NCBI GenBank assembly: GCA_965230955.1 | Contig: OZ246404.1 | Location: 500,995 to 564,994, forward strand | DNA length: 64,000 bases | Direction of reading: 5' to 3' | DNA from: an uncultured Candidatus Saccharibacteria bacterium | Lineage (GTDB): Bacteria > Patescibacteriota > CALEFQ01 | Part shown: in pieces, positions 1 through 64,000 of the stretch | How positions within the stretch are numbered: the first letter of the stretch is position 1 | Layout of the letters: each line of letters opens with the position of its first letter | Program-made: the position numbers and the translations under genes | The notes under the pieces: generated by a model | The model's database searches: none | Told to the model about the DNA's origin: nothing | Seen by the model: only the letters and a program-made list of their open reading frames with translations

Positions 1-869
1 GTAGATTTGGCGCCAAAATTGCCGAAAATCCTCTGAAAACCGCTGAAGCCGGTAAGGCGGCGGCTCTCAAACTTGCCACGGGCGAACTGGTGGCCATTAT
101 CGATTCCGATAATATTATGCCGGATCCGAATTGGCTACAGCGTATGGTTGAACCGTTTCGAGATGCCTCTATCGTTGCCAGTGAACCATGGGAATACACC
201 TATCGCAAAAATGATCCGGCTTTGACCAGGTATTTTGCCATGATCGGAATGAATGATCCGCTGGTGTTGTTTCTTGGGAATTACGATCGCCGCAATTTTA
301 TTACCGGGCGTTGGACTGGCTTGCCCGTCAAAACAGAGGACAAGGGCAACTATTTGAAGGCTTATCTCCGGGAAGATACTCTGCCGACGATCGGCGCTAA
401 TGGTTTTATTATTCGTAGAGCGGAACTTCTAAAATGTACCGTCGATAAGTATGTCTTTGATATCGACTTGCTCCATGAGCTTATCAAGCTCCGAGGCGGC
501 CAGGTGATTGCGGCTAAGGTCAAAACCGGAATCGTTCATCTCTATTCTGGAACGGTCCGCACTTTTATCACAAAACAGAAGCGGCGCGTCAAGGATTTTC
601 TTCATTTCGGTGAGCAGAAAAAGGACACTGGCTATCCCTGGATGAAAAGATATTTAGCTCGAGTGGTTTTGTTTGCGTTGGCCTGTCTGACGGTAATTCC
701 GTTGCTGATCCAGTTGCTCATTGGCTATACGCGTAAACCTGATTGGATTTGGTGGTTTCATCCGGTTGCCTGTTGGATTACCCTGTGGGTATACGGCTGG
801 GGCGCGCTAACCAGCTTCTTGACGGGCCGGAAGATCGCTGACCGGGCCGAGTGGAAGCAGACCACTTAA
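1..869 (+). CDS. GT2 family glycosyltransferase, 5' partial (runs off the window start)
   Basis: Frame open from nt 3 with no stop before ATG at 90, so the N-terminus lies upstream. Has the GT2 acidic donor-binding stretch (LATGELVAIIDSDN). C-terminal hydrophobic helices present. Confidence 0.75.
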   Translation, partial: RFGAKIAENPLKTAEAGKAAALKLATGELVAIIDSDNIMPDPNWLQRMVEPFRDASIVASEPWEYTYRKNDPALTRYFAMIGMNDPLVLFLGNYDRRNFITGRWTGLPVKTEDKGNYLKAYLREDTLPTIGANGFIIRRAELLKCTVDKYVFDIDLLHELIKLRGGQVIAAKVKTGIVHLYSGTVRTFITKQKRRVKDFLHFGEQKKDTGYPWMKRYLARVVLFALACLTVIPLLIQLLIGYTRKPDWIWWFHPVACWITLWVYGWGALTSFLTGRKIADRAEWKQTT

Positions 870-877
870 TTGGATTT

Positions 878-1822
878 ATGAATCCTGACATAACAATTAT
901 CGTACCGGTTTATAACGAAGAGAAAAATATCGAGCCGCTTTATCGCGAGCTGGATAGTGTTCTGGCTAAAATATTCATTTCCGCTGAAATAATTTTCATA
1001 AATGACGGCAGTACCGATGGATCACTGGAAAAATTGCAAAGGATCCACCAGAACGATTCCCGTGTCATAGTTATAGATTTTCGTAGAAATTTCGGCCAGA
1101 CGGCATCCCTGATGGCGGGGTTTGATTTGGCGCGCGGGAAAATAGTAATTACACTTGATGGTGACGGCCAGAACGACCCAGCCGATATATCGAAGTTATT
1201 GCAAAAAATTCACGCTGGATTCGATGTCATTAGTGGTTGGCGTGCGCATCGGCAGGAGCCGGCTCTAACGCGGCGTTGGCCCTCGAGTTTGGCCAATAAA
1301 TTAATCAGTCGCTTGACCGGCCTGTATCTTCATGATTACGGTTGCTCCCTAAAGGCTTATCGGGCTAATTTTGTGAAAGAGATCAGACTATATGGCGAGA
1401 TGCATCGCTTCATTCCGGCTTTGTGCGCCTGGAATGGTGCCCGGGTGACCGAAGTGGCGGTCAATGATCGGCCGAGGAAATTTGGCCATTCAAAATACAA
1501 TTTGAGTCGAACCGGTAGAGTAATTTTAGATTTATTTACCGTAAAATTCTTGATTGGGTTTTCGACGCGGCCAATCCAAATTTTCGGACGGATTGGAATA
1601 GTTTCTTTTATCCTGGGATTGATTTCTTTGATTGCTGTTATTGTTCTAAAGTTGGCAATAAATTTTGACATGTCTGGAAATCCGCTTTTGATTCTGGGGA
1701 TATTGTTTATATTAGTCGGTATCCAATTCGTAGTCATGGGGTTATTGGCGGAGATAAATATCCGCACGTATCATGAATCACAGGATAAAAAAATCTATAA
1801 AATCAGACAGATCTTGAAATGA
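878..1822 (+). CDS. GT2 polyprenyl-phosphate sugar synthase (GtrB/ArnC/DPM1-like) with two C-terminal TM helices
   Basis: IIVPVYNEE...INDGSTDGS...DGDGQNDP motifs. C-terminal helices ILGLISLIAVIVL and LILGILFILVGIQFVVMGLL. ATG at 878 lies 9 nt after the upstream stop (alternative GTG at 851). Confidence 0.8.
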   Translation: MNPDITIIVPVYNEEKNIEPLYRELDSVLAKIFISAEIIFINDGSTDGSLEKLQRIHQNDSRVIVIDFRRNFGQTASLMAGFDLARGKIVITLDGDGQNDPADISKLLQKIHAGFDVISGWRAHRQEPALTRRWPSSLANKLISRLTGLYLHDYGCSLKAYRANFVKEIRLYGEMHRFIPALCAWNGARVTEVAVNDRPRKFGHSKYNLSRTGRVILDLFTVKFLIGFSTRPIQIFGRIGIVSFILGLISLIAVIVLKLAINFDMSGNPLLILGILFILVGIQFVVMGLLAEINIRTYHESQDKKIYKIRQILK

Positions 1823-2964
1823 AAATTTTATTATTAAACTTTGAGTATCCGCCCGTCGGCGGCGGCGGAGGAGTCGCGACCAAAAATTATGCTGAAGAAT
1901 GGGCTCGAAAAGGGCATCAGGTGGAAGTTATCACCAGTAATTTCTCCGGATTGCCCGCGCAAGACACGAAGAATGGAGTCAAGGTTATCAGATTGGAAGT
2001 GCCCCAACGATCTTATCGTGCGACCGCCAGTTTCCGCGCTATGCTTGGTTACATCGTTTCGGGGGGGAGGTTGGTCTGGCGGAAGAGAAAATATTATCGC
2101 CAATTCGATATTATTAATACTCATTTTGCCTTGCCGACTGGCCCATTGGGAGTCCTGGCAAAAATAATTTTGAAAGTTCCCAATGTTCTTACTATAATTG
2201 GTGGGGACATTTATGATCCGTCTCTGAAGAGATCCCCGCATCGGAATTTTTTTTATCAGCGAGTTAATCGTTATATTATCAATGCGGCTGATTCGGTCAT
2301 CGCTATTTCAAATGATATTAAGAACAGGGCCCGAGAATATTATAAAATTACCCGGCCGATCAAGGCGGTTAATATTGGTTTTCGGTTAGTTGGAAGAGCA
2401 AAGCGTGATCGGCAGCGGTTAAAACTTGACGAATCTAAATTTTATCTGATAGCCGTTGGTCGCTTGGTGGGGCGTAAGGGATTTCCCTACGCCATTACGG
2501 CGTTGAAGTATCTGCCGGAAATGATTAGCCTACTGATTATCGGTGATGGGCCCGAGATGAATGATTTAATGGAAATAGCTAAGCATGAGGGCGTGAGCCA
2601 ACGAGTCATCTTTTTGGGTTATCATGTGTCAGATATCAACCGCTACTTAGCCTGTGCCGATATTTTTATACTATCTTCGCTGCACGAGGGTATGGGGATT
2701 GTGATTCAAGAGGCAATGGCGGCGGGACTGCCGGTAATTTCTACCAATATTGGCGGCCAGACAGATTTGATAAAAGATCAGATAAATGGTTTGCTGGTTA
2801 GTCCTGGTAGCTCCAGGGAAATTGCCCTGGCAGTCAAGGCATTGGCGGAAAATCCGGCTTTACGAGAAAAAATGTCAGCCAATAATTTGCGTGACATAAA
2901 AAAATACGATCTGACCGACAACGCCGAAGTTTACGTACAAATATTTCGCAGTTTGATTGCTTAA
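1819..2964 (+). CDS. GT4 (group 1) glycosyltransferase
   Basis: N-terminal FEYPPVGGGG, C-terminal GDGPE...SSLHEGMGIVIQEAMAAGLPVIST (EX7E-like). ATGA overlap with upstream gene. Confidence 0.85.
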   Translation: MKILLLNFEYPPVGGGGGVATKNYAEEWARKGHQVEVITSNFSGLPAQDTKNGVKVIRLEVPQRSYRATASFRAMLGYIVSGGRLVWRKRKYYRQFDIINTHFALPTGPLGVLAKIILKVPNVLTIIGGDIYDPSLKRSPHRNFFYQRVNRYIINAADSVIAISNDIKNRAREYYKITRPIKAVNIGFRLVGRAKRDRQRLKLDESKFYLIAVGRLVGRKGFPYAITALKYLPEMISLLIIGDGPEMNDLMEIAKHEGVSQRVIFLGYHVSDINRYLACADIFILSSLHEGMGIVIQEAMAAGLPVISTNIGGQTDLIKDQINGLLVSPGSSREIALAVKALAENPALREKMSANNLRDIKKYDLTDNAEVYVQIFRSLIA

Positions 2965-2966
2965 TT

Positions 2967-5483
2967 ATGTCTAAAATAAAAAAATTGCTTTCGCGTCCTT
3001 ATTTTTGGCTGGCCATGGTGATTTTATTGGCCGCCATTCTGCGCCTCTGGGGGACCGGATATGGATTGCCCGGGTATGCGTATCATACCGATGGGTCATT
3101 ATATATTCGCGGCGTACTGAGTTGGCTGGAAGGGGATTCCGCTGAACTGTCAGCACGTTCGGATTTCCCGTCATTGTTTTTTGGTTTATTGTTTGTGTTA
3201 TTTGGTACTGTTCGATGGATAAGTTCCTGGTTTGCTTCCACCTCGCCGGCATTCAGTGACTATATTTTTGTCGGACGGGTTGTCTCGGCGTTTTTTTCCG
3301 TATCGACGGTCGGTTTGATTTATCTATTAGCCCGGCGATTGTTTAATCGCACGGTTGGCTTGTTGTCGGCTTTAGCACTGGCGGTAACATTTTTAGACGT
3401 CCAGATTTCCCATTATGTTAAGCATGACGTTTATGTCGAGTTTTTCGGAGTGCTGGCGCTATTTTTTACTTGGCTGCTCTATGAAAAAAAGAAATGGCTA
3501 TATCTCTGGCTGGCTTTGGGGACAATCGTTTTAGCGGGAACGACGAAGTTATACGGATTTTTATTTTTGTTGCCGTTATTGCTGGTAATAATGGCCGTAG
3601 GCTGGCGGGCTAAAAAAGATCGTGATTGGTCAGCGCTTTGGCGTTCGCTTGCCTGGCTGCTTGTTATCATCGTTGTTTTGGCGATATTTTTAGGTATTTA
3701 TACACAGCGGTCTTCAACCAATGCTCCTGAGGTGGAGGTATTTGAGTCGAAATACTTTGGGCGTCTCGTTGATCGTTTGCTTAATCCGTTTCGCGATGTC
3801 GATATGGTGCTGGCGAGTGATGCCGACGGTATTCCCAATTACTTGTGGTGGCCGCAGTATTTAGCCATGGTAGGTGTCTATTATCCTTTGTTTATAAGTG
3901 CGATAGCCGGAATTATTCTGTTGTTGCGTAGGATATCTTTTAAGGTTATTTGGTTGCTTAGCTTTCCGGCGGTTTATGTCGTGGTCTTGTGCTTGCAAAC
4001 GGTTCGCTTCGATCGTTGGGCTTCTGTTTTGACTCCCTTTCTAGCGGTGGCGGCCGGATTTTTTGCTTATTGGTACCTGCAGAAAACAAAAACCTTAGGA
4101 GTGATATTTAGGTACTGCATGGGGATCGGTTTATTTTTGGTTTTATTTGCTTGGCCGGGCATACGCGTGTCACTTTTTGACTATATTATCAGCCAACCGG
4201 CAACTCGCGAAGAAGTATCGGAATATGTCGGCAATAATACTGATCCCGGACACGTTGTTTTTTCCTATGGTTCGTCCGCCACCGCGCAGATGCTTATCCG
4301 TGATTACCCGGGGTTTAGTTTGCAGGAAATCGACGGCTGGATCGATGGCCAAAAGAATATTTTCAGGTTTCATGGCGAGAAGATGATTCTAGATAAAAGC
4401 CAGTATGATATTGCTTATAATTACCGAGCTACAGATCGATATCGTTTAGCTTATAAAACATTGGAATTGATATCAAGTCGCTCCGTTCCTGAAAAGATTT
4501 TTAGTTACCAGCTTTTTGATAATGGTTTATTTTCACCAACGAATTTGGAACACGGTTCAACTGTAAATAATTACCATCAGCCGCCGATGTATTTATTTAC
4601 TATTCCTGATGTTCCCGATCTTGAATTGCCTCCTTTTGAAAAAATTTACTCGGCTGAAAGCATGGCCGATATTTCAAGCGCTAAGTTTTCGGAAGTCGGG
4701 GATCGGAGACGTCTGGTTCTTGATCCTGATGTCGCTGATGGAATTGCTGGTGGAAGGGAGGCTATGCCGGCCGGTACTTATCAGGTTGAATTCGCACTGG
4801 CTGCGGAAAGTCCGGCTAAATCTGAGACCATTGCTACCGTCAGCCTACGCGATTTTGGTCTCAATTCTTCTATTATTTCCTCGACGGTTGGCAGTGAACC
4901 TGACCATTTGACAGGTCAGACTTTTCACGTCACTCTGCCATTGAAGTTGACCCGAGCTACATTGGTTGAATTTACGGTGAATGATCAGGATCTGCCAGGG
5001 ACCAAGATTTGGTTGGAACAAGTGAAAATCATCGAGGCTCCAATCGATGAGGAAGATTTCACTCGTCGGCAAGACGAGCTTGTTAATACTAATCGGTCGG
5101 GAACTTTTTCTGCCCAACAGATTGCCAATTTTACTAACATTTCGACCGTGACGGATTCGCGAGCGACGAACGGTTTTGTGATAAAAAATAAGCCAACCGG
5201 GGGGCCTTATTTAGAGTTGCCGCCGGGTGACTACCAAGCAGTTTTTTCCTTGATTTATGATATTCCCGATAATCAGGATTGTGCCAATCTCGATGTGGTT
5301 ACGGGCGGAGGGGGACAAACACTTGCCAGTCAAACAATTACCGGTTCTAGTGCCGAGCTTTTGGCCGAAAAAACACTGGATTTTTCTCAGGATACGCCGG
5401 GGCAGATCGAGGCCCGGCTCAACTATCTTGGCTGTGGCCAGGTTATGCTCGATCAACTGGAAATAAAATCTCGCTACCCCTGA
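2967..5483 (+). CDS. GT-C fold membrane glycosyltransferase (ArnT/PMT-like, GT39/GT83-like) with about 400 aa C-terminal extracytoplasmic domain containing two tandem beta-rich repeats
   Basis: About 12 N-terminal TM helices. First loop carries YAYHTDGSLY, an acidic/aromatic motif as in PMT_2/ArnT. The C-terminal soluble region has two repeats carrying P(A/P)G(T/D)YQ(V/A).F(A/S)L. Confidence 0.6.
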   Translation: MSKIKKLLSRPYFWLAMVILLAAILRLWGTGYGLPGYAYHTDGSLYIRGVLSWLEGDSAELSARSDFPSLFFGLLFVLFGTVRWISSWFASTSPAFSDYIFVGRVVSAFFSVSTVGLIYLLARRLFNRTVGLLSALALAVTFLDVQISHYVKHDVYVEFFGVLALFFTWLLYEKKKWLYLWLALGTIVLAGTTKLYGFLFLLPLLLVIMAVGWRAKKDRDWSALWRSLAWLLVIIVVLAIFLGIYTQRSSTNAPEVEVFESKYFGRLVDRLLNPFRDVDMVLASDADGIPNYLWWPQYLAMVGVYYPLFISAIAGIILLLRRISFKVIWLLSFPAVYVVVLCLQTVRFDRWASVLTPFLAVAAGFFAYWYLQKTKTLGVIFRYCMGIGLFLVLFAWPGIRVSLFDYIISQPATREEVSEYVGNNTDPGHVVFSYGSSATAQMLIRDYPGFSLQEIDGWIDGQKNIFRFHGEKMILDKSQYDIAYNYRATDRYRLAYKTLELISSRSVPEKIFSYQLFDNGLFSPTNLEHGSTVNNYHQPPMYLFTIPDVPDLELPPFEKIYSAESMADISSAKFSEVGDRRRLVLDPDVADGIAGGREAMPAGTYQVEFALAAESPAKSETIATVSLRDFGLNSSIISSTVGSEPDHLTGQTFHVTLPLKLTRATLVEFTVNDQDLPGTKIWLEQVKIIEAPIDEEDFTRRQDELVNTNRSGTFSAQQIANFTNISTVTDSRATNGFVIKNKPTGGPYLELPPGDYQAVFSLIYDIPDNQDCANLDVVTGGGGQTLASQTITGSSAELLAEKTLDFSQDTPGQIEARLNYLGCGQVMLDQLEIKSRYP

Positions 5484-5520
5484 TGAACCGGATCGGCTGT
5501 TTATGCCAGAGTTTCCCAAA

Positions 5521-5549
5521 TTGACAAAACGTTTATTCTACGGTTTAAT
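5521..5549 (+). promoter_or_regulatory. sigma70-like promoter TTGACA-17-TTTAAT
   Basis: ttgaca (5521-5526), 17-nt spacer, tttaat (5544-5549); lies in the 364-nt gap before the GT2 gene at 5860. Confidence 0.5.
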
Positions 5550-5859
5550 GCTATTAGTGTGGCGGTCATGGCAGATCCCCAATTGTGCTATTTTATTGCG
5601 GCCAAGGATTGTTTCCGAGCAGCTAAAATGATTCATCGGAAACTTTTCGATTGACCGAATTGGCGGATTCAAGCCAGTTTAAAAGACCGCTCTTTTTTCT
5701 GCTTTATACGGCATACTGGTCCGTATTTTGATAATATTTAAAATAATACGGCGGAATTTTCCAGCCCTTTGCCAGTTATTGTATCAGAAAATAATTATCT
5801 ATGAGGCCTTCGGCGGATAATTTCCCGAATGGGTAGTAGTAAATCAGTTGTATACATTT

Positions 5860-6759
5860 ATGAGCACTTCTATTATCGTGACATCGTACAATCGAGGGCC
5901 GGACGTGGAAAAGCTGATTGGTATTTGTCGCGAAATCACATCCCCGATCATGGAAATTATCGTTATCGATGACGGCTCGACTGATAATTCCCGGGAAATA
6001 TATAAAAAGCTTCAGGTTCAAGTATTGCCCTTTGACCTAAGGATACTTTACAACGACAAGAATCGCGGTGCGTCTTACTCGCGCAATCGCGGAGCTAGTG
6101 AATCGCGCGGAGAGATTTTGATTTTCATTGATTCCGATGTAATTTTCACCCCAGCCGTTATTGAGTTCCTGCTGACCAAAATGTCGACAGGCGATTATGA
6201 TATTTGTTTTCCGCAAGCTTTATATCAGGACGGTAGTCGGTTGAATCCCTTGTCTGCTTTTGACGAACGGCGCTGTATGAATTCGATAATGTTTTTGATT
6301 AAAAAGAAAGCCCTGAGCCGAATGGATATGTTTTTCGACGATGCCATAATGGTGTATACCGACGATGCTGATTTTTTCTTGCGGGCCTATACCCTCGGCT
6401 TAAAAATACAATACATTCCAGAAGTTAAAATATATCATCCGAAGCCTGTTTCATTGTCCGGGATATCGTATTATTACCGGTGGCGGCATATAATATATTT
6501 TTACCTGAAACTGCACGGTTTGGTTGAGTATCATATTCCTTTCATATTTTATATTGCCGGGAATATGATAACTTATTTGCTTATATCTCTGACAACTCAT
6601 CATTTCCACGGTTTCCACATGACGCCGGTTCGCTATCGATCGACCAGGCGTCAGTTGTTGAAATATTATTTTCAGGCCTTCGGTTGGAATCGGAAAAGGT
6701 CGAAGCAGATTCATGATCGTCGCCAACTGCTTTATCTCAAGATAAAAGAAAGCAAATAG
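5860..6759 (+). CDS. GT2 family glycosyltransferase
   Basis: SIIVTSYNRG...IIVIDDGSTDNS...DSD motifs. ATG at 5860; the ORF track start at 5848 is TTG. Confidence 0.75.
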   Translation: MSTSIIVTSYNRGPDVEKLIGICREITSPIMEIIVIDDGSTDNSREIYKKLQVQVLPFDLRILYNDKNRGASYSRNRGASESRGEILIFIDSDVIFTPAVIEFLLTKMSTGDYDICFPQALYQDGSRLNPLSAFDERRCMNSIMFLIKKKALSRMDMFFDDAIMVYTDDADFFLRAYTLGLKIQYIPEVKIYHPKPVSLSGISYYYRWRHIIYFYLKLHGLVEYHIPFIFYIAGNMITYLLISLTTHHFHGFHMTPVRYRSTRRQLLKYYFQAFGWNRKRSKQIHDRRQLLYLKIKESK

Positions 6760-6765
6760 TACTTT

Positions 6766-7464
6766 ATGGCCAGCGGTAAATTAAACTATGTATCATCCAT
6801 TGATACCGGCGCTCCGACTTTGGTGCAACGGTCGTCTTTTGACAATTATGTTTCTTACTTTCGGGGGAAAAAAGTCTTGGATGTCGGGTGCTGGACCGGC
6901 GGCTTTGAACACTATTTACAAACGGCGACGGATCAGGCTTATGCGATCGAATTGGAGCCGGCCGCTCTAAAGATTGCCCAGAAGCGCTATCCAAAAGTGA
7001 AGTTCCAACGGGGCACTGTTTTTTCCATTCCATATCCGGACAGTACTTTCGATGTTGTTACCTTGTGGTGGGTAATGGAGCATCTGCCGATCGACTCCGA
7101 GATTCGAGCTTTCAAGGAGATTCGTCGAGTACTAAAATCCCGAGGACACTTCATTTTGAGTGTCCCGCATTGGCATTGGTTTAATAATATCCTCGATCCG
7201 GCATTTTGGCTGAAAGGTCATCGCCACTACCAGGCGCGGCATGTCACTCAAATGCTGAAATCTGCCGGATTGGAAGCCAAGCAAATTAGGATTCAGGGAA
7301 GGTTTTGGTATTGTTTTTCCGTCGATGTTTTTTATTTCTGGAAGCATATTTTGCGCCGGCCGATGCCCGCCCGTTGGCAAAATTGGTTTGATCGACGGAT
7401 TGAAAAGGAATTACGCCGGGTGGGCTACGGCGATTTGTATATATTATCGCAAAAAGATGAATAA
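6766..7464 (+). CDS. class I SAM-dependent methyltransferase (Methyltransf_11/23-like)
   Basis: Glycine-rich SAM motif KVLDVGCWTGGF; acidic motif II region. 232 aa. Confidence 0.8.
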   Translation: MASGKLNYVSSIDTGAPTLVQRSSFDNYVSYFRGKKVLDVGCWTGGFEHYLQTATDQAYAIELEPAALKIAQKRYPKVKFQRGTVFSIPYPDSTFDVVTLWWVMEHLPIDSEIRAFKEIRRVLKSRGHFILSVPHWHWFNNILDPAFWLKGHRHYQARHVTQMLKSAGLEAKQIRIQGRFWYCFSVDVFYFWKHILRRPMPARWQNWFDRRIEKELRRVGYGDLYILSQKDE

Positions 7465-8386
7465 CTTAAAGATATCGGTTATTATCCCGGTTTATAATCG
7501 ACGGGAGGAAGTTGCCGAATGTCTACGGACCGTTTTTTCCAGTGATTATGATAATTACGAGGTCGTTGTTGTCGATGATTGTTCTCGGGACGGTACCGTT
7601 GCTTACTTGTCGCGGAATTTCCCCGCGGTTAAGCTTTTGGCCAATAAGGAAAATCACGGTGCGGCTTTTTCTCGAAATGCCGGGGCTCGTGTGGCCAGTG
7701 GGCAAATTTTATTCTTCCTGGACTCCGATACCGCCATTGCTCCCGACACATTGTCAAAAACGGCCGAGATCTTTGCTCGCTATCCCGATGCCGGCTTGGT
7801 TGCGCCGATAATTTATTATTTTTGCGATCCGAAAAGAATTTGGTATGCCGGAGCTTTTATCGACCAGTGGACCAGTCGAGCTCACTACCGCGGGATCAAT
7901 GAAATTGATCGGGGTCAATATCGCGAAGGCGAAATACCGAACGGCCACGCGCCGACGGCCTCGGCGATTAAGCGCGAAGTCTTGTTTCGCGCCGGTTTAT
8001 TCGAGGAAAGAGAAGACTTTTATATGGGGTTTGAAGAGCCGGATTTGGCCAAAAGGATTGAACGGCAGGGAGGACGATTGATTTTTGCTCCGGCGGTAAA
8101 GGTTTGGCACAAAATTCCCGTCCCGGAATTTAAGGACAGCCGAGCCCGGGAATTCTTGTTCTATATCAGCTTTCGCACGCCGAAAGTCGCTTATACCACT
8201 TCGCGCAATCGAGTTACATACATGCGAAGATATGCTCCTAAGTTTAATTATTTTGTTTTCCGTTTGGTTTTTCTGCCGCTTAGTCTGGCGATTTATTGGT
8301 TAAAGAGCGTTTGCTCTCATCAGCCGGATATGTGGAAGAATATCTGGCGGGGTACGCGAGCCGCTTTAAAACAAAAAAATGTTTAA
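7457..8386 (+). CDS. GT2 family glycosyltransferase
   Basis: ISVIIPVYNRREE...VVVDDCSRDGT...FLDSD. ATG at 7457 overlaps the upstream stop by 8 nt; the longer 7325 ORF extension overlaps the methyltransferase gene and was rejected. Confidence 0.8.
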   Translation: MNNLKISVIIPVYNRREEVAECLRTVFSSDYDNYEVVVVDDCSRDGTVAYLSRNFPAVKLLANKENHGAAFSRNAGARVASGQILFFLDSDTAIAPDTLSKTAEIFARYPDAGLVAPIIYYFCDPKRIWYAGAFIDQWTSRAHYRGINEIDRGQYREGEIPNGHAPTASAIKREVLFRAGLFEEREDFYMGFEEPDLAKRIERQGGRLIFAPAVKVWHKIPVPEFKDSRAREFLFYISFRTPKVAYTTSRNRVTYMRRYAPKFNYFVFRLVFLPLSLAIYWLKSVCSHQPDMWKNIWRGTRAALKQKNV

Positions 8387-9857
8387 AGTACTATTTGTCA
8401 TTCCCAGGAGTAAAAATTTGTTTGGCGACGAGGTGAAGACCAAACAAGGTGAAATTGTATTTGGCGGACATCCCCATGTTGGGATTGCCTATTTGATTGC
8501 CGTATTGCGCCAAAATAACATTGAGGCGAAGGTTTTTGATACGTTGGTCGAGAATGACGACCGAAAATTGCTTCAACTGATGAAAGATTATCAGCCGAAT
8601 TTGATTGGCATCACCGGTTTCAGCTATAGTTACGGCTATGTCAAAGCTATTATCGATCTGGTCACTGATCAAGCCGATTGTCCGGTAGTGCTGGGAGGCC
8701 CACATGTTTCCGCTACCAAAAAACTCTGTTTTAAGGATAATCGCGCCTCCCTGGCGATCAAGGGCGAGGGGGAAGTCACCTTTTTGGAATTAATCCGGGA
8801 ATTACAAAAGCCCGTCTCGGATTTTTCAAAAGTTGACGGGTTGATTTGGCGCCAAGATGGCGAAATAATCGAAAACAGAGACCGTCCTTTTTTGCGCGAT
8901 TTGGACAGTTTGCCGATTCCGGCCTATGAAGCTTTTAAGTTGGATCGCTATTTATACACCAAGCAACACAAGATGCCGATTATTACCTCGCGCGGCTGTC
9001 CTTATGGCTGTAATTATTGTTCGGTGCGTCTTTCGATGGGGCGTAATTTCCGCCCCCGCAGTCCGGAAAACGTAGTGGGGGAAATTGAGCATTGGTACAA
9101 GCGCGGGTGGTGTAATTTTGAATTTAATGATGATTGTTTCAATGTCGACATGGATCGAGCGAAAAAAATTTGCGATTTAATCATCGGTAAAAAGCTGAAG
9201 ATAAAATATGAGTTGTACAACGGGATTCGGGTCGATCGGATTGACGAGGAATTATTACGAAAGATGAAAGCCTCCGGCTGTATTTTCATTTCTTATGGCT
9301 GTGAATCCGGCAGCCAAAAAATTCTCGACCGAATCGGCAAAAAGATAAAATTGCCCCAGGTGCGCCAGGCGGTTCAATTGACCAACAAGGTTGGTATCAA
9401 AAATTCCGTTAACTTTATTATCGGCCATCCGGGCGAGACTATCGAAACAGCGATGGAGTCGATCCGTTTTGCCGATTCTCTGCCGACCAATTTCGTCAAT
9501 TTCTATAATCTGGTGCCTTATCCCGGCACGGAATTATTTGAATGGGTGGATAAAAATGCACGGTTTTTGGTGCCAAAGAAGACTTACCTGGAAAGCATAT
9601 CTTATCGCGATAATAAGCCCGTCTTTGAAACTCCGGAATTTTCGCGCCGAGAACGCATGAAAGTGATAAAGAAAGGCTTCAATTTGTACGAAAAGAAAAT
9701 ACTGGAATTTCGCCTGGGCAAAGCCGGTGGTCGGATAATGTACGGTCTGACTCGGCTCGGTCCGATCGGTAAATGGGCGAGGCAATTTGCCCTAGAAAGC
9801 AAATTTGGTAATAAAATCTATCAGATGCTTTCCGCGAATTCTCGCGCCAGTGACTGA
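8379..9857 (+). CDS. B12-binding domain-containing radical SAM enzyme (class B rSAM)
   Basis: N-terminal Rossmann-like cobalamin-binding region (IGITGF...VVLGGPH) followed by CxxxCxxC rSAM motif SRGCPYGCNYC and the GHPGET stretch. 492 aa. Confidence 0.85.
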   Translation: MFKVLFVIPRSKNLFGDEVKTKQGEIVFGGHPHVGIAYLIAVLRQNNIEAKVFDTLVENDDRKLLQLMKDYQPNLIGITGFSYSYGYVKAIIDLVTDQADCPVVLGGPHVSATKKLCFKDNRASLAIKGEGEVTFLELIRELQKPVSDFSKVDGLIWRQDGEIIENRDRPFLRDLDSLPIPAYEAFKLDRYLYTKQHKMPIITSRGCPYGCNYCSVRLSMGRNFRPRSPENVVGEIEHWYKRGWCNFEFNDDCFNVDMDRAKKICDLIIGKKLKIKYELYNGIRVDRIDEELLRKMKASGCIFISYGCESGSQKILDRIGKKIKLPQVRQAVQLTNKVGIKNSVNFIIGHPGETIETAMESIRFADSLPTNFVNFYNLVPYPGTELFEWVDKNARFLVPKKTYLESISYRDNKPVFETPEFSRRERMKVIKKGFNLYEKKILEFRLGKAGGRIMYGLTRLGPIGKWARQFALESKFGNKIYQMLSANSRASD

Positions 9858-9913
9858 TCCGACCGGTTTCGGCTGGCGAAGTTAAATCATTACATTTGAA
9901 TAAGCTGAGAGAT

Positions 9914-10675
9914 ATGAATAAATGGCAAAACATCCAACAGGAGCATACCGACGAATTGGTTCGGCAGGGTACGTATCATCACGATCGTGATGTTTTTTCA
10001 CAATCTCCCGCCCAGAAACGTAAGCTAGATAATTTTTTTAGAATTGCCGATTTTCCGCCCAAGAGTCATTTGCTTGAGGTTGGTGGGGGCACGGGCAAGT
10101 ATACTATACCGGCTCTTCAACGAGATTATCGCGTCACGGCCAGTGATATTTCCATGTCGGCATTAAAACAATTGCGACATGACGCTCAAGAGCTGGGGGT
10201 TGATCGAAGGTTAGTCGCAACTGTTTGTCGACCGACAGAGCAATTCGATTGGTCGAACAATTTTGACGGCGGTTTTTGCGTGGACGTACTCCATCATCTC
10301 AGCAGTATTGAATTGGGGCTGGAACGAATTTTTAACGCCTTGAAACCCGGAGCGAAATTTGTAGCCTACGAACCAAATGGCGCTAATCCGATTTGGCGCA
10401 TCGCGGGGGCGGTTTGGCCGCCGTTTGATTGGAAATATGAAAAAGGATTAGTCCGTTGTACTTCCCGAAACTTGTTTAACTTGTTTACCAAGATTGGATT
10501 TCGCGATGTCAAAATTACCTATATGTCATTGTTTCCCCGTTTTTTGCATGATCGCTTTCGATTTCTTAATTCTTGGGAAGATAAGATCCTGGGCCATTCT
10601 TTTTGGCGTAAACTGGGAGGATTGATTATTGTCCAGGGTAAAAAACCGCATGAAAATACTGATCTTAAATCCTAA
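9914..10675 (+). CDS. class I SAM-dependent methyltransferase
   Basis: LLEVGGGTGKYT glycine-rich motif; VDVLHHL. ATG at 9914 (ORF track start 9896 is TTG). Confidence 0.75.
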   Translation: MNKWQNIQQEHTDELVRQGTYHHDRDVFSQSPAQKRKLDNFFRIADFPPKSHLLEVGGGTGKYTIPALQRDYRVTASDISMSALKQLRHDAQELGVDRRLVATVCRPTEQFDWSNNFDGGFCVDVLHHLSSIELGLERIFNALKPGAKFVAYEPNGANPIWRIAGAVWPPFDWKYEKGLVRCTSRNLFNLFTKIGFRDVKITYMSLFPRFLHDRFRFLNSWEDKILGHSFWRKLGGLIIVQGKKPHENTDLKS

Positions 10676-11855
10676 TATCTGGATGGGCGGAGGCGCTCAA
10701 AAAGCCCTGATCCGCCAAGCTCTTGGTTTGCAAGAATTGGGGCACCAGGTTTTTATATTAACGACCAGGATTGATCGCCGGGAGCGGCCGGATATTCTGA
10801 ATCGATTAAATATCACCGTCGCGGATATCCCGCTGGTTTTTTATCGGGATAACCAGTATTTGCCATTAGAAAATAAATTGGTTTTGCTTAGGAATTTTTT
10901 CCGGCTGAAGAAAGCGATTAAGAAATTTGTTCGACAGCATCAAATTGACATTGTCAATCCTCAGCAAACGCCCATGCACTGGCTCTGCGGCGGCTTATCG
11001 GTTCCGGTTGTTTGGACGTGTTATGAGCCGATATCTTTGTGGCCTTCAAACAAGCCTTATTTCATAATCGGCGCCAAGAAGTTGACGGTCTTTGGCCGAC
11101 TTGCCCGATATATCTTTGAAAATTTCGACCGTCGATATGTGCGACGGCATGTCAGGAATATAATCGCCATTTCAGAAATGGTTCAGCGTGATATCAAGAT
11201 TCTATATGGATTATCCGCCCGGGTGGCTTATTTGCCTGTCGATACCGAGCTGTTGGCGACGGCCGATCCGGAGCGGGCACGCCGCCGTCTGAATATTAAA
11301 TCGTCCGATTTTGTCGTCACTCAGGTTGCCCACTTAAAGCCGGTAAAAAATCAGCGTTGTACGATCGATACCGCTAAATTGTTATTGAACAAAATTTCCA
11401 ATCTTAAAATTTTGTTGGTTGGCGGCGGACCGGATCATCAACCCTTGCTTGATTACGCCAATCGGCAAGGGCTGGCCGATCGGACAATTTTCGTTGGTCC
11501 ACAGACTGATATTCAAACAGCTGACTGTTTAGCGGCTAGCAATGTTCTGATTTTACCCGCGCGACATCAGACTTGGGGATTGGTTATATTTGAAGCTTTG
11601 TCGGCTGGGGCTTTGCCGGTCGTGGCCAATGATTGCGGGGCCAGAGTCGTTATCGAAAAAGAAAAAATCGGCTTATTGTCGGAACCGCGGCCGGAAAGTT
11701 TTGCCGCGATGATTTTTAAAGCTTATTCCGATAAAGAAAAGATGGCGGAATTGGTGCAGAGAGGAAAAAAATATACCCAGCGATATTTGAGTTACACCGG
11801 TTATGCTCAGAAAATTGATGATATTTTCCGGGAAATTGTTAACAAGGCCAGTTGA
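10650..11855 (+). CDS. GT4 (group 1) glycosyltransferase
   Basis: MKILILNPNIWMGGGAQK N-terminus. C-terminal LVGGGPD...LILPARHQTWGLVIFEALSAGALPVVAND. ATG at 10650 overlaps the upstream stop. Confidence 0.8.
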   Translation: MKILILNPNIWMGGGAQKALIRQALGLQELGHQVFILTTRIDRRERPDILNRLNITVADIPLVFYRDNQYLPLENKLVLLRNFFRLKKAIKKFVRQHQIDIVNPQQTPMHWLCGGLSVPVVWTCYEPISLWPSNKPYFIIGAKKLTVFGRLARYIFENFDRRYVRRHVRNIIAISEMVQRDIKILYGLSARVAYLPVDTELLATADPERARRRLNIKSSDFVVTQVAHLKPVKNQRCTIDTAKLLLNKISNLKILLVGGGPDHQPLLDYANRQGLADRTIFVGPQTDIQTADCLAASNVLILPARHQTWGLVIFEALSAGALPVVANDCGARVVIEKEKIGLLSEPRPESFAAMIFKAYSDKEKMAELVQRGKKYTQRYLSYTGYAQKIDDIFREIVNKAS

Positions 11856-11880
11856 CATCGAGCCGCTTTTTTACGATAAT
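11852..11880 (+). promoter_or_regulatory. sigma70-like internal promoter TTGACA-17-GATAAT overlapping the GT4 stop codon
   Basis: ttgaca 11852-11857 (contains TGA stop of upstream gene), 17-nt spacer, gataat 11875-11880; 30 nt upstream of the GT2 ATG at 11910. Confidence 0.5.
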
Positions 11881-11909
11881 GTATCAGTTAGTCCTGGTAA
11901 CAAATAGCC

Positions 11910-12575
11910 ATGAAAACTACTGCCTGTATACCAACAAAAAATGAAGCAAAGGGGATAAAACAGGTTATCGCCGGAGTTCAGCCGTATGTCGACGAAATTC
12001 TAGTCGTCGATGGTCATTCTAGTGATCAAACCCGTGATTTGGCCCGAGAGTGCGGAGCGAGAGTTTTATTGGATAATTGCCGCGGTAAAGGCGCTGGTTT
12101 GCGTTTGGGTTTGCGGGAAGCCGGTGGAGATATCGTGGTTTTTATTGATGCGGATGGTTCGCATGACCCGAAGGATATTCCACAATTAATAGCTCCGATC
12201 AAGGAAAACAAGGCTGATTTAGTGGTTGCGTCTCGAGCGAAAGGCGGAAGTGATGAGTATCACATGAAATTTGGCCATTTGATCAGGCAATGGGGCAGTG
12301 AGTTTGCGGCGCTGACTATTAATTATCGCTGGAAAGTTGATTTGACCGATGTCCAGAATGGTTTCCGCGCCATCAAAAAAACGGTGGGATTAAAAATAAA
12401 TCTCAATGCCAACGATTTTGATATTGAGCAGGAAATGGTTATGAAAACCCTGAAGAATGGCTACCGTATTGTCGAAATCGGCAGCCATGAATCTTCACGC
12501 AGTTGGGGCAGTTCAAAACTGCCTACCTCCAAAGCCTGGAAATTCTTATATCGATTACTTAAGGAACTATTTTGA
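11910..12575 (+). CDS. small soluble GT2 glycosyltransferase (DPM1/GtrB catalytic-domain-like, no TM anchor)
   Basis: CIPTKNEAKGI...VVDGHSSDQTRD...FIDADGSHDP. 221 aa without C-terminal helices. Confidence 0.75.
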   Translation: MKTTACIPTKNEAKGIKQVIAGVQPYVDEILVVDGHSSDQTRDLARECGARVLLDNCRGKGAGLRLGLREAGGDIVVFIDADGSHDPKDIPQLIAPIKENKADLVVASRAKGGSDEYHMKFGHLIRQWGSEFAALTINYRWKVDLTDVQNGFRAIKKTVGLKINLNANDFDIEQEMVMKTLKNGYRIVEIGSHESSRSWGSSKLPTSKAWKFLYRLLKELF

Positions 12576-14014
12576 TGAAAGTTTATCTTATCAATCCGCC
12601 CGCGGTTAAGGGCGTGCGTATGGTACGCGAAGGCCGTTGTATGCAACGCGAAGGGGCTTGGACGGCAGTCTGGACTCCAATTTCGTTGGCATTGTGCGGA
12701 GCGGTGCTGGAAAAGTATGGGATGGAGTGTAAATTAACTGATTGCATTGTCGAGGAAATTGATTTGGCAAAATTGCAATCATTGGTTTCTGAGTTCAAGC
12801 CTGATTTGGTGGTTCTTAACACGGCAACTCCGTCTATTAACGGAGATTTGAAAGTCGGATCTTATTTGAAAAAAGTTTGTCCCTCGGTCAAGGTCGCGGC
12901 CATCGGCATCCATGTTACCGCAATGCCGGAGGATTCATTAAAAATTTCCAGCGGGCTTGATTATATCGTGAGCGGTGAGCCGGAGTATACCATTTTGGAG
13001 TTGGCCCGGAGACTGAAAACAAAGGCTTCTCCCGATGATATCAAAGGAATTATTTTGTCTCGGCAGGGCAAGATGATTGTAAATCCGCCTCGCCCCTATA
13101 TCGATAATCTGGATGAACTTCCTTTTCCGGCTTGGCACCTGATCGATAAAACCAAATACAAGATGCCTTTTTTGAACCGACCGTTTTTTCTTATTGCCAC
13201 CGGCCGGGGTTGTCCTTATAAATGCACTTTTTGCGCCGATTGCGCCTACTACGGTAAAAAATTGAGGCTCCGCACGCCAAAAAATATCGTTGATGAACTG
13301 GAATGGGCCGGCAAAAAACACGGGGTGATTGATTTTCTTTTTTGGTCCGAGTCATTCACGATCAATCGGCAATTTGCCAAAGATGTGGCTGATGAAATTT
13401 ACCGCCGGAAGCTGAAAATCCACTGGGTTTGCAATAGTCGCGTGGATAATGTTGATGAGGAATTGCTTCGTAAAATCAAACGGGCCGGTTGTTGGATGAT
13501 CGGCTATGGCTTAGAGTCGGCCAATCAAAAAATTCTCGACTCGGTCAAGAAGGGGATTAAGGTTGAGCAGACTATTCGGGCGGTAAAACTTTCTAAAAAA
13601 GCCGGCCTGGATGTTACGGCTCATTGCGTTCTCGGTTTCCCCGGCGAAACCGAAGAAACTATCAAGGAAACGATTCGACTGACCAAGAAGTTGCCTGTGG
13701 ATTTTGCGCAGTATTATTGTTCGGTTCCTTTCCCGGGATCGGAATTATATCAACAGGCGATTGATAGCGGTTGGGTCAATACGGACAACTGGGAACGTTT
13801 CGAGCAGAATTTTTCTATCATTGATATGCCCGGACTTTCATCCGAACGTGTAATGCAACTGCGGAAACAGGCTTATAAAGAATTTTATGTTCGCCCGCGG
13901 ATCGCGCTAAAGACACTGGGGCGAGTTCGGAATTTACACGACTTCTTGGAATTATTCCGGATGGTTCGGGCTTTCACCGATTGGACAAAAAAGGAAGATC
14001 AATGCGCCAGCTAA
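12575..14014 (+). CDS. B12-binding domain-containing radical SAM enzyme (class B rSAM), paralogue of 8379-9857
   Basis: TGRGCPYKCTFC rSAM motif. Shares ELLRK(I/M)K(R/A)(A/S)GC and (F/H)PGET(E/I)ET blocks with the first rSAM. TGATG overlap with upstream GT2 stop. Confidence 0.85.
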   Translation: MKVYLINPPAVKGVRMVREGRCMQREGAWTAVWTPISLALCGAVLEKYGMECKLTDCIVEEIDLAKLQSLVSEFKPDLVVLNTATPSINGDLKVGSYLKKVCPSVKVAAIGIHVTAMPEDSLKISSGLDYIVSGEPEYTILELARRLKTKASPDDIKGIILSRQGKMIVNPPRPYIDNLDELPFPAWHLIDKTKYKMPFLNRPFFLIATGRGCPYKCTFCADCAYYGKKLRLRTPKNIVDELEWAGKKHGVIDFLFWSESFTINRQFAKDVADEIYRRKLKIHWVCNSRVDNVDEELLRKIKRAGCWMIGYGLESANQKILDSVKKGIKVEQTIRAVKLSKKAGLDVTAHCVLGFPGETEETIKETIRLTKKLPVDFAQYYCSVPFPGSELYQQAIDSGWVNTDNWERFEQNFSIIDMPGLSSERVMQLRKQAYKEFYVRPRIALKTLGRVRNLHDFLELFRMVRAFTDWTKKEDQCAS

Positions 14015-17000
14015 TAAAAATTTTGTTGCCAATCGTGATCACGGTTGGTCTGGCTATTGTTTTTGTAGTCATCGCTTTTGATCGGCCGGCCGGCAATAGG
14101 TTGGCCGATTTTGATGTCTCAGCCTCAAATAACAGCTGCCAATCGCAATTTGATTCGCGGGGCAATGTCGGAATTTCTTATTCTCGGGCCGATGACTGTA
14201 ATGTGGAATTCACGGCAAAGTCACGGCTTTTGATTGAAAATATCGATCGAATAGATATGAAATACCTGGTTGCTGAAAATATAATTAAGGACGATCTGGT
14301 CAATATCGAAGTTTTCGGTCCGAATTGGAAGTTGATCAGCAAGAATAATTATCGAATCAGTTCCGGCATGGATTCAATCCCAGTTGACTTGCCTCAGCAG
14401 TTCAACGGTGAAATCAGTGTCATAAGATTTATTTTTTACCGCAGTGCTTTTACCGACCCGGCCGAGATAGATATTCGGTCGCTACAGTTTAGCTCCGATA
14501 ATTCTCCGAGCTGGTTTTCTGTTGTCCCGCAAATCGCCAATAAATTTGTTACCGCCGGGGCAATGATAAAAGTAGGTTTAATCAGTTTTGCCTATTATTT
14601 TTCTCGCGCCTTAAATATCCCCGTGCTGCTAAATACGATTTTGGGATTAAGCGGCATTCTAGTCTGCTTTCTTAGCGGTTGGATTATGGCGCGTCGGCTT
14701 TTTCATCAGTCTGAATTTTTACCGGCTGTATTGGCGGCTTTGCTGTTGGGTTTGGCTCAACTGACTCTGACCATGCTGGCTCTATCCTTGTTTCATCTCA
14801 TGTTTGCCGGCCCGGTCTTGGGTCTCAATTTGGCTTGTCTCGTTTTCTTGATAATCAGATATCGGTATCGATTTAGCTGGTCGCGCGCTCTGTTGCCGGT
14901 GCAAGGTTTACTACAGAAAGCTAGAAAAAATTTGTTTGTGTTTCTGGGGGTCACCATGGTTGCTGGCTTACTCCTAATTACTCTGATTCAAGCTTTGAAC
15001 GCCGCACCTTTTGGTTATGACGCCTTGGCTTATCATTTACCGATGGCGGTAGAATGGTCTGAATCGGGTCAAGTTTTCCCTATCAGTTTATCTAGTTTTC
15101 TCAGTTATATGCCCGGGGGTGCGGAATTGCTGATGTCGTACATAATCATGGCTTTTCGAAGTGACTTATTGACCAGTCTTATTCAATTGCCATTTCTTAT
15201 TATAACGGCTTTGGCGGTATATCAAATTGTCAGGAACCTCGGCGTTAGGCGAGTTGGCGCCATGATTGGAGCGCTGTTGGTTTTTTGCATTCCTGTTTTC
15301 ATCAAGGAAACTCAGCGGGCTTATATCGATTTAATTTTTATGGCGCTGGTGATGCTGGCGCTAAACTATGGTATTCAGTTTTGGCGCCGATTGGATCGAG
15401 CCAGCCTGCTTCTCGGAGCCATAACTGTCGGTTTGGCCATAGGCATGCGCTACACGGCTTGGCATTTTTTACTACCAATCTTGATTTTGTATTTGGTTGC
15501 GATGATTCGTTTTGTTCGTCAAAAGGCTTCATCGCGCCTGTTTCATTTCATTAAATTGTTATTAATTTTTATCGGCGCGGTTCTAATCTTCGGAGGATAT
15601 TGGTATATCAGGAATTGGATTATAACCGGCAATCCTATCTATCCTTCCGCTTTAGCGCCTGGAGGTTTTACTCTTTTTGATAGCGGAGTCAGCACGTCTT
15701 ATGCGAATTTTTTGTCGAGCATGACTATTTTCCCAAACTTCGGCGATATTAATTGGACGGCGCATCGCGAAGCGATTCTGACTGCCTTTGGAGCTCCTTT
15801 TCTGTGGGCGATGATGATTATTCTGATAGGCGGTTTGGTTGGTAATTTTATAGTCAAAAACACTTGGTCGGAAAAAATACTGCGGCTGTTTTTGATTTTG
15901 TTGCCTATTTATTCTATCTTCATATTCACGACCATTCCTTTTAGCTCTATTATCAATCAGTCGATGCGTTATGTTTTTGTTTTTGTTCCCCTGACAGCGG
16001 CCGTTTTGGGTTTTATTGCCGGTTGGCACAAGGTTTTTACCTGGCTGGCCGGTCTTTCCGTCCTAGGCCTTTTGATTAGTTCCTTCTGGCCGCTAGCGTT
16101 GTTTGATAAGAATAATACTATCAACTTTCCTTTTTCCGGTACAAAATTATTGGTTATTCTGTTGGTTGTTGCCTGGCTGTTGTTCCTTTTTTGGCCAATC
16201 CTTAATAAAATAATGGCCAATCGCTGGGGAAAAAATATATTACTGATTGCGATTTTGATTGGTAGCCTGGGCTTCATTGTGGGTTTTACCAATGATTATC
16301 AGATCAATAAATATTCGTGGTATCAATCGAATTACTATCAAGTTGGACAAGCGGCAAATTGGATCGATCAGAATGCCGACGGAGAGGGAATTAACCTGAT
16401 CGGTATAGATCGTCCATATCCTTTTTACGGCCGTAATTTCAAGAACAAGATTTATCAATTAAACTCGAATTCCGATCGAGATCTTCTTTATCATGAGTAC
16501 CGACGACCGTTTAAAGAAGATTGGCGAGATTACGGGCAATTAAATGTTCGACTGACTCGAAGTGGGCCGAATGATGATTCGCCTCTGCATTTAAAGCTTA
16601 ATTTTTATTCTACCGACGACAAAAATAACTATGTCCAGCTTGGTTCTTTGTCTGGGGAAATCACTGTCGGTACCAATGATTTCAGTCTGGATTTAGCCGA
16701 GTTATCGGCGCGCGACCGGGTCGTTATTATGGAATGGCAAATGACCGGTTTGGGCGATTCGGATGAATTGAAAATTGATGAGTTGGTGCTGACCGATCGT
16801 TCGTCTAAATCACCCAATTTTCCCGAAGATTTAGCAATTTTACCTAACACCTGGGAGGTAGGCGGGGAATGGCAAAATTCCGATTCAGTCTATTATGCTA
16901 CGCTTGATCGTGATTACCTTCTGCGAGTCGATTCGCCGGCAGGTGATAATGATACCGGCCGAAGTGGATATATTAAAGCCTATTTCAATACCAATGAATT

Positions 17001-17202
17001 TGGGCACATTTACGAAAATCCCAATAAAGAAATCTGGCTCCGCAATTTAAAAGAGAATGACATTAGATTTGTGGTTTCCACTTATAGCTCGACTGGAAAT
17101 GAGCGGCCGGAAATGCAGTGGATCGGCCAGCAGCCCGATATTTTTTCGGAAGTTTATTCAAATGACATGATCAAAATATTCAGGATTGATTGGCCTAATT
17201 GA
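14002..17202 (+). CDS. giant (1066 aa) polytopic membrane protein, GT-C-like. N-terminal TM, then about 170 aa ecto-domain, about 14 TM core, then about 400 aa C-terminal ecto-domain
   Basis: Hydrophobicity pattern. First-loop acidic/aromatic motif PFGYDALAYHLPMAVEW resembling GT-C first-loop motifs. RBS AAGGAAG 3 nt upstream of ATG 14002 (TTG at 13981 also in frame); stop of rSAM at 14012-14014 overlaps. Confidence 0.5.
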   Translation: MRQLIKILLPIVITVGLAIVFVVIAFDRPAGNRLADFDVSASNNSCQSQFDSRGNVGISYSRADDCNVEFTAKSRLLIENIDRIDMKYLVAENIIKDDLVNIEVFGPNWKLISKNNYRISSGMDSIPVDLPQQFNGEISVIRFIFYRSAFTDPAEIDIRSLQFSSDNSPSWFSVVPQIANKFVTAGAMIKVGLISFAYYFSRALNIPVLLNTILGLSGILVCFLSGWIMARRLFHQSEFLPAVLAALLLGLAQLTLTMLALSLFHLMFAGPVLGLNLACLVFLIIRYRYRFSWSRALLPVQGLLQKARKNLFVFLGVTMVAGLLLITLIQALNAAPFGYDALAYHLPMAVEWSESGQVFPISLSSFLSYMPGGAELLMSYIIMAFRSDLLTSLIQLPFLIITALAVYQIVRNLGVRRVGAMIGALLVFCIPVFIKETQRAYIDLIFMALVMLALNYGIQFWRRLDRASLLLGAITVGLAIGMRYTAWHFLLPILILYLVAMIRFVRQKASSRLFHFIKLLLIFIGAVLIFGGYWYIRNWIITGNPIYPSALAPGGFTLFDSGVSTSYANFLSSMTIFPNFGDINWTAHREAILTAFGAPFLWAMMIILIGGLVGNFIVKNTWSEKILRLFLILLPIYSIFIFTTIPFSSIINQSMRYVFVFVPLTAAVLGFIAGWHKVFTWLAGLSVLGLLISSFWPLALFDKNNTINFPFSGTKLLVILLVVAWLLFLFWPILNKIMANRWGKNILLIAILIGSLGFIVGFTNDYQINKYSWYQSNYYQVGQAANWIDQNADGEGINLIGIDRPYPFYGRNFKNKIYQLNSNSDRDLLYHEYRRPFKEDWRDYGQLNVRLTRSGPNDDSPLHLKLNFYSTDDKNNYVQLGSLSGEITVGTNDFSLDLAELSARDRVVIMEWQMTGLGDSDELKIDELVLTDRSSKSPNFPEDLAILPNTWEVGGEWQNSDSVYYATLDRDYLLRVDSPAGDNDTGRSGYIKAYFNTNEFGHIYENPNKEIWLRNLKENDIRFVVSTYSSTGNERPEMQWIGQQPDIFSEVYSNDMIKIFRIDWPN

Positions 17203-17207
17203 CAAAC

Positions 17208-19946
17208 ATGCCAACCCCTAGTCGAAAATTGTTTTTCCTGATATTTATCGGCATCGTAATCGCGTTGGGTTATTTTGCTTTGCGCCAGACGTTCGTCAAT
17301 CCCGGCACCTTGGGTCATAATTGGGACTGGTCATTTCCCGCTCTCGCATCGCAATTAGCCACAGCTATGCCGAAGATGTTTTCCAGCTGGTCATACACCA
17401 GTCTGGGATCGCCCGCAATTTTAAGCATTCCGGTCAATCTGTTGCTGGCGGTTTTTTTCTCCTTTGGAACGATCGGTATCTCCGGAGAACTTGTCTCTAA
17501 AGCTGTAGTATTCAGCACCTTGATTATTGGCAGTATCGGGATGTATCTCTACCTGGGGCTGTTCTTTTTGAGATCGGCCAAACCCACTTGGCTCGGTGTT
17601 TTACCGGTTTTTCTGGGTGCCGTCTTTTTCGGATTCTCTCCATTCATCTTTAGTGAATTTATTGGCGGGGCGGTGTCGCAGTTCATTTCTTATGCCGTCA
17701 TTCCTTTCGCTTTGTTTTTTTTCGCCTTGTCGCAAAATTCTGCCAAATTTCGTTGGTTTTTGATATTCGCTACAGCCTTGGTTTTATCGATACTCACGAT
17801 TTCGACCCATAATTTGATCATCGCGGTTGTTTTAACGGTTCTCTTGATTGTCGTTTCCGAGAATCGCCGCCGATACTTCTGGAGCTTGATCGGATTGGCT
17901 GCGTTTTATATCCTGATGAATTTATACTGGATGATTCCGTTTGTTTCAGAATTATTTTTTGCTCAGACCTTTTTTGAATCTGAATCATTTTTGTCGCTGA
18001 TCAATGTCATTAAGGCGGCCCCGAATATTGCCCGAGCTTGGTTTCAGATCGGTTATGCCCGACTCTTTTTTGAAAACATCATGTCGGTTGCCTGGCTGCC
18101 TTGGTGGATCTTGGGTGTCGGCGGTTTCTGTGCGGTGCTTATCGGTTCGGTTTTAAAATCAAAAAACAAGTACGCAAATTTTTGGTTATTGTTATTTCTC
18201 GGGGCACTGGTTTTCGTCACGGCCGGTGTGGCGCCGCTCGGGGAGCAAGTGGTTTGGTTATTCCAAAATGTTTCAGTAATTCGAGGTTTTAGATCAATTC
18301 AGCATTTCATTCCAGTCAGCGTCTTTACCTTTTCGGTTGTATTGGCTTTTGGTGTTAATTTTATCTTGATCCGCCTGAAACCGGCTAATAAATTTATCGG
18401 CCAAGCGGTGATAGCCGTGCTAGTTTTGGGCACGGCGGTCTGGATCGCCCCTTTTATCATCAGCGGCGATATTGGCAGTGCCAAGCTGGCTGAACGAGAG
18501 ATGAGCTATATTGATAGTTTCCAATTGTCGCCCGGCTATATCAAGGCGCACCAATTAATCAACGAGGAAAAAGAAACTGTCAGATTTTTGCCTTTGCCGG
18601 CCGCATTTTCTCCTGTTTATCTGCCGACTGAATATCAAGCCTATGCCCAGGGCGGCGATCCTACACTGTCCACGTTTGCTATTCCGGCTGTTGTGGCAGA
18701 TTTCGCGCCACAGGGGCATCCCAAGAAAATGATGCAGGTTTTTGAAAAGAATATTTGCGAGGAAAACCTTTCGCCGTCCGAAAACAATCAGTTGCTGTCC
18801 TTGCTAAATATCAAATATATAATGCAGCGGCAAGATCTCGAACCCAACCCCGGCAGTCTCTGCAGTAAACGTTGGTTTCCTGATTTAATTGATGATTATT
18901 TGCGATCCGATCCGGGCTTAAAATCTGTTTTTAGTGAAGATTACATCAAGCTTTACCAGTTGTCCGATTATTTTCCGAGAATTTATGCCGCAAATCGTAA
19001 CCTCATGATTGATGGTCCGGTCGATACGCTAAATGACGTTATTAAACATGATGATCTGCAGTTATCCACTAATATTTTTTTTACTGATCTGAAACCTTCT
19101 CCTCGGCCAGACCAGATTTCCACTAATTACCTTCGGCAGAGTTTTGAGGTCGAAGATACCCAGTTTCTAGAGGCTTCCGGTATATGGTCGAGTGACAAAG
19201 GCAGTACCACCAGAGATATAATTTATCCGGCCAGCGGGTCGGAATTCAACGAGCTGGTTTATAAAATACCGATTAAGGAATCCGGGCAATACGAGTTATA
19301 TGTTAAAATAAGACATGACACCGACGAAGGTCTGCTGCAAGCGACGATCGATGGGGAAAAAATAGGCCAACCGCTCGATGTCTATTACAAAAGTCCTTAT
19401 TCGGCTGAAGGCAAAAGTTCATATTACTACCAATCGGTAAAAGTTGGAGATGTGGACCTGGCTGCCGGCGATCATCAGTTTAGCTTTGCCAGTCTACCCG
19501 CTCTGGATAAAAGGCTCGAAAAATACAAGCAGAGCCTGGACATGTTTTATCTGGTGAAAATAGAAAATTCTTTTATAGAGTCGGAACAAGGCGCTCTGCC
19601 CGCTGTGCAATTTTCGCAAACCAGTCCGACGACCTACCGGGTTAGTGTCTCCGGCGCCAACGCCCCGTACTACCTTAATTTCTTGGAAACATATAATTCC
19701 AACTGGAAATTACGGATAAATGGACAAGAAATTTCTGCGGATAAACATTTCGTTGTTAATGGCTATGCCAATTCTTGGCGTATAGACAATCAACAAGATT
19801 GGCAGGGTGAAATAGTGTATCGGACCCAAGAGTTGTTTTATCTCGGCCTGTGGTTGTCCGGCTTGGGGGCTCTGGCCTTGCTGATGTTAACTTTATCTCT
19901 GCCGTATTTTGCGAAGAAGCCTAAGCAAATCGACTATGCCAAGTAA
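17208..19946 (+). CDS. YfhO-like GT-C membrane glycosyltransferase (about 12 TM, C-terminal ecto-domain, terminal TM helix)
   Basis: N-terminal loop GHNWDWSFPAL; C-terminal module SNWKLRINGQEISADKHFVVNGYANSWRI...YLGLWLSGLGALALL (pattern W-K-x-x-x-N-G ... N-G ... terminal TM) as in YfhO-family proteins. Contains AAGDHQFSFASL beta-module motif. Confidence 0.5.
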   Translation: MPTPSRKLFFLIFIGIVIALGYFALRQTFVNPGTLGHNWDWSFPALASQLATAMPKMFSSWSYTSLGSPAILSIPVNLLLAVFFSFGTIGISGELVSKAVVFSTLIIGSIGMYLYLGLFFLRSAKPTWLGVLPVFLGAVFFGFSPFIFSEFIGGAVSQFISYAVIPFALFFFALSQNSAKFRWFLIFATALVLSILTISTHNLIIAVVLTVLLIVVSENRRRYFWSLIGLAAFYILMNLYWMIPFVSELFFAQTFFESESFLSLINVIKAAPNIARAWFQIGYARLFFENIMSVAWLPWWILGVGGFCAVLIGSVLKSKNKYANFWLLLFLGALVFVTAGVAPLGEQVVWLFQNVSVIRGFRSIQHFIPVSVFTFSVVLAFGVNFILIRLKPANKFIGQAVIAVLVLGTAVWIAPFIISGDIGSAKLAEREMSYIDSFQLSPGYIKAHQLINEEKETVRFLPLPAAFSPVYLPTEYQAYAQGGDPTLSTFAIPAVVADFAPQGHPKKMMQVFEKNICEENLSPSENNQLLSLLNIKYIMQRQDLEPNPGSLCSKRWFPDLIDDYLRSDPGLKSVFSEDYIKLYQLSDYFPRIYAANRNLMIDGPVDTLNDVIKHDDLQLSTNIFFTDLKPSPRPDQISTNYLRQSFEVEDTQFLEASGIWSSDKGSTTRDIIYPASGSEFNELVYKIPIKESGQYELYVKIRHDTDEGLLQATIDGEKIGQPLDVYYKSPYSAEGKSSYYYQSVKVGDVDLAAGDHQFSFASLPALDKRLEKYKQSLDMFYLVKIENSFIESEQGALPAVQFSQTSPTTYRVSVSGANAPYYLNFLETYNSNWKLRINGQEISADKHFVVNGYANSWRIDNQQDWQGEIVYRTQELFYLGLWLSGLGALALLMLTLSLPYFAKKPKQIDYAK

Positions 19947-21474
19947 TTTCAGACAATTTTTATCGAATCAGCGCTTGTTTTTATTCTGGGGCGGTTTGCT
20001 TATTTGGTTACTGGCCATGTGGGTGTTTAACTTTGATCTTTTGGGTGCGGCGGCCGGCTTTCTTTTGTATTTCGCTCTCGTCTATAAAATTTCTCAGAAA
20101 TACATTTTATTGGCGTGTGCCGCCTTTGGTGCCGCCAGTTTAGTTAGTTTTTTTATTGTCGGCTTGGATTCGGTCGTTGGAAATTATTCCCTAATCATAG
20201 CCTTCTTTTTGTTAGCAATATCGGTTTTGATAATTATGCGCGAATCGCTTATCAAGCGGCCCCGCTGGGTGATTGATTTTTCCGGTCGCCAAACAGCTTG
20301 GCTGGCGGTAATAATTTTGATTTTCATTGCTTTTTTCATTGTTCAACCGGTCTTGAGCCAACCGGGGTATTCATTTTCCGGTGATTTTTCTTTTCCTTTC
20401 TCTTTGGAGAATTACTGGCAAAACCGAATCAATACCTGGAGTGTTTCTCACAGTGCTAGCGTCTTTGGAGACTTGGGGCATCTGTTTTATCTCAGTCCCG
20501 GGATTGGGCTGGCACTGGCCAGTGGAGGAGGAATGGCGCTGCTATTAAAAATTTTAATTGTTATTCCTTTTATCGTTTCCGGGCTGGGTATGTTTTTTCT
20601 GGCTCGAATGATTTTTCGGTCAATCTATCCCGGATTAAACAAATATATAGTCCCGGCGGCGCTGGTCGCGGCTGTCATTTATCAATTTAATCCCTGGGTC
20701 CTCGATCATCAGCCCCATTATTTTTTGCTGGTCGGGTATTCATTTTTGCCGTTAACGCTGATGTTTGCCGTGCTGGCCTGGGAAAAACAACGATTTCTTT
20801 GGATTTTTCTGGCCGCTTTGTTTTTTGCAATCACGACCGTGACCCCTCATTACATGGTTTATACGGCGATCGTTTTACTGATAGTATTTTTGATCTATCT
20901 CGTGGCCGATATCTGGCGTCGACGCTGGGCGCTGGCCGGAAAGCGATTTGTAATCAGTATTATGCTTTTATTACTGGCCATTATTTTTTCATCTTTTTGG
21001 CTTTGGCCGCTCGTTAGCGTGCAACTTGATACCGGTGAAAAATTAGCACCTGATTACGTATTGCGAGTGGATGATATCGTGGCCGCCAATTCTAATTTGT
21101 CAGTGGAAGCCGTATTTCAATTAAGCACGCCGGATCTGAAAAATACCGACAGCCAATGGCTCTGGCGTTTGGCGGCCTTTAGCCTGCCGGCCCTGGCCCT
21201 GACCGGTTTTGTTCTGAATTATAAGCGTCGCTGGGCCTTAACTCTGTTGATTTTACTTCTGGCCGCCTGGGTTATTCCATTGGTATTTTTGTTTTTACCT
21301 GGAGTCTATTCCGATCTGATATATCGACTGCCTTTTTCATGGATTCTGCATGATCCCAGCCGAACGCTTGGCTTGGCTTGCCTCGGGTACGGACTGCTGA
21401 TTGGTCTGTTTATCCTTCGCCTGACGGATCACTGGTCCAAAAAAATGTCAGTTAAAGATAATTATGCTAAATAA
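19936..21474 (+). CDS. polytopic membrane protein (about 14 TM) resembling the TM core of a YfhO-like GT-C enzyme, no ecto-domain
   Basis: All-hydrophobic 512 aa. Loop motif SGDFSFPFSLENYWQN, which parallels the first-loop motifs of the two upstream proteins. ATG 19936 overlaps the upstream stop. Confidence 0.45.
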   Translation: MPSNFRQFLSNQRLFLFWGGLLIWLLAMWVFNFDLLGAAAGFLLYFALVYKISQKYILLACAAFGAASLVSFFIVGLDSVVGNYSLIIAFFLLAISVLIIMRESLIKRPRWVIDFSGRQTAWLAVIILIFIAFFIVQPVLSQPGYSFSGDFSFPFSLENYWQNRINTWSVSHSASVFGDLGHLFYLSPGIGLALASGGGMALLLKILIVIPFIVSGLGMFFLARMIFRSIYPGLNKYIVPAALVAAVIYQFNPWVLDHQPHYFLLVGYSFLPLTLMFAVLAWEKQRFLWIFLAALFFAITTVTPHYMVYTAIVLLIVFLIYLVADIWRRRWALAGKRFVISIMLLLLAIIFSSFWLWPLVSVQLDTGEKLAPDYVLRVDDIVAANSNLSVEAVFQLSTPDLKNTDSQWLWRLAAFSLPALALTGFVLNYKRRWALTLLILLLAAWVIPLVFLFLPGVYSDLIYRLPFSWILHDPSRTLGLACLGYGLLIGLFILRLTDHWSKKMSVKDNYAK

Positions 21475-23821
21475 ACCAACAGCCATACAGCTTTTTATGT
21501 TTCTCGTCGGTGCAATCGCGACGCTATTATTGATTTGGGCCGCGCCTGTCTATCTTAATTTTTGGGTACCGGATTTCTCCCCGAAAGTTTTACCGGCAGA
21601 ATTTGAACACGAGAGCCAGCTACAGTTATCGGACAGCGGAACTGGTCGGTATCTTAATTTGCCGGTTGTCTTCAATGCTAAGCAATTTGAATGGAGTAAT
21701 GAAAAAAAAGTCTATGATTTTCCGGCTTTTCTTTCAAACAAACCTTCTTTCTCCTCTCAAAATAGCTATGCCAGAAATTTTTTACTTTTTTTGCAAGAAA
21801 AATGGCAACAAGGGCAGAGACTCAGTCCTTATTTCAATCTAGCCGGGGTCAGTCGAATTGTATTTCGAACTGATTTGAAAAATAATGAATTGTCCGAACC
21901 GGACAAGATGAAATTGCGAGAGGTATTATTGAGGGACGATGGCTTGACCAGTGGCGAACGCCGAGGATTCATCACGGAATTCACCAATGCTTCGCCCAAT
22001 GAAATTGTTTATGCCAATGAACAGACTTTATTGGTTTGGGGCGGTCTAGATACTATACAAAGCCTCCGAGCGGCCCAAAATTTTGATCCGGCTAAAACCA
22101 ATTTATTGTTTGCTCATCAGTATCTGAATCCTGGCCAAATCGAAAGGTTGGCTGATTTTTCCGATGCTCTGGTGATAAAGAACGGTACCCGTCGCGATGA
22201 TCTGATCCCCAGTTTTATTGATCCTGATTTTTTCATCCGCCCGTATAATTACCTCAATTCGCTGGAAAATCAGACCTCTTGGAACAAGGCCAGCGTTTAT
22301 GAGCCTTTGCATGGCGAATGGCACAAAACATTGCGCGAGAGTCTTCAATTGCAAGATTGGGACTTTGATTACGGTCAGGGGCTGGTTTATTCGATGAGAT
22401 CGGGAGAAGGAGAATCTTTTTTCCCGACAGTAATGAATCTGGATTTCCAAGTCCGGGAACCGGGCGATTATTATTTATTGATCAGGCAGTTTGTCAACAA
22501 TCGCGGCGAGCAGATGTCTTATCGAATCGACAACTCTGATCGTAAAAAAATAAGCAGCTATTCACCGATCGGGCAATGGCAATGGCAAAAAGTCGAGACT
22601 GTCTCGTTAACAGCCGGCCAGCACAAAATAACTCTGGAGAACACCGATGGATTTTATGCCGTCAATTTGATGGCTTTTGTTCCGAAAGCGGCCTATGACC
22701 GAGCCCTGGAAAAAGTCGATGACTATTTGGCTCAAAAAAAGATTATCTATACCCAGGAGTTAAATGTCGCCCGGCTCTTGGCCGGCATTGAGACTGAATT
22801 ACCGATCAAATCCGGATCGGAGTTTAACCTCTCGTGTCCGACTTCAGAATGTCAAAACTATAACCTGGTTTCCGATAATGACGAAAAAATAATGGCGGCA
22901 TCTGAGTACGTTAAAAAAGATAAATTTGATCTTTTGCGATACTTCCCGGGCGGTTCCTTTGATAAACTGAGGCTGGAATTCAATGAAACGGAATCAGTTT
23001 CCGGGATAACTTTGAAAATTCATGATCCCGCCGGCATTAAGCTGAATATTCAGGATGGGAAAAAATGGTTCGAAATATCTTCCCAGGCAAAAAGTAAGCA
23101 TTTCAGAGTCTTATCCGAGCCTATTGCCGTCAAGCCTGACAGTACCTATGCTTGTGATCTGGAATTTCAGTTGGAAAATATCAAAGATTTGTCGGTCAGA
23201 GTTTTGCAGTATGACAAAATTGATGATATTGGCAAAAATAGTCCGAAACGAAGTGATAAAATTTCAACGAAACTGACCGAGGATAATCAAGCGGTTGTAA
23301 TAATCGACGATATTATAACTCGCCCCGACGTAAACTATGTCGTATTTGAGTTTTCTGCGGAGCAAAATAAATTGAAAGACAGTCGATGGGCATTGACCGA
23401 TTTTGCCCTGGCCAAAGTGGATGACGGGGTCACTGAGAAAACATCGTCAATGGTTATCATGCCGCCAGATTTTGAGTTTTCCAATAAGCAATACCCGATA
23501 ACTTTTGACAAGAACAGCGGCATAAATTATTCGGTTGATTTGCCCGAAAAAACCAGTTTGCTTTTGACTGTCACCGAAAGCTATGACGATTTGTGGCATG
23601 CCGGCTGCGGTACGGATCAATCGTTCGACCATGTCATGAACTATGGATTTATGAATGGGTTTTTGATTGGTGAGGGATGCCCGGGGTCGGTCGAGATTAC
23701 CTACGTCCCGCAAAAATGGTATCGATACGGAATTTGGGCGAGTTTAATATCAATCTTCCTGGGTGCGATTTTTTCCTTAATTCTATGGCGCAAACGGAAA
23801 AATCATGATCACCGCGAATAG
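21464..23821 (+). CDS. bitopic envelope protein: N-terminal TM, about 730 aa ecto-domain ending in a YfhO-C-terminal-like module, then a C-terminal TM anchor with basic tail
   Basis: N-terminal helix LFMFLVGAIATLLLIWAAPVYL. C-terminal SYDDLWHAGCG...NYGFMNGFLIGEGCPGSVEITYVPQKWYRYGIWASLISIFLGAIF...RKRKNH. Contains TAGQHKITLEN motif. Its frame opens directly after a stop at 21422-21424, so it is not a frameshifted continuation. Confidence 0.45.
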   Translation: MLNKPTAIQLFMFLVGAIATLLLIWAAPVYLNFWVPDFSPKVLPAEFEHESQLQLSDSGTGRYLNLPVVFNAKQFEWSNEKKVYDFPAFLSNKPSFSSQNSYARNFLLFLQEKWQQGQRLSPYFNLAGVSRIVFRTDLKNNELSEPDKMKLREVLLRDDGLTSGERRGFITEFTNASPNEIVYANEQTLLVWGGLDTIQSLRAAQNFDPAKTNLLFAHQYLNPGQIERLADFSDALVIKNGTRRDDLIPSFIDPDFFIRPYNYLNSLENQTSWNKASVYEPLHGEWHKTLRESLQLQDWDFDYGQGLVYSMRSGEGESFFPTVMNLDFQVREPGDYYLLIRQFVNNRGEQMSYRIDNSDRKKISSYSPIGQWQWQKVETVSLTAGQHKITLENTDGFYAVNLMAFVPKAAYDRALEKVDDYLAQKKIIYTQELNVARLLAGIETELPIKSGSEFNLSCPTSECQNYNLVSDNDEKIMAASEYVKKDKFDLLRYFPGGSFDKLRLEFNETESVSGITLKIHDPAGIKLNIQDGKKWFEISSQAKSKHFRVLSEPIAVKPDSTYACDLEFQLENIKDLSVRVLQYDKIDDIGKNSPKRSDKISTKLTEDNQAVVIIDDIITRPDVNYVVFEFSAEQNKLKDSRWALTDFALAKVDDGVTEKTSSMVIMPPDFEFSNKQYPITFDKNSGINYSVDLPEKTSLLLTVTESYDDLWHAGCGTDQSFDHVMNYGFMNGFLIGEGCPGSVEITYVPQKWYRYGIWASLISIFLGAIFSLILWRKRKNHDHRE

Positions 23822-24896
23822 AATTTTAGTTATCAAGCGCGACGCTTTGGGCGACGTTATTTCCGTCACCCCGTTTTTAGAAGTTCTGCGTCGTAATTTT
23901 CCCGCAGCCCATATTACTTACCTGGTTGGATCATGGTCGCAAGCTGTCCTGAAAAACAATCCCAGTATCGATGAATTGGTTGTGGTTGATTCTAAAACTT
24001 GGCAGAACCCGATTAAAAAATTCCTGGCCCGGGCTAAATTGGGCAAACGATTGCAGTCGCAAAATTTTGATACAGTGTTTATTCTCCAAGGACCGGCGCC
24101 GTTTCGCTTTTGGGAAAACTTCGCTCTAGCCTTAGGAGCGGTAAATCGATTGGGATTCAAAAAGCACGGAGCCTCTTCCTCCTTGACTGGTTTGATTGAA
24201 TTGCCGGTTTATACCGATCACCTTTTTAAAGTCCTCAGGCGGAATCGGGCTGAATACTATCTAGATTTGCTTATCCGGGCCGGCGTCCGAGATACCACTA
24301 ACGACGGAAATAAGCTGTATGCGACTGCCGAAGACCGACATTTTGCAGAAAATTTTTGGACCAAAAATAATTTGGCCGGTAAAAAAGTCATTACTATCGC
24401 TCCCGGCGGGGCAGTGAATCCCGGGATGAAGCAACTGGCGAAACGCTGGCCGGCAGATTGTTACGCGCAAGCCATAGATCGATTAACCGATCAGCCTTCC
24501 GTCCGGATTGTATTTGTCGGCGGTCCCAGTGATAAATCATTGATCGAAGAAATTACCCGGAAATTGACGCCGATCAAACAACGCCAGATCCTTAATACGG
24601 CCGGATTAACAAATATCCACCAAACGGCCGAATTAATCGCCAGATCAGCGCTATTTATCGGAAATGACTCTGGCACTATCCATATTGCTTCCACGACCAA
24701 AACGCCTATAATTGGCTTGTATGGCCCCACAAACCCTGTGGTTGATGGTCCATATAAGGCCCGGGGTATCAATTTGTTCCATAAAACGTCGTTTTCACCG
24801 TGCTACACCATGGACTGTTCCGGCCACAAACCTTGTATTGAAAATATCACCGTCGAAGAGGTGATTACCACCGCTCAAAAAATCCTAGAACCTTGA
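23805..24896 (+). CDS. GT9 family glycosyltransferase (heptosyltransferase-like)
   Basis: ILVIKRDALGDVISVTPF N-terminal motif and GNDSG...H, typical of WaaC/WaaF/WaaQ-type GT9. 17-nt overlap with upstream gene. Confidence 0.85.
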   Translation: MITANRILVIKRDALGDVISVTPFLEVLRRNFPAAHITYLVGSWSQAVLKNNPSIDELVVVDSKTWQNPIKKFLARAKLGKRLQSQNFDTVFILQGPAPFRFWENFALALGAVNRLGFKKHGASSSLTGLIELPVYTDHLFKVLRRNRAEYYLDLLIRAGVRDTTNDGNKLYATAEDRHFAENFWTKNNLAGKKVITIAPGGAVNPGMKQLAKRWPADCYAQAIDRLTDQPSVRIVFVGGPSDKSLIEEITRKLTPIKQRQILNTAGLTNIHQTAELIARSALFIGNDSGTIHIASTTKTPIIGLYGPTNPVVDGPYKARGINLFHKTSFSPCYTMDCSGHKPCIENITVEEVITTAQKILEP

Positions 24897-24935
24897 TTGT
24901 ATTCCGACTCTTGTTTTTCTTAATATCTTACTCCG

Positions 24936-26402
24936 TTGTCTACCATCAAGCGTGTCGCGAAAAATACACTCTGGCTGACAATCGCCGAAATCGGCGCCAA
25001 GGGACTTGGTTTTGTCATTGCCATTATTATCGCCCGGTATCTCGGTCCGGAGGATTATGGCAGTTATGCTTTTGCCATATCATTCGTGACATTGTTTTTG
25101 GTCTTGGCTGATTTTGGCATGCGGCCCCTGCTGGTGCGTGAAGTGGCGCGAAACAACCAGTTGGCGGAAAAATATCTGGCCAATTTTTTGACTCTCAAAA
25201 TCTGGCTGACTTTTTTGCTTTTCGGCGCCGTGGCGCTGGCCTTGTGGATTTACGGTACGCCGCTAAATTTATTTATCCTAACCATGGTGGCGGCGGTCGA
25301 AATCGGGGTCAATAGCTTTTCGGAAATATTTCGGGGAGTTTTCCAGGCTTTTGAACGCATGAAATTCGAAACCACTTCCCGGATTCTAAATAAGTTTTTG
25401 ATACTCGTTGGGACAATCGCTGTGATTGTTCTGGGCTTGCGCACGCTGTCGATTATGCTGGTTCTGTTAATCGCCGGGATAGTCACGGCCGTCTATACCG
25501 TGATCGTTTGTCGAAAATACTTCGTCAAAATCAAACTGGCCTTTGATAAAGTGTTTATCAAAGAAGCGCTGAAGCAAAGCTTGCTTTTTGCAGTGACGAA
25601 TATTTTTATTTCCATTTATTTCAAGATAGATAGCGTCATGCTGGAAAAAATGCGCTCAGTCACGGAAGTCGGGTACTACAATACCGCCTATGAACTGGTT
25701 TTCGCTTTTATGTTTGTGCCGACTGTATTTTCAGCCGCTGTGTACCCGGTCTTATCACGGTTCTTCAAAGACAGTCCCGGAAAAATCCAAGCTTTGGTGG
25801 CGCGATTCACCAAATACTATTCACTGACGGCGATGGCTCTGGTGGTTTTTCTGATGTTGCTGGGCGGTCCTTTGATAAAATTATTTTTTGGGATTCAGTA
25901 CGAACCATCGATTATACTGTTTCAGCAGTTGGTGGTGGTTTTGGTCTTTGTATTTCTCAATTATCTCGGCGGTACTTTGCTCAATGCCTCGAATAAGCAA
26001 ATTGTTTCCACAATTGCCTCGGGAGTTTGCGCCGGGGTGAATATCGGTCTGAATCTCTGGCTGATCCCGGCCTATGGCGCTTCCGGAGCGGCAGTAGCGA
26101 CGATAATTACGGAAGCGATATTATGCTTGATTACTTTTATATATATTGACCGCCGGCTCTACCGGGTTTTTACCCGAGAAAACTGGTTCAAGGGTTTTAA
26201 AGTTGCCGTTATGGTGGTAGCGACCGGCGTATTGGCTTATTATTTGGCTAAAGTAAACATCTATCTTAGTTCGGTCGCCAGCTTGGGATTGTTTATCGGC
26301 TTGATTTTTGTTCTGCGCCTCTATAATCCGCAAGACCGCGAATATCTCCGAGTAATACTTAGGCGCCCAAACAAAACCGGCCCGGATGAGCCGATCGAAT
26401 AA
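24936..26402 (+). CDS. Wzx-type oligosaccharide/polysaccharide flippase (MOP superfamily)
   Basis: LWLTIAEIGAKGLGFVIAIIIARYLGPEDYG N-terminus; about 14 TM. TTG is the first in-frame start after stop at 24921; no ATG before residue about 61. Confidence 0.8.
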   Translation: MSTIKRVAKNTLWLTIAEIGAKGLGFVIAIIIARYLGPEDYGSYAFAISFVTLFLVLADFGMRPLLVREVARNNQLAEKYLANFLTLKIWLTFLLFGAVALALWIYGTPLNLFILTMVAAVEIGVNSFSEIFRGVFQAFERMKFETTSRILNKFLILVGTIAVIVLGLRTLSIMLVLLIAGIVTAVYTVIVCRKYFVKIKLAFDKVFIKEALKQSLLFAVTNIFISIYFKIDSVMLEKMRSVTEVGYYNTAYELVFAFMFVPTVFSAAVYPVLSRFFKDSPGKIQALVARFTKYYSLTAMALVVFLMLLGGPLIKLFFGIQYEPSIILFQQLVVVLVFVFLNYLGGTLLNASNKQIVSTIASGVCAGVNIGLNLWLIPAYGASGAAVATIITEAILCLITFIYIDRRLYRVFTRENWFKGFKVAVMVVATGVLAYYLAKVNIYLSSVASLGLFIGLIFVLRLYNPQDREYLRVILRRPNKTGPDEPIE

Positions 26403-26436
26403 AGTGTAGTCTGTCACACTTTGAAATCTATTAAAA

Positions 26437-26473
26437 AACCCCGCGAATCTCTGAACTATCAGGACCTGGGGTT
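26437..26473. terminator. putative bidirectional terminator between convergent flippase (+) and GT9 (-) genes
   Basis: aacccc / ggggtt stem enclosing a 25-nt loop, flanked by AAAAAA (plus side) and ATTTTAT; an additional weak hairpin aaagtgt / acacttt sits at 26401-26422 on the flippase stop. Stems are weak. Confidence 0.35.
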
Positions 26474-27503
26474 ATTTTATATACTGTTCAACCGTCCGAA
26501 GAACATCGAGAACCGAAATATTGTCCAGACAGCCATGATTGAAAGTATCACAAATAGTTTTATAGCAAGGATACTTGGGGCAATCCTGGGCGCGGGTCAG
26601 AATAGTATAATGCTCGCACCAAGGATGCCACATTGACGGGTAATCTGTCCCACTGTGCAAATCAATGACCGGCGTGCCGACCGCGGCGGCAATGTGCATC
26701 GGGCCGGAGTCGTTCGAAATATAGAGATCAAGCTCGGCCAATAGTGCAGCCAGTTGACGCAAATCGGTTTGTCCGGCAACGATAAACGCCGGTTTAATCA
26801 ATGTAGATGAAATTTTTTGAGCCAATCCCAGATCGGAATTGCTGCCGGTAATAACAATCGTGCCTTGGTATTTTTCCTGCAATTTTCGCGCCACTTCAGC
26901 AAAACGAGCGATTGGCCAGCGCTTTGCTTCGGTTCCGGCGCCGGGATTAAGTCCGATTATCGGCCGAGGTAGGTCGCGTAGAGAATTGTGAGCTTTTGCT
27001 TGTTCCGCTTCGGTTATCGTCCAAATCAGTCTTGGCTGGCTAATATCGGCGCCCAGTCGCTCCGCCAGACGCAGATTTCGAAGGACGACATGCTCTTGGG
27101 GATTACTTTGCCTGACTTTTGTGGTCAGTAGTTGATCCTTTCCCGGCACGAAGAAACCGATTCTCTGTTTTGCCCCCAAAGCCCAGGATAATAGCCTGAT
27201 TACACGATTGCGACTGCGTCCCAAAACCGCCAAGTCATATTTATTCGACCGTAATTTCCGGAAAGTACTGATTGGCCGGCAGGATTTGGCCTTACCGCGA
27301 TTAAATTGGCGCAGATTTAATGTGTAGATCTGATTAATATCGGAATTAGATTCCAATACCGGCTTGGCCCAGCTCCCGACAACCGCGTCGATTTGCGCAT
27401 CGGGGAAATGTCGGCGCAGTGCGTGAATCATCGGCGTAGCCAGCAAAACATCGCCGATATGATCGGGCTGAATGACTATAATTTTTTTATACCGATCAAT
27501 CAT
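26472..27503 (-). CDS. GT9 family glycosyltransferase (heptosyltransferase-like)
   Basis: IIVIQPDHIGDVLLATPMIHAL...SNDSGPMHIAAAVGTPVI. 8-nt overlap with downstream GT4. Confidence 0.85.
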   Translation of the reverse strand: MIDRYKKIIVIQPDHIGDVLLATPMIHALRRHFPDAQIDAVVGSWAKPVLESNSDINQIYTLNLRQFNRGKAKSCRPISTFRKLRSNKYDLAVLGRSRNRVIRLLSWALGAKQRIGFFVPGKDQLLTTKVRQSNPQEHVVLRNLRLAERLGADISQPRLIWTITEAEQAKAHNSLRDLPRPIIGLNPGAGTEAKRWPIARFAEVARKLQEKYQGTIVITGSNSDLGLAQKISSTLIKPAFIVAGQTDLRQLAALLAELDLYISNDSGPMHIAAAVGTPVIDLHSGTDYPSMWHPWCEHYTILTRAQDCPKYPCYKTICDTFNHGCLDNISVLDVLRTVEQYIK

Positions 27504-28665
27504 GTTTATTCGAAATAATTTCTTTATAGGTGTCCAGTGTCAGACCGGCGGAGCGGGTCCAGGAGAATTTTTCCGCCTGTGATATGCCTCGGGTAATTAA
27601 TTCCCGCCTTAATTTTTCATCATAAATTATTTTTTTCAGTCCGGCGGCAATACTCCCGACACTAAGCGGATCGACGTAGACAGCGGCCGTACCGGCTATT
27701 TCCGGCAGAGATGAAATAGAGCTGGTCACAACCGGCAGACGGTTGCTCATGGCATCCAGCACGGGCAAGCCGAAGCCTTCGGCCAGAGATGGATACACAA
27801 AACCCAGAGCGTTGGAATAGAGCCAGCTTTTTTGGGCCGGGGAAATATAATCGGTGAAAATAATTCTACTTTTAAAATTTTTTGCGCCGGCCAAAATAGA
27901 TTCATATTTCCAGCCGAATTTACCGGCCAAGACCAGTTTCAGAGAATGCTCTTTCTCGGTGGCCAGCGCGAAGGCTTCAATCAGACGGGTCAGATTTTTG
28001 CGAGGCTCGATTGTCCCCACGTACAGCAAGAATTTTCCCGAACAGATTTTTCCCTTCAATGACTCGATTTCCGAACCGGCCGTCGTATCATCGGACCGGG
28101 CCGTGGTCGCGCCTTCGGGTACCACTGAAATTTTGTCGGGAGAAACATCAAATTGCTCGACCACCTGACGCTTGGTGGCCCGCGAGACCGCGATTATTTT
28201 ACTGGCGTGATTTATCGAATTTGGGACCAAGCTGTGGCGCCAAAAATAGTCAGACAAGCCTCCCGGGAACCATTCCGGATGCTCATAGATTATCAAATCA
28301 TGAATCGTAACCACGGTCGGCGGGCGGTAGAAAAGGGGAGTGACATTAGCCGGACCGTGAAATAAATCCAGTTTTTCCGCCAGTAAAAAATTAGCCTGCC
28401 GACGATATTTACCATACGGCCACAAACCGGAGCGCTGCATGGTTTCTCGGGGCCAAAATCTTATCTCCGTCTTCGAGCCCAGATTCAAATTTTTGAGCCA
28501 AGAGGTTTTCTCGATCGCCGGGTGAAAATATAGCTTAAAATCACAAAAGGGATCTTTGATTTTCGCCAAATTTAAAACCAGATGATAGGTATAATGCTCG
28601 ATTCCGGCACCGCCGCCGGTGGGAGAGAGAATTTTTTGGCAGTCAAGGCCGACAACAGGTCGCAT
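27496..28665 (-). CDS. GT4 (group 1) glycosyltransferase
   Basis: LLYVGTIEPRKN...PSLAEGFGLPVLDAMSNRLPVVTS. Confidence 0.85.
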   Translation of the reverse strand: MRPVVGLDCQKILSPTGGGAGIEHYTYHLVLNLAKIKDPFCDFKLYFHPAIEKTSWLKNLNLGSKTEIRFWPRETMQRSGLWPYGKYRRQANFLLAEKLDLFHGPANVTPLFYRPPTVVTIHDLIIYEHPEWFPGGLSDYFWRHSLVPNSINHASKIIAVSRATKRQVVEQFDVSPDKISVVPEGATTARSDDTTAGSEIESLKGKICSGKFLLYVGTIEPRKNLTRLIEAFALATEKEHSLKLVLAGKFGWKYESILAGAKNFKSRIIFTDYISPAQKSWLYSNALGFVYPSLAEGFGLPVLDAMSNRLPVVTSSISSLPEIAGTAAVYVDPLSVGSIAAGLKKIIYDEKLRRELITRGISQAEKFSWTRSAGLTLDTYKEIISNKHD

Positions 28666-29790
28666 TTATTTTTTTAATAACTTTTTGAAAAAATTATCCG
28701 TCCGTTCCGCCAGCTTTTCATTGGTAAAGAGGCTCCGGACTCTGGCCAGACCGGCTTGTCCAAGTTTTTCCGCCAGCCCTGGATCGGCCTGGAGTTGTTT
28801 TAAGTGCGCGGCCAGCTTATTCACGTCGCCTTCGGGGAAAATCAAGCCCGCGCTGTCAATCACGTTCGGAATCTCTCCCGAAGCGCTGCCGATAACCGGC
28901 ACGCCGCAAGCCATGGCCTCGATCAAGACTCGGCCGAATTGTTCCTTCCATTTAGCGGTGGCGATTGACGGTAAAACCAGCGCGTCGAAGAGATTGAAAT
29001 ATTGGGGCATTTCTTCGTACTTGATCGCGGGAATGAACTTGACTTGCCGGTCCAATCGTAATTTTTGGCTCAAACCCTCCAGTGCTGCCCGCTCCGGGCC
29101 GTTCCCGATCAGAAGTAGGGTGGTGTTTTCCGGCAAAAGTGCCAGGGCCTGCATTATGGTAGCAATATTTTTCTCCGGCAACAGTCGACCGACATAACCA
29201 ATGATGAATCGGGCCTCGAGTTTTAGCTTCTCTCTCAAGCAGGTAGCGTCTTGCGGTTGGAAAAAATCGGGATCGATTCCGTATTGTGGTATCACTTCCA
29301 CCGGCTTTTTATAGCCGTTTTTTTGTAAAATTTCGCGGCCGTCTTGATTGCCGACGATAGCGCCGTCGGATTGCCGGTATACCCGGGTCTCAATTTCCTT
29401 TTTCCAGCCTTGATAAATTTGGCGTATATTTTCCCAGGTGAAAAAAACAAATCTGGCTCCCTGTCGGTGCGCGATATGGCAGACCTGATTGGTAACCTGC
29501 GCCTGAGGTTCTTCTTCGGCATAAATTAAGTCGGGCTTGATCTTCTTGGCGACAGACGACAGCCCCAAATAAAAATGGCTACGCAATCGCGGCCGCAGTA
29601 AACAAGTCAAAGCCAGGACTGTCAGATTGCCTTTCTGGCGATTCGCCCCGCGGACCAATTGCTGTCCGCCTTCCAGCCACGCTTTGGGAATGATCAGCCA
29701 AACCTTGTGACCGAGCTTATTCGCCAAAAAATCAAATTTTTGCTGATAACGCTCGATGACAGCCGAATGAGAGATGACTAAAATCTTCAT
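28666..29790 (-). CDS. GT4 (group 1) glycosyltransferase
   Basis: GYVGRLLPEKN...PSIATAKWKEQFGRVLIEAMACGVPVIGS. Confidence 0.85.
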   Translation of the reverse strand: MKILVISHSAVIERYQQKFDFLANKLGHKVWLIIPKAWLEGGQQLVRGANRQKGNLTVLALTCLLRPRLRSHFYLGLSSVAKKIKPDLIYAEEEPQAQVTNQVCHIAHRQGARFVFFTWENIRQIYQGWKKEIETRVYRQSDGAIVGNQDGREILQKNGYKKPVEVIPQYGIDPDFFQPQDATCLREKLKLEARFIIGYVGRLLPEKNIATIMQALALLPENTTLLLIGNGPERAALEGLSQKLRLDRQVKFIPAIKYEEMPQYFNLFDALVLPSIATAKWKEQFGRVLIEAMACGVPVIGSASGEIPNVIDSAGLIFPEGDVNKLAAHLKQLQADPGLAEKLGQAGLARVRSLFTNEKLAERTDNFFKKLLKK

Positions 29791-29791
29791 A

Positions 29792-31744
29792 CTATTCCTT
29801 TTCTAATTGAAAAATTTTCAATGACACCGTTTCGGTATTGATTATCGCCGGCGGCAATTGAGTTTGCTGGCGATGCCAATCGTAAACATCTATCCAGCCG
29901 TTGCTTTTATCAATAATCGCACTCATGCCCCAGAAAGGTTTGTCGATCGATGGGTATTCCAGTATCAAGTCTTTGATCGGTTTCAGTTTGGCATCGCTAT
30001 AATACGGATAATACTGGCCGGCGCGATCACTGATCACAAAAACGCGTTCATAGCTATTTACCAGTTCAAAGAAATCCTGATTGTCTTCAAAGCCTTCCAA
30101 CGACGGCAATACGTTTAGACCATACAAATACTTCAAGTAGTAGGCCCATTTTTGCCATTCCCAACCGGGCGTCATCAGGATCAAATCCCGATCAGTAAAA
30201 TTTTGTGCCAAGGCCTCGACTTGCTTTTGACTGCTCCGGTATTCGCGAAAAGCTAAAATCGGCCAGCTGGCGGAAATATTCACGGCTACCAAGATAAAGA
30301 CCGCGCCGATCAACGCCGAGCGTTTCCAGGGCCAGCGGGCCAGGACTATCGCCGCCAAAATAAAGATTAACGGGAAAAAAACCGCCACGAAACGGCGCAG
30401 AAACCAGGGATGATCAAGCGCGATATAAGGATCAAGAATAAAGATGATTGCCGGCACCGCCAAAAGAACCAGCAAATAAGCCAGGCGCGGAAATATCCTT
30501 TTTACGATTCCCAGATAAATTACCGCGAAAAAAATAGTCAGATAATAACAATGAAATATTTCCAAGACAAAAAGGGGACGGTAGTTAGACCATTTAATCA
30601 AAGGGATCTGGCGCGAGTACCACCACCAGGCAGCCAAGCCGGTAATTACCGCCAGCCCGAGCACTATCCAGATTGTTTGCCAGAGACTCTGCCTAAAAAC
30701 CGGTGATTTTCGGGTCAGCAGCATTTTTCCGCCCAACGCGACCAAAAGAATAAACAAGAGTCCGATAACCAAAAGCCAGGGCGAGAATTTGCCCAGCATG
30801 GATATCAGAGCATTCCCGATGCTTTCGCCTTGTTCGAAAACATAACCGCTGCCGTATTTGGTGCTATAAAGCTGGAAGGCGATAAAAGGAAAGACCGGCA
30901 AAATCAATAACCACCAAACTCGTCGAGCCGACCAATTAAACTGTCGGCGCCACCAGACCAAAGCGATAACCGCCGCTAAAACGTAAAAACCAAAATACAA
31001 AAGTCCTTCGCCGCGCACCAAGATAGAAAAGGAAGCCGGTAGCGCTCCTGCCAGCAACCACGAAATTTTTCGCTCCCTTATACCCAAAACGAGAAAAGCC
31101 GCACTGGCGTAAAACGACAGGGCTAGTAAATTTTCCGAGGCCCATTCGCGGCTGAACCACAGCCAAGCATAGAATGTGGCCGTAAACATCACCGCCGCTG
31201 TACCACCAAGTCGCGACGATAATCGCGCAGCCACCAAATAAATTGCCAAGAGTGACAAGAATACCAGAAGAGTATTGGCCGCTAGCAGTCCCGGTAAACC
31301 GCCCAGGGCATACCAAATGGCCAGATACACATTATAGCCAGGTAAAAATTGTGAGGTAAAATTATCATTTCCGAGACTGTTAAAACCATGGTAAGGCCGA
31401 GTCAATATATCGTTAAATCCCAGACTTCCGGTTTCGGCGATTTTTATGCCAGCCACGGAGTAACTGACCGGATCTCGTCCCAGTGGCAAATCATGAAAAT
31501 ACAAACCGATAAAAGCGGTCAGCGCGGCGATAATTATCACCACCGCCAGATCTTTTTTGGTCAATGCCCAAGTGCACGGCCAGACAAAAAAAGAAATTAC
31601 GAACAAGGCTCCGGTCAGAACCGATACGATTATCATGGCGCTAAATGTCAGCCAGCCCGGTATCGCCAAAAATATTGCGGCCAAAAGCCAACTGAAAAAA
31701 GCCAGAAAGATCCTTAAAGCGAGTTTTTCGAGAGTGAGAAACAT
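29792..31744 (-). CDS. ArnT-like GT-C membrane glycosyltransferase (GT83/GT39-like) with about 170 aa C-terminal soluble domain
   Basis: First loop RDPVSYSVAGIKIAETGSL matches the ArnT-type RDE..YA..A..M...G pattern. About 12-13 TM. Confidence 0.6.
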   Translation of the reverse strand: MFLTLEKLALRIFLAFFSWLLAAIFLAIPGWLTFSAMIIVSVLTGALFVISFFVWPCTWALTKKDLAVVIIIAALTAFIGLYFHDLPLGRDPVSYSVAGIKIAETGSLGFNDILTRPYHGFNSLGNDNFTSQFLPGYNVYLAIWYALGGLPGLLAANTLLVFLSLLAIYLVAARLSSRLGGTAAVMFTATFYAWLWFSREWASENLLALSFYASAAFLVLGIRERKISWLLAGALPASFSILVRGEGLLYFGFYVLAAVIALVWWRRQFNWSARRVWWLLILPVFPFIAFQLYSTKYGSGYVFEQGESIGNALISMLGKFSPWLLVIGLLFILLVALGGKMLLTRKSPVFRQSLWQTIWIVLGLAVITGLAAWWWYSRQIPLIKWSNYRPLFVLEIFHCYYLTIFFAVIYLGIVKRIFPRLAYLLVLLAVPAIIFILDPYIALDHPWFLRRFVAVFFPLIFILAAIVLARWPWKRSALIGAVFILVAVNISASWPILAFREYRSSQKQVEALAQNFTDRDLILMTPGWEWQKWAYYLKYLYGLNVLPSLEGFEDNQDFFELVNSYERVFVISDRAGQYYPYYSDAKLKPIKDLILEYPSIDKPFWGMSAIIDKSNGWIDVYDWHRQQTQLPPAIINTETVSLKIFQLEKE

Positions 31745-31746
31745 AT

Positions 31747-32913
31747 TTAGCTATTAAATATTTTTGATATCGCCGCGATAACTTCATCGGTTGTAATTAG
31801 TTCCAGACAGCTCGGCCGGCGCTCACATTTGGTTTGCGGACAAGGCGAGCACTCGACGGGATGGTAGATCGTAATATTTCTATTTTGCCATGGACCGTAA
31901 CGTTTCGGCGTATTTTGACCAAATAGCGCGATAGCCGGTGTCTGGGTGGCACAAGCAATATGCAGGGGACCGGAATCGTTGCCGATGAATAATTTAGCTC
32001 CGGCAATTACCGCCGCGGTGGCTTTCAAATCCAAGTAACCGGCCAAATTGAAAGCTTGCCGGCCGGCGGCGCGAACAATTTCTTGCGCTGCGTTCTTTTC
32101 TTTCTCCGTCCCGATGACCATGACCGTTTGGCGGTAATCCGTCACCAGTGATTTCGCAATTTGGGCAAATCGATTTGCCGGCCATTCTTTCGGCTTCCAG
32201 CCGGCAAAAGGATGGATGACCGTGTAATTATCGCCCGGGTGAATCCCGCATTGACTCAATGCTTCCGCGGCTCGGTTTTTAGCGTGAGAATCCAGGGCTA
32301 TTTCTAGTTTCAAATTTTTCGGTAGTGCTACTGTCGGGCGCAACGAGCGGACTAGGCCGAGTTTCCTTTCCGCTTCGTGCTGTAGGCCATGATAGGGCGC
32401 CACTCCGGTCAACCAGAAACCGCCGCCACGAATCGCCTGTGAAACCCGTTGGGGAATGCCGAGCTTTTTCAAGAGATAAATTGTCCGCAAATCGGCGCGC
32501 AAATCTAGGCCTAAATCAATCGAAGCCGGGAGCTCTGCTTTAATTTTAGGCAGTGCTTGCCTGATTAGATTGAAATCCGTCTTCATTCCGCCGGTAGTTG
32601 CACTAAACCGAGGTAAATCAACTAAATGCAATTGATCGATATCGGGATTCCCGCTCAAAATCTCATAGCCGGGTCGGCGGACTGCCACGATAATTTTAGC
32701 CTTGGGGTAAATTTGTCTCAGTAGCCGGAGTGCCGGAGTAGAAAGTAAAACATCGCCGATTTCATCCAATTGCAAAACCAGGATATTTTTTGGATCGAAG
32801 TTTTTTGGCCACTGGCGACCGATCTTGGACCAGCCCCAAATCAAATATCCGGCGGCATTGATCAGGCCGAGCAGTATCCGCTGGCGACGATTTTTTAGTT
32901 TATATGTAGCCAT
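31747..32913 (-). CDS. GT9 family glycosyltransferase (heptosyltransferase-like)
   Basis: ILVLQLDEIGDVLLSTPALRLL...GNDSGPLHIACATQTPAIALF. ATG at 32913 (ORF track start 32922 is TTG). Confidence 0.85.
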   Translation of the reverse strand: MATYKLKNRRQRILLGLINAAGYLIWGWSKIGRQWPKNFDPKNILVLQLDEIGDVLLSTPALRLLRQIYPKAKIIVAVRRPGYEILSGNPDIDQLHLVDLPRFSATTGGMKTDFNLIRQALPKIKAELPASIDLGLDLRADLRTIYLLKKLGIPQRVSQAIRGGGFWLTGVAPYHGLQHEAERKLGLVRSLRPTVALPKNLKLEIALDSHAKNRAAEALSQCGIHPGDNYTVIHPFAGWKPKEWPANRFAQIAKSLVTDYRQTVMVIGTEKEKNAAQEIVRAAGRQAFNLAGYLDLKATAAVIAGAKLFIGNDSGPLHIACATQTPAIALFGQNTPKRYGPWQNRNITIYHPVECSPCPQTKCERRPSCLELITTDEVIAAISKIFNS

Positions 32914-33013
32914 GGTGATCAACTCATCAGATCATTTGTCTCGCCAAGGTAATTATTCTTTTAAGCATGGGAGATCCCATTCGGGAAATACTTAAAAGAA
33001 TAATTAGCTTGGC

Positions 33014-34087
33014 TCAAATCACGTGTCGCTTAACTGCGGCAAAAACCTGGTCGACAGTGATCCGGTCGAAGCAACCCTGCGCCGCGCGCGGATCTAATTT
33101 AGCGGAAGTCGTAGTAAATGGGTACTGGAGCAGGGAATTGTGATCAGGATCGGTGATAACTTCCGCTCGATCGGTGTAGGGACGGGTGCGGCTGATTGAC
33201 GTTGGGCCGAAAATCGCCACCACGGGAGTTTGCATCGCTACCGCCAGGTGCATCAAGCCGGAATCATTCGAAATAAATAATCGGCATTTTTTGATCAACG
33301 CGGCAGCATTAGGGAGAGAGTCGGTAGCTACTACCGGCTTGGTCTTCATCATTTTTATCATCTCGGCCACGTCGGATTTTTCATCCGGCCCCGCCACAAT
33401 CAAAACTTTGGCATACAGCTCTTTTTGAATTTTATCAGCCAGCTGGGCGAAACGATCCAGCGGCCAGCGCTTGGACGAAAAAGAAAAATCTTGGCTGGAG
33501 CCGATATGCAGGCCGACGATTATTTTTCCCGATTCCAGATTACTAGCGCAAAAACTTTCCGCCCAGCGGTCATTATCAGCGGTAGTCTGGAAAAACAATC
33601 GTCGATTGGCTGTCCCGGGATCTATCCCCAGCGGCTTTAATAAATTAAGGTTTTGATCGACATCATGTAATTGGGAATCGGCCGCGATTCTGACATTTTG
33701 CAATCCGGACAAAGTTCTGATAGCGGGAGTGGCATATTGATGGGTAATCCTTTTTTTCGCGTGGACCAGCCAGGCAAACACATTGAAAAACCATTTATTC
33801 GAAGGAAAAACCGTCAGGCAATAATCGTACTTCTGGCGGCGCAATTGCCTGATTAGCTTTAAACGAGATCCGAGTTTTTTTATGCTGAAAAGTGAAGTTT
33901 TCGCAAAATCAAACACCTTGGTTTCGTCGATCAAATCACTTCCTTTGACCGGTGCGACAAATGAGCTTGAGGTCCCTAAGAAAGTTATCCGAGCATCGGG
34001 AAATTTCTGACGCAAAGCACGCAAAGTCGGAGTGAACATGATTGTGCACCCCATACCGGAAGCGGAAATTATCAAAAATTTGGCCAT
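33014..34087 (-). CDS. GT9 family glycosyltransferase (heptosyltransferase-like)
   Basis: FLIISASGMGCTIMFTPTLRAL...SNDSGLMHLAVAMQTPVVAIF. ATG at 34087. Confidence 0.85.
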   Translation of the reverse strand: MAKFLIISASGMGCTIMFTPTLRALRQKFPDARITFLGTSSSFVAPVKGSDLIDETKVFDFAKTSLFSIKKLGSRLKLIRQLRRQKYDYCLTVFPSNKWFFNVFAWLVHAKKRITHQYATPAIRTLSGLQNVRIAADSQLHDVDQNLNLLKPLGIDPGTANRRLFFQTTADNDRWAESFCASNLESGKIIVGLHIGSSQDFSFSSKRWPLDRFAQLADKIQKELYAKVLIVAGPDEKSDVAEMIKMMKTKPVVATDSLPNAAALIKKCRLFISNDSGLMHLAVAMQTPVVAIFGPTSISRTRPYTDRAEVITDPDHNSLLQYPFTTTSAKLDPRAAQGCFDRITVDQVFAAVKRHVI

Positions 34088-34155
34088 AAATACACAAATA
34101 GTGGTCTGAATAAAAATCAAGAATCTAACGCTTATTTTAGCCCAAAGTTACCATT

Positions 34156-34184
34156 TTGGCAAACCCTTGACGGGATCACCGATA
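34156..34184 (+). promoter_or_regulatory. sigma70-like promoter TTGACG-17-TAGAGT
   Basis: ttgacg 34156-34161, 17-nt spacer, tagagt 34179-34184; followed by SD and GTG 34226. Confidence 0.4.
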
Positions 34185-34225
34185 TTCCGTAGAGTGATAG
34201 GAACTTCGGCTGAAAGGAGGGAAAT

Positions 34226-34810
34226 GTGGAAAATAATTCAATGTCAGTAAATGATCTGTTGCTGGCGACATTGGGATCAATCATCCATAGGTTAAAAGGG
34301 CAATGCGTAACCCTGGGCGAACCGATACTGAAAGAAGGAATATTCATAAGTCCATTGCCGGAAACTCCGGCAGATGGCTTTCTTCATCAGAAACTCTGGG
34401 TTGTGGATATCGGTTCCAAATGCTATGTCTTTTCCCTGGGCGATGCCACCGGTTCCAATACCTCTCAAATTTTCACTTGCGAATTGATCGTCATCACCGA
34501 CGCCCGTCGAGCCACCAATCAGGAAATGATCAGTTTGGCAATCAGGAATTCGCGTGGAGGATTCCGTTGCACCATCTTGCTTGGCTATAACAACGGAGGG
34601 TTACTGATTCCCAAGGACGGTTACTATCATCAGGTTGCGAACGACCATCACTTATCGGATTTTCCGGAAGAATACTTGGAAAGAATAAAAGATCAGGCTG
34701 CAGAAAATGAAAGCCCGGGACGTCCCCAGCCGTGTCGCTTATTATACCGTCCGCCGGCTGTCCGACATCTGATGCAGAATCTCCTTGACATTTTTCAAAA
34801 TGCACCATGA
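34226..34810 (+). CDS. hypothetical protein (194 aa), no recognisable domain, GTG start
   Basis: SD AAAGGAGGG 4 nt upstream of GTG 34226 (ATG at 34241 is too far from the SD). Own promoter upstream and own terminator downstream. Confidence 0.5.
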   Translation: MENNSMSVNDLLLATLGSIIHRLKGQCVTLGEPILKEGIFISPLPETPADGFLHQKLWVVDIGSKCYVFSLGDATGSNTSQIFTCELIVITDARRATNQEMISLAIRNSRGGFRCTILLGYNNGGLLIPKDGYYHQVANDHHLSDFPEEYLERIKDQAAENESPGRPQPCRLLYRPPAVRHLMQNLLDIFQNAP

Positions 34811-34824
34811 TTCTCATCGTCGCC

Positions 34825-34853
34825 AAAGGCTCTAGTGAAACAGAGCCTTTTTG
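34825..34853 (+). terminator. Rho-independent terminator
   Basis: aaaggctct / agagccttt 9-bp stem, 8-nt loop agtgaaac, then TTTTG; 15 nt after the stop of 34226-34810. Confidence 0.7.
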
Positions 34854-34854
34854 A

Positions 34855-34883
34855 TTGACAGCAAGCGCGAAACGGATGATAAT
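34855..34883 (+). promoter_or_regulatory. sigma70-like promoter TTGACA-17-GATAAT
   Basis: ttgaca 34855-34860, 17-nt spacer, gataat 34878-34883; SD AAAGGAGG and ATG 34921 downstream. Confidence 0.6.
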
Positions 34884-34920
34884 ATGAAGTCACATCGAAT
34901 TCATCGAAAGGAGGACAAAG

Positions 34921-35652
34921 ATGAATCACACTAATGCCAAACTGGCAGCGTCTTCGATTGCCGAATACCTGCTTGGCCGACAAGGTCAAGAACTCTTAGC
35001 CAAATTGCGCCAACGCAGTCTGGTAATTCCATTGGCACAACTTGGGATTATTACCGAGCATGAACACAACTGGAAAAGGATTGCCGCCCTTGATTGTACT
35101 GGTCAGATTCTGATCCTGACCGTCCGGCAAGATGTCCTGTTGGACACGGTTGTCGAAATGGAAGCGGTGGCCGACCAGCCCAAAATGACCATCTTTGATG
35201 TTGTCAGTAGTATCTGGCGACAAAGCAAAACCGAACCGGATCTTCTGACCAGGTTAGAAATTGCGGCCACTAAAGTTTTGAAGATGCATGATCTGCCAGA
35301 TCTGTCTGAAGCGAAAATCAACTATATACGTAAATTAGAACAATATTTCGCCCAGATCCGGATCAGCGACATGTCCCGAGACCGGATAAAAAGATTTGGC
35401 ATTGTTGCTCGAGTGGCGAATCTGGTGCCCGAAGGAGCGACTGAAAGAGTTGCCAAAGCCTGTTTGGTCGTATCGGATACCAATTGGTCGCTGCTGGCAG
35501 TTGAAGTTTTCCAGCAATACCAGTTAAAATCTGATCCGCCGACCGGACCGTTTTGCCAAGTTCCTGGTCTATTCCTGGTGCCAGGCACAGCTGACCGGCT
35601 GAAAAAATACCATATTGTCGAGCATTGCGATCCACTGACTTTGTCATGGTAA
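34921..35652 (+). CDS. hypothetical protein (243 aa), no recognisable domain
   Basis: SD AAAGGAGG 6 nt upstream of ATG; preceded by a TTGACA-17-GATAAT promoter and followed by a strong terminator. Confidence 0.6.
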   Translation: MNHTNAKLAASSIAEYLLGRQGQELLAKLRQRSLVIPLAQLGIITEHEHNWKRIAALDCTGQILILTVRQDVLLDTVVEMEAVADQPKMTIFDVVSSIWRQSKTEPDLLTRLEIAATKVLKMHDLPDLSEAKINYIRKLEQYFAQIRISDMSRDRIKRFGIVARVANLVPEGATERVAKACLVVSDTNWSLLAVEVFQQYQLKSDPPTGPFCQVPGLFLVPGTADRLKKYHIVEHCDPLTLSW

Positions 35653-35672
35653 CCGCAGATTCAGTCCAAATC

Positions 35673-35710
35673 AAAACCGACAGAAATTTCTGTCGGTTTT
35701 CTTTTTTTAT
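35673..35710. terminator. bidirectional Rho-independent terminator between convergent genes
   Basis: aaaaccgacag / ctgtcggtttt 11-bp stem, loop aaattt, followed by CTTTTTTTATT; abuts the gmhB stop (35710) and lies 21 nt after the stop of 34921-35652. Confidence 0.8.
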
Positions 35711-36318
35711 TAGCGTGGTTTTAGCCACCATTTGACTCCGTCGAGCAAGTCCGCCGCGACATAATCAGGCTTGACCTCGTAGCGATCCCTTTCTTCCTTT
35801 CCGCCGTAGCCTGTCTGAACCAGGACGCCGAGGCAACCGGCGTTTTCTGCCATTTTAACTTCCGCCGTCTTGTCGCCGAAGCAACAGCTGTTTTTTAGAT
35901 CGATCGCGATCCCTTGCTTCGCAAAATGGTCAATCGCTTGTTTGATCATGCCGATTCGCGGTTTGCGGCAGTCGCAAGAAATATTATATGGCGGTATCGC
36001 CTTATGGAGATCCTCCAGGTCCGGATGGGGGCAAAAATAGATGCCATCCAGCCGAACGCTTTTGCCGATTAAATCGGCTCTGACGCGATTCATCAATTCC
36101 CAGAAATCGGCTTCGGTATATTTTCCCCGGCCGATACCGGATTGGCCCGTGATGATAATTACCAATAGATCCGGCGTCTCGGAGAGGATTTTCAAGGCTT
36201 GGGATGAGCCGGGGATATATTCCCAGTCTTCCCAGCGATATAAGTATTTTTTGTCTTGGTTAATGACACCATCTCGGTCAATAAAAGCCGCTCGTTTTAT
36301 CACTTTGTTATTTTCCAT
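35710..36318 (-). CDS. gmhB: D-glycero-D-manno-heptose 1,7-bisphosphate phosphatase (HAD-IIIA, GmhB)
   Basis: FIDRDGVIN HAD motif I, CDCRKP motif, GDK..D. 202 aa. Confidence 0.85.
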   Translation of the reverse strand: MENNKVIKRAAFIDRDGVINQDKKYLYRWEDWEYIPGSSQALKILSETPDLLVIIITGQSGIGRGKYTEADFWELMNRVRADLIGKSVRLDGIYFCPHPDLEDLHKAIPPYNISCDCRKPRIGMIKQAIDHFAKQGIAIDLKNSCCFGDKTAEVKMAENAGCLGVLVQTGYGGKEERDRYEVKPDYVAADLLDGVKWWLKPR

Positions 36319-37285
36319 CGTTCTTGATCACTTGTTTTAATTCGCTGGTATCAAGTGTAGCCGTACCGACTTTTCCCACCACCACTCCCGCCGCATAATT
36401 CGCAATCTCGGCCGCGTCGAGGAGGGAAGCGCCGCTAACTAAGGAGAGCGCCAGAGTTGATACGACGGTATCGCCGGCACCGCTGACATCAAAAATCTCC
36501 CGAGCTTTTGTCTTTATAACTACCGGCTTCCGGCCGATTTCAAAAATAGCGACGCCGTCTTCGCCCTGGGTCAGGACGATATTACTTTCCAGTTCTTCTT
36601 GAAGCTGCCGGCCGGCGTCCAAGACGGATTCGGCTCCCGACATCTCCCTGGCTTCTTTTTTGTTCGGCTTGATTACCGTCGCCCCGCGATAATAATCTTT
36701 ATGAGACGGCTTAGGATCGACGACCACCGGGATTTTTCTCTGTGCCGCCAGTGAAATTATTTGCTGGGCGATCTTGAGGGAAATCATTCCCTTGGCATAA
36801 TCGGAAATAATCACCGCTCCGACCTGCGGAATGTTTTTTTTGATCTGCGTCAGAATCTTTTTTTCCAGGAAATCGCCAATCGGTTTTATTTCTTCTTCGT
36901 CGATGCGCAAAAGCTGATGCTGAGGAATCGCCATGATACGATTTTTCCTGATCGTGGGGCGTTTGGAATCGGGTAATAAATAGCCGGCTTTTATCTTTTT
37001 ATCCTTCAAAACTTTTTTGAAAATTTCGCCGTTACGATCAGCGCCTATCAGTCCCATCAGCAGGGCTTGTCCGCCCAAAGCATTGATATTGTTGGCAACA
37101 TTGGCCGCCCCGCCGGCGGTATACGTTTCGCGTTGTACTTGAACTACCGGGACCGGCGCTTCAGGCGAAATACGCTCGACTTTACCCCAAACCGCGCTAT
37201 CCAGCATAACATCACCCACCACCAAAATCTTCTTGCCTCTAAACTTGTCGATATTTTTTAGTAGTTTGGTGTTTTTGTGGGACAT
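36308..37285 (-). CDS. hldA: D-glycero-beta-D-manno-heptose-7-phosphate kinase (PfkB family, HldE kinase-domain-like, stand-alone)
   Basis: PfkB signature DVSGAGDTVV; GKKILVVGDVMLD; 325 aa = kinase domain only, no adenylyltransferase domain. Confidence 0.8.
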   Translation of the reverse strand: MSHKNTKLLKNIDKFRGKKILVVGDVMLDSAVWGKVERISPEAPVPVVQVQRETYTAGGAANVANNINALGGQALLMGLIGADRNGEIFKKVLKDKKIKAGYLLPDSKRPTIRKNRIMAIPQHQLLRIDEEEIKPIGDFLEKKILTQIKKNIPQVGAVIISDYAKGMISLKIAQQIISLAAQRKIPVVVDPKPSHKDYYRGATVIKPNKKEAREMSGAESVLDAGRQLQEELESNIVLTQGEDGVAIFEIGRKPVVIKTKAREIFDVSGAGDTVVSTLALSLVSGASLLDAAEIANYAAGVVVGKVGTATLDTSELKQVIKNDGK

Positions 37286-37288
37286 ATT

Positions 37289-37903
37289 TTACCTTTTGCC
37301 TTTAGCCTTTTGCTTTTTGGCGATTTTTTCCTCTGCCAACTCGCAAATAATATGCAAAATCGTCTCGTGGCACTCCTGGATTCTGGGAGTATCTTTTGAC
37401 GGAGCCTTCAGAGCTAAATCCACCATTTTTATTACATCAACGCTTTTATCGCTGAATAAACCGATAATTTTCATCTTTTTACGTCGCGCTTCTTGAAGAG
37501 CATAAGCAATATTGGCGGAATGCCCGTGTTCGCTCAGCTCCACATCACTGGTGGTAATGGCAATGGCAATATCTCCCGCTTGCCCAAAGGCCGAAATCCA
37601 TTTCTGAAAAGTCAGATGATAGCCGTCATCATTGGCGATCGCCGTCAGGACCGAAGTGTCTGCATGCAAAGCCAGTGCCGGCAGGGGAGTGCGAGCAATC
37701 TTGAACTTGTTCACAAATTCGCCGGCAAAATGCTGGGCATCCGCCGCACTGCCACCATTGCCGAAGATCATTATTTTTTTACCCTGGTGCATGGCAACGA
37801 CAATCATGTCAACAGCTTTAACCACGCTTTTACTCAAAACATCAGCCGCCTTAACTTTGACCGCCGCACTTTCCAGAAATATTTTCTTGATTTGTTCTTT
37901 CAT
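37289..37903 (-). CDS. gmhA: phosphoheptose (sedoheptulose-7-phosphate) isomerase, SIS domain
   Basis: IFGNGGSAADAQHFAGEFVNKF and SIS-domain layout, 204 aa. Confidence 0.9.
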   Translation of the reverse strand: MKEQIKKIFLESAAVKVKAADVLSKSVVKAVDMIVVAMHQGKKIMIFGNGGSAADAQHFAGEFVNKFKIARTPLPALALHADTSVLTAIANDDGYHLTFQKWISAFGQAGDIAIAITTSDVELSEHGHSANIAYALQEARRKKMKIIGLFSDKSVDVIKMVDLALKAPSKDTPRIQECHETILHIICELAEEKIAKKQKAKGKR

Positions 37904-37933
37904 GTCGATTTTATTAATTTTGCGTTTTAGGTT

Positions 37934-38434
37934 TTATTGTCGACTTGGATTGTCGGCGGACGAGACGCCGGAAACGGCGGCTCTTTTAATTTTTCTCCGC
38001 CGGACTAGATAAAAAATTATTGCCGCGACCGCCAGAAACGGCGCTACGTACAACGGATCCTCCGGCCAAAACAGCCCCCAACCGGTTCCGTAAAAAGAAA
38101 ACGGGAAGAGCCAGGGATAGGAGAATTGACTGAGATGGCGCTGAAAGACATCCAGTAACAAATGCAGGCCAATTCCGTAGAGCATCCATAACCAGGCGGA
38201 TTTCCTGATTTCCGGCGCGAAAAAGAACACCAGCAACAAGGTCAATAATACCAAACCCGCCGGACTATGCAATGCCGAAAAAAACCAATAAGCGCTGTGA
38301 TTGTTTGGGATAAAAAGGAAAAACAGTCGGGTCACATCCGGCAGAACGGCGCCGGCAAATAAAAAGAAAACCCACCGATATTTTCTATCGGCAAAAAATG
38401 AAGCAAAAGCGACATGGGTAATAAGATCGGGCAT
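37934..38434 (-). CDS. membrane-bound metal-dependent hydrolase-like protein (YdjM/DUF457-like)
   Basis: MPDLITHVAFA N-terminus with histidines in short hydrophobic helices. 166 aa. Confidence 0.5.
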   Translation of the reverse strand: MPDLITHVAFASFFADRKYRWVFFLFAGAVLPDVTRLFFLFIPNNHSAYWFFSALHSPAGLVLLTLLLVFFFAPEIRKSAWLWMLYGIGLHLLLDVFQRHLSQFSYPWLFPFSFYGTGWGLFWPEDPLYVAPFLAVAAIIFYLVRRRKIKRAAVSGVSSADNPSRQ

Positions 38435-38481
38435 ATAATAATTAGAAATTCAAAATTAAAAATGCAGAATTAATCAAATAA

Positions 38482-38967
38482 TTAGGCATTCTGAATTTTG
38501 CATTTTGCATTATTTGGGTCCTTCTCAAAAAACTCAAGTTTCCGCCAATTAAATCGATACTTTTTGAACAACAAATATAGCACGAAGAAAACTGCCGGTA
38601 GGGAAAAATAATATTTTAACGGCCGAGCGGGATGCAAGTGCCACGATGAAGCTTCCACCAAATCCGACTCGATGACCACACCCGACAAACTAAGGTTCTG
38701 CCCGATCCGAGCCGACGGCATTTCTTTAAAGCTGGCGGTAAATTCATGTCCTTCGGTTTTTAAAACCATGGTGGCGGATTCAGGATCTATACTCATGATC
38801 TCGGTATATTGAGTGTCAATCGGGGCGGGGAGACCTCTTTGGCCGGTCAACTTTTCCGCTGGCGGAATATCGATTTTCGGCCCGGCGGAGGCAGCATACC
38901 AACATAAACCAAAAACAATCCCGCCCAATGCAATTATTTTCAGCAGGCGGGATTTATCGGAAAACAT
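38482..38967 (-). CDS. hypothetical bitopic membrane protein (N-terminal and C-terminal TM helices flanking about 100 aa ecto-domain)
   Basis: Hydrophobic segments IIALGGIVFGLCWYAA and LPAVFFVLYLLF. 1-nt start/stop overlap (CATTAA) with GT2 upstream. Confidence 0.5.
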   Translation of the reverse strand: MFSDKSRLLKIIALGGIVFGLCWYAASAGPKIDIPPAEKLTGQRGLPAPIDTQYTEIMSIDPESATMVLKTEGHEFTASFKEMPSARIGQNLSLSGVVIESDLVEASSWHLHPARPLKYYFSLPAVFFVLYLLFKKYRFNWRKLEFFEKDPNNAKCKIQNA

Positions 38968-39923
38968 TAATTTTTCTCTTTATTTTTGCCCAAGGATTCG
39001 CGCTTGACCCAGTAGAGGACTTCTTCGATGATCTTTCGATTCCAACCGACAGCGGAAGCAATCAGTCCCATGATGCCGATTTGAAATCCCAGGATCATCA
39101 TGACCGCGGCTAAAATCAGAGACTGAATATGACCGGATCCGTCACCGGTAAAATAAAAATACAGAAAACGAATACCCAAAGCGGCGCCGACAGCAAAAAT
39201 AATTACGCCGATCGAAAGAAAGACTTTGAGCGGTTTGTAAAGCAGTGTCATGCGGAAAATCACGGTCAGCGAACGCCGAATATGACTGGAAATACTTTTG
39301 ATGAGACGCGATTTACGTTTTACCGGCCGAGCCTTAATCGGAATTTCAACTATTCGCAGGCGCAAATCGGCTAATTGGAAAAAAGTTTCGTGGGTATAAG
39401 TGTGGTGTGACAGAATATTGATCCGCATAGCCGCTTCACGCGTGTAAGCGCGAAAACCGGTCGACGCATCCAGTTTCGGGACATCAGCCAATTTACAAAC
39501 TACGTAACTGCCGACCATATTGCCGTATTTATTGGCAAATGGCATTTTTTCCAGCTTCTCGATTTCTCGGCTACCGATAACAACATCCGCCATCTGATCA
39601 AGCAGGGGACGGATCAGATCGCCGATTTTGGATTGATTGTAATGGTTATCGCCATCAGTATTAACAACGATATCGGCGCCCAGTCGCAAGCATTCCTCGA
39701 TACCTTGTTTAAAAGTCTGGGCCAGGCCGCGATTAATTTTGCGATCGATCACAAAATCAGCGCCGGCATTTTTTGAGCGTTCCACCGTGCGATCTTTTGA
39801 GCCATCGCTGATAACCAGAACTTTAACCTCGGTAATTCCGGGAATATTTCGGGGAATTTCACGGATCACGTCGGCGATATTTTGTTCCTCGTTATAAGCG
39901 GGGATTTGGACGAATAGCTTCAT
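38967..39923 (-). CDS. GT2 polyprenyl-phosphate sugar synthase (GtrB/ArnC/DPM1-like) with C-terminal TM helices
   Basis: IPAYNEEQNI...ISDGSKDRT...DGDNHY; C-terminal helices. Conserved 25-nt leader motif 6 nt upstream of ATG. Confidence 0.8.
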   Translation of the reverse strand: MKLFVQIPAYNEEQNIADVIREIPRNIPGITEVKVLVISDGSKDRTVERSKNAGADFVIDRKINRGLAQTFKQGIEECLRLGADIVVNTDGDNHYNQSKIGDLIRPLLDQMADVVIGSREIEKLEKMPFANKYGNMVGSYVVCKLADVPKLDASTGFRAYTREAAMRINILSHHTYTHETFFQLADLRLRIVEIPIKARPVKRKSRLIKSISSHIRRSLTVIFRMTLLYKPLKVFLSIGVIIFAVGAALGIRFLYFYFTGDGSGHIQSLILAAVMMILGFQIGIMGLIASAVGWNRKIIEEVLYWVKRESLGKNKEKN

Positions 39924-39929
39924 ATGATG

Positions 39930-39954
39930 GTCTTTAGTCTATAGTCTTTGGTCT
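39930..39954 (-). promoter_or_regulatory. conserved 25-nt leader motif AGACCAAAGACTA-nnn-ACTAAAGAC, 6 nt upstream of GT2 start (copy A, minus strand)
   Basis: Minus strand reads ggctatAGACCAAAGACTAtagACTAAAGACcatcatATG. An upstream complementary segment (plus 39969-39995, ggctaaagacaaaagaccaaagg) can pair with the motif to form a leader hairpin. Confidence 0.5.
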
Positions 39955-40067
39955 ATAGCCGTAAAATTGAGGGCTAAAGACAAAAGACCAAAGGCTAACG
40001 ACTTTTTTGATCAGCTATAACATACCCGAAAAGACAGAAAGAATCAAGCCGATTTAATAAATAAACG

Positions 40068-40096
40068 CCCCGAGCTGAGATAAATCCAGCTCGGGG
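40068..40096 (-). terminator. Rho-independent terminator for the minus-strand gene 40103-40501
   Basis: ccccgagctg / cagctcgggg perfect 10-bp stem, 9-nt loop, followed on the minus strand by CGTTTATTTATT; 7 nt after the stop. Confidence 0.7.
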
Positions 40097-40102
40097 TATT
40101 GG

Positions 40103-40501
40103 CTAGGAATGGCGTACCAAAACCGTGAACCGTACCAATCCGGACAAATCACCTTCCGGTATAAATTGCCTTAAGGCCTTGGCGACCAAATAAGCTTTCT
40201 GCAGGCAAAAAAGAAGGTGCTGAATTTCAAGATGCATAGCATGTACGATCAAGGTTCCGGAAACCGGCAAATCGCCGACATAAACTACGGGAATATTGCG
40301 ACCCAGGTAGTAGGCAATGACATCAAGACTGTCGGTCAACGCCACATCCTCATCTTCTTCCAGATCGGTGATACCCCAGGGGGCAATGGAAAGTTGATCG
40401 GGCCACAATTTCTGGTTGTTGATTTGGCGAAAAATAGTGTTTCCCTTCCGGCGATCTTTAAAATAAACATAGACACCAACCGGTTTCCGCTGATTATTCA
40501 T
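40103..40501 (-). CDS. hypothetical protein (132 aa)
   Basis: Perfect SD AAGGAGGT 7 nt upstream of ATG 40501; terminator hairpin directly after stop. The longer 40636 start would overlap the flippase gene. Confidence 0.55.
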   Translation of the reverse strand: MNNQRKPVGVYVYFKDRRKGNTIFRQINNQKLWPDQLSIAPWGITDLEEDEDVALTDSLDVIAYYLGRNIPVVYVGDLPVSGTLIVHAMHLEIQHLLFCLQKAYLVAKALRQFIPEGDLSGLVRFTVLVRHS

Positions 40502-40565
40502 TTTTACCTCCTTGAAAATTTCGCATGATTGCGAACGGTGTATGTTACAACACTCAAACCATATG

Positions 40566-42047
40566 TCAATTTCCAGACTGAACACGATCGGGTTTTTTCG
40601 TCCGAACAAACAATAGTTTAAACTTTGACCATTCACTGCGTTTTAGAAATCCCAAGGAATAAAGGACGACCAGGAATAAGGCCAATAACCCACACTTAAT
40701 CAAAACGGAAAGCCAAATATTTCCCACGCCGATAAATAAACTCAAGCTGTAAATCAACGCTGCCAGTCCGAAAATCGCCCACATTTTTTTCCACTCGTAC
40801 TTGATTGGGTAAAATTTCTGCGCCATCAGGTAGGTCAAGACGCAGACAAAAATATAGCAAGCGAAAGTCGTGACGGCCGCACCAAGCATGCCATAAACAG
40901 GCACGATAAAATAATTGAGCACCAAATTAGCAATGGCCGGAACGACAATCAGCCACGGATAGTATTTTGTATTATTGGTGATATGAATTCCCGGCGCCAG
41001 GACAAAATGCATGCCGTAAAAGACATAAGAAATCGCCACCAACATTACCACTTGCGCCGCGCCCCAATAAGCCGGATCGGCGATCAGCTTGACGCCTTCC
41101 GGCGCCAGCACCCCGAGAATCAACGCGACAAAAGTTCCGATCAAGACAAAATAAGTTAAAACTTTGCTATATATTTGCTGGGCGTCATTGCGCTTGGATA
41201 CATCAAAATACATAGTCGGCCAAGCCAACTGGAAAGGAGCCACAATCAAAACATCGACGATCATACCGATTTTGTAGCCCAGGGCGTAAATTCCCACTTC
41301 GGTCGGATCGCGAAAGATTTCGATGAAATATCGATCGGATAAATCCATTACCCAAACCGCAATGGAAGCCGGAATAATCGCCATGCCAAAGCCCCACAGT
41401 TTCCTCAAGTAAAAGCGAGAAAAACTCCAACTGGCGGCCTTGATGACGTCCGGAATCAGCGAAAGAGCGACTAAAGCAAAAGAAATTAAATTGGCCCAGA
41501 GAATCCCGGCGGCGTCGAGCTTGAGCCCCATGATAAAATAAAAGTTCAGGCCCAGTACGATACCGAAACGAAGCAAGAAAAGAACGGTATATTTTTTGGA
41601 ACGTTCTTCCACCCGGAGAAGGGCGAAAGCCATATTCATGAAAATGGTGAAGAACGTGGTGGAAAGCAAAATTTGAAACAGAGAAGCGAATTGGGCATCA
41701 CCCAGCAACCAGCGGCTCAATTGCGGCGCGATCAAGAGCAAGACCGCGAGGATCGCAAAAGCAATCGGGATGACAAAAATAAACATCGTGCCCACCAGTT
41801 TTTTTCGTTCTTCCGTGTTATGTGCATCCCGGAAATATGTTTTCATCAAGGCCGAGCTGAAACCAAAGGTGATCAGCATCAGGATGATCGAGCCAAAAGT
41901 ATTGACGATCTCCAGGCGGCCATAACTGGCCGGCACCAAGTAATTGGTATAAAGGGGGATCAATAAAAAAGCTACGGCGCTTTGCGCGACGGAGCCGATA
42001 GCATAAATAGCGGAATGCTTAAAGAGGCGTTTAAATTGGGAGAACAT
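40566..42047 (-). CDS. Wzx-type oligosaccharide flippase (MOP superfamily), second copy
   Basis: KHSAIYAIGSVAQSAVAFLLIPLYTNYLVPASYG N-terminus; about 14 TM; 493 aa. Confidence 0.8.
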   Translation of the reverse strand: MFSQFKRLFKHSAIYAIGSVAQSAVAFLLIPLYTNYLVPASYGRLEIVNTFGSIILMLITFGFSSALMKTYFRDAHNTEERKKLVGTMFIFVIPIAFAILAVLLLIAPQLSRWLLGDAQFASLFQILLSTTFFTIFMNMAFALLRVEERSKKYTVLFLLRFGIVLGLNFYFIMGLKLDAAGILWANLISFALVALSLIPDVIKAASWSFSRFYLRKLWGFGMAIIPASIAVWVMDLSDRYFIEIFRDPTEVGIYALGYKIGMIVDVLIVAPFQLAWPTMYFDVSKRNDAQQIYSKVLTYFVLIGTFVALILGVLAPEGVKLIADPAYWGAAQVVMLVAISYVFYGMHFVLAPGIHITNNTKYYPWLIVVPAIANLVLNYFIVPVYGMLGAAVTTFACYIFVCVLTYLMAQKFYPIKYEWKKMWAIFGLAALIYSLSLFIGVGNIWLSVLIKCGLLALFLVVLYSLGFLKRSEWSKFKLLFVRTKKPDRVQSGN

Positions 42048-42075
42048 GAATATTTAAAAGCAAAAGCTAAAAATT

Positions 42076-42148
42076 TAAAAGAAATTTAAAGGCAAAAATT
42101 TAAATATTGTTAACAATGCTTTAAATTTTGAGCTTTAAATTTCTTTTA
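42076..42148. repeat. 73-bp nested palindrome in a divergent promoter region (16-bp perfect inverted repeat arms around a 12-bp perfect palindrome)
   Basis: taaaagaaatttaaag (42076-42091) and ctttaaatttctttta (42133-42148) are exact reverse complements. Concentric palindrome attgttaacaat at 42106-42117. Intervening arms are near-complementary. AT-rich. Confidence 0.7.
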
Positions 42149-42198
42149 TGCTTCCAACTTTAAGCTTTTCTCCTTTTCTGAGTATACCTCCAAACCGC

Positions 42199-42227
42199 TT
42201 GAAAATCCAGCCTTTTTCTGTTATTCT
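42199..42227 (+). promoter_or_regulatory. possible promoter TTGAAA-17-TATTCT for the GT4 operon starting at 42240
   Basis: ttgaaa 42199-42204, 17-nt spacer, tattct 42222-42227; would give a very short leader. Confidence 0.3.
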
Positions 42228-42239
42228 ACTAATCGTATT

Positions 42240-43388
42240 ATGCGAAAGACCTTGCTGGTTACCAGCCAATTTCCGCCCGCCTTTGGCGGGGTGGAAACAC
42301 ATCTTTATAATTTCGCCAAGCGGCTCAATCCGGCGAAATTATTGGTATTGGCCTCTGAGCAAGAAAATGCCGGCAATTTTGATAAAAAGCAAAATTACCA
42401 AACCATTCGGGCTGAATTTCTGTATCCCTCCAAATGGATCTGGCCACAGTGGCTGCCCTTGCTGAAAAAGATCAAACAGCTGGTTAAGCAAGAAAAAATC
42501 GAGCATATCCTAGCGGGACAGGTCTTGCCAGTCGGCACCGCCGCCATGATTGCCGCCCAAACCTTTGATATCAGTTATTCCGTTTATACCTATGCCTTGG
42601 ATATCGAACTGCCGAAACAAAATCCTCGTCATCGCCATACCCTGAAAAAGGTTCTGGGCAACGCTTCCAGGATTTTCACGATCAGCGAAGACACGAAGCG
42701 TCGAATCAGGGAATTAGATATTCCCGAGAAAAAAATCATCAAAATCACTCCCGGACTAGACTTGGCGGAATTTTTGCCGCCAGCCAGCCGTTTGGCCGAG
42801 CAAACAGAACAATTGCGCCAACGCTATAATTTAGCGGGCAAAAAAGTGATCCTGACTATCGGGCGCCTGGTCGCTCGTAAAGGACAGGATACGGTCATTC
42901 AAGCTCTGCCGGCTATTCTGAAAGAGGAACCCCTGGCGCATTACGTGATTGCCGGCGGGGGCGAATTCGAATCCCGGCTCAAGAAATTGGTGCGGCAATT
43001 AAACCTGTCCGACCACGTTACTTTTACCGGGAAGTTTAGAGACGAGGAAAAAGCGGCCTGGTATAATTTGTGTGATATTTTCGCCATGATCAGTCGGGTA
43101 GAGCAAAAAACCGATATCGAGGGTTTCGGTATAGTTTATTTGGAAGCCAATGCGCTCGGCAAACCGGTCGTAGCGGGACGTAGCGGCGGGGTAGAAGACG
43201 CGGTGATTGGCAATCAAACCGGACTTTTGGTTCAGGATCCGACCAACATCCATGAAACAGCCCGATCAATCCTAAACGTCTTGCACGATCCCGAACTGGC
43301 TTCCCGCTTGGGACTCAACGGCAAAAAACGCGTTTCCGCCGATTTTGACTGGAACAATTTAGCTAAACGACTGGAATCATATCTTTAA
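42240..43388 (+). CDS. GT4 (group 1) glycosyltransferase
   Basis: LLVTSQFPPAFGGVETH...GRLVARKGQD...EGFGIVYLEANALGKPVVAG. Confidence 0.85.
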   Translation: MRKTLLVTSQFPPAFGGVETHLYNFAKRLNPAKLLVLASEQENAGNFDKKQNYQTIRAEFLYPSKWIWPQWLPLLKKIKQLVKQEKIEHILAGQVLPVGTAAMIAAQTFDISYSVYTYALDIELPKQNPRHRHTLKKVLGNASRIFTISEDTKRRIRELDIPEKKIIKITPGLDLAEFLPPASRLAEQTEQLRQRYNLAGKKVILTIGRLVARKGQDTVIQALPAILKEEPLAHYVIAGGGEFESRLKKLVRQLNLSDHVTFTGKFRDEEKAAWYNLCDIFAMISRVEQKTDIEGFGIVYLEANALGKPVVAGRSGGVEDAVIGNQTGLLVQDPTNIHETARSILNVLHDPELASRLGLNGKKRVSADFDWNNLAKRLESYL

Positions 43389-43418
43389 TTTAAGCTGCAA
43401 AAGTTAAGGAAAGGATTA

Positions 43419-44639
43419 ATGATAATGCGCGATCTGATAATTTTCAACATGAGCCACTGGAAAACATGGCAACAATACGTCGGCCAAACCCGAAGGCCTT
43501 TGATTTTCCAGCAAACCGGATTAGTCAATCGTAATTACCATATTTTGCACCAGCTTCTGAAACGACCCGACATCCGCCGGGTGCTAATTGTCGATCTGAT
43601 TCCATTTACCGCCAAGCGGACTCTTCGGGTCTGGTGGGAAAGCATTTTAGGAGATGTCCCCGGGAAAAATGTCACTCCGCATTATTTTGTTCACGGCGGC
43701 CGCTCCAAAGTTACCGAAATTGCTCCCGGGCGATATGTTTACTCCACTTCACGTAACTTAATTCAAGCCGGCGAAGCGGAGGCTGTCTGGACTGAAATTT
43801 CCAGCATTATCAAGACCGCTCAATTTGAAAATTTATTGCTCTGGTCCTATTTCCCTATGTACGCCAAACCTTTCCAGGAATTAACCGGTCTGAAGGTATT
43901 TGACGCGGTCGACGACTGGCGGGAACATCCTTATTGCCGAGCCTGGAAAACAATGTTGGACAAAAATTACCGCCTGATCGATGAAAAGGCCGGGGCGATT
44001 TTCACGGTTTCACCCCAGGTCAAGAAAATATTTGGTACTAATCCAAACGTCAGCTGGCAACCTAACGGCATCGATTATAATCATTTCCAAAAAATCGGCC
44101 ATAATCTGAAAACTCGACTGGCTAAAATCAAACATCCCGTCATCGGCTATCTGGGCATCATTGAAAGCCGTCTTGATTTCGATCTGCTCGAAAAAATACT
44201 GCAACATTTCCCCTCGGCTTCTTTGGTTCTGGCCGGGCCGGTCTGGGACAAAACGGCGATTCGGCGCTTCAAAAAGTATGCCAATCTGCACCTATTGGGT
44301 CCGATCGCTTACCATGATTTGCCGGAGCTTTACCATTCTTTTGATATTGCCATCATTCCTCATAGAATTACCGCTTTCACCAAATCGATGAACCCGTTGA
44401 AAATGTACGAGTACCTGGCTTGCGGCCTGCCGGTGATAACCACGCCGGTGGCGGGCACCGAGCAGTTTCCCGGCCTGGTCAAACAGGCGCAGAGCCACGG
44501 CGAATTTTTAGACGCGATAAAGTTTTATCTGGATCACCCGTTATCGTTGACCGAACAAAACCGCCGACGCGCCGCGGTCCGGTCCTACACCTGGGAAAAC
44601 AGAGTTGAAGAAATGTTTAAGCACTTGCCCCATGACTAA
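43419..44639 (+). CDS. GT4-like (group 1) glycosyltransferase
   Basis: C-terminal LVLAGPVWD...IIPHRITAFTKSMNPLKMYEYLACGLPVITTPV. AAGGAAAGGA SD upstream. Confidence 0.7.
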   Translation: MIMRDLIIFNMSHWKTWQQYVGQTRRPLIFQQTGLVNRNYHILHQLLKRPDIRRVLIVDLIPFTAKRTLRVWWESILGDVPGKNVTPHYFVHGGRSKVTEIAPGRYVYSTSRNLIQAGEAEAVWTEISSIIKTAQFENLLLWSYFPMYAKPFQELTGLKVFDAVDDWREHPYCRAWKTMLDKNYRLIDEKAGAIFTVSPQVKKIFGTNPNVSWQPNGIDYNHFQKIGHNLKTRLAKIKHPVIGYLGIIESRLDFDLLEKILQHFPSASLVLAGPVWDKTAIRRFKKYANLHLLGPIAYHDLPELYHSFDIAIIPHRITAFTKSMNPLKMYEYLACGLPVITTPVAGTEQFPGLVKQAQSHGEFLDAIKFYLDHPLSLTEQNRRRAAVRSYTWENRVEEMFKHLPHD

Positions 44640-45501
44640 ACTTTCCATAATAATTGTTTCCTGGAATGTCAGAGAACTGCTGAAAAAATGCCTGACTTCC
44701 ATTTATGACCAAACGAAAATTTCTTTCGAGATTTTTGTAATCGATAATGCTTCGAATGACGGCAGCGCCGATATGGTCGAAAAGTATTTTCCTGCCGTGC
44801 ACTTGATTCGAAATCAGCGCAATAAAGGGTTTGCCAAGGCCAATAATCAAGGGGTCAAATTGGCCCGGGGCGAATATGTAATTTTTCTCAACGATGATAC
44901 CGAAATAAAAGACGGCGCGCTGGACAAAATGGTGGATTTCTTGGACCATCGGCGCGATGTCGGAATTGTCGGCGCCCGGCTGCTGAATGCCGACGGGACT
45001 TTACAGCAGGGGACAGCTCGGAAATTTCCGACATTCAGAGTCTTGGCCACGATGCTTTTGGGCTGGCATTCTTTTTTGCTCAAAAAACCCTGGCTGCGCC
45101 GTTATTACCTACTGGGTGAAACATTTACGGCCGACACCGAGGTGGATCAGGTAATGGGCGCTTCGCTGATGACCAGGCGCGATTTACTCGGAAAATTAGG
45201 ATCATTTTGTGAAGAATTTTGGATCTGGTTTGAAGAAGTCGATTTATGCCAGAGATTCCACGAGGCCGGGCACAAGATAGCCGTCGTCGGTTCCGCGGAA
45301 ATCATACATCATCAGGGGAAAAGTTTTGTACAGGTTCTAAAAATGAAAAAGTTTTTTCAGCTTTCCCGCAGTCTGCTTATTTACAGCCGTAAACATCTCT
45401 TGCCTTATCAGTCTGTTTTTTTAATTTTGCTTTGGCCGCTGGGATTTCTCGATGCCGGAATTATTCAGCTCCTGGGACTAAAGCCTAAAAAACTCGTATG
45501 A
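44632..45501 (+). CDS. GT2 family glycosyltransferase
   Basis: LSIIIVSWNVRE...FVIDNASNDGS...FLNDDTE. ATG 44632 overlaps upstream stop. Confidence 0.8.
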   Translation: MTKLSIIIVSWNVRELLKKCLTSIYDQTKISFEIFVIDNASNDGSADMVEKYFPAVHLIRNQRNKGFAKANNQGVKLARGEYVIFLNDDTEIKDGALDKMVDFLDHRRDVGIVGARLLNADGTLQQGTARKFPTFRVLATMLLGWHSFLLKKPWLRRYYLLGETFTADTEVDQVMGASLMTRRDLLGKLGSFCEEFWIWFEEVDLCQRFHEAGHKIAVVGSAEIIHHQGKSFVQVLKMKKFFQLSRSLLIYSRKHLLPYQSVFLILLWPLGFLDAGIIQLLGLKPKKLV

Positions 45502-47072
45502 CTTTATTTTCGAAGCTAACTTGGTGGCTGGCGGCGGCCGGATTGATCATTTACGGTCTGTCGTTTGTCGGTTATATCTTTCCACTGATAAACCTGATCT
45601 TGTTTTTCGCGGTCATAATCGCGGTCTTGAATCTGACACTGAAAAAGCTCGAGTACGGCGTTTTGATTATATTATTTGAATTAATCCTGGGACATAAGGG
45701 CTATCTTTTTTCATTGGATATCGGCGGAAATTTCGTACTGTCGTTGCGACTGGCTATTTTCCTGATTGTCATGGTTGTTTGGCTGATCGGTGTCATTCGC
45801 CGAAAACAAATGGCTCTGGCGAAAACTCCTTATTTTTTACCATTGATTGCCTTTGCCGCCATCATCGTCGGCGGTGTCATTATCGGCTATCTCAATGGCC
45901 ACGACTGGAGCGCCAGTTTCTTTGACTGGAACGGATATCTCTATCTGGCCCTGGCTTTCCCTCTTTTTGAAGTCATTAATAAGGCGGATTTTACCAGAAA
46001 ACTACTGTCGGTTTTTGTCGGTGGCATTATCGCCATGAGCTTGTTGTCGCTACTGCTCTTCGGCGATTTCTTTTTTACCAAGCAATGGGCTCGGCCGGAT
46101 CTGACCTCGTCCATCGCCACCGAGAGCGCTACGGCTGAAGAAGCCGCCGCCGGCCAATACGCTTTTAGCGGAATAACCAATCGTCTTTACGACGAATCGG
46201 GGAAGCCGGTTGAATATCGCTGGCAAAAAGACTTGGGGCTCGGAATGATCTCTTACGTCGGCGGCCGGTTTTTCCGTGTTTCTTCCGCGGGGCAAACCTG
46301 GACACTGGCCGGATTTTTGTTGGCTCTATATCTTTTATTGCGACGCCCATGGCGCGCCCCGGAAACCAAAGCAATGATCGGATTCCTTGTTCTCTGCGGC
46401 TTGGCTTTGGCGGTGAGTTTTTCGCGCAGCTTATGGATCGGAATCGGAGGAGGATTGTTGGTGATGCTCTTTTTGCTCCCTCGGAAGAAAACTCTGATCC
46501 TGGTGGCCGGACTGATCGGCTTGATCCTGCTCGGCACCGCCGGAGTATTCTTGTTTGATCCGGGCACTTTTCAGACAATTGGCGATCGGCTCTCTAGTAT
46601 TATTAATCCATCGCAAGAATTAGCCGGACAAAATCGGCTGAATCTACTGGAGCCGATTATGGTCAAAATAAAAAACAAACCCCTCAGCGGTCACGGTTTC
46701 GGAACGCCGATTGTCTACGAAAGCGTTGTGCCGGAAAAGCAGGGATATATAAAAGTTTTTATGTATGAATGGGGCTACCTTGATCAACTGGTAAAATACG
46801 GGTTGCTTGGTCTTGGTGTTTTCACCTGGTTGCTGGTTTCGATTTTCCGGACGGCGAAAAAAGCGGTAAAAAATCTGGCTCGACCCGAGCAAGCCGATGA
46901 AAAATACATCATTATCGGATTGATAATCGGAGTCGTGGGATTGCTATGCACTCATATCACCAGTCCCTACCTCAATCATCCCTTAGGGATCGGTTTGATT
47001 TTGATTACGGCGGCCCTCGCTTTTCGATATACTAACGGTATCTCGCATGAACCAACCGTCGCCCCAAATTAG
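45498..47072 (+). CDS. O-antigen ligase/polymerase-like membrane protein (Wzy_C/WaaL-like GT-C)
   Basis: About 12 TM with large loop containing FSRSLWIGIGGGLLVMLFLL, typical of the Wzy_C domain. ATGA overlap with upstream gene. Confidence 0.6.
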   Translation: MTLFSKLTWWLAAAGLIIYGLSFVGYIFPLINLILFFAVIIAVLNLTLKKLEYGVLIILFELILGHKGYLFSLDIGGNFVLSLRLAIFLIVMVVWLIGVIRRKQMALAKTPYFLPLIAFAAIIVGGVIIGYLNGHDWSASFFDWNGYLYLALAFPLFEVINKADFTRKLLSVFVGGIIAMSLLSLLLFGDFFFTKQWARPDLTSSIATESATAEEAAAGQYAFSGITNRLYDESGKPVEYRWQKDLGLGMISYVGGRFFRVSSAGQTWTLAGFLLALYLLLRRPWRAPETKAMIGFLVLCGLALAVSFSRSLWIGIGGGLLVMLFLLPRKKTLILVAGLIGLILLGTAGVFLFDPGTFQTIGDRLSSIINPSQELAGQNRLNLLEPIMVKIKNKPLSGHGFGTPIVYESVVPEKQGYIKVFMYEWGYLDQLVKYGLLGLGVFTWLLVSIFRTAKKAVKNLARPEQADEKYIIIGLIIGVVGLLCTHITSPYLNHPLGIGLILITAALAFRYTNGISHEPTVAPN

Positions 47073-48072
47073 TATCGGACTGGTTGTTTGGAACGGCCTA
47101 AAATATCTCCCGGCCTGCCTGGCCAGCGTACTTGCCCAAAAACAAGTGAGTTTTGAAATTATCGCCATCGACAACGCCTCGAATGACGGCAGCCGAGAAT
47201 ACATCACTAAGAATTTCCCGGGAATAAAATTAGTCAAAAACACTTCCAATCGCGGATTTACCGGGGGACACAATCAAGCTATTTCGCTTAGTCGGGGCAA
47301 ATATTATTTGGCTCTAAACCAGGATACTATTCTGGAACCTAATTATTTAGCTAATTTAGCCCAATACCTTTCGAATAACCCTAAAGTCGGAGCGGTTCAA
47401 GGCAAACTGAAAAGGTTGACAAATGGGGATAAATCTAATAAAATCGACAGTCTGGGATTGCTTTTACACCGAAGCGGCCAAGTTACCGATTGGGGTGAAA
47501 TCGAAGAAGATCGCGGCCAATATAGCGCACCGTTTGAGGTATTTGGAGTGTCGGGCACTATGCCGCTGTACCGAAAAGAGGCACTGGAAGACACCGCTCA
47601 AATTGATGCCAATGGCCAAAAAGAATATTTTGACTCGGATTTCTTCGCTTACAAAGAGGATATAGATCTGGCTTTTCGCTTGCGTTGGCACGGTTGGATT
47701 GCCGCTTGTGTTCCGTCCGCGGTGGCCTACCATAATCGTTCAGTCAGGGGAGAGGGGACAGTCGAGCAGGGAAACTTAGCCATTGCCAAACAGCGCCAGG
47801 AAAAATCGAAATTCAGCCGCCAGCGGTCATTTTCCAATCATCATTTCGTTTACCTAAAAAATCTGCCTTGTTCAATATATTTTCGGATCTGGCCATTCTT
47901 TTCCTGGTATGAAATCAAAATGTGGGGATATGCTTTGATCAGAGAGCCGTTCGTAATCCCCGATATGCTCAAAGTTTTTCGACTCGGCCCGCGGATGCTA
48001 AAAAAACGCCGCCGCATCATGTCACGGCGCTCAATCAAGCCCCGGGCGCTATATCGATGGTTTATTAAATAG
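47047..48072 (+). CDS. GT2 family glycosyltransferase
   Basis: ISIGLVVWNGLKYL...IAIDNASNDGS...LNQDT. 26-nt overlap with upstream gene. Confidence 0.8.
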   Translation: MNQPSPQISIGLVVWNGLKYLPACLASVLAQKQVSFEIIAIDNASNDGSREYITKNFPGIKLVKNTSNRGFTGGHNQAISLSRGKYYLALNQDTILEPNYLANLAQYLSNNPKVGAVQGKLKRLTNGDKSNKIDSLGLLLHRSGQVTDWGEIEEDRGQYSAPFEVFGVSGTMPLYRKEALEDTAQIDANGQKEYFDSDFFAYKEDIDLAFRLRWHGWIAACVPSAVAYHNRSVRGEGTVEQGNLAIAKQRQEKSKFSRQRSFSNHHFVYLKNLPCSIYFRIWPFFSWYEIKMWGYALIREPFVIPDMLKVFRLGPRMLKKRRRIMSRRSIKPRALYRWFIK

Positions 48073-48127
48073 TTTCGCATTTTCGTCCTAGGTCTCACGG
48101 TATTAAATTTGCGATCTAGCCGGCCTC

Positions 48128-48152
48128 AGACCAAAGACTAAAAACTAAAGAC
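48128..48152 (+). promoter_or_regulatory. conserved 25-nt leader motif AGACCAAAGACTA-nnn-ACTAAAGAC, 5 nt upstream of GT2 start (copy B)
   Basis: cAGACCAAAGACTAaaaACTAAAGACtctttATG. 22 of 22 non-spacer positions identical to copy A, although the two downstream GT2 proteins are unrelated in sequence. Confidence 0.5.
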
Positions 48153-48157
48153 TCTTT

Positions 48158-48997
48158 ATGGATCTTTCTCTCGTCATCGTCCACTACAAAGCTCCGGATC
48201 TGCTGGAGCAATGTATAAAATCAATTACCGCCAAATATCCTGATTTGCGCGGCCATTTTGTGATTGTGGATAATTCTCCGAACCAAAAGACATCCAAGCA
48301 AATAAAAGCCACTTTCCCACACGAGCGCTATATCCCATCGCGCCAAAATGTCGGATTCGCTAAGGCGATCAACTGGGGAATATACAATTCTCAATCAAAA
48401 TATATCCTGATACTAAACCAGGACATTATCATGCGAGATGACGCCGTTCAGAAAATGTACAACTACCTGGAAGCTCACGCCGATGCCGCTTTGTGCGCGC
48501 CGAAACTGATTTATACCGACGGATCCGTCCAGCCCAGCTGCTGCCGTTTCTATACGCCGGGAGTAATTCTTTATCGCCGCACCTGGTTCGGGAAATTGCC
48601 CTTTGCCAAAAAATCAACCGCGTCTTTTACCATGGCCGATTATGACCATATGTCAACCAAAGAAGTTGATTGGGTGACCGGCGCCGCCATGATGATCAGG
48701 CGTTCCGCCATTGAAAAAGTCGGGCCGATGGACGAAAGATTTTTCTTCTACTTTGAAGATGTAGATTGGTGCCGACGTTTTTGGGAAAACGGCTGGCGGG
48801 TTATTTACCTGCCGGAGGCTCAAATGACCCACTACCACAGCCGCGAGAGCGCGGAAAAAACCGGATTTTGGTCGCTCACCAAAAAAATGACTCGCATTCA
48901 TATCAAAAGTGGTGTAAAATATTTCATGAAGTACCGCAAACATAAAACAGCCCCGCGGGAAGTTTTTAATAAAACCAAACTGAAAAACCATGCCTGA
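48158..48997 (+). CDS. GT2 family glycosyltransferase
   Basis: LSLVIVHYKAPDLL...VIVDNSPN...LNQDI. Conserved 25-nt leader motif 5 nt upstream of ATG. Confidence 0.8.
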   Translation: MDLSLVIVHYKAPDLLEQCIKSITAKYPDLRGHFVIVDNSPNQKTSKQIKATFPHERYIPSRQNVGFAKAINWGIYNSQSKYILILNQDIIMRDDAVQKMYNYLEAHADAALCAPKLIYTDGSVQPSCCRFYTPGVILYRRTWFGKLPFAKKSTASFTMADYDHMSTKEVDWVTGAAMMIRRSAIEKVGPMDERFFFYFEDVDWCRRFWENGWRVIYLPEAQMTHYHSRESAEKTGFWSLTKKMTRIHIKSGVKYFMKYRKHKTAPREVFNKTKLKNHA

Positions 48998-50936
48998 AGA
49001 AAATGAAATCAGCCTCACTTATCCTTTAGACAAAAAAAGTAAACCGAAGAAATCTCGAAAGAAAATGTGGCTCATCATCGGAGTCGCTGTTTTGATTTTT
49101 GTTATCCTAGGAGTAGTCAGCGGCTATCAGGTCAAAGCCGCCTACGGCTTGATTATGGAAGGCAAGGATCATCTCTCAGCCGTTCAAGATATGGCTATGC
49201 AACAAGACCTGAAAAAGGCCGAGGCGGAAATCCTATTGGCGGAAGAAAAATTTTCCGCCGCCCAGACCAAATTTAATACGGCTCGCTGGGCGGTGATTAT
49301 TCCTTATGTCGGCACCCAAATTTCCGCGGCCGGCACCATTCTGGATGCCGCGGTGGCACTCACGTCGGATATGTCTCGAGCGGTTTCGGCCGGGCTGGAA
49401 ATTTTAGAACCGCTGCAATCATCGGAAACAACCAGTTTTAATCAATTGACTACCGCTCAAAAGAAAGACGCGCTCGATAAGCTGAGTGCTTCCGAACCGA
49501 TGTTTGATCAAATCTCCGCCGACATGGCGAGAATCAGGAAAACCCTGGCGGACATGTCTGATTTTGGAGTCATGGAACAAATCAAATCAGCCAAAAATTT
49601 GATTATTGAGAAACTGCCGATTGCCGAAAGTTTCATAAATGAATTAACACTGGGCGCCAAAATTCTACCGAAAATCGGCGGCCATCCCCAAGAACAACAG
49701 TATTTGTTTGTTTCCCAAAACAACAATGAACTTCGCGCTTCCGGTGGTTTTATCGGAAACATCGGCACAATCAGAATTTACGAAGCCGAGATAAAAGAAT
49801 TCAATACCAAAGGTATTTATAATCTTGATGCCGAAGCACCGGTAAAGATAGAACCGCCGGATTATCTCCGCGAATACCTGAGCGCCTCGACCTGGTTTTT
49901 GCGAGATGCAAACACCTGCGTCGGCTGCGTTGATTTCGGTGTCGCGGCCAGAAAAGTCCTGGAATTTTACAAAATCGAGACCGGCAACGAAAATTTTGAC
50001 GGTGTGATTTCAATTACCCCGACCTTCCTCGAGGATTTACTGAAAATCACCGGTCCGGTCACCGTGCCGGGCTACCCGTATAAATTCGAATCGGCCAATG
50101 TCACCGAAACGATCCAGCAGCACGTCGAATACAATTACGCCCAGATGGGCATCCCGATGGCTGATCGTCAATCGATCGTCAGTGATTTGAGCAATGTTTT
50201 ACTTCAAAAAGTGATGACTTTGCCCAAGGAAAAATGGCTAGATCTTTTCAAAGTTCTTCAGCAGGCCTTCCAGGAAAAACACGCCATGATCTACGCCAAG
50301 AATCCGGCAGCCCAGGCAACCTTGCGAGAGCAAGGCTGGACCTCAGAATTACGCAATGAGTATCCGCAAGATTTCGTGACAATCGCGGACAACAACATGG
50401 CTGCCCTGAAGACCGATCGCGTTATGGATCGAGCGATAAATTATGAAGTGGATTTAACTAATCCCCAGGAACCAACGGCCAAATTACAGATCACCTATAT
50501 CAATAACGGTAAATTTACCAATCTAACTACTCGTTATCGAACCTGGGCTCAAGTTTACGTACCCGCGGGCGCCACTTTGATTTCCTATGAGGGTACTGAG
50601 ATCACCGACAAATCTACCGCCAAAGGCGAATTGCTCGAAGAAATAGACCCCAATTCCGGACGAAAAGTTTGGTCATATTTCAAGTCGATTGAACCGGGAA
50701 CCCAAGAAACGATCACCATTAATTATCGTCTGCCGAAAGATGTCTTGGATAAAAATGCATACGCCTTGCTTTTCCAAAAACAGCCCGGGACGCCACAATT
50801 CAAATTAAATATTGATGTCAAAAGCAACCGCACGCCGAAAGAAGTGTTGCCCGTCGACAACAGCCAGATAGAAACCAATAATGTCTCGTTCGATTCCGAT
50901 CTTTTAATTGATCGCGAATTCCGAGTGACTTACTAA
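48990..50936 (+). CDS. membrane-anchored extracytoplasmic protein, DUF4012-like
   Basis: Basic N-terminus, single TM (MWLIIGVAVLIFVILGV), large alanine-rich ecto-domain. Overall resemblance to the DUF4012 proteins often found beside envelope glycan loci; assigned from memory. Confidence 0.4.
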   Translation: MPEENEISLTYPLDKKSKPKKSRKKMWLIIGVAVLIFVILGVVSGYQVKAAYGLIMEGKDHLSAVQDMAMQQDLKKAEAEILLAEEKFSAAQTKFNTARWAVIIPYVGTQISAAGTILDAAVALTSDMSRAVSAGLEILEPLQSSETTSFNQLTTAQKKDALDKLSASEPMFDQISADMARIRKTLADMSDFGVMEQIKSAKNLIIEKLPIAESFINELTLGAKILPKIGGHPQEQQYLFVSQNNNELRASGGFIGNIGTIRIYEAEIKEFNTKGIYNLDAEAPVKIEPPDYLREYLSASTWFLRDANTCVGCVDFGVAARKVLEFYKIETGNENFDGVISITPTFLEDLLKITGPVTVPGYPYKFESANVTETIQQHVEYNYAQMGIPMADRQSIVSDLSNVLLQKVMTLPKEKWLDLFKVLQQAFQEKHAMIYAKNPAAQATLREQGWTSELRNEYPQDFVTIADNNMAALKTDRVMDRAINYEVDLTNPQEPTAKLQITYINNGKFTNLTTRYRTWAQVYVPAGATLISYEGTEITDKSTAKGELLEEIDPNSGRKVWSYFKSIEPGTQETITINYRLPKDVLDKNAYALLFQKQPGTPQFKLNIDVKSNRTPKEVLPVDNSQIETNNVSFDSDLLIDREFRVTY

Positions 50937-50940
50937 ATTC

Positions 50941-52161
50941 ATGCCTTCAGAACAGCCCAAGCGCCACCTGGCCGTATATTTTTTCATAATTTTCTTATTG
51001 GTTAGTTTCGGAATCGGCATCTGGACCGGTAAGGTTTTGTACTCCGGCAAAAAAGAGACTACTTACGTCGATGTTGTTAATCGCGACACTCCGGATACCA
51101 AAAGTTTGGATTTCAGCCTGTTCTGGCGAGTGTGGGACACCGTCGCCGCCAAGGCCTACAAACAGCCGGTTGATCAGGAAAAAATGTTCTACGGCGCGAT
51201 CAAAGGCCTGGTTTCATCCTTGGGTGACCCTTATTCCTCGTTCCTCGATCCCGCGGAAACCAAAGAATTCAATAAAGAACTCGCCGGGACTCTCGAGGGC
51301 ATCGGCATCGAGATCGGTATCAAGAAGCAAAAACTGACAGTCATTGCTCCAATCGAGGGAACACCGGCCGATCAAGCCGGCCTGCGCGCTGGAGATTGGA
51401 TTTTGAAAATCGGCGATGAACCGACCGTTGACATGACACTGGACACAGCCGTCCAAAAAATTCGCGGCTCCAAAGGAACATCGGTCAAGCTGACTATTTC
51501 CCGAGGCGGTACCGCCGAACCGACCGAACTGGAAATTCCGCGCGATCGGATTACGGTCAAATCGGTAAAATTTAAAATGCTGGATAATAAGATCGCCTAC
51601 ATCGAGCTCAATCAATTCGGCGATGACACTGTTCGCGAATTCGATCGGGCGATACGAGATCTGCAGGCGCAAAATGCTCGAGGATTAATTCTTGACTTGC
51701 GTAATAATCCCGGGGGATTACTGGATGATGCCATCAAAATCGGCGGAGAATTTGTCGAACAAAAAGTCATCGTGAAGGAACGCGATGCCGATGGCGCCAC
51801 TCTTGATTTAAAATCGGAAGGAACCGCCAGGCTCAAAGACCTGCCGGTGGTGGTATTGGTTAATGAGGGGAGCGCGTCCGCTTCCGAAATTTTGGCCGGC
51901 GCCCTGCGCGATCATCGCCAAGTTCCGCTAATCGGCACGAAAACTTTCGGCAAGGGGTCGGTTCAGGATCTGGAAAATTTACCTCAAGAAACAAGTTTGC
52001 GAATCACCGTGACTCACTGGCTCACCCCCAATGGCGGTGAAATAGACGAAAAGGGACTGGAGCCCGATATCAAAATCGAACTGTCCGACGACGATTACAA
52101 CAACGACCGAGATCCTCAGCTGGACAAGGCCAAAGAGATTATCGAGCAAAAGAACCCTTAA
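50941..52161 (+). CDS. ctpA: carboxy-terminal processing protease (S41 family, CtpA-like) with PDZ domain
   Basis: PDZ GLRAGDWILKIGDEP; catalytic Ser region NEGSASASEILAGAL and Lys region TFGKGSVQ. Confidence 0.85.
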   Translation: MPSEQPKRHLAVYFFIIFLLVSFGIGIWTGKVLYSGKKETTYVDVVNRDTPDTKSLDFSLFWRVWDTVAAKAYKQPVDQEKMFYGAIKGLVSSLGDPYSSFLDPAETKEFNKELAGTLEGIGIEIGIKKQKLTVIAPIEGTPADQAGLRAGDWILKIGDEPTVDMTLDTAVQKIRGSKGTSVKLTISRGGTAEPTELEIPRDRITVKSVKFKMLDNKIAYIELNQFGDDTVREFDRAIRDLQAQNARGLILDLRNNPGGLLDDAIKIGGEFVEQKVIVKERDADGATLDLKSEGTARLKDLPVVVLVNEGSASASEILAGALRDHRQVPLIGTKTFGKGSVQDLENLPQETSLRITVTHWLTPNGGEIDEKGLEPDIKIELSDDDYNNDRDPQLDKAKEIIEQKNP

Positions 52162-52164
52162 AAC

Positions 52165-52193
52165 TTGTCATTTTTTCGACTTTCGGATATACT
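52165..52193 (+). promoter_or_regulatory. sigma70-like promoter TTGTCA-17-TATACT upstream of rplI
   Basis: ttgtca 52165-52170, 17-nt spacer, tatact 52188-52193; about 58-nt leader to ATG 52251. Confidence 0.5.
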
Positions 52194-52250
52194 CAATTCA
52201 GTCGAGTTATACATTAACTACGGCGTTATTTTTAAAGTTGTATCAACCGT

Positions 52251-52709
52251 ATGAAAGTCATCTTAGCGCAAACTGTTAAACATTTAGGCTCAAAAAATAC
52301 AATAGTTGATGTCAAAGACGGATACGGACGAAATTTCTTATTGCCCAAAAAGTTGGCCGTTCTGGCCACTCCGGGCGCGATGCGCCACCAGGAAATGCTG
52401 AAAGGCAAAGAATCAAAGGCCGCTATAATGATCGGCGCCAAAGCTAAGGAATTCGCAAAAAAATTAGACGGTCACGTAATCGAAATTTCCGCCAAGGCCG
52501 GCGCCAAAGGAAAGCTTTTCGGATCGGTGACCGCCGAAAAATTAGCCACCGCCGTCAGCCAAGTGTTGGAAACGAAAATCCCGGAAAAAATGATTGAGCT
52601 CAGCGAAGAACTCAAAACTACCGGCCAGCACACCGCCAAACTCAAGCTCAATGCCGACACCGCCGTAACTCTCAGTATCTCCATCACTCCGGAACCAGAA
52701 AAGAAGTAA
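52251..52709 (+). CDS. rplI: 50S ribosomal protein L9
   Basis: MKVILAQTVKHLGSKNTIVDVKDGYGRNFLLPKKLA matches the L9 N-domain; 152 aa. Confidence 0.9.
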   Translation: MKVILAQTVKHLGSKNTIVDVKDGYGRNFLLPKKLAVLATPGAMRHQEMLKGKESKAAIMIGAKAKEFAKKLDGHVIEISAKAGAKGKLFGSVTAEKLATAVSQVLETKIPEKMIELSEELKTTGQHTAKLKLNADTAVTLSISITPEPEKK

Positions 52710-52715
52710 TCGACT

Positions 52716-52745
52716 CCCTGCACCCTCCGGTGCAGGGTTTTGTAT
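52716..52745 (+). terminator. Rho-independent terminator after rplI
   Basis: ccctgcacc / ggtgcaggg perfect 9-bp GC-rich stem, loop ctcc, then TTTTGTAT; 7 nt after the rplI stop. Confidence 0.8.
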
Positions 52746-52748
52746 AAT
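52741..52748 (+). promoter_or_regulatory. possible extended -10 element (TGTATAAT) 9 nt before pyrG ATG, suggesting a leaderless or near-leaderless pyrG transcript
   Basis: tgtataat at 52741-52748 overlaps the terminator T-tract; no convincing -35. Confidence 0.3.
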
Positions 52749-52756
52749 GCAAATAT

Positions 52757-54397
52757 ATGCCAAAGTCTAAACAAAAGTTTATTTTTATTTCCGGCGGAGT
52801 AATTTCCGGCCTGGGCAAAGGGGTGACCTCGTCAGCCATAGCCAAGATTTTGCAAAGCTATGGACTGCGCGTCACTCAAATCAAGTGCGAGATGTACGTC
52901 AATGTTGATGCGGGAACTATCCGACCGACCGAACACGGCGAAGTCTTTGTCTGCGCCGACGGCACCGAAACCGATCAAGATCTCGGAACCTACGAACGTT
53001 TCTCCGATTTAACACTGGGCAAAGACAATTTTATTACCACCGGCCAAATTTACCAGGCGGTGATTCAACGCGAGCGAAATTTGGAGTACGATGGCGAAGA
53101 CGTCGAAGTTGTGCCCCATGTCCCGTTGGAAATAATCGCTCGGATCAAAAGGGCGGGCCGCAAAGACAAAGCCGACATTGTGATCGTGGAGTTGGGCGGA
53201 ACTGTCGGCGAATATCAGCAAGTGCTGTTTTTGGAAGCGGCCAGAATGCTCAAGCTGGAAGAAAACGGCAACGTGATTAATATTCATATCGCTTACCTGC
53301 CGATTCCGGCCAGTATCGGTGAAATGAAATCGAAGCCGGCTCAATATTCCGTCAAGACTTTGTATTCCGCCGGCATCGTTCCCGATATTTTCATCGGCCG
53401 CGCCGAACGCCCGCTGGATAAACCGCGGATAAATACCTTATCGCGCAACACCGGTATTATCACCAAATCGATTTTTTCCAATCCGGACGTTAAATCAATT
53501 TACGAAGTACCGATCCTGCTAAATCAACAGCGGATAGGGGAGCGTATTCTGGAATTATTCGGCTATCCGAAAAATAAGCACCCCCGATTAAAGGATTTCG
53601 AAAAGCTTCTACGGGTGATAAAATCTCCCAAACCGGCGGTCAAGATCGCGATTGTGGGCAAGTATTTCGATACCGGTAATTTTGCCCTGGCGGATTCATA
53701 CGTTTCCGTTATTGAGGCCATCAAACACGCCTGTTGGCACTTTCAACGCGAACCAAAAATTCAGTGGATAAATTCAAAAGATTACGAAAAAGATCCCCGG
53801 CGCGTCAAAGAACTCTCGGAATTTGACGGGGTGATCATCCCCGGCGGTTTCGGAAAATCCGGGGTGGAAGGCAAGATTAAAGCAATAAAATACCTGCGCG
53901 AGAACAAAATTCCGTACCTGGGCTTGTGCTACGGCCTGCAAATGGCCGTGATTGAGTTTTCCAGAAATGTCTGCGGCTTCAAACGGGCGCATACGACCGA
54001 AGTCGACCCCAAAACCAGCTACCCGGTTATCGACATTTTGCCGGAGCAAAAAGAAAAACTGGCTCACAAGCAATATGGCGCCACCATGCGTCTCGGCGAC
54101 CACAAGGCCGTCCTCGAGCCCCAGACAATAGTGTCCCAAGCTTATGGTAAACGGGTTATAACCGAACGGCACCGCCACCGGTATGAAGTCAATCCTAAAT
54201 ACATCAAGAAACTGGAAGCGAAGGGCGCGATTTTTTCGGGCAAATCACCGGACCGTCGGTTAATGGAATTTTTCGAACTCGCCAAAAGCCAGCATCCTTT
54301 CTTTGTCAGTACCCAGGCTCATCCGGAATTTCTCTCTCGGCCCACCGTACCGCATCATCTCTTTCGAGAATTCATTAAAGCCAGCATGAAAGATTAA
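52757..54397 (+). CDS. pyrG: CTP synthase
   Basis: FISGGVISGLGKG P-loop, GATase domain with LGLCYGLQMAV catalytic Cys; 546 aa. Confidence 0.95.
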   Translation: MPKSKQKFIFISGGVISGLGKGVTSSAIAKILQSYGLRVTQIKCEMYVNVDAGTIRPTEHGEVFVCADGTETDQDLGTYERFSDLTLGKDNFITTGQIYQAVIQRERNLEYDGEDVEVVPHVPLEIIARIKRAGRKDKADIVIVELGGTVGEYQQVLFLEAARMLKLEENGNVINIHIAYLPIPASIGEMKSKPAQYSVKTLYSAGIVPDIFIGRAERPLDKPRINTLSRNTGIITKSIFSNPDVKSIYEVPILLNQQRIGERILELFGYPKNKHPRLKDFEKLLRVIKSPKPAVKIAIVGKYFDTGNFALADSYVSVIEAIKHACWHFQREPKIQWINSKDYEKDPRRVKELSEFDGVIIPGGFGKSGVEGKIKAIKYLRENKIPYLGLCYGLQMAVIEFSRNVCGFKRAHTTEVDPKTSYPVIDILPEQKEKLAHKQYGATMRLGDHKAVLEPQTIVSQAYGKRVITERHRHRYEVNPKYIKKLEAKGAIFSGKSPDRRLMEFFELAKSQHPFFVSTQAHPEFLSRPTVPHHLFREFIKASMKD

Positions 54398-54402
54398 AAA
54401 AA

Positions 54403-54431
54403 CTGCCCGCCGAGTCGGTGGGCAGTTTTAG
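54403..54431. terminator. bidirectional Rho-independent terminator between pyrG (+) and rpmA (-)
   Basis: ctgcccgcc / ggtgggcag stem (one G-U), loop gagtc, flanked by AAAAAA upstream and TTTTAG downstream. Confidence 0.75.
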
Positions 54432-54446
54432 TATTGGCCGGAATAA

Positions 54447-54725
54447 TTAAGCAGTTTTCACGCTAACAAAACGAGTCAAACGGAGCAAACCGTTGAACTT
54501 TCTCTTTTTGAGAACTTTAAATTCAATTACGCCGTCAGCCATAGCGAACAAGGTATCATCTTTCCCGCGCTTGACGTTCTTGCCGGGGTGAAATTTTGTG
54601 CCGTGTTGCCGAATGATGATATTGCCTTTTTTGACTTTTTCACCGCCAAAAAGCTTCACGCCTAAACGCTGGCCGGGACTATCTTTTAAGTTTTGGGCGG
54701 TACCGCCCGCTTTTACATGTGCCAT
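54447..54725 (-). CDS. rpmA: 50S ribosomal protein L27
   Basis: [24 protein letters not shown]; 92 aa. Confidence 0.95.
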
Positions 54726-54758
54726 ATTTGTACGTTACCAACCTGGCTGATTCGCGGA

Positions 54759-56090
54759 TTATTTCCCGAAAACAGCTACCTCACGACCGACAATTTGACG
54801 CGGCCGTTCGTAGAGGAGAGTCCCTCTCGGTTCAGGTTTATAGTTAATAATCTTAGCTAATTCCTCACTAAATAAGCTGACCTGAGTATACCCAAGCTGC
54901 TTGATATTGTCAATAACGGGTAAGAAGTCCCGTTGTCCATCGGTAGAGATGTAATACGGGAGAACTGCCACCACCCGGCCACCGGGAGCCAATAACCGTC
55001 GATACTGCTCAAAAGCTTTGAGATAGAGACGACTTAATTGCCCAAAATACTTAGCCCTTAAATTGGCGTTCGGCACTCGAGAAAGCGGGGGACCCAGCGT
55101 ACCTTCGGTAATTATGGCATCGGCCGTATTGGGATGAAAATGACGTCCCAGAAAATGCACATCAACTTCCTGCATAGCCAAAATACTGGACGGGTTCAGC
55201 TTATATTTAGCTATCAGCCATACCAGATTTTTCTTGGCCAATTTTACCGAGTCCGATGACGCATCGGTACCAATCACTTTATACCCCAGTAATAATGATT
55301 CCTGTAAAATCGTCCCCAGCCCGCAAAAGGGGTCAAACACAACATTGCCGGGCTTCAACTCGGCCAAATTTATCATGATCTGAGCCAGCTTTGGCGGCAA
55401 CATACCTTTTTTTGGATCCGCCACCGGACGCCCGTAATCACGTAATCCGTAATTCTCAAAATCTTGGATAGCGATGGTTTTTCCCAGCGCCAAATAGTGG
55501 TCATCATAGATCACGTCTATTTCCGCCCCGCGCGTCAATAATCTATTCTTGGTCACCACCACCGACGACAACTGCGCCTCATTGCTAACCACCAGCCGGC
55601 TGGAAATCTCGTGTTGCCGCAAACCCTGTTTTAAATCTATACCGAAAGTGCGTAAAAATACTTGTAAATCCTTCGCGCTGTACTTGGCCAATAACGGATA
55701 GACACTGAAACCAAAATCGACTTTTTGCTTTGACTGCGCCAGATACAATTTGACGAGATTCTCAACGGTCACTTCCTCGGTAATAACCTTGCGAATCGAA
55801 GACAGGGAGGGAAAGAACTCGCCAATCAACAGAATGATCTTAATCGTCCCGCCCAGCCGGTTGAGCCATTTCTGAGGTTCCAGTAACGGTTCCGTCAACT
55901 CGATTATAAAAACACCGTTGCCAAAACGGACCGGCTTCCAGCCGGGAAATTTATTGAGGGCAACCGCCAATTCGGCCAAAGAGAGTAGAGGACGATGCCC
56001 CAAAATGAAGGCGTAGCGATACATAAAGGAGGCCTTAATTAACCTCAGTGTAGCTGATATGTCCTGATCTGTAAACCACTTGACAATCAT
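54759..56090 (-). CDS. THUMP-domain / class I SAM-dependent RNA (guanine-N2) methyltransferase-like protein
   Basis: DPFCGLGTIL motif (Trm11/RlmL-type N2-G MTase). N-terminal region consistent with a THUMP-like domain. Start uncertain: ATG 56090 or ATG 56024. Confidence 0.65.
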   Translation of the reverse strand: MIVKWFTDQDISATLRLIKASFMYRYAFILGHRPLLSLAELAVALNKFPGWKPVRFGNGVFIIELTEPLLEPQKWLNRLGGTIKIILLIGEFFPSLSSIRKVITEEVTVENLVKLYLAQSKQKVDFGFSVYPLLAKYSAKDLQVFLRTFGIDLKQGLRQHEISSRLVVSNEAQLSSVVVTKNRLLTRGAEIDVIYDDHYLALGKTIAIQDFENYGLRDYGRPVADPKKGMLPPKLAQIMINLAELKPGNVVFDPFCGLGTILQESLLLGYKVIGTDASSDSVKLAKKNLVWLIAKYKLNPSSILAMQEVDVHFLGRHFHPNTADAIITEGTLGPPLSRVPNANLRAKYFGQLSRLYLKAFEQYRRLLAPGGRVVAVLPYYISTDGQRDFLPVIDNIKQLGYTQVSLFSEELAKIINYKPEPRGTLLYERPRQIVGREVAVFGK

Positions 56091-56136
56091 CCTGAAAAAG
56101 ATATACTACATCTAGTATAACATTAAACTAATCATC

Positions 56137-56373
56137 ATGCCGCAACAACTGGAAAAATATACCAATCAAAACGAGCTGAAAATCAAAACTAAGGATATCA
56201 TCAACGATACCGCCGGGGGAAATCGTTACATTGTCTTGCGCTATTCGAAACCGGTCGCAGTGCTTTTGGGAATTGAAGAATATTGCAAATTAACCGGGCA
56301 AACACCGAAGAATTGCAATCTATGCCAAAAAGTAATCGGCCAAGCTTTGGCTAAACTAACAAAAAACAAATGA
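56137..56373 (+). CDS. Phd/YefM-family antitoxin-like protein (solitary)
   Basis: YIVLRYSKPVAVLLGIEEY fits the Phd/YefM N-domain signature (R.GKP.AV..S.EEY). No toxin ORF adjacent; ATGA overlap with iscS. Confidence 0.55.
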   Translation: MPQQLEKYTNQNELKIKTKDIINDTAGGNRYIVLRYSKPVAVLLGIEEYCKLTGQTPKNCNLCQKVIGQALAKLTKNK

Positions 56374-57545
56374 AAAAGATTTACTTAGACCATGCCGCCA
56401 CCACTCCGGTTGATTCCCGAGTTTTGGAAAAAATGCTCCCGTATTTCCAAGGCAAATTCGGTAATGCTTCGTCGGTTCACAGCTTCGGGCAAGAAGCGGC
56501 TCAGGCAGTGGAAAAGGCACGGGAACAGGCCGCCGACTTTCTGGGCGCAAAAAACACCGAGATAATTTTCACCAGCGGTGCGACTGAAGGCAATAACACC
56601 ATTATCAAAACCGTCGCTCGGCAATTGAGACAGCAAAAAGGACTCGATCATTTAATCACTTCCTCCATCGAGCATCACTGTGTTTTGGAAAGCATGCAGG
56701 CGCTGGAAAAAGAAGGTTTTAAGGTCACCTACTTACCGGTAGACAATTCGGGGATTATCGATCCGGAAATTTTCCGACAAGCCCTAACCCCAAAAACCTC
56801 TTTGGCCTCCATAATGTATGCCAATAACGAAGTTGGGACTATCCAACCAATCAAGGAATTGGCCGCCCTGGCCAAGAAAAACCAGGTTCTATTCCACACC
56901 GACGCCGTGCAAGCCGTAAACTATCTGGACTGCCGGGTTGATTACCTGGGAGTGGATTATTTGACGCTATCCGCCCACAAATTTTACGGACCCAAAGGTG
57001 TCGGACTGATTTACCGCCGTACCGGAGCACCGCTGTCGCCATATATCCACGGTGGGGCTCAGGAAAATCATCTGCGCGCCGGAACGTTAAATGTTCCCGG
57101 AATCGTAGGACTGGGCGAAGCGATCGCTCTGACCAAAAACGAACAGTCAGCGCGTACCAAGCATGCCCAAAACTTGCGCGACAAATTAATTACCGATTTA
57201 GAAAAATCCATTCCGGACATAATAATCAATGGCGATCGCCAAAATCGCTTGCCTAATAACGTTAATGTTACGATCAAATACGTGGAAGGCGAGAGCTTAT
57301 TGCTAAGCCTGGATATGCAAGGCCTGGCGGTATCAACCGGATCCGCCTGCTCTTCCGGCTCGCTCGAGCCATCTCATGTTATTCTGGCTCTGGGCGTTCC
57401 CAAGGAATTCAGCCATGGTAGTTTACGGTTTACTTTTGGAAAGGATAATAGCGCCGACGATGTTCTGGCCGTTTTGAAAATTTTGCCGCCCATAGTAACT
57501 CGGCTGAGAAAAATGTCACCAATCGCTCCTTCGAAATATCATTAA
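56370..57545 (+). CDS. iscS: cysteine desulfurase (NifS/IscS)
   Basis: PLP-lysine SAHKFYGPKGVG, active-site loop STGSACSSGS; 391 aa. Confidence 0.9.
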   Translation: MKKIYLDHAATTPVDSRVLEKMLPYFQGKFGNASSVHSFGQEAAQAVEKAREQAADFLGAKNTEIIFTSGATEGNNTIIKTVARQLRQQKGLDHLITSSIEHHCVLESMQALEKEGFKVTYLPVDNSGIIDPEIFRQALTPKTSLASIMYANNEVGTIQPIKELAALAKKNQVLFHTDAVQAVNYLDCRVDYLGVDYLTLSAHKFYGPKGVGLIYRRTGAPLSPYIHGGAQENHLRAGTLNVPGIVGLGEAIALTKNEQSARTKHAQNLRDKLITDLEKSIPDIIINGDRQNRLPNNVNVTIKYVEGESLLLSLDMQGLAVSTGSACSSGSLEPSHVILALGVPKEFSHGSLRFTFGKDNSADDVLAVLKILPPIVTRLRKMSPIAPSKYH

Positions 57546-57555
57546 ATTCAAAAAA

Positions 57556-57936
57556 ATGTACAACCAATATATCATGGACCATTTCAAAAATCCGCGAAAT
57601 CAAGGCGTAATCGATCGACCCGACGGAGAAGGGGAGGCGGGGAATCCAATGTGCGGCGACATGATGCACATATATTTGACGGTGAAAGATAATACTATTG
57701 CAGATATCAAATTTCAAACTCTCGGTTGCGGAGTAGCCATCGCCACCTCCTCAGTCTTAACCACTCTGGCCAAAGGAAAAACTCTGGAAGAGGCAGCCAA
57801 AATCAGCAAAATGGACATTATCAACGCTTTGGGCGGCAAGGATCAAATCCCGGCTCAAAAATTCCATTGCAGTTTGATTGCCGAGGAGGCCTTGAAAAAA
57901 GCCATTATTCAATACCAAAACAAAAAACAGAAATAG
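57556..57936 (+). CDS. iscU: Fe-S cluster assembly scaffold (IscU/NifU N-domain type)
   Basis: Three Cys (NPMCGD, LGCGVAIATSS, KFHCSLIAEEALKKAI), matching IscU. Confidence 0.85.
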   Translation: MYNQYIMDHFKNPRNQGVIDRPDGEGEAGNPMCGDMMHIYLTVKDNTIADIKFQTLGCGVAIATSSVLTTLAKGKTLEEAAKISKMDIINALGGKDQIPAQKFHCSLIAEEALKKAIIQYQNKKQK

Positions 57937-57960
57937 GGTTTTGCGCCGCTGATTGAAAAA

Positions 57961-57969
57961 TGTTATAAT
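57961..57969 (+). promoter_or_regulatory. extended -10 promoter element TGTTATAAT upstream of prsW-like gene
   Basis: Exact TGnTATAAT at 57961-57969, 24 nt before ATG 57993. Confidence 0.45.
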
Positions 57970-57992
57970 AACCAACAGAAAAATAGGTTCTT

Positions 57993-58955
57993 ATGATGGC
58001 GTCATTTTCTGTTATTTTCTTGGCTGTTTTCCTGGGATTTTCACCGGGTTTGTTTTGGTTATGGTTTTATCGCCAGCGTGACAAAAAGAATCCCGAGCCG
58101 AACAAGTTGATGATCTACCTCTTCTTGGGCGGTATGGCCGCGACAATTCCGGCTGCTTTATTGCAAAAATTAGCCCAAGAATTCATCCCGTCTCAATTCT
58201 TGCTGTGCTTGGACAATTCCTGCAATCTCAATTTTGGCGGAAACGCTCTTTTTTTGCTGGGATTCATGTTTCTGATCGTGGCCCCCAGCGAAGAAATATT
58301 CAAGTTTTTGTTCGCCCGGTGGATCTCGTTTCGCTCAAACTCTTTCGATCAAATCATCGACGGCATCAAATACAGCGTCGCGGTTGCCCTGGGATTTGCT
58401 TCTTTGGAAAACGCTCTCTATCTCATCGGCTCACTGCAAATTGCCGACTTTGACAACGTCGTGTCGACACTTTTGACCCGCTTTTTCATTTCTACCCTGG
58501 CTCACACCCTTTATGCCGGGATCAGCGGATATTACCTCGGCCGCGCTCGTTTTGATACATACAACCGGCGGCGCTTGCTCTGGACCGGTTTAATCTTAGC
58601 GATAATCGCTCACGGAGCCTTCAACTTTATGTTGTATGCCGGGATCGGATTCTATTCGATTCTACTGGTAGCTTTGATTTTTTTGATACTGCTTCAGAAA
58701 TTTCGCAGTAAGGAGTTGACCCGCGTCCAGCAGATTGCCGTCTCAACCGGCAGCCAGCGCATCGCTTCAGCCGCCCTGCCAATAAGCGGAGTGGGGGAAA
58801 AGGGTGTCGATGAACTAATCAAAGCCAGCCGGGAACAATCAGCCGGAATGCAGGTGACGGTGTCGGAATTCTGCCCGCGCTGTTTCAAAAAGAATATCTA
58901 TCATTCAAAATTCTGCCCTAACTGCGGAGAAAAACTCTATATTAAAGTCCGCTAA
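57993..58955 (+). CDS. PrsW-family intramembrane glutamic protease with C-terminal zinc-ribbon
   Basis: LFWLWFYRQRDKKNPEP (PrsW W-Y-R-D-x-EPEP block), SEEIFKF (EExxK), HTLYAGISGYYLG (HxxxxG). C-terminal CPRC...CPNCGEK. Confidence 0.7.
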   Translation: MMASFSVIFLAVFLGFSPGLFWLWFYRQRDKKNPEPNKLMIYLFLGGMAATIPAALLQKLAQEFIPSQFLLCLDNSCNLNFGGNALFLLGFMFLIVAPSEEIFKFLFARWISFRSNSFDQIIDGIKYSVAVALGFASLENALYLIGSLQIADFDNVVSTLLTRFFISTLAHTLYAGISGYYLGRARFDTYNRRRLLWTGLILAIIAHGAFNFMLYAGIGFYSILLVALIFLILLQKFRSKELTRVQQIAVSTGSQRIASAALPISGVGEKGVDELIKASREQSAGMQVTVSEFCPRCFKKNIYHSKFCPNCGEKLYIKVR

Positions 58956-58961
58956 GGAAAA

Positions 58962-59822
58962 ATGAAAAAGATCCCGCCAATTATCTGGGGTATCATTCTC
59001 ATCACTATCATATTCAGCATGATAGTGATTTTGATCAATGGGATCGGTTCTCTTCGCCAAGTATTTTCGCGACCGGCGGAAACGACTCCGATCGCCGAGA
59101 ATACCCGGCCGGCATCGATAGACTCCACCGCGCTACCGTCACCAACCCCGGCCGACAATCGCTCCTGGGTAAATCAGCGAACGGTCTTGTTCTTCCCGGC
59201 TCTGCCGATGAACATCTACCAATACTCATTGATTCAAATAAAAAACACCGACGCCGCTGGCGCCAGTGATATCAAAGTTTCACTCCTTAATCGACTCGGA
59301 GAAAGCCGAACCTACCCGGTCAGTAATCTTGACCCGGGATCGATTAATCGATTCAGCCTAACGAACTTAGCCGAGCTGCCCCTTAATTTTAGCCCCGGAC
59401 TGGTTATCATCTCCTCAAACAGCAATCTGGCCGCCGTCGCTGAAATATTCCCCGCCAATTCCGAAGAAAAAATTCCCAGTGAATCTTTGTCGCCGTTTAG
59501 CGAATTACCCAGTGATTTGAATTATACCGTTTACCCAAGCACGGACAACGAGCCATCGCAAAACCAATTGGCTATCACTAACCCTTCGAATAAATTAATC
59601 GAGGCGCAGGTGACGGTCACCACGCCCGAGGAGGGTAGTCGAATTATATTTACCGATGAGTTATCTCCCTGGACCACCAGAATCATTGAATTACCGATAC
59701 CAAAATTCAAAAGTTTTGATCAGACCGCAACGGTTATCGCTTCCAGCACTGACCGCATTATCGGAGTTATTTATCACCTTGACAAAGACGGCGGATTGAT
59801 GAGTAATATTAATACCAAGTAG
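58962..59822 (+). CDS. hypothetical secreted/membrane-anchored protein
   Basis: N-terminal TM/signal IIWGIILITIIFSMIVILI, Pro/Thr-rich linker, beta-rich C-terminal region; no recognisable domain. Confidence 0.5.
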   Translation: MKKIPPIIWGIILITIIFSMIVILINGIGSLRQVFSRPAETTPIAENTRPASIDSTALPSPTPADNRSWVNQRTVLFFPALPMNIYQYSLIQIKNTDAAGASDIKVSLLNRLGESRTYPVSNLDPGSINRFSLTNLAELPLNFSPGLVIISSNSNLAAVAEIFPANSEEKIPSESLSPFSELPSDLNYTVYPSTDNEPSQNQLAITNPSNKLIEAQVTVTTPEEGSRIIFTDELSPWTTRIIELPIPKFKSFDQTATVIASSTDRIIGVIYHLDKDGGLMSNINTK

Positions 59823-60240
59823 AGAAGTGCGCGCCGGATGAAAACAAACTGATTACGAAATACTATAGTGAAGGGAGGTGATCAAGGCACTACATAAAAT
59901 GAAATAAATAATTAATTAATAATTGCCATAAAAGAAGCTAGCTATACAAGCGCTCGAAGCGAGGTATTGTGTCGCACAATAAATCTTATGCGACACGTAT
60001 ATCCATTAGGACCAATTAGATAAGCCAGGACATAGCCTCATTATCCATTCGCGATTTTCATCCTCTCGCTGTTCACCGCCCAGCCCCTTCTCTGTGGATT
60101 CGGAACTCGTCCAAACCCATCCACTAAAATAATAATAGTAATAATAATTCGCGGGCATATATTCTTCGACCATGACGGCCGAGCTTTATAGCGCCTGACA
60201 TCCACGACCGGTATAACCAATCATACCGTTTTTTATTACG

Positions 60241-60266
60241 AAAAAACCGCCCACAGGCGGATTTAT
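60241..60266 (-). terminator. Rho-independent terminator for the M23 gene 60295-61605
   Basis: ccgcc / ggcgg stem with loop caca; on the minus strand followed by TTTTTT (plus aaaaaa 60241-60246); about 35 nt after the stop. Confidence 0.6.
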
Positions 60267-60294
60267 TAGTTATAGCACCAAATATAATTGATGA

Positions 60295-61605
60295 CTAGAA
60301 CAGCCCCATTGGCGAAACAGTTTTTTCCGGCGCGTACCAGGGCGATTCGCCGTAAGTCGTTTTTACCGTCGCCATTTGGGTATAGACTGCAAAGTGCAAA
60401 TGACAACCGGTCGAGAATCCAGTCGTTCCTTCAAAACCTATCGTATCGCCTTGCTTCAAAACTTGGCCCGCCGCCACGGCCGTTCGGCTCATATGACCGT
60501 ACAAAGTATAAAGATTCAGCTTGGGATGAAATAAAACGATCCAATTACCGAAACCATACGTCAAACTACCGGCACCGAAGACCTGGCCGTCAGCCGCCGC
60601 CACAATCGCCGTACCGCACGGCTGGGCAAAATCTATTCCGGCATGAATTCTGGGTGAACCATCACTGCTATATCCATAAACACCGCTCTTGGCATAACTA
60701 GTCAGGCCGTATGATTGACTGATTGAGGACAAGGCACCCTTCATTGGTTCACGAAGTAAACCGGCTCCGATAGCCGGAGGACCGGCCGGGGTCGTTCCAC
60801 CTCGACTATTCATGAGTTCCTGTTCCAGCGTTTGGATCTCAGACGCGAGTTTTTTTTGCTTTTCAGCCGACTCCCCGATCAATTCCTGGTATTTATCTTC
60901 ACGTTTTTCCGTAGTCGCCAACAAAGACTCATTATCTTTCCGCTGGCGCTCCAATTCACTGTGTTGTTCGTCTAATTGACCTTTAAGAGCCACTTGAGAC
61001 TGTTGCTTGTCTTCCAATTCGTATTTTTTGGATAATAAATCATCTTTCAAGGCCTTGACCTTGTCGTACATATTCTTGACATCTGACTGATATGACAATG
61101 TTTGCTGCTGAAACTTCAGGAAATCGGAAAAGGTGGAACTGCGCAAAATCATATTGAGCGAAGAACGATTGTCATCAAAATGCCGGAGATCCCGGATTAA
61201 GCCGGAAAGTATTTCCCGCTGATACTGCAGATCCTTTTCTTTTTCTTCGACCTGCTGCTTGGTTAATTGGATTTGAGCGTTAGTCTGCTCAATTTCCGCA
61301 CCTGTTTTTTCGATAGCCAGATTGGTAATTTCAATTTCATCGGCGCTGATTTTTATTTTCAAATCCAAAGTAGTGGCTTCCTGATCCAAACGAGCCATAT
61401 CGCCGGTATAGCGCCTGATTTCAGCTTGAACTTCCTCGATTTTTTTCTTTTTATCATCAATGACCGCCTGGGTATTATCGCCGGATTTAGCATCTTTTTT
61501 GCCAGTGGTATCTTCTTGCGCCCAAACGAAAAAACCGGCGGCCATACCCAGCCCGACTAAAAATGAGACAAATAGTATTTTTGTTCCTATTTTTGATCGA
61601 TTCAT
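60295..61605 (-). CDS. M23 family peptidoglycan metalloendopeptidase with N-terminal signal and long coiled-coil (EnvC-like architecture)
   Basis: Coiled-coil about residues 40-280. C-terminal HAGIDFA...YGHMS...GCHLHFAVY (M23 HxxxD / HxH). Confidence 0.8.
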   Translation of the reverse strand: MNRSKIGTKILFVSFLVGLGMAAGFFVWAQEDTTGKKDAKSGDNTQAVIDDKKKKIEEVQAEIRRYTGDMARLDQEATTLDLKIKISADEIEITNLAIEKTGAEIEQTNAQIQLTKQQVEEKEKDLQYQREILSGLIRDLRHFDDNRSSLNMILRSSTFSDFLKFQQQTLSYQSDVKNMYDKVKALKDDLLSKKYELEDKQQSQVALKGQLDEQHSELERQRKDNESLLATTEKREDKYQELIGESAEKQKKLASEIQTLEQELMNSRGGTTPAGPPAIGAGLLREPMKGALSSISQSYGLTSYAKSGVYGYSSDGSPRIHAGIDFAQPCGTAIVAAADGQVFGAGSLTYGFGNWIVLFHPKLNLYTLYGHMSRTAVAAGQVLKQGDTIGFEGTTGFSTGCHLHFAVYTQMATVKTTYGESPWYAPEKTVSPMGLF

Positions 61606-61647
61606 ATTATCTAATTATATCACGACGCAACATCACTGTCAAATCCA

Positions 61648-63171
61648 TCAAAGTGATAGGCCGCTGACATTAGTACCATTACGAAAATTTCCGGTATATG
61701 GTAAAAACTCCGACAGTATCTCGCGCTGAACATTGTATTTGTAAACTTTTACCCGGGCCGTGCTTTGGCCGCTACTGCCGATGATGATCTCTGATTTGCC
61801 ATTTGAATCATAATCAATCGTGCCGACATCTACCCCCTCTCGAAAATCGGCCCCAAAGGGGAAGAAATCAATCCCGCGCGGCGCGCCATCTTTGGCTTCC
61901 AGCAATCGCACATGACCGCCCTTGGACGCCGCCCCGACCACAATTTCCGCTTCCGGGTCACTATCGACATTACCGGCCGATACTCGCACTCCGCCGCGGA
62001 AATTTGCATTAAAGGCCAGAAAATCACTATAGAGATTATGTTCCATTTGAGGTTTGTAGATTTTCACCAATGGCTGATAACCGCTCTCCGGCGCTACGAT
62101 AATTTCATCTTTGGTCGGCGTTGACAAGTCGACATTGGCAGACGCGACATCAACTCCGCCACGGAAAGCCGGACCGTAGGGCCAAAACTCCAAAGAACGC
62201 TTGGTACCATCGGCTTCAAAAATCCGAACTTGACCGCCGCCGCCCTTGCGGGGCGCGGTGATTATTTCGTCTTTCCCGTCGCCATCAACATCGCCGGCCG
62301 CCACCCGGATACCGCCTCGGAAATTTTTATCATAAGCCAGGAATATCGAGATTTCTTGATTGGACTGATTACGCACGCTGACTTCCGGTTTTGCTCCCGG
62401 ACCGGCGCCAAAAATCAATTCTTCATGCCCATCACCATTGGTGTCACCCGCCGCCACATCGGCTCCGCCCCGGATTTTCGGATCTAGAACCAGGCTGTTA
62501 ATTTCCGCCACCTCTCCATTTAAGTAAAACGATCTAAGGTGGGAAGTACCAACCGGCCCGGGACCGGTCAAAACTCTTTTGCCGGAATCGGCTAATTGAC
62601 TGTGAGTGATGATAAAGTCAGTCGGATTATACCAGTCGTTAAGTAATGTTTGGTCGCCCAAGCCCCAGTATACCCAAGTGGTTTTGACGTCAACATAGGC
62701 TCCTTTGCGAATTCCGAAATGCAAATGTTCGCCCCAGCCGCCATTTTCCGAGCGATTGCCCAGATAGCCAAGAGTCTCACCGGCAGACACCGCCTGGCCC
62801 TCGCGGACACTGACGTCATACCGGCGTAAATGGCCGTATAAAGACACGACCGAACTCAAATCCGGTAATTGATGCTCAATCAATACAACCGTGCCAAAGC
62901 TGGTATGCTCGCCGATGTGTCGCACAATACCATCGCCGGTCGCATAAACCGGGGTCCCTGCCGGCCGAGAAATATCAACCCCCAGATGCCATTTGCCGCC
63001 ACTCCGGACTTCGCCAAAATTTTCAAAACTGTATTGGGTATAATTATCCAGCGGAAAACTAAAACTATATGTAATACGAGCCCGGGTCGCCGGCGGATTC
63101 ACGAAAAAAGCAGCTGCGCCCAAAACCAGAATCATGACGACCGGCAAAATTTTAGCACGAAATAATTTCAT
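61648..63171 (-). CDS. M23 peptidase fused to about six FG-GAP (integrin-alpha-like) repeats
   Basis: HLGVDISRPAGTPVYATGDG...LYGHL...GEHLHFGIR, then repeats GDTNGDGHEELIFGAG, GDVDGDGKDEIITAP, KDEIIVAPESG, EAEIVVGAAS, KSEIIIGSSG. Confidence 0.75.
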   Translation of the reverse strand: MKLFRAKILPVVMILVLGAAAFFVNPPATRARITYSFSFPLDNYTQYSFENFGEVRSGGKWHLGVDISRPAGTPVYATGDGIVRHIGEHTSFGTVVLIEHQLPDLSSVVSLYGHLRRYDVSVREGQAVSAGETLGYLGNRSENGGWGEHLHFGIRKGAYVDVKTTWVYWGLGDQTLLNDWYNPTDFIITHSQLADSGKRVLTGPGPVGTSHLRSFYLNGEVAEINSLVLDPKIRGGADVAAGDTNGDGHEELIFGAGPGAKPEVSVRNQSNQEISIFLAYDKNFRGGIRVAAGDVDGDGKDEIITAPRKGGGGQVRIFEADGTKRSLEFWPYGPAFRGGVDVASANVDLSTPTKDEIIVAPESGYQPLVKIYKPQMEHNLYSDFLAFNANFRGGVRVSAGNVDSDPEAEIVVGAASKGGHVRLLEAKDGAPRGIDFFPFGADFREGVDVGTIDYDSNGKSEIIIGSSGQSTARVKVYKYNVQREILSEFLPYTGNFRNGTNVSGLSL

Positions 63172-63177
63172 TTTGGA

Positions 63178-64000
63178 TCAAATAGACTGTTTTAGTTTTG
63201 CCAAACCGGCCTTGATGCGTTCCAGTGAACGGGGCTGTCCCAAGACACCCATAATTTCAAACGGTGAAGGACTGTGATCCTTACCGGACAAGCAATATCG
63301 AATAGGCCAAAACATGGTTCCGTTATCAATCCCCTGCTCTTTGGCAAAAGCCAGCATGGCCGGTTCCAATTTGGCTTTGACGAAATCACCGGCCGGAAAC
63401 GAAGACAAACGGGTCAGGGCTTTTTCCAGAGCCACGACGGTTTTCTCTCGGTCGGATTTGCGCCAAATTATCTTAGCCGAATCATACTCAAGCTTGGGGC
63501 TGAAAAAGAAACCTATCGCTTCCGGAAAATCAGACAGTTTCTTGACCCGGGGTTGTTCCAGCACCAAGGCGTCTTCGACAAATTTTGCGTTCAGCCGATA
63601 TTCATCATACCCAGGGACTGAACATAAATAAGGTTCAGCAAGTTCACGCACCCGAGCCGGCGGCAAAGTCCGAATATACTTGCCGTTGATCCAATCCAGT
63701 TTTTCCAGATCAAAAACCGCTGCGGCCTTATGCACCTGAATCAAGTCAAAACGCTTCACCAGTTCCGGCAGATTAAATATTTCTTCCTCCGTCTTCGGAT
63801 TCCAGCCAAGTAAAGTGATGAAATTAAGCAGAGCATCTTTGAGATAACCCTTTTTGATGTAATCATCCACCGCCACATCGCCGCGCCGTTTAGATAACTT
63901 TTTTCTTTCCCGATCAACCAATAATGGTAAATGGGCGTAAGACGGAACCGACCAATCGAAAGCCTGGTACAAAATAATATGCTTCGGCGTTGAAGGAAGC
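63178..64000 (-). CDS. gltX: glutamate--tRNA ligase, C-terminal portion (N-terminus beyond window end)
   Basis: KLSKRRG (class I KMSKS variant typical of GluRS), LGWNP. Reading frame stays open to nt 64000 (PSTPKHIILYQA...), so the TTG at 63972 is not the true start. Confidence 0.85.
   Translation of the reverse strand, partial: LPSTPKHIILYQAFDWSVPSYAHLPLLVDRERKKLSKRRGDVAVDDYIKKGYLKDALLNFITLLGWNPKTEEEIFNLPELVKRFDLIQVHKAAAVFDLEKLDWINGKYIRTLPPARVRELAEPYLCSVPGYDEYRLNAKFVEDALVLEQPRVKKLSDFPEAIGFFFSPKLEYDSAKIIWRKSDREKTVVALEKALTRLSSFPAGDFVKAKLEPAMLAFAKEQGIDNGTMFWPIRYCLSGKDHSPSPFEIMGVLGQPRSLERIKAGLAKLKQSI

Follow-up and report, generated by a model that had tools for sequence, protein, structure and literature searches.

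A heptose operon and four GT9 genes without a linked nucleotidyltransferase gene in a surface-glycan island of a likely Patescibacteria genome

Introduction

Beside a gmhA-hldA-gmhB operon in the DNA studied here lie four genes for heptosyltransferase-like GT9 enzymes, with neither the heptose-1-phosphate nucleotidyltransferase HldC nor the epimerase HldD encoded nearby. How would heptose be activated at such a locus, and what kind of molecule would receive it? The reading that we favor, with modest confidence, is an NDP-heptose-dependent, non-LPS surface glycan in a small-genome CPR (Patescibacteria) host, with the nucleotidyltransferase encoded elsewhere in the genome. The window, which is the whole 64,000-nucleotide stretch analyzed, belongs to a contig of 1,136,458 bp (NCBI); together with the left flank (L006, 8.2 kb) and the right flank (L093, 5.8 kb), ~78 kb was examined. 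The relatives include L007 (GCA_030607525.1, contig JAUWJU010000013), L003 (GCA_042570845.1, contig JBHPGH010000005), L095 (ENA ERZ15185023 NODE_833), and L002 (CALEFQ010000052).

Results

The model scores in Table 1 bear out, in both coordinates and identities, the first-pass annotation of a gmhA-hldA-gmhB operon with a stand-alone kinase. The GmhA-like protein is 78–83% identical to the copies in relatives, and its best models are phosphoheptose isomerase (NF010546, 178.7 bits; TIGR00441, 140.6 bits), both under the equivalog cut-offs. HldA aligns with residues 4–313 of E. coli HldE (40% identity), domain I only, and is thus a stand-alone domain I; the GAGD motif is present. The GmhB-like protein carries a DRDGV motif and a C-x-H...C-x-C zinc loop and also matches TIGR00213 (115 bits). 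Between the window and L002, dN/dS is 0.08 for GmhB and 0.09 for HldA, with dS saturated; purifying selection on gmhA, hldA, gmhB, and GT9 is thus strong, at a dN/dS near 0.09. A terminator-like hairpin lies between gmhB and the neighboring 243-aa ORF and is predicted to stop gmhA-hldA-gmhB transcription ahead of the GT9 genes.

Table 1. Features of the heptose locus and its neighbors, in window coordinates
Feature	Size	Position	Strand	Basis and remarks
GT9 #1	363 aa	23805..24896	+	PF01075 104.6 bits; TIGR02195 137.9 bits, cut-off 134.6
Wzx-type flippase	488 aa	24936..26402	+	PF01943 148.8 bits; convergent with GT9 #2; 59% ortholog in L003
GT9 #2	343 aa	26472..27503	-	PF01075 144.1 bits; TIGR02195 163.9 bits, cut-off 134.6
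GT4	389 aa	27496..28665	-	PF00534 98.7 bits; 53% ortholog, same order, in L003
GT4	374 aa	28666..29790	-	PF00534 120.9 bits; 53% ortholog, same order, in L003
Conserved polytopic membrane protein	650 aa	29792..31744	-	~12 TM segments and C-terminal soluble part (TM scan)
GT9 #3	388 aa	31747..32913	-	PF01075 123.1 bits; TIGR02201 131.3 bits, under 170.2 cut-off
GT9 #4	357 aa	33014..34087	-	PF01075 120.7 bits; Cys14 replaces catalytic Asp13
ORFan	189 aa	34241..34810	+	In slot of L007 hldC; called as gene on Logan contig; GAAAGGAGG Shine-Dalgarno
ORFan	243 aa	34921..35652	+	Second insertion gene; GAAAGGAGG Shine-Dalgarno
Terminator-like hairpin		35673..35700		Bidirectional intrinsic type; 12-bp stem and T-run; inverted repeat I1
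gmhB-like heptose 1,7-bisphosphate 7-phosphatase	202 aa	35710..36318	-	HAD-IIIA; NF006506 147 bits, cut-off 178
hldA PfkB kinase	325 aa	36308..37285	-	TIGR02198 rfaE_dom_I 369 bits, cut-off 345
gmhA-like sedoheptulose-7-P isomerase	204 aa	37289..37903	-	SIS_2; PF13580 71.8 bits
YdjM-family membrane protein	166 aa	37934..38434	-	PF04307 38 bits
Single-TM protein	161 aa	38482..38967	-	Order conserved in relatives
GT2, polyprenyl-phosphate sugar synthase type	318 aa	38967..39923	-	PF00535; 2 C-terminal TM segments (TM scan)
Wzx-type flippase	493 aa	40566..42047	-	PF01943 56.1 bits; opens - strand cluster

The four GT9 genes reported by the same annotation are likewise in place, and their PF01075 scores (104.6–144.1 bits) far exceed the 22-bit gathering threshold. 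They span 10.3 kb beside the heptose operon and the synteny is kept in other genomes, so the pattern is not one of chance. GT9 #1 is the final glycosyltransferase of a + strand operon, and its start overlaps the 3' end of a gene for a 785-aa exported protein. It retains Asp13, K-R-W-P, and N-D-S-G-x-x-H; no ortholog occurs in the retrieved parts of the relatives. GT9 #2, the final gene of the - strand heptose/GT cluster, has a 57% ortholog in L003 and aligns with HepII (1PSW) and 3TOV across Asp13, Lys195, and Asp269–His274. GT9 #3 has an N-terminal hydrophobic extension, retains Asp13, and has orthologs in L003 (52%) and L007 (51%). The ATG starts given for GT9 #3 and #4 match the gene call or ortholog N termini and are better than those of the longest ORFs (32922 and 34120).

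In every relative, GT9 #4 is the first GT9 past the heptose operon. Its Cys14 aligns to Asp13 of 3TOV, HepII, and HepI, and this site is Cys in five orthologs and Asp in 32 other GT9s; K-R-W-P and N-D-S-G-x-x-H on the donor side are retained. As a counterpoint to our preferred reading, the GT9 most tightly tied to the heptose operon is the one without the canonical catalytic Asp.

The GT9 family also includes GlcNAc- and Glc-transferases, and the four enzymes could be non-heptose transferases whose nearness to the heptose operon is coincidental. GT9 #3 and #4 do fall under every equivalog cut-off, GT9 #1 exceeds that of TIGR02195 by only 3 bits, and hldC is absent. However, all four GT9s retain the donor-binding Lys195 and the heptose-sensing Asp269-Ser-Gly-x-x-His274 (HepII numbering; residue roles from bioRxiv 10.1101/2022.06.13.495986), with the sensing Asp and D-S-G-x-x-H invariant, and six independent contigs have a GT9 gene immediately after gmhB or hldC. 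A non-heptose function for these enzymes is, in our view, very improbable.

The heptose operon is surrounded by a glycan island of >70 kb that also encodes Wzx flippases, a Wzy_C protein, GT-C enzymes, and B12-radical-SAM methylases; Pfam scans counted 21 recognizable glycosyltransferases in it, yet the island holds no sugar-1-phosphate nucleotidyltransferase of any kind. Orthologs of the 493-aa Wzx flippase (66–71%) are found in L003, L007, and L092. The GT2, with orthologs at 73–80%, partially matches AglJ, dolichyl-P-hexose transferase, PpgS, and ArnC models, and throughout the clade (L003, L007, L092, L095) the YdjM-family and 161-aa proteins lie between GT2 and gmhA. The 650-aa membrane protein, a candidate GT-C-like transferase or polymerase, has a 48% ortholog at the identical position in L003. 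It gave no match in a Pfam search and a weak one to NF047440 (LA_3751/3752 putative glycosyltransferase family; 21.6 bits), and hhalign comparison with the PMT_2 and Wzy_C proteins of the window was negative.

Might the host instead be a diderm with lipid A/Kdo genes, hldC, and hldD elsewhere in its genome, and the locus an ordinary one for the LPS inner core? The best GT9 models are those of LPS heptosyltransferases II and III, and many metagenomic hldA loci with 3–4 GT9 genes resemble core loci. On the other hand, Pfam scans of the window and flanks (78 kb) found no lpx, kds, or waaA family, a 1.14-Mb contig is typical of CPR, and the module's nearest relatives outside the clade are from DPANN archaea, which lack LPS. 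The only named syntenic relative is labeled "Patescibacteria group bacterium" at NCBI; the host is assigned to this group by its syntenic relatives and, to our knowledge, Patescibacteria have neither an outer membrane nor LPS. We find an LPS core locus barely credible. Given the lack of lipid A/Kdo genes, the LPS-free group, and the Wzx, Wzy_C, GT-C, GT2, and GT4 neighbors, a non-LPS acceptor, as the first-pass annotation had proposed, is well supported and is the best reading.

That acceptor could instead be a protein (S-layer, pilin, or other surface protein) heptosylated directly by the GT9s rather than a lipid-linked glycan. ADP-heptose-dependent protein heptosylation is known in bacteria (PMC11573728), and neither PF00953 nor PF02397, the families of priming phosphoglycosyl transferases, is represented in the 78 kb. 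The TibC/Aah/BAHT autotransporter heptosyltransferases share ADP-heptose dependence and a non-LPS acceptor with the proposed system, but they are of another family: a TibC/Aah-type identity was rejected for the GT9s of the window at TIGR04414 scores of at most 15 bits (cut-off 200), whereas LPS-type models score 86–164 bits. No autotransporter substrate is encoded at the locus, and the cluster centers on Wzx, Wzy_C, and GT-C enzymes that handle lipid-linked glycans. Direct protein heptosylation thus appears quite improbable.

With E. coli HldE as the query, tblastn found no HldE domain II in the window, and the HldC proteins of two relatives likewise gave no match. An HMM built from 120 HldC sequences and run with hmmsearch --max on all six-frame segments of at least 30 aa yielded no match at E≤1 in the window, the 8.2 kb to its left, or the 5.8 kb to its right. 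No SDR epimerase is among the window ORFs; an SDR gene 0.6 kb to the left was rejected as HldD, as it matches GDP-mannose 4,6-dehydratase (Gmd; TIGR01472, 418 bits, cut-off 415). The earlier observation that HldC and HldD are missing from the window therefore stands and extends to both flanks. The absence is real but says little alone: among 19 metagenomic loci that have a stand-alone hldA and no less than 5 kb of sequence on each flank, hldC was linked (within 5–10 kb) in 5 and unlinked in 14, and it is missing from six of the eight hldA loci that carry GT9 genes. The glycan island as a whole, for all its 21 glycosyltransferases, likewise encodes no sugar-1-phosphate nucleotidyltransferase. 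HldD is optional, as D,D-heptose can be used directly.

The Patescibacteria MAG clusters share with the window, at identities of 48–83%, the order Wzy_C-GT2-GT4-GT4 followed divergently by Wzx-GT2-small TM protein-YdjM-gmhA-hldA-gmhB-GT9(Cys)-GT9-650 aa-GT4-GT4-GT9, and five other genomes or contigs keep the linkage of GT9 to gmhA-hldA-gmhB. L003 differs in a PRPP-synthetase-like gene ahead of gmhA, and in L002/L095 the Cys variant is the only GT9. New here, as far as sequence comparison can indicate, is the history of hldC: in L007 it fills precisely the gap that separates gmhB from the first GT9, in L004 it forms an HldC::GmhB fusion (rfaE_dom_II, 170 bits), and it is absent from the gmhB-GT9 slot in the window and two relatives (L002/L095 and L003). 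Because of the L007 and L004 arrangements, we infer that the operon of the clade ancestor contained hldC and that it was lost from the slot, a datable loss that sharpens the first-pass annotation's open question of donor activation.

Where L007 has hldC, the window has two ORFans on the opposite strand, both with an AF2 pLDDT of 34. The 189-aa ORFan has no match in Pfam, NCBIfam, PHROGs, or PADLOC and is not in the relatives; the 243-aa ORFan has a promoter-like TTGACA-17-GATAAT site at 34855 and a single representative among 1.84 billion, at 95% identity. The two ORFans carry putative expression signals of their own.

With the L007 HldC as the query, 348 relatives were retrieved, and none of the 120 listed, which reach down to 45% identity, lies on the source contig. 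An ortholog would be expected at ~50–65% identity, judging from GmhB (65%) and HldA (56%), so simple relocation of a close HldC ortholog on this contig is unlikely. The search uses a word filter, and a divergent HldC (<45% identity) would not appear; the HldC sequences of L004 and L007 are 39% identical.

Alternatively, the nucleotidyltransferase may be truly lost and the pathway run by non-canonical chemistry, such as a non-homologous or promiscuous nucleotidyltransferase, a GT9 (e.g. the Cys variant) or GT2 that uses heptose-1-P or polyprenyl-P-heptose, or heptose phosphates as the product. Such a loss is consistent with the vacated ancestral slot in three related genomes, with the lack of any hldC remnant detectable by tblastn or HMM in the window and flanks, and with the lack of a close HldC on the source contig among the matches listed. 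The gmhA, hldA, gmhB, and GT9 genes are nonetheless subject to strong purifying selection, and the active site of the operon-linked GT9 is unusual in its Asp13-to-Cys change. Against it, the genome measures at least 1.14 Mb, of which ~78 kb is covered here, the 120 listed matches and the word filter would miss an HldC below 45% identity, hldC is generally unlinked from hldA, and the ADP-heptose-binding motifs persist in all four GT9s. We know of no GT9 with a non-nucleotide donor and regard true loss as rather unlikely. As the other heptose genes are maintained by strong purifying selection in three hldC-less genomes, a nucleotidyltransferase encoded elsewhere is the most likely solution.

Discussion

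The isomerase, β-anomer PfkB kinase, and HAD phosphatase belong to families common to the Gram-negative ADP-heptose pathway; the GT9 GT-B enzymes retain the ADP-heptose-binding Lys and D-S-G-x-x-H of WaaC, WaaF, and WaaQ; and the kinase stands alone, an arrangement shared with bacteria in which hldA and hldC are separate genes. Unlike Gram-negative core loci, the window has no Kdo/lipid A context and one Cys-type GT9, and both HldC and HldD are missing from the operon and from the 78 kb. Its heptose genes form part of a Wzx/Wzy_C/GT-C surface-glycan island, and the host, likely a CPR bacterium, would have no outer membrane. The GDP-D-glycero-α-D-manno-heptose pathway (GmhA, HddA, GmhB, HddC), known from S-layer glycans and capsules (Aneurinibacillus, Campylobacter), similarly brings heptose into a non-LPS surface glycan in a cell without LPS-core chemistry. 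However, it uses a GHMP kinase, a PF00483 guanylyltransferase, and non-GT9 transferases, whereas the kinase of the window is of the PfkB β-anomer type and neither a GHMP nor a PF00483 gene is present at the locus.

An ADP-heptose module was noted previously in CPR Paceibacteria (PMC9166423). As far as the summaries of Tang et al. go (PMC11573728, PMC11461863), NDP-heptose biosynthetic enzymes occur across kingdoms, include stand-alone kinases and monodomain nucleotidyltransferases in LPS-free organisms, and, as with the present module, find close relatives in DPANN archaea; what heptose does in cells apart from LPS is described there as unknown. Those enzyme sets, so summarized, are defined by the presence of the nucleotidyltransferase, and in the window exactly that enzyme is missing, whereas its GT9 genes suggest a likely use of the heptose product.

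By family membership, GmhA would isomerize sedoheptulose-7-P, HldA would phosphorylate C1 to yield the β anomer, and GmhB would remove the 7-phosphate. NDP-heptose would most likely be finished by a hypothetical nucleotidyltransferase from elsewhere, probably no close ortholog of the clade's HldC, and use of D,D-heptose would make an epimerase unnecessary. The GT9s (three with Asp13 and the Cys variant) and two GT4 enzymes may then transfer heptose and hexoses onto a lipid-linked acceptor at the cytoplasmic face; as no priming phosphoglycosyl transferase is encoded in the 78 kb, we infer this lipid-linked route. The Wzx flippases would export the glycan, and outside the membrane the Wzy_C protein and GT-C enzymes could attach, polymerize, or decorate it, the latter drawing on polyprenyl-P-sugars from the operon's GT2. 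The final carrier would be a non-LPS molecule: a wall polymer, a glycolipid, or a surface protein. Overall, the pathway is mostly ordinary and its host unusual, and the one real loose end is the step at which heptose is activated.

Heptose Operon

The ORF listing and the Pfam and NCBIfam scans bear out the gmhA-hldA-gmhB operon of the first-pass annotation, three minus-strand genes with the boundaries it had assigned (see table). The kinase aligns with E. coli HldE over residues 4-313 only (40% identity), in agreement with its earlier description as a stand-alone domain I. The GmhA-like and GmhB-like proteins score below the equivalog cut-offs of their families (178.7 versus 276 bits and 147 versus 178 bits, respectively); in each case the family is the best match and the operon position of the gene is conserved, and the GmhB-like protein has the catalytic and zinc-loop motifs. 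A scan of genome contigs with the kinase found one relative only.

Neither HldC nor HldD is encoded in the window, again as first reported. No HldC was found there by tblastn with domain II of E. coli HldE, by tblastn with two HldC proteins of relatives, or with the strict motif G-x-F-D-x-x-H-x-G-H. An HMM of 120 HldC sequences, run by hmmsearch --max on all six-frame segments of 30 aa or more in the window and its flanks (L006, 8.2 kb to the left; L093, 5.8 kb to the right), matched nothing at E<=1; as a positive control, the HldC genes of two relatives, L004 and L007, scored 192-233 bits. Pfam scans of the window found no SDR epimerase that could serve as HldD, the 6-epimerase of an optional step of ADP-heptose biosynthesis. 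An SDR gene 0.6 kb left of the window was considered for this role and is a GDP-mannose 4,6-dehydratase (Gmd; TIGR01472, 418 versus 415 bits). Similarly, a 221-aa GT2 with a weak NTP_transf_3 match was rejected as the missing nucleotidyltransferase, its GT2 and polyprenyl-P-sugar synthase matches being far stronger. No sugar-1-phosphate nucleotidyltransferase of any kind was found in the 78 kb of window and flanks, despite the presence of 21 glycosyltransferases and Gmd, which need nucleotide sugars. The locus also differs from the GDP-alpha-heptose pathway (HddA/HddC), whose GHMP kinase and PF00483 guanylyltransferase appeared in no scan of the window.

Coordinates of features in the window and in related contigs. 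Prefixed positions refer to the flanks L006 and L093, to the syntenic relatives L002 (CALEFQ010000052), L095 (ERZ15185023 NODE_833), L003 (GCA_042570845.1) and L007 (GCA_030607525.1), and to the more distant relatives L004 and L005; all others refer to the window.
Feature	Position	Strand	Remarks
SAM methyltransferase	6766-7464		
B12-binding radical-SAM enzyme	8379-9857		
SAM methyltransferase	9896-10675		
221-aa GT2	11910-12575		
B12-binding radical-SAM enzyme	12572-14014		
521-aa polytopic membrane protein	19909-21474	+	
785-aa protein	21464-23821	+	
GT9 #1	23805-24896	+	
Wzx flippase	24936-26402		PF01943
GT9 #2	26472-27503	-	
GT9 #3	31747-32913	-	
GT9 #4	33014-34087	-	
ORFan gene 1	34241-34810	+	GAAAGGAGG Shine-Dalgarno sequence upstream
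ORFan gene 2, 243 aa	34921-35652	+	GAAAGGAGG Shine-Dalgarno sequence and near-consensus promoter-like site upstream
Bidirectional terminator-like hairpin, perfect 12 bp	35673-35700		between ORFan genes and gmhB
gmhB-like HAD-IIIA phosphatase	35710-36318	-	best matches GmhB models; DRDGV motif; C-x-H...C-x-C zinc loop
hldA-type PfkB kinase, 325 aa	36308-37285	-	TIGR02198 rfaE_dom_I, 369 bits versus equivalog cut-off 345
gmhA-like SIS_2 protein	37289-37903	-	best NCBIfam matches phosphoheptose isomerases
160-aa ORF	40103-40585	-	
Wzx flippase	40566-42047		PF01943
Wzy_C membrane protein	45498-47072		PF04932
DNA methyltransferase-like gene	54759-56090	-	
GluRS gene, 3' part	63178-64000		cut by window end
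B12-binding radical-SAM enzyme	L006:5085-6554		
Gmd gene	L006:6559-7581		
146-aa ORF	L006:7583-8023		
WecG/TagA-type GT26 gene	L093:15713-16483		
AmmeMemoRadiSam trio	L093:17124-19524		
HldC-GmhB fusion	L004:9388-10458		between hldA and GT9 gene
HldC-GmhB fusion	L005:9256-10326		between hldA and GT9 gene
GT9 #4 ortholog	L002:2439-3545		
GT9 #4 ortholog	L095:11730-12803		
GT9 #4 ortholog	L003:8838-9908		
GT9 #4 ortholog	L007:12166-13254		
PRPP-synthetase-like gene	L003:5601-6503		

Loss of hldC from the Operon

The gene order Wzy_C-GT2-GT4-GT4 / Wzx-GT2-small TM protein-YdjM-gmhA-hldA-gmhB-GT9... is common to five related contigs. In L007 and L008, in which the kinase and GmhB are 56% and 65% identical to those of the window, a 166-aa PF01467 gene (hldC) lies exactly in the gap between gmhB and the first GT9 gene. 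In L004 and L005, HldC and GmhB form a single 356-aa fusion (rfaE_dom_II, 170 bits; GmhB, 165 bits), a domain combination that is not known from the mono-, di- and tri-domain heptose enzymes described so far. In L003 (59% identity), the cluster of which matches the window gene for gene, and in L002/L095 (78%), gmhB is followed directly by GT9 across a gap of ~120-150 nt without hldC, and in the window the same slot spans 1.6 kb and holds two opposite-strand genes instead of hldC. This distribution shows that hldC was once part of the operon and was then lost. The loss occurred at least once, before the split of the window lineage from L002/L095, and possibly twice, since the distance between L003 and L007 is about the same as that of either to the window. 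Loss of hldC left the remaining operon genes under selection, with dN/dS between the window and L002 of 0.09 for hldA and 0.08 for gmhB at saturated synonymous sites. L003 also has a PRPP-synthetase-like gene (Pribosyltran_N/Pribosyl_synth, 300 aa) between YdjM and gmhA, which may be coincidence.

The two genes in the slot look like real lineage-specific ORFans. Neither protein has a match in Pfam, NCBIfam, PHROGs or PADLOC, both are missing from the relatives in a comparison of the fetched contigs, and the 243-aa protein has a single relative (95% identity) among 1.84 billion representatives. Single-sequence AlphaFold (AF2) models of both have a pLDDT of 34 and no confident fold. The idea that the ORFans replace HldC is not supported: they have no family match and no homologs apart from the one 95% variant. 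Because other hldC-less genomes do without them, they are not a general HldC substitute.

Is a Nucleotidyltransferase Encoded Elsewhere?

Among 80 metagenomic loci fetched with a kinase profile, 19 reach 5 kb or more to either side of hldA, and hldC is in the locus in 5 of these 19; it is missing from six of the eight among them that have GT9 genes. Unlinked hldC is thus the norm, and its absence from the window is by itself unsurprising. The earlier view that the activated donor was unresolved gives way for the most part to an ordinary unlinked hldC; the part that stands is the specific loss from this operon, with no close ortholog detected. The L007 HldC, used as query against a collection of 5.8 billion proteins with a word filter, has 348 relatives, and among the best 120 listed, which reach down to 45% identity, none is on the source contig of the window. 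An HldC ortholog in the genome of the window is expected at ~50-65% identity and should have been listed; a divergent HldC (<45% identity) would escape the 120, and the HldC domains of L004 and L007 are only 39% identical. The two close HldC relatives examined are on an archaeal-looking metagenome contig and in another MAG, where hldC sits among unrelated genes.

From these searches a merely relocated hldC ortholog appears unlikely, and most probably a divergent or different nucleotidyltransferase is encoded elsewhere in the genome. It is possible, though improbable, that a heptose-1-P nucleotidyltransferase is truly absent. In the fuller form of that reading, to which we give little credence, this Patescibacteria clade would be without any heptose-1-phosphate nucleotidyltransferase, yet would keep gmhA-hldA-gmhB and the GT9 genes (including one with an Asp13-to-Cys change) under purifying selection, with heptose activation or transfer by undescribed chemistry. 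In that case a non-homologous nucleotidyltransferase might serve, the donor might be something other than a nucleotide sugar, such as heptose-1-P or polyprenyl-P-heptose, or a host or partner cell might finish the step.

GT9 Enzymes

All four GT9 genes of the first-pass annotation are recovered, with PF01075 scores of 104.6, 144.1, 123.1 and 120.7 bits for GT9 #1 to #4 against a gathering score of 22; the start codon it gave for GT9 #3 agrees with the gene call and that for GT9 #4 with the ortholog N-termini. The four proteins are ~30% identical in pairwise comparisons. In a four-way alignment, K213, W215, P216 and N287-D288-S289-G290...H293 are invariant and align with HepII residues. In HepI and HepII, Asp13 is the catalytic base, Lys195 is donor-binding, and Asp269, in the motif Asp269-Ser-Gly-x-x-His274, is heptose-sensing (bioRxiv 10.1101/2022.06.13.495986). 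The donor-side Lys195 (K-R/E-W-P) and Asp269 (in N-D-S-G-x-x-H) are kept in all four GT9s, and Asp13 (HepI/HepII numbering) is kept in GT9 #1, #2 and #3. In GT9 #4, Cys14 takes the Asp13 position in alignments with 3TOV, HepII (1PSW) and HepI (2GT1). This cysteine is kept in all five GT9 #4 orthologs, and 32 other GT9s of the fetched loci have aspartate. In every relative, GT9 #4 is the gene that comes right after the heptose operon, and in L002/L095 the Cys variant is the only GT9 seen beside the operon.

GT9 #1 and #2 score 137.9 and 163.9 bits on TIGR02195 (cut-off 134.6), GT9 #3 and #4 score 131.3 and 137.5 bits on TIGR02201 (cut-off 170.2), and all four are far below the PRK models (RfaF 569, RfaQ 467, RfaC 437). 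Because they score 86-164 bits on the LPS heptosyltransferase I/II/III models and at best 15.1 bits on TIGR04414 (cut-off 200), the model of the TibC/Aah protein O-heptosyltransferases, the GT9s are by sequence of the LPS type and not of the protein-heptosyltransferase type. It is their genetic linkage to gmhA-hldA-gmhB(-hldC) that supports ADP-heptose as their putative donor.

Glycan Island and Flanks

The non-LPS context proposed for these enzymes is well supported: Pfam scans of the window and its 14 kb of flanks (78 kb) found none of the lpx, kds and waaA families (lipid A/Kdo acceptor genes), and the setting is a glycan island, which takes up the left three quarters of the window and at least 8 kb further left. 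The island contains eight GT2, six GT4 and four GT9 genes and three large GT-C-type membrane proteins (PMT_2 or AftD-like; 838, 1073 and 915 aa). Other polytopic proteins have 650 and 521 aa; hhalign of two-sequence profiles found no relation of the 650-aa protein to the PMT_2 and Wzy_C proteins of the window. Of three Wzx flippases, two are encoded in the window and one to its left; the island also has a Wzy/O-antigen-ligase-type membrane protein (Wzy_C), a DUF4012 protein, and two polyprenyl-P-sugar-synthase-type GT2s. No initiating phosphoglycosyl transferase (PF00953 or PF02397) was found in the 78 kb, and it may be elsewhere. From 50.9 kb on the genes are housekeeping (CtpA-like protease, L9, CTP synthase, L27, IscS/NifU, PrsW, M23 peptidases, GluRS). 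Rfam and tRNA scans of the window returned nothing.

Interspersed with the glycosyltransferases are three B12-binding radical-SAM enzymes; together with the SAM methyltransferases (two encoded in the window, one Methyltransf_21 in L006) they point to a glycan with unusual sugars that are C- or O-methylated. The 521-aa protein (~13 TM segments) has no family match, nor does the 785-aa protein, the gene of which overlaps both the 521-aa gene and the start of GT9 #1 and which has an N- and a C-terminal TM segment only; the pair may be a split GT-C-like enzyme. A 160-aa ORF between Wzx and GT2 genes matches no family and is without a homolog among the syntenic relatives, and L007 has an unrelated 194-aa ORF in its place. 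Given the Gmd gene, which is followed by a 146-aa ORF without family match, the island would also make a GDP-6-deoxyhexose, and for this sugar too a nucleotidyltransferase is missing from the neighbourhood. On the other side, a DNA methyltransferase-like gene (N6_N4_Mtase/UPF0020; PADLOC mad2 (mads_2), 65 bits) lies between housekeeping genes, a WecG/TagA-type GT26 gene 0.7 kb beyond the right end of the window suggests a wall polymer with a ManNAc-type linkage unit, and an AmmeMemoRadiSam trio (radical SAM, LigB, AMMECR1) lies just past the window.

Host and Proposed Pathway

CPR bacteria and DPANN archaea are without LPS. Among named homologs of the kinase, the closest (59%) belongs to L003, a "Patescibacteria group bacterium". 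Proteins identical to those of the window occur in Logan assemblies of SRR10083292/294/296. Beyond this small CPR clade, the nearest named relatives are in DPANN archaea (Woese-, Pace- and Nanoarchaeota), at ~49% for the kinase and, among the matches listed, ~55-58% for HldC, which suggests that the heptose module may have been exchanged between CPR bacteria and DPANN archaea. Together with the gene content and a contig size of ~1.1 Mb, these relatives indicate that the host is a CPR bacterium. An ADP-heptose module has been noted in CPR Paceibacteria in a KEGG-level survey (PMC9166423).

We propose that GmhA, HldA and GmhB would produce beta-D,D-heptose-1-P, which an unlinked nucleotidyltransferase would convert to NDP-heptose. 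On the inner side of the membrane, the GT9 and GT4 enzymes would then assemble a lipid-linked oligosaccharide that contains heptose, and Wzx would flip it. Outside, Wzy_C and the GT-C enzymes would attach, polymerise or decorate the oligosaccharide, with polyprenyl-P-sugars from the constant GT2 of the operon. The final acceptor could be a wall polymer, a glycolipid or a protein.

Overall, the locus is an ADP-heptose/GT9 module of known kind in an unusual, little-studied host, with two small peculiarities: an operon that has lost hldC and a GT9 of the Cys type. If the nucleotidyltransferase is simply elsewhere in the genome, the pathway is an ordinary one in an unusual host. For enzymology there are two small leads, the hldC loss that can be dated and the GT9 with a conserved Cys in place of Asp. 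The role of heptoses outside LPS is an open question (PMC11573728), and closely related heptose modules are found here in LPS-free CPR bacteria and DPANN archaea. The host lineage is episymbiotic and uncultivated, and its envelope chemistry is almost unknown. NDP-heptoses are innate-immune agonists, and so it is of some wider interest to know which microbes without LPS produce them. By tying a heptose module to GT9s, flippases and GT-C enzymes, the locus provides a testable hypothesis of a heptose-containing surface glycan.

Follow-up and report, generated by a model that had tools for sequence, protein, structure and literature searches.

The 25-nt sequence shared by the leaders of two GT2 genes in this genome is a tandem repeat: it comprises 3.5 units of the heptanucleotide array (YAAAGAC)n, abuts the start codon in both leaders and, in one of them, forms the start-proximal arm of a long hairpin. 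Such arrays are retained in relatives and are not specific to GT2 genes, and the genome, as represented by the 64-kb stretch of DNA analysed here (hereafter, the window), is poor in Shine-Dalgarno (SD) sequences and carries A-rich regions at positions -12 to -3 before its start codons. We read the elements as leader heptamer simple sequence repeats (SSRs) that act post-transcriptionally by controlling how accessible an SD-independent initiation region is, an interpretation to which we assign a probability of about 0.5. Structural control of SD-independent initiation, or of mRNA processing, is their likely role.

Results

A heptanucleotide tandem repeat abuts two GT2 start codons

The pattern AGACCAAAGACTAnnnACTAAAGAC occurs exactly twice in the window, once on each strand (copies A and B, Table 1); no further copy is found in the 64 kb with up to three mismatches allowed, and 0 of 100 dinucleotide-preserving shuffles yield a match. 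The original prediction, which placed the copies 5-6 nt before two GT2 starts and described them as identical outside a 3-nt spacer, is exact on both points: copy A is followed by a 6-nt gap and the ATG at 39923 (minus strand), copy B by a 5-nt gap and the ATG at 48158 (plus strand), and the two agree at 22/22 specified positions while differing in the central 3 nt (TAG vs AAA). Both lie at the extreme start-codon end of their spacers, of 179 and 85 nt respectively. DNA similarity between the two loci ends at the motif edges, and the GT2-A and GT2-B proteins show no similarity by BLASTP (E=1.2), although both match Pfam PF00535; as had been claimed, the shared sequence is a noncoding element in cis rather than the trace of a gene duplication. 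GT2-A is the first gene of an operon that continues with a 161-aa ORF, ydjM, gmhA, hldE-kinase and gmhB.

Written in heptamers, the motif consensus is AGACCAA-AGACTAn-AnACTAA-AGAC. Overlapping matches to AGACYAAAGAC step by 7 nt, and TRF reports period 7 with 3.7-4.1 copies at the motif arrays. Period 7 is the sole enriched repeat period of the window, with six arrays against 0.15 expected, each of the other periods from 4 to 13 being represented by 0-1 arrays. All six fall within the glycan cluster at 37-48 kb, where each touches a start codon (hldE, ydjM, GT2-A, GT2-B). Lag-7 autocorrelation over 56 leaders likewise places its top six in the glycan cluster, and no general period-7 signal across leaders is left after removal of the known arrays (z -1.06). 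No arrays occur in the flanks, ~8 kb past each window end (~16 kb); in the ~80 kb examined, the arrays are therefore concentrated in one 11-kb part, and those built from (YAAAGAC) units, two sense and one inverted, all lie within 37-48 kb.

The remaining arrays of the cluster are built from other units (Table 1). Against two related contigs (L244 and L247), the array before hldE stands out as a lineage-specific insertion, and it gives GmhA a Lys-rich tail. As read from the sequence, T-containing units place a stop codon in each of the six reading frames and can therefore persist only outside genes.

Table 1. Features of the glycan cluster discussed in the text, in window coordinates
Feature	Position	Strand	Details
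Copy A	39930..39954	-	Start-proximal 3' arm of the leader hairpin; heptamers AGACCAA AGACTAT AGACTAA AGAC
Copy B	48128..48152	+	Unstructured in the window genome; heptamers AGACCAA AGACTAA AAACTAA AGAC
GT2-A	38967..39923	-	Resembles polyprenyl-phosphate sugar synthase
GT2-B	48158..48997	+	Rhamnosyltransferase-like GT2
Whole leader-A hairpin	39930..40002	-	5' arm 40002-39972, loop 39971-39961, 3' arm 39960-39930
Degenerate remnant of leader-B 5' arm	48084..48095	+	CGTCCTAGGTCT
Promoter-like element upstream of leader A	40019..40047	-	TTGATT-17 nt-TATGTT; kept in L243; read from sequence and alignment
Intrinsic terminator of upstream gene	40068..40096	-	
Two inverted heptamer arrays before ydjM	38435..38516	-	AATGCAA-type and ATTTTNA-type; hairpin ends at ydjM start codon; -19.1 kcal/mol, z -2.65
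Heptamer array before hldE-kinase	37282..37325	-	GCAAAAG GCTAAAG GCAAAAG GTAAAAT; abuts the ATG
Weaker heptad-periodic leader before gmhA	37904..37935	-	AAAACCT AAAACGC AAAATTA ATAAAAT

Leader A is predicted to fold into a hairpin ending at the start codon

Upstream of copy A lies an array of GUCUUUR-type heptamers, so that the leader has the architecture 5'-(GUCUUUR)n-loop-(YAAAGAC)n-AUG. The segment complementary to copy A had been proposed to sequester it, and the predicted fold bears this out: a 26-bp imperfect stem with periodic 1x1 mismatches ends 6 nt before the AUG and has a free energy of -30.7 kcal/mol (z -5.66), a stability reached in 0/200 shuffles. The orthologous leader of a related contig, L243, is predicted to form a hairpin of -35.7 kcal/mol (z -3.8), and pairing is preserved between the two with three double changes, a covariation that involves two sequences only and in which the repeats of both arms leave the alignment register ambiguous.

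Folding of both leaders gives a divided answer, since A is strongly structured and leader B of the window has no significant structure (z +0.2). With copy B unstructured, the two leaders are not equivalent and cannot work alike. A relative, L041, carries an intact leader-B 5' arm, (GTCTTTA)x4, at the position of the window remnant (Table 1) and is predicted to form a hairpin of -35.0 kcal/mol (z -5.4); in the window the 5' arm has eroded, and copy B retains the start-proximal arm only. The leader-A 5' arm can also be paired with copy B in trans (-28.2 kcal/mol vs -13.3 +/- 3.5 for shuffles), a trivial outcome given the shared repeat.

The promoter-like element upstream of leader A matches at 8/12 positions, under the 9/12 threshold of our consensus scan; its position would put hairpin A within the 5' UTR. 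The intrinsic terminator of the upstream gene indicates that GT2-A opens a new transcription unit. Hairpin A was itself considered as an intrinsic terminator or attenuator and rejected, because the stem is not followed by a U-tract and the bona fide terminator is a distinct structure further upstream. A known RNA family was likewise discarded: Rfam 15 returns no match in the window at gathering thresholds, and the sub-threshold matches over leader A are eukaryotic miRNA-precursor hairpins only.

The window is poor in Shine-Dalgarno sequences

Neither leader contains GGAG, GAGG or AGGA, and the motif has no GGAGG-like core, taking as reference the canonical CCUCC core of the 16S rRNA 3' end, from which the host's own anti-SD may differ. 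The original prediction, that the motif occupies the SD position before genes devoid of a canonical SD, therefore describes both leaders correctly. The trait is not peculiar to them, since a 4-nt SD core precedes just 8/56 window genes, against 4.9 expected by chance.

Close relatives retain the arrays and remodel their units

Five assemblies carry the locus, one of which includes a contig of more than 1 Mb. A second assembly of the locus (L001, SRR10083294) reads as the window does at both sites, and gene order is alike in the window, L001 and L243. Close relatives keep arrays at sites A and B with altered units. The two arrays of L243, one at each site, are unlike each other (~12 of 22 positions) and also unlike the window arrays, so that the A=B identity is not conserved. 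The number of site-A units is ~4 in the window, in L241/L242 and in L243; L241 and L242 come from two samples, and each of these contigs breaks off right at the array. GT2-A orthologues at <=80% identity have no array at site A, which is thus dispensable on that timescale. In leader B, the start-proximal unit YAAAGAC can be aligned among three lineages that share only ~70% identity in coding DNA; the remaining spacer cannot. What had been described as a conserved 25-nt motif is accordingly better regarded as a set of tandem heptamers: arrays are kept at both orthologous sites in close relatives, the 25-mer itself is divisible, and site A is empty in more distant orthologues.

Start-codon adjacency extends beyond GT2 genes. 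All of the ~10 arrays checked in this Patescibacteria clade end 0-7 nt from an ATG, and in L004, a related MAG, the groES-groEL spacer holds the same hairpin (-26.8 kcal/mol, z -5.0). This hairpin before groEL, together with the other heptamer arrays before ydjM, gmhA and hldE, contradicts the GT2 specificity of the original prediction. Comparison across these relatives captures the birth of an array in the hldE leader, the maintenance of another in the GT2-B leader over ~30% coding divergence, remodelling at site A and erosion of the leader-B 5' arm.

Heptamer arrays and hairpins recur in many phyla

The exact 22-nt pattern is present in at least 120 unrelated metagenome contigs (>120), and a looser pattern in at least 119 genomes of many phyla (>119); these counts, from a metagenome scan and a genome-collection scan whose first pattern was too degenerate, are lower bounds and not frequencies. 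Among 254 arrays from other phyla, those ending <=15 nt from an ORF-opening ATG are sense in 30 cases and antisense in 8, and only ~12% of the arrays abut a start codon in this way. Association with starts is modestly higher for hairpin-type arrays (8/39) than for the rest (22/205), and in hairpins from many phyla the GTCTTT arm comes first in 39 vs 10. In a viral-contig collection that includes eukaryotic giant viruses, AAAGACC arrays are found at 8 loci vs 11 and 17 for two composition-matched heptamers; a special frequency of AAAGACC arrays, which would favour a sequence-specific binder such as Csp, is therefore unsupported.

Arrays flanking matches elsewhere include TGACCAA-type units, which correspond to the STRR2 unit TTGGTCA. 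Cyanobacterial STRR heptamers are intergenic heptanucleotide tandem repeats, and heptamers are reportedly the commonest class of the 'long simple sequence repeats' that Mrazek described for prokaryotes in 2007. No relevant paper in the literature searched uses the heptamer AAAGACC or its rotations.

Discussion

A proposed mode of action and its alternatives

In our model the full element reads 5'-(GUCUUUR)n-loop-(YAAAGAC)n-1 to 7 nt-AUG, of which leader A is the complete form. A closed hairpin would render ~30 nt upstream of the AUG double-stranded and hinder 30S loading, and its opening or removal would leave the A-rich, G-poor array free of structure and exposed for loading. The stem, long and imperfect, could be opened by RNase III-type cleavage, for which the heptamer hairpin of the Haemophilus influenzae hmw 5' UTR is a precedent, or by a single-strand RNA chaperone acting on the U-rich arm; no rnc gene is present in the sequence examined. 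Copy B, with the 3' arm alone, would supply an open A-rich leader. The arrays would arise and change through 7-nt slippage or duplication, which would account for unit drift between relatives as well as for the same sequence in unrelated phyla.

A possible, if doubtful, alternative takes such slippage or duplication as the whole explanation, with the arrays as neutral by-products that a compact genome tolerates only in its short noncoding spacers, their proximity to starts functionless and their equally functionless hairpins produced by inverted duplication or template switching. Neutral turnover fits the finding that hundreds of unrelated genomes carry the same arrays in unrelated contexts, the similar frequency of two composition-matched heptamers in viral contigs (as expected of a generic mutational origin), the drift of units between close relatives, the empty site A at <=80% identity, the lineage-specific insertion in the hldE leader and the confinement of stop-bearing T-containing units to sequence outside genes. 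It sits less easily with the position of both copies at the very start-codon end of their spacers, for which we estimate the chance under random placement at ~0.04 x 0.1, or with a clade in which every array checked abuts an ATG. The leader-B array, moreover, has outlasted ~30% coding divergence where the neighbouring spacer has not, the 30:8 sense bias holds in other phyla, and the arrays are crowded into 11 of ~80 kb.

Phase variation, in which heptamer copy number would switch or tune surface-glycan genes in the manner of hmw, appears improbable for the window locus. The confinement of the arrays to a surface-glycan cluster and the precedent of heptamers in the hmw 5' UTR invite this explanation, but with 3-4 units the arrays fall short of the >=11 that the hmw system needs, and unit number is steady, at ~4 for site A in three lineages and with L001 identical to the window at both sites. 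The breaks of L241 and L242 at the array, which could reflect heterogeneity, are equally explained by inverted or repeated k-mers.

A more specific form of control would be a chaperone-gated translational switch, built as an inverted heptamer-array hairpin 5'-(GUCUUUN)n-loop-(NAAAGAC)n-AUG, to which we likewise give a slim chance. Its U-rich arm would string optimal Csp heptamers, GTCTTTG/T, head to tail, each 7 nt holding the footprint of one monomer, and Csp coating during transcription, or antagonism between Csp and RNase III, would prevent the stem from closing and leave the SD-independent, A-rich loading site accessible; an antagonism of this kind has reportedly been proposed for the cspA mRNA of S. 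aureus. The leader-A 5' arm (GUCUUUU, GUCUUUA, GGUCUUU) indeed reads as a head-to-tail run of the heptanucleotide binding consensus of CspB, 5'-GTCTTTG/T-3' (PMC1904285), with C at position 3 and T at positions 2, 4 and 6, at the 7-nt footprint of a Csp monomer, a correspondence of sequence only, and the start-proximal mRNA arm, AAAGACY, is the complement of the Csp site and not the site itself. No csp gene is detected in the window by tblastn. If true, the recurrence of (AAAGACN)n/(GTCTTTN)n arrays and hairpins in many phyla would make this a widespread, convergently generated, repeat-encoded regulatory device, and would give a functional reason for the surplus of heptamer repeats that has long been noted among bacteria.

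The original prediction had favoured an operator, a protein or sRNA site or a noncanonical ribosome-loading sequence, that co-regulates GT2-A and GT2-B. Such a role was suggested by the 22/22 identity and by the same placement before two start codons of one glycan locus, and the capacity of the leader-A 5' arm to pair with copy B in trans could be added in its favour. The exact 22-nt pattern is, however, common in unrelated organisms, so the motif is not a GT2-specific operator, and in L243 the arrays at the two sites match neither each other nor the window. The hairpin before groEL, the different structural contexts of A and B, the triviality of the trans-pairing and the absence of an Rfam family match point the same way, leaving little room for a dedicated co-regulatory site. 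Least probable is that the copies, inverted and flanking a block of glycan genes just outside the start codons, serve to invert the 8.2-kb segment 39955-48127, exchanging the promoters and leaders of the GT2-A and GT2-B operons, or that the inverted doublet at site A, superficially REPIN-like, belongs to a REP/REPIN-like mobile element. Pfam and gene annotation, which cover most ORFs in the window and its flanks, reveal no recombinase, transposase or RAYT family. The copies disagree at their central 3 nt, and the motif repeats in direct orientation, unlike a palindromic recombinase site; L001 and L243 have the same gene order, with mismatching arrays in L243; and the 25-mer neither contains a palindrome nor starts with GTAG, whereas REP units are imperfect palindromes of 20-40 nt with a 5' GTAG, dispersed in many copies.

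Relation to known heptamer repeats

The preferred reading, of leader heptamer SSRs at SD-independent starts, finds its closest counterparts in the TAACTGA repeats of Beggiatoaceae and the (ATCTTTC)n hairpin of the Haemophilus hmw 5' UTR, with which the window elements form one class of heptamer-repeat leaders: the window arrays have at least two head-to-tail 7-nt units, run forward near a start and occur where SD sequences are rare. TAACTGA heptamers, in tandem sets of two to six, are found at most a few nt from the start codons of SD-poor marine Beggiatoaceae, and also occur in Cyanobacteria and Bacteroidetes (MacGregor 2015, PMC4679880). Like the window arrays, they are tandem, forward, close to starts and placed over the expected ribosome binding site in genes where an SD is rare; their downstream genes share no functional theme and include essential ones, a situation comparable to groEL in L004, and S1, Csp and CsrA have been proposed as binders (PMC4679880). 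They differ in that BOGUAY has 169 sets of one heptamer, almost none of them inverted (PMC4679880), whereas the window uses several local units whose inverted arrays form hairpins.

The hmw 5' UTR supplies the structural parallel. Expression is controlled there by an (ATCTTTC)n hairpin that RNase III processes (PMC12721329). In hmw1A, as in leader A, a long imperfect hairpin has a 7-nt pyrimidine-rich repeat for its 5' arm; ATCTTTC and the window's GTCTTTR share a TCTTT core. In hmw1A the repeat is transcribed in the 5' UTR of a cell-surface gene and acts post-transcriptionally in cis (PMC12721329), and leader A is presumably transcribed as well. The two differ in build, as hmw has >=11 units and a G-rich nonrepeat right arm (PMC12721329) and the window has 3-4 units with heptamer arrays in both arms. 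Copy number varies in hmw and sets expression, whereas no variation is seen among the assemblies of the window locus that were compared; and RNase III cleavage is demonstrated in hmw. The predicted stem of the window abuts the AUG and belongs to a Patescibacterium.

Further heptamer repeats are known (PMC4692102; Nostoc heptamer preprint 10.1101/2022.06.06.494920). The Nostoc arrays are near start codons or promoters, as in the window; cyanobacterial STRR and long-SSR arrays are often much longer, with DNA-level effects suggested for some, and arrays of this type are not known from Patescibacteria, nor in inverted pairs that abut an AUG. For the initiation regions themselves, a Bacteroidia study describes SD-independent initiation with A-rich leaders (PMC6847099), which the window resembles in being SD-poor and A-rich upstream of starts; as described there, the Bacteroidia case is one of general leader composition, and the window elements are discrete tandem repeats and hairpins.

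For annotation, these comparisons carry the lesson that an exactly shared 25-mer made of tandem repeats is not evidence for a dedicated regulon. If functional, the arrays would offer a simple, evolvable means to set the translation or mRNA processing of single cistrons where no SD is used. Heptamer repeats at the start codons of Beggiatoaceae, cyanobacteria and Bacteroidetes are without an accepted function, hmw being the one system dissected experimentally, and the window adds to this list a Patescibacteria genome, reduced and SD-poor, with the compact architecture of two inverted heptamer arrays whose hairpin ends at the AUG.

Heptanucleotide arrays at the start codons of a glycan cluster

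A pattern search of the 64-kb window with AGACCAAAGACTANNNACTAAAGAC returned two exact matches, copies A and B, lying 6 and 5 nt upstream of the ATG of two glycosyltransferase genes (GT2-A and GT2-B, respectively), with no third copy in the window at up to three mismatches and no match in 100 dinucleotide-preserving shuffles of it, confirming the placement given in the original prediction. The predicted unrelatedness of the downstream coding sequences holds as well: DNA likeness ends at the motif edges, and the two proteins, with PF00535 in common, show no BLASTP similarity. GT2-A is similar to polyprenyl-phosphate sugar synthases and GT2-B to rhamnosyltransferases, each match falling below the curated cut-off.

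Searching with AGACYAAAGAC, we found overlapping matches in 7-nt steps within both copies, as well as on the opposite strand immediately upstream of copy A, and Tandem Repeats Finder assigns the motif a period of 7; the 25-mer is therefore AGACCAA-AGACTAn-AnACTAA-AGAC, or 3.5 units of a heptanucleotide repeat. A scan of the window for arrays of period 4 to 14 (stretches with at least 16/21 self-matches) detected six of period 7 against 0.15 expected, three of the doubled period 14, and none or one at each of periods 4-6 and 8-13. All six period-7 arrays fall within 37.3-48.2 kb, every one of them in contact with a start codon. By lag-7 autocorrelation, the six highest-scoring of 56 leaders came from the glycan cluster, while the other 51 carried no period-7 signal (z -1.06), and the ~8 kb flanking each window end held no further arrays. 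The leader of a Wzx flippase gene, ttagcttttgcttttaaatattc, ranks sixth and may itself derive from such an array by decay. As a sequence feature the motif is genuine and well supported statistically; the original prediction over-interpreted it.

Positions of the arrays and associated features in the window
Feature	Position	Strand	Basis or remark
Region with strong SD AAGGAGGG	34200-34225	+	precedes gene 34226-34810
Region with strong SD AAGGAGGA	34895-34920	+	precedes gene 34921-35652
hldE-kinase leader array	37282-37325	-	period-7 scan
ydjM leader, two inverted arrays	38435-38516	-	period-7 scan
GT2-A gene	38967-39923	-	
GT2-A leader, two inverted arrays	39926-40004	-	period-7 scan
Motif copy A	39930-39954	-	pattern search
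Leader A hairpin	39930-40002	-	predicted fold
Promoter-like TTGATT-17 nt-TATGTT	40047-40019	-	downstream of terminator
Intrinsic terminator of upstream gene	40096-40068	-	
Wzx flippase gene	40566-42047		
Wzx leader ttagcttttgcttttaaatattc	42048-42090	-	lag-7 self-similarity
GT2-B leader array	48120-48156	+	period-7 scan
Motif copy B	48128-48152	+	pattern search
GT2-B gene	48158-48997	+	

Leader structure and translational context

Leader A is predicted to form a 26-bp imperfect hairpin (-30.7 kcal/mol, z -5.66, matched in stability by 0/200 shuffles) whose 5' arm is GUCGUUAGCCUUUGGUCUUUUGUCUUUAGCC, whose 3' arm is the motif and whose stem stops 6 nt short of the AUG, confirming the sequestration of the motif proposed originally. 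Folding of both leaders, suggested then as a check, bore out structure for A but not for B (z +0.2); the two arrays of the ydjM leader form a weaker hairpin (z -2.65). No curated RNA family (Rfam) was recognised in motif or leader. Sub-threshold matches over 39909-40024 to MIR2630 (E 0.028) and mir-9 (E 0.56) were rejected as homologies, as they reflect no more than the long imperfect hairpin plus a UCUUUGGU-like stretch.

The host belongs to the Patescibacteria (CPR), judging from the named sources of GT2-A homologues and from the recurrence of its locus in several metagenome assemblies, once on a contig above 1 Mb. The first 50 kb of the window are almost entirely devoted to glycan biosynthesis, with many GT2, GT4 and GT9 genes, methyltransferases, GT-C/PMT-like proteins of 838-1073 aa, three Wzx-like flippases, Wzy, B12-binding radical-SAM enzymes and the heptose pathway genes gmhA, hldE and gmhB, a very large share of a ~1 Mb genome. 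A 4-nt SD core precedes 8/56 genes (4.9 expected by chance) and a strong SD only two of the 56, with an A content of 45-55% at positions -12 to -3. The reported absence of an SD before both GT2 genes is thus correct but, in an SD-poor genome, the rule rather than a peculiarity. The two strong SDs precede adjacent genes without a Pfam match. GT2-A begins a transcription unit, as the terminator of the upstream gene is followed by a promoter-like element, which scores below threshold in a consensus promoter scan and is kept amid varying neighbouring bases in the related locus L243.

Turnover of the arrays among relatives

Loci orthologous to site A were obtained via GT2-A homologues. At 93% protein identity, L241 and L242 carry ATAGACC ATAGACT ATAGACC ATAGACC, then 7 nt and ATG. 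The contigs of these two (L241:1-38 and L242:1-38, from SRR22387926 and SRR22387985) begin at the identical base within the array, which suggests that the assembly graph branches there, through an inverted or repeated k-mer or population heterogeneity. L243 (91%) has CCATAGG CCATAGA CTATAGA CCTTTGA with an inverted array upstream (-35.7 kcal/mol, z -3.8); a joint fold with the window keeps the stem with three pairs altered on both sides, weak evidence of covariation since it comes from two sequences whose alignment register the repeats make ambiguous. Site A holds about four units in three lineages; no change in unit number was seen, and L001, a second assembly of the window locus, has the same sequence at both sites. 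L244, L247 and L248 (80%, 73% and 65% identity) have no site-A array and no period-7 repeat across 14-21 kb.

At site B, L243 reads AAAGACC AATGATC AAAGACC, then CT and ATG. The comparison of window and fetched loci by blastn identified L041, a contig of MAG CALEFQ01, as the same locus (~70% nucleotide identity over 5.1 kb), with a GT2-B leader of (GTCTTTA)x4-GTC, a 17-nt loop, CGACCAA GGACTAA TGACCAA AGACC, then T and ATG (-35.0 kcal/mol, z -5.4). Across the three leader-B sequences the start-proximal units align, the rest of the spacer is poorly conserved, and the window retains the 5' arm only as a degenerate CGTCCTAGGTCT. Conservation at orthologous loci is thus partial: L243 has arrays at both sites, but these agree at only ~12/22 positions, so that the identity of copies A and B is not conserved, and the site-A array is absent at 80% identity and below.

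Nor is the element dedicated to the two GT2 genes, as had been proposed. Besides the arrays before ydjM and hldE, the same hairpin fills the groES-groEL spacer of a second contig of the CALEFQ01 MAG (L004:4191-4262, CALEFQ010000083.1), reading GTCTTTA GTCTTTG GTCTTTA GTCT, loop ctgg, CCAAAGA CCAAAGA CTAATAG CTAAAGA C, TAATTCT, ATG (-26.8 kcal/mol, z -5.0); 7 nt beyond it lies the ATG of a 548-aa protein with a Cpn60 match. A strong stem directly before the essential, highly expressed groEL is unexpected for a purely repressive element. L242 has an array of other units, ATTTTAC GCTTTAC GTTTTAC, ahead of its ydjM start. Relative to L244 and L247, the window carries the hldE-leader array (37289-37325, minus strand) as an insertion that prolongs the gmhA frame into a Lys-rich GmhA tail (...AKKQKAKGKR*), a repeat of non-coding type taken into coding sequence. 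Arrays of this clade always abut start codons and have no tie to GT2 genes; sequence comparison indicates that they are gained, remodelled and eroded within short evolutionary distances.

Arrays in other organisms

The exact 22-nt pattern of the original prediction recurs in at least 120 metagenome stretches, three of the matches listed carrying the exact 25-mer of copy B, and a looser pattern in at least 119 stretches of a scan with one genome per species. The genome matches listed, from Bacteroidota, Acidobacteriota (Pyrinomonadaceae), Fibrobacter, Omnitrophota, Planctomycetota, cyanobacteria, Vibrio and others, are without exception (AAAGACN)n arrays, with unit numbers from 3 to above 20, and often stand beside arrays of other heptamers; in the loci of the genome and metagenome scans (L002-L240), such neighbours include CGACTAA, TGACCAA, GGACTAA, GGCAGTA and AATGGCT. 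Of 254 non-redundant arrays among the matches listed, 30 are followed within 15 nt by an ORF-opening ATG in the sense orientation and 8 in the antisense, and an inverted array lies no more than 70 nt upstream of ~15%. Of the hairpins so formed, 39 begin with the GTCTTT arm and 10 have the opposite order, an order that does not depend on the strand read.

Discussion

Starting from the observed repeat nature, predicted hairpins, start-codon adjacency, partial conservation and SD-poor, A-rich context, we infer at roughly even odds (about 0.5) that the element controls access to an SD-independent initiation region, or the processing or stability of the downstream cistron. A stem that, when closed, ends 1-7 nt from the AUG would lie inside the 30S footprint and hinder loading. 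Cleavage of the RNase III type, or a single-strand-binding chaperone that melts the stem, would uncover an A-rich, G-poor, unstructured array; where the 3' arm stands alone, as in copy B, it would simply be such a leader.

As to the chaperone, a microarray consensus for B. subtilis CspB is 5'-GTCTTTG/T-3', in which position 3 is C and positions 2, 4 and 6 are T (PMC1904285), and the 5' arm of the hairpins, which complements the motif, repeats exactly this heptamer head to tail at 7-nt pitch. A Csp-gated hairpin is mechanistically coherent but a speculative, unsupported lead: the window has no csp gene, and the frequency control was negative, with 8 loci of (AAAGACC)3 in viral contigs compared with 11 and 17 of two heptamers matched to it in composition, so that the unit is not exceptional in frequency. 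The window element demonstrates no new mechanism.

That the arrays are functionless products of slippage is a less likely but still serious reading. The remaining probability is divided among phase variation, a dedicated operator, and recombination or mobile elements. For the last, a REP/REPIN element was rejected, with no transposase family in the Pfam results for most ORFs of the window and its flanks, and an invertible segment was rejected given the lack of a recombinase family there, differing central trinucleotides, conserved gene order and mismatched arrays in L243.

TAACTGA heptamers are known from Beggiatoaceae, cyanobacteria and Bacteroidetes, in sets of two to six copies mostly a few nt upstream of start codons, overlapping the expected RBS in SD-poor leaders of genes that share no functional theme, with S1, Csp and CsrA as proposed binders (MacGregor 2015, PMC4679880). 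Among long SSRs, heptamers form the most abundant class (Mrazek et al. 2007, as cited in PMC4679880). In Nostoc, contiguous heptamers near start codons or promoters are reported to alter reporter output (preprint, 10.1101/2022.06.06.494920). In the best-studied case, H. influenzae hmw1A, (ATCTTTC)n belongs to the transcribed 5' UTR, where it makes up the left arm of an extended imperfect hairpin; RNase III cleavage of that hairpin increases expression, and phase variation is driven by repeat number (PMC12721329). The window element shares with these leaders the 7-nt tandem units, the position against the AUG, the missing SD and a repeat-made hairpin, and differs in unit sequence, very short arrays, phylum, the building of both hairpin arms from arrays and the lack of any observed unit-number change. 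It adds a new member, in hairpin form and from a CPR genome, to the known class of heptamer-repeat leaders; through its clade, the general question of why such repeats sit on the start codons of SD-poor bacteria can be approached by comparison on a compact scale.
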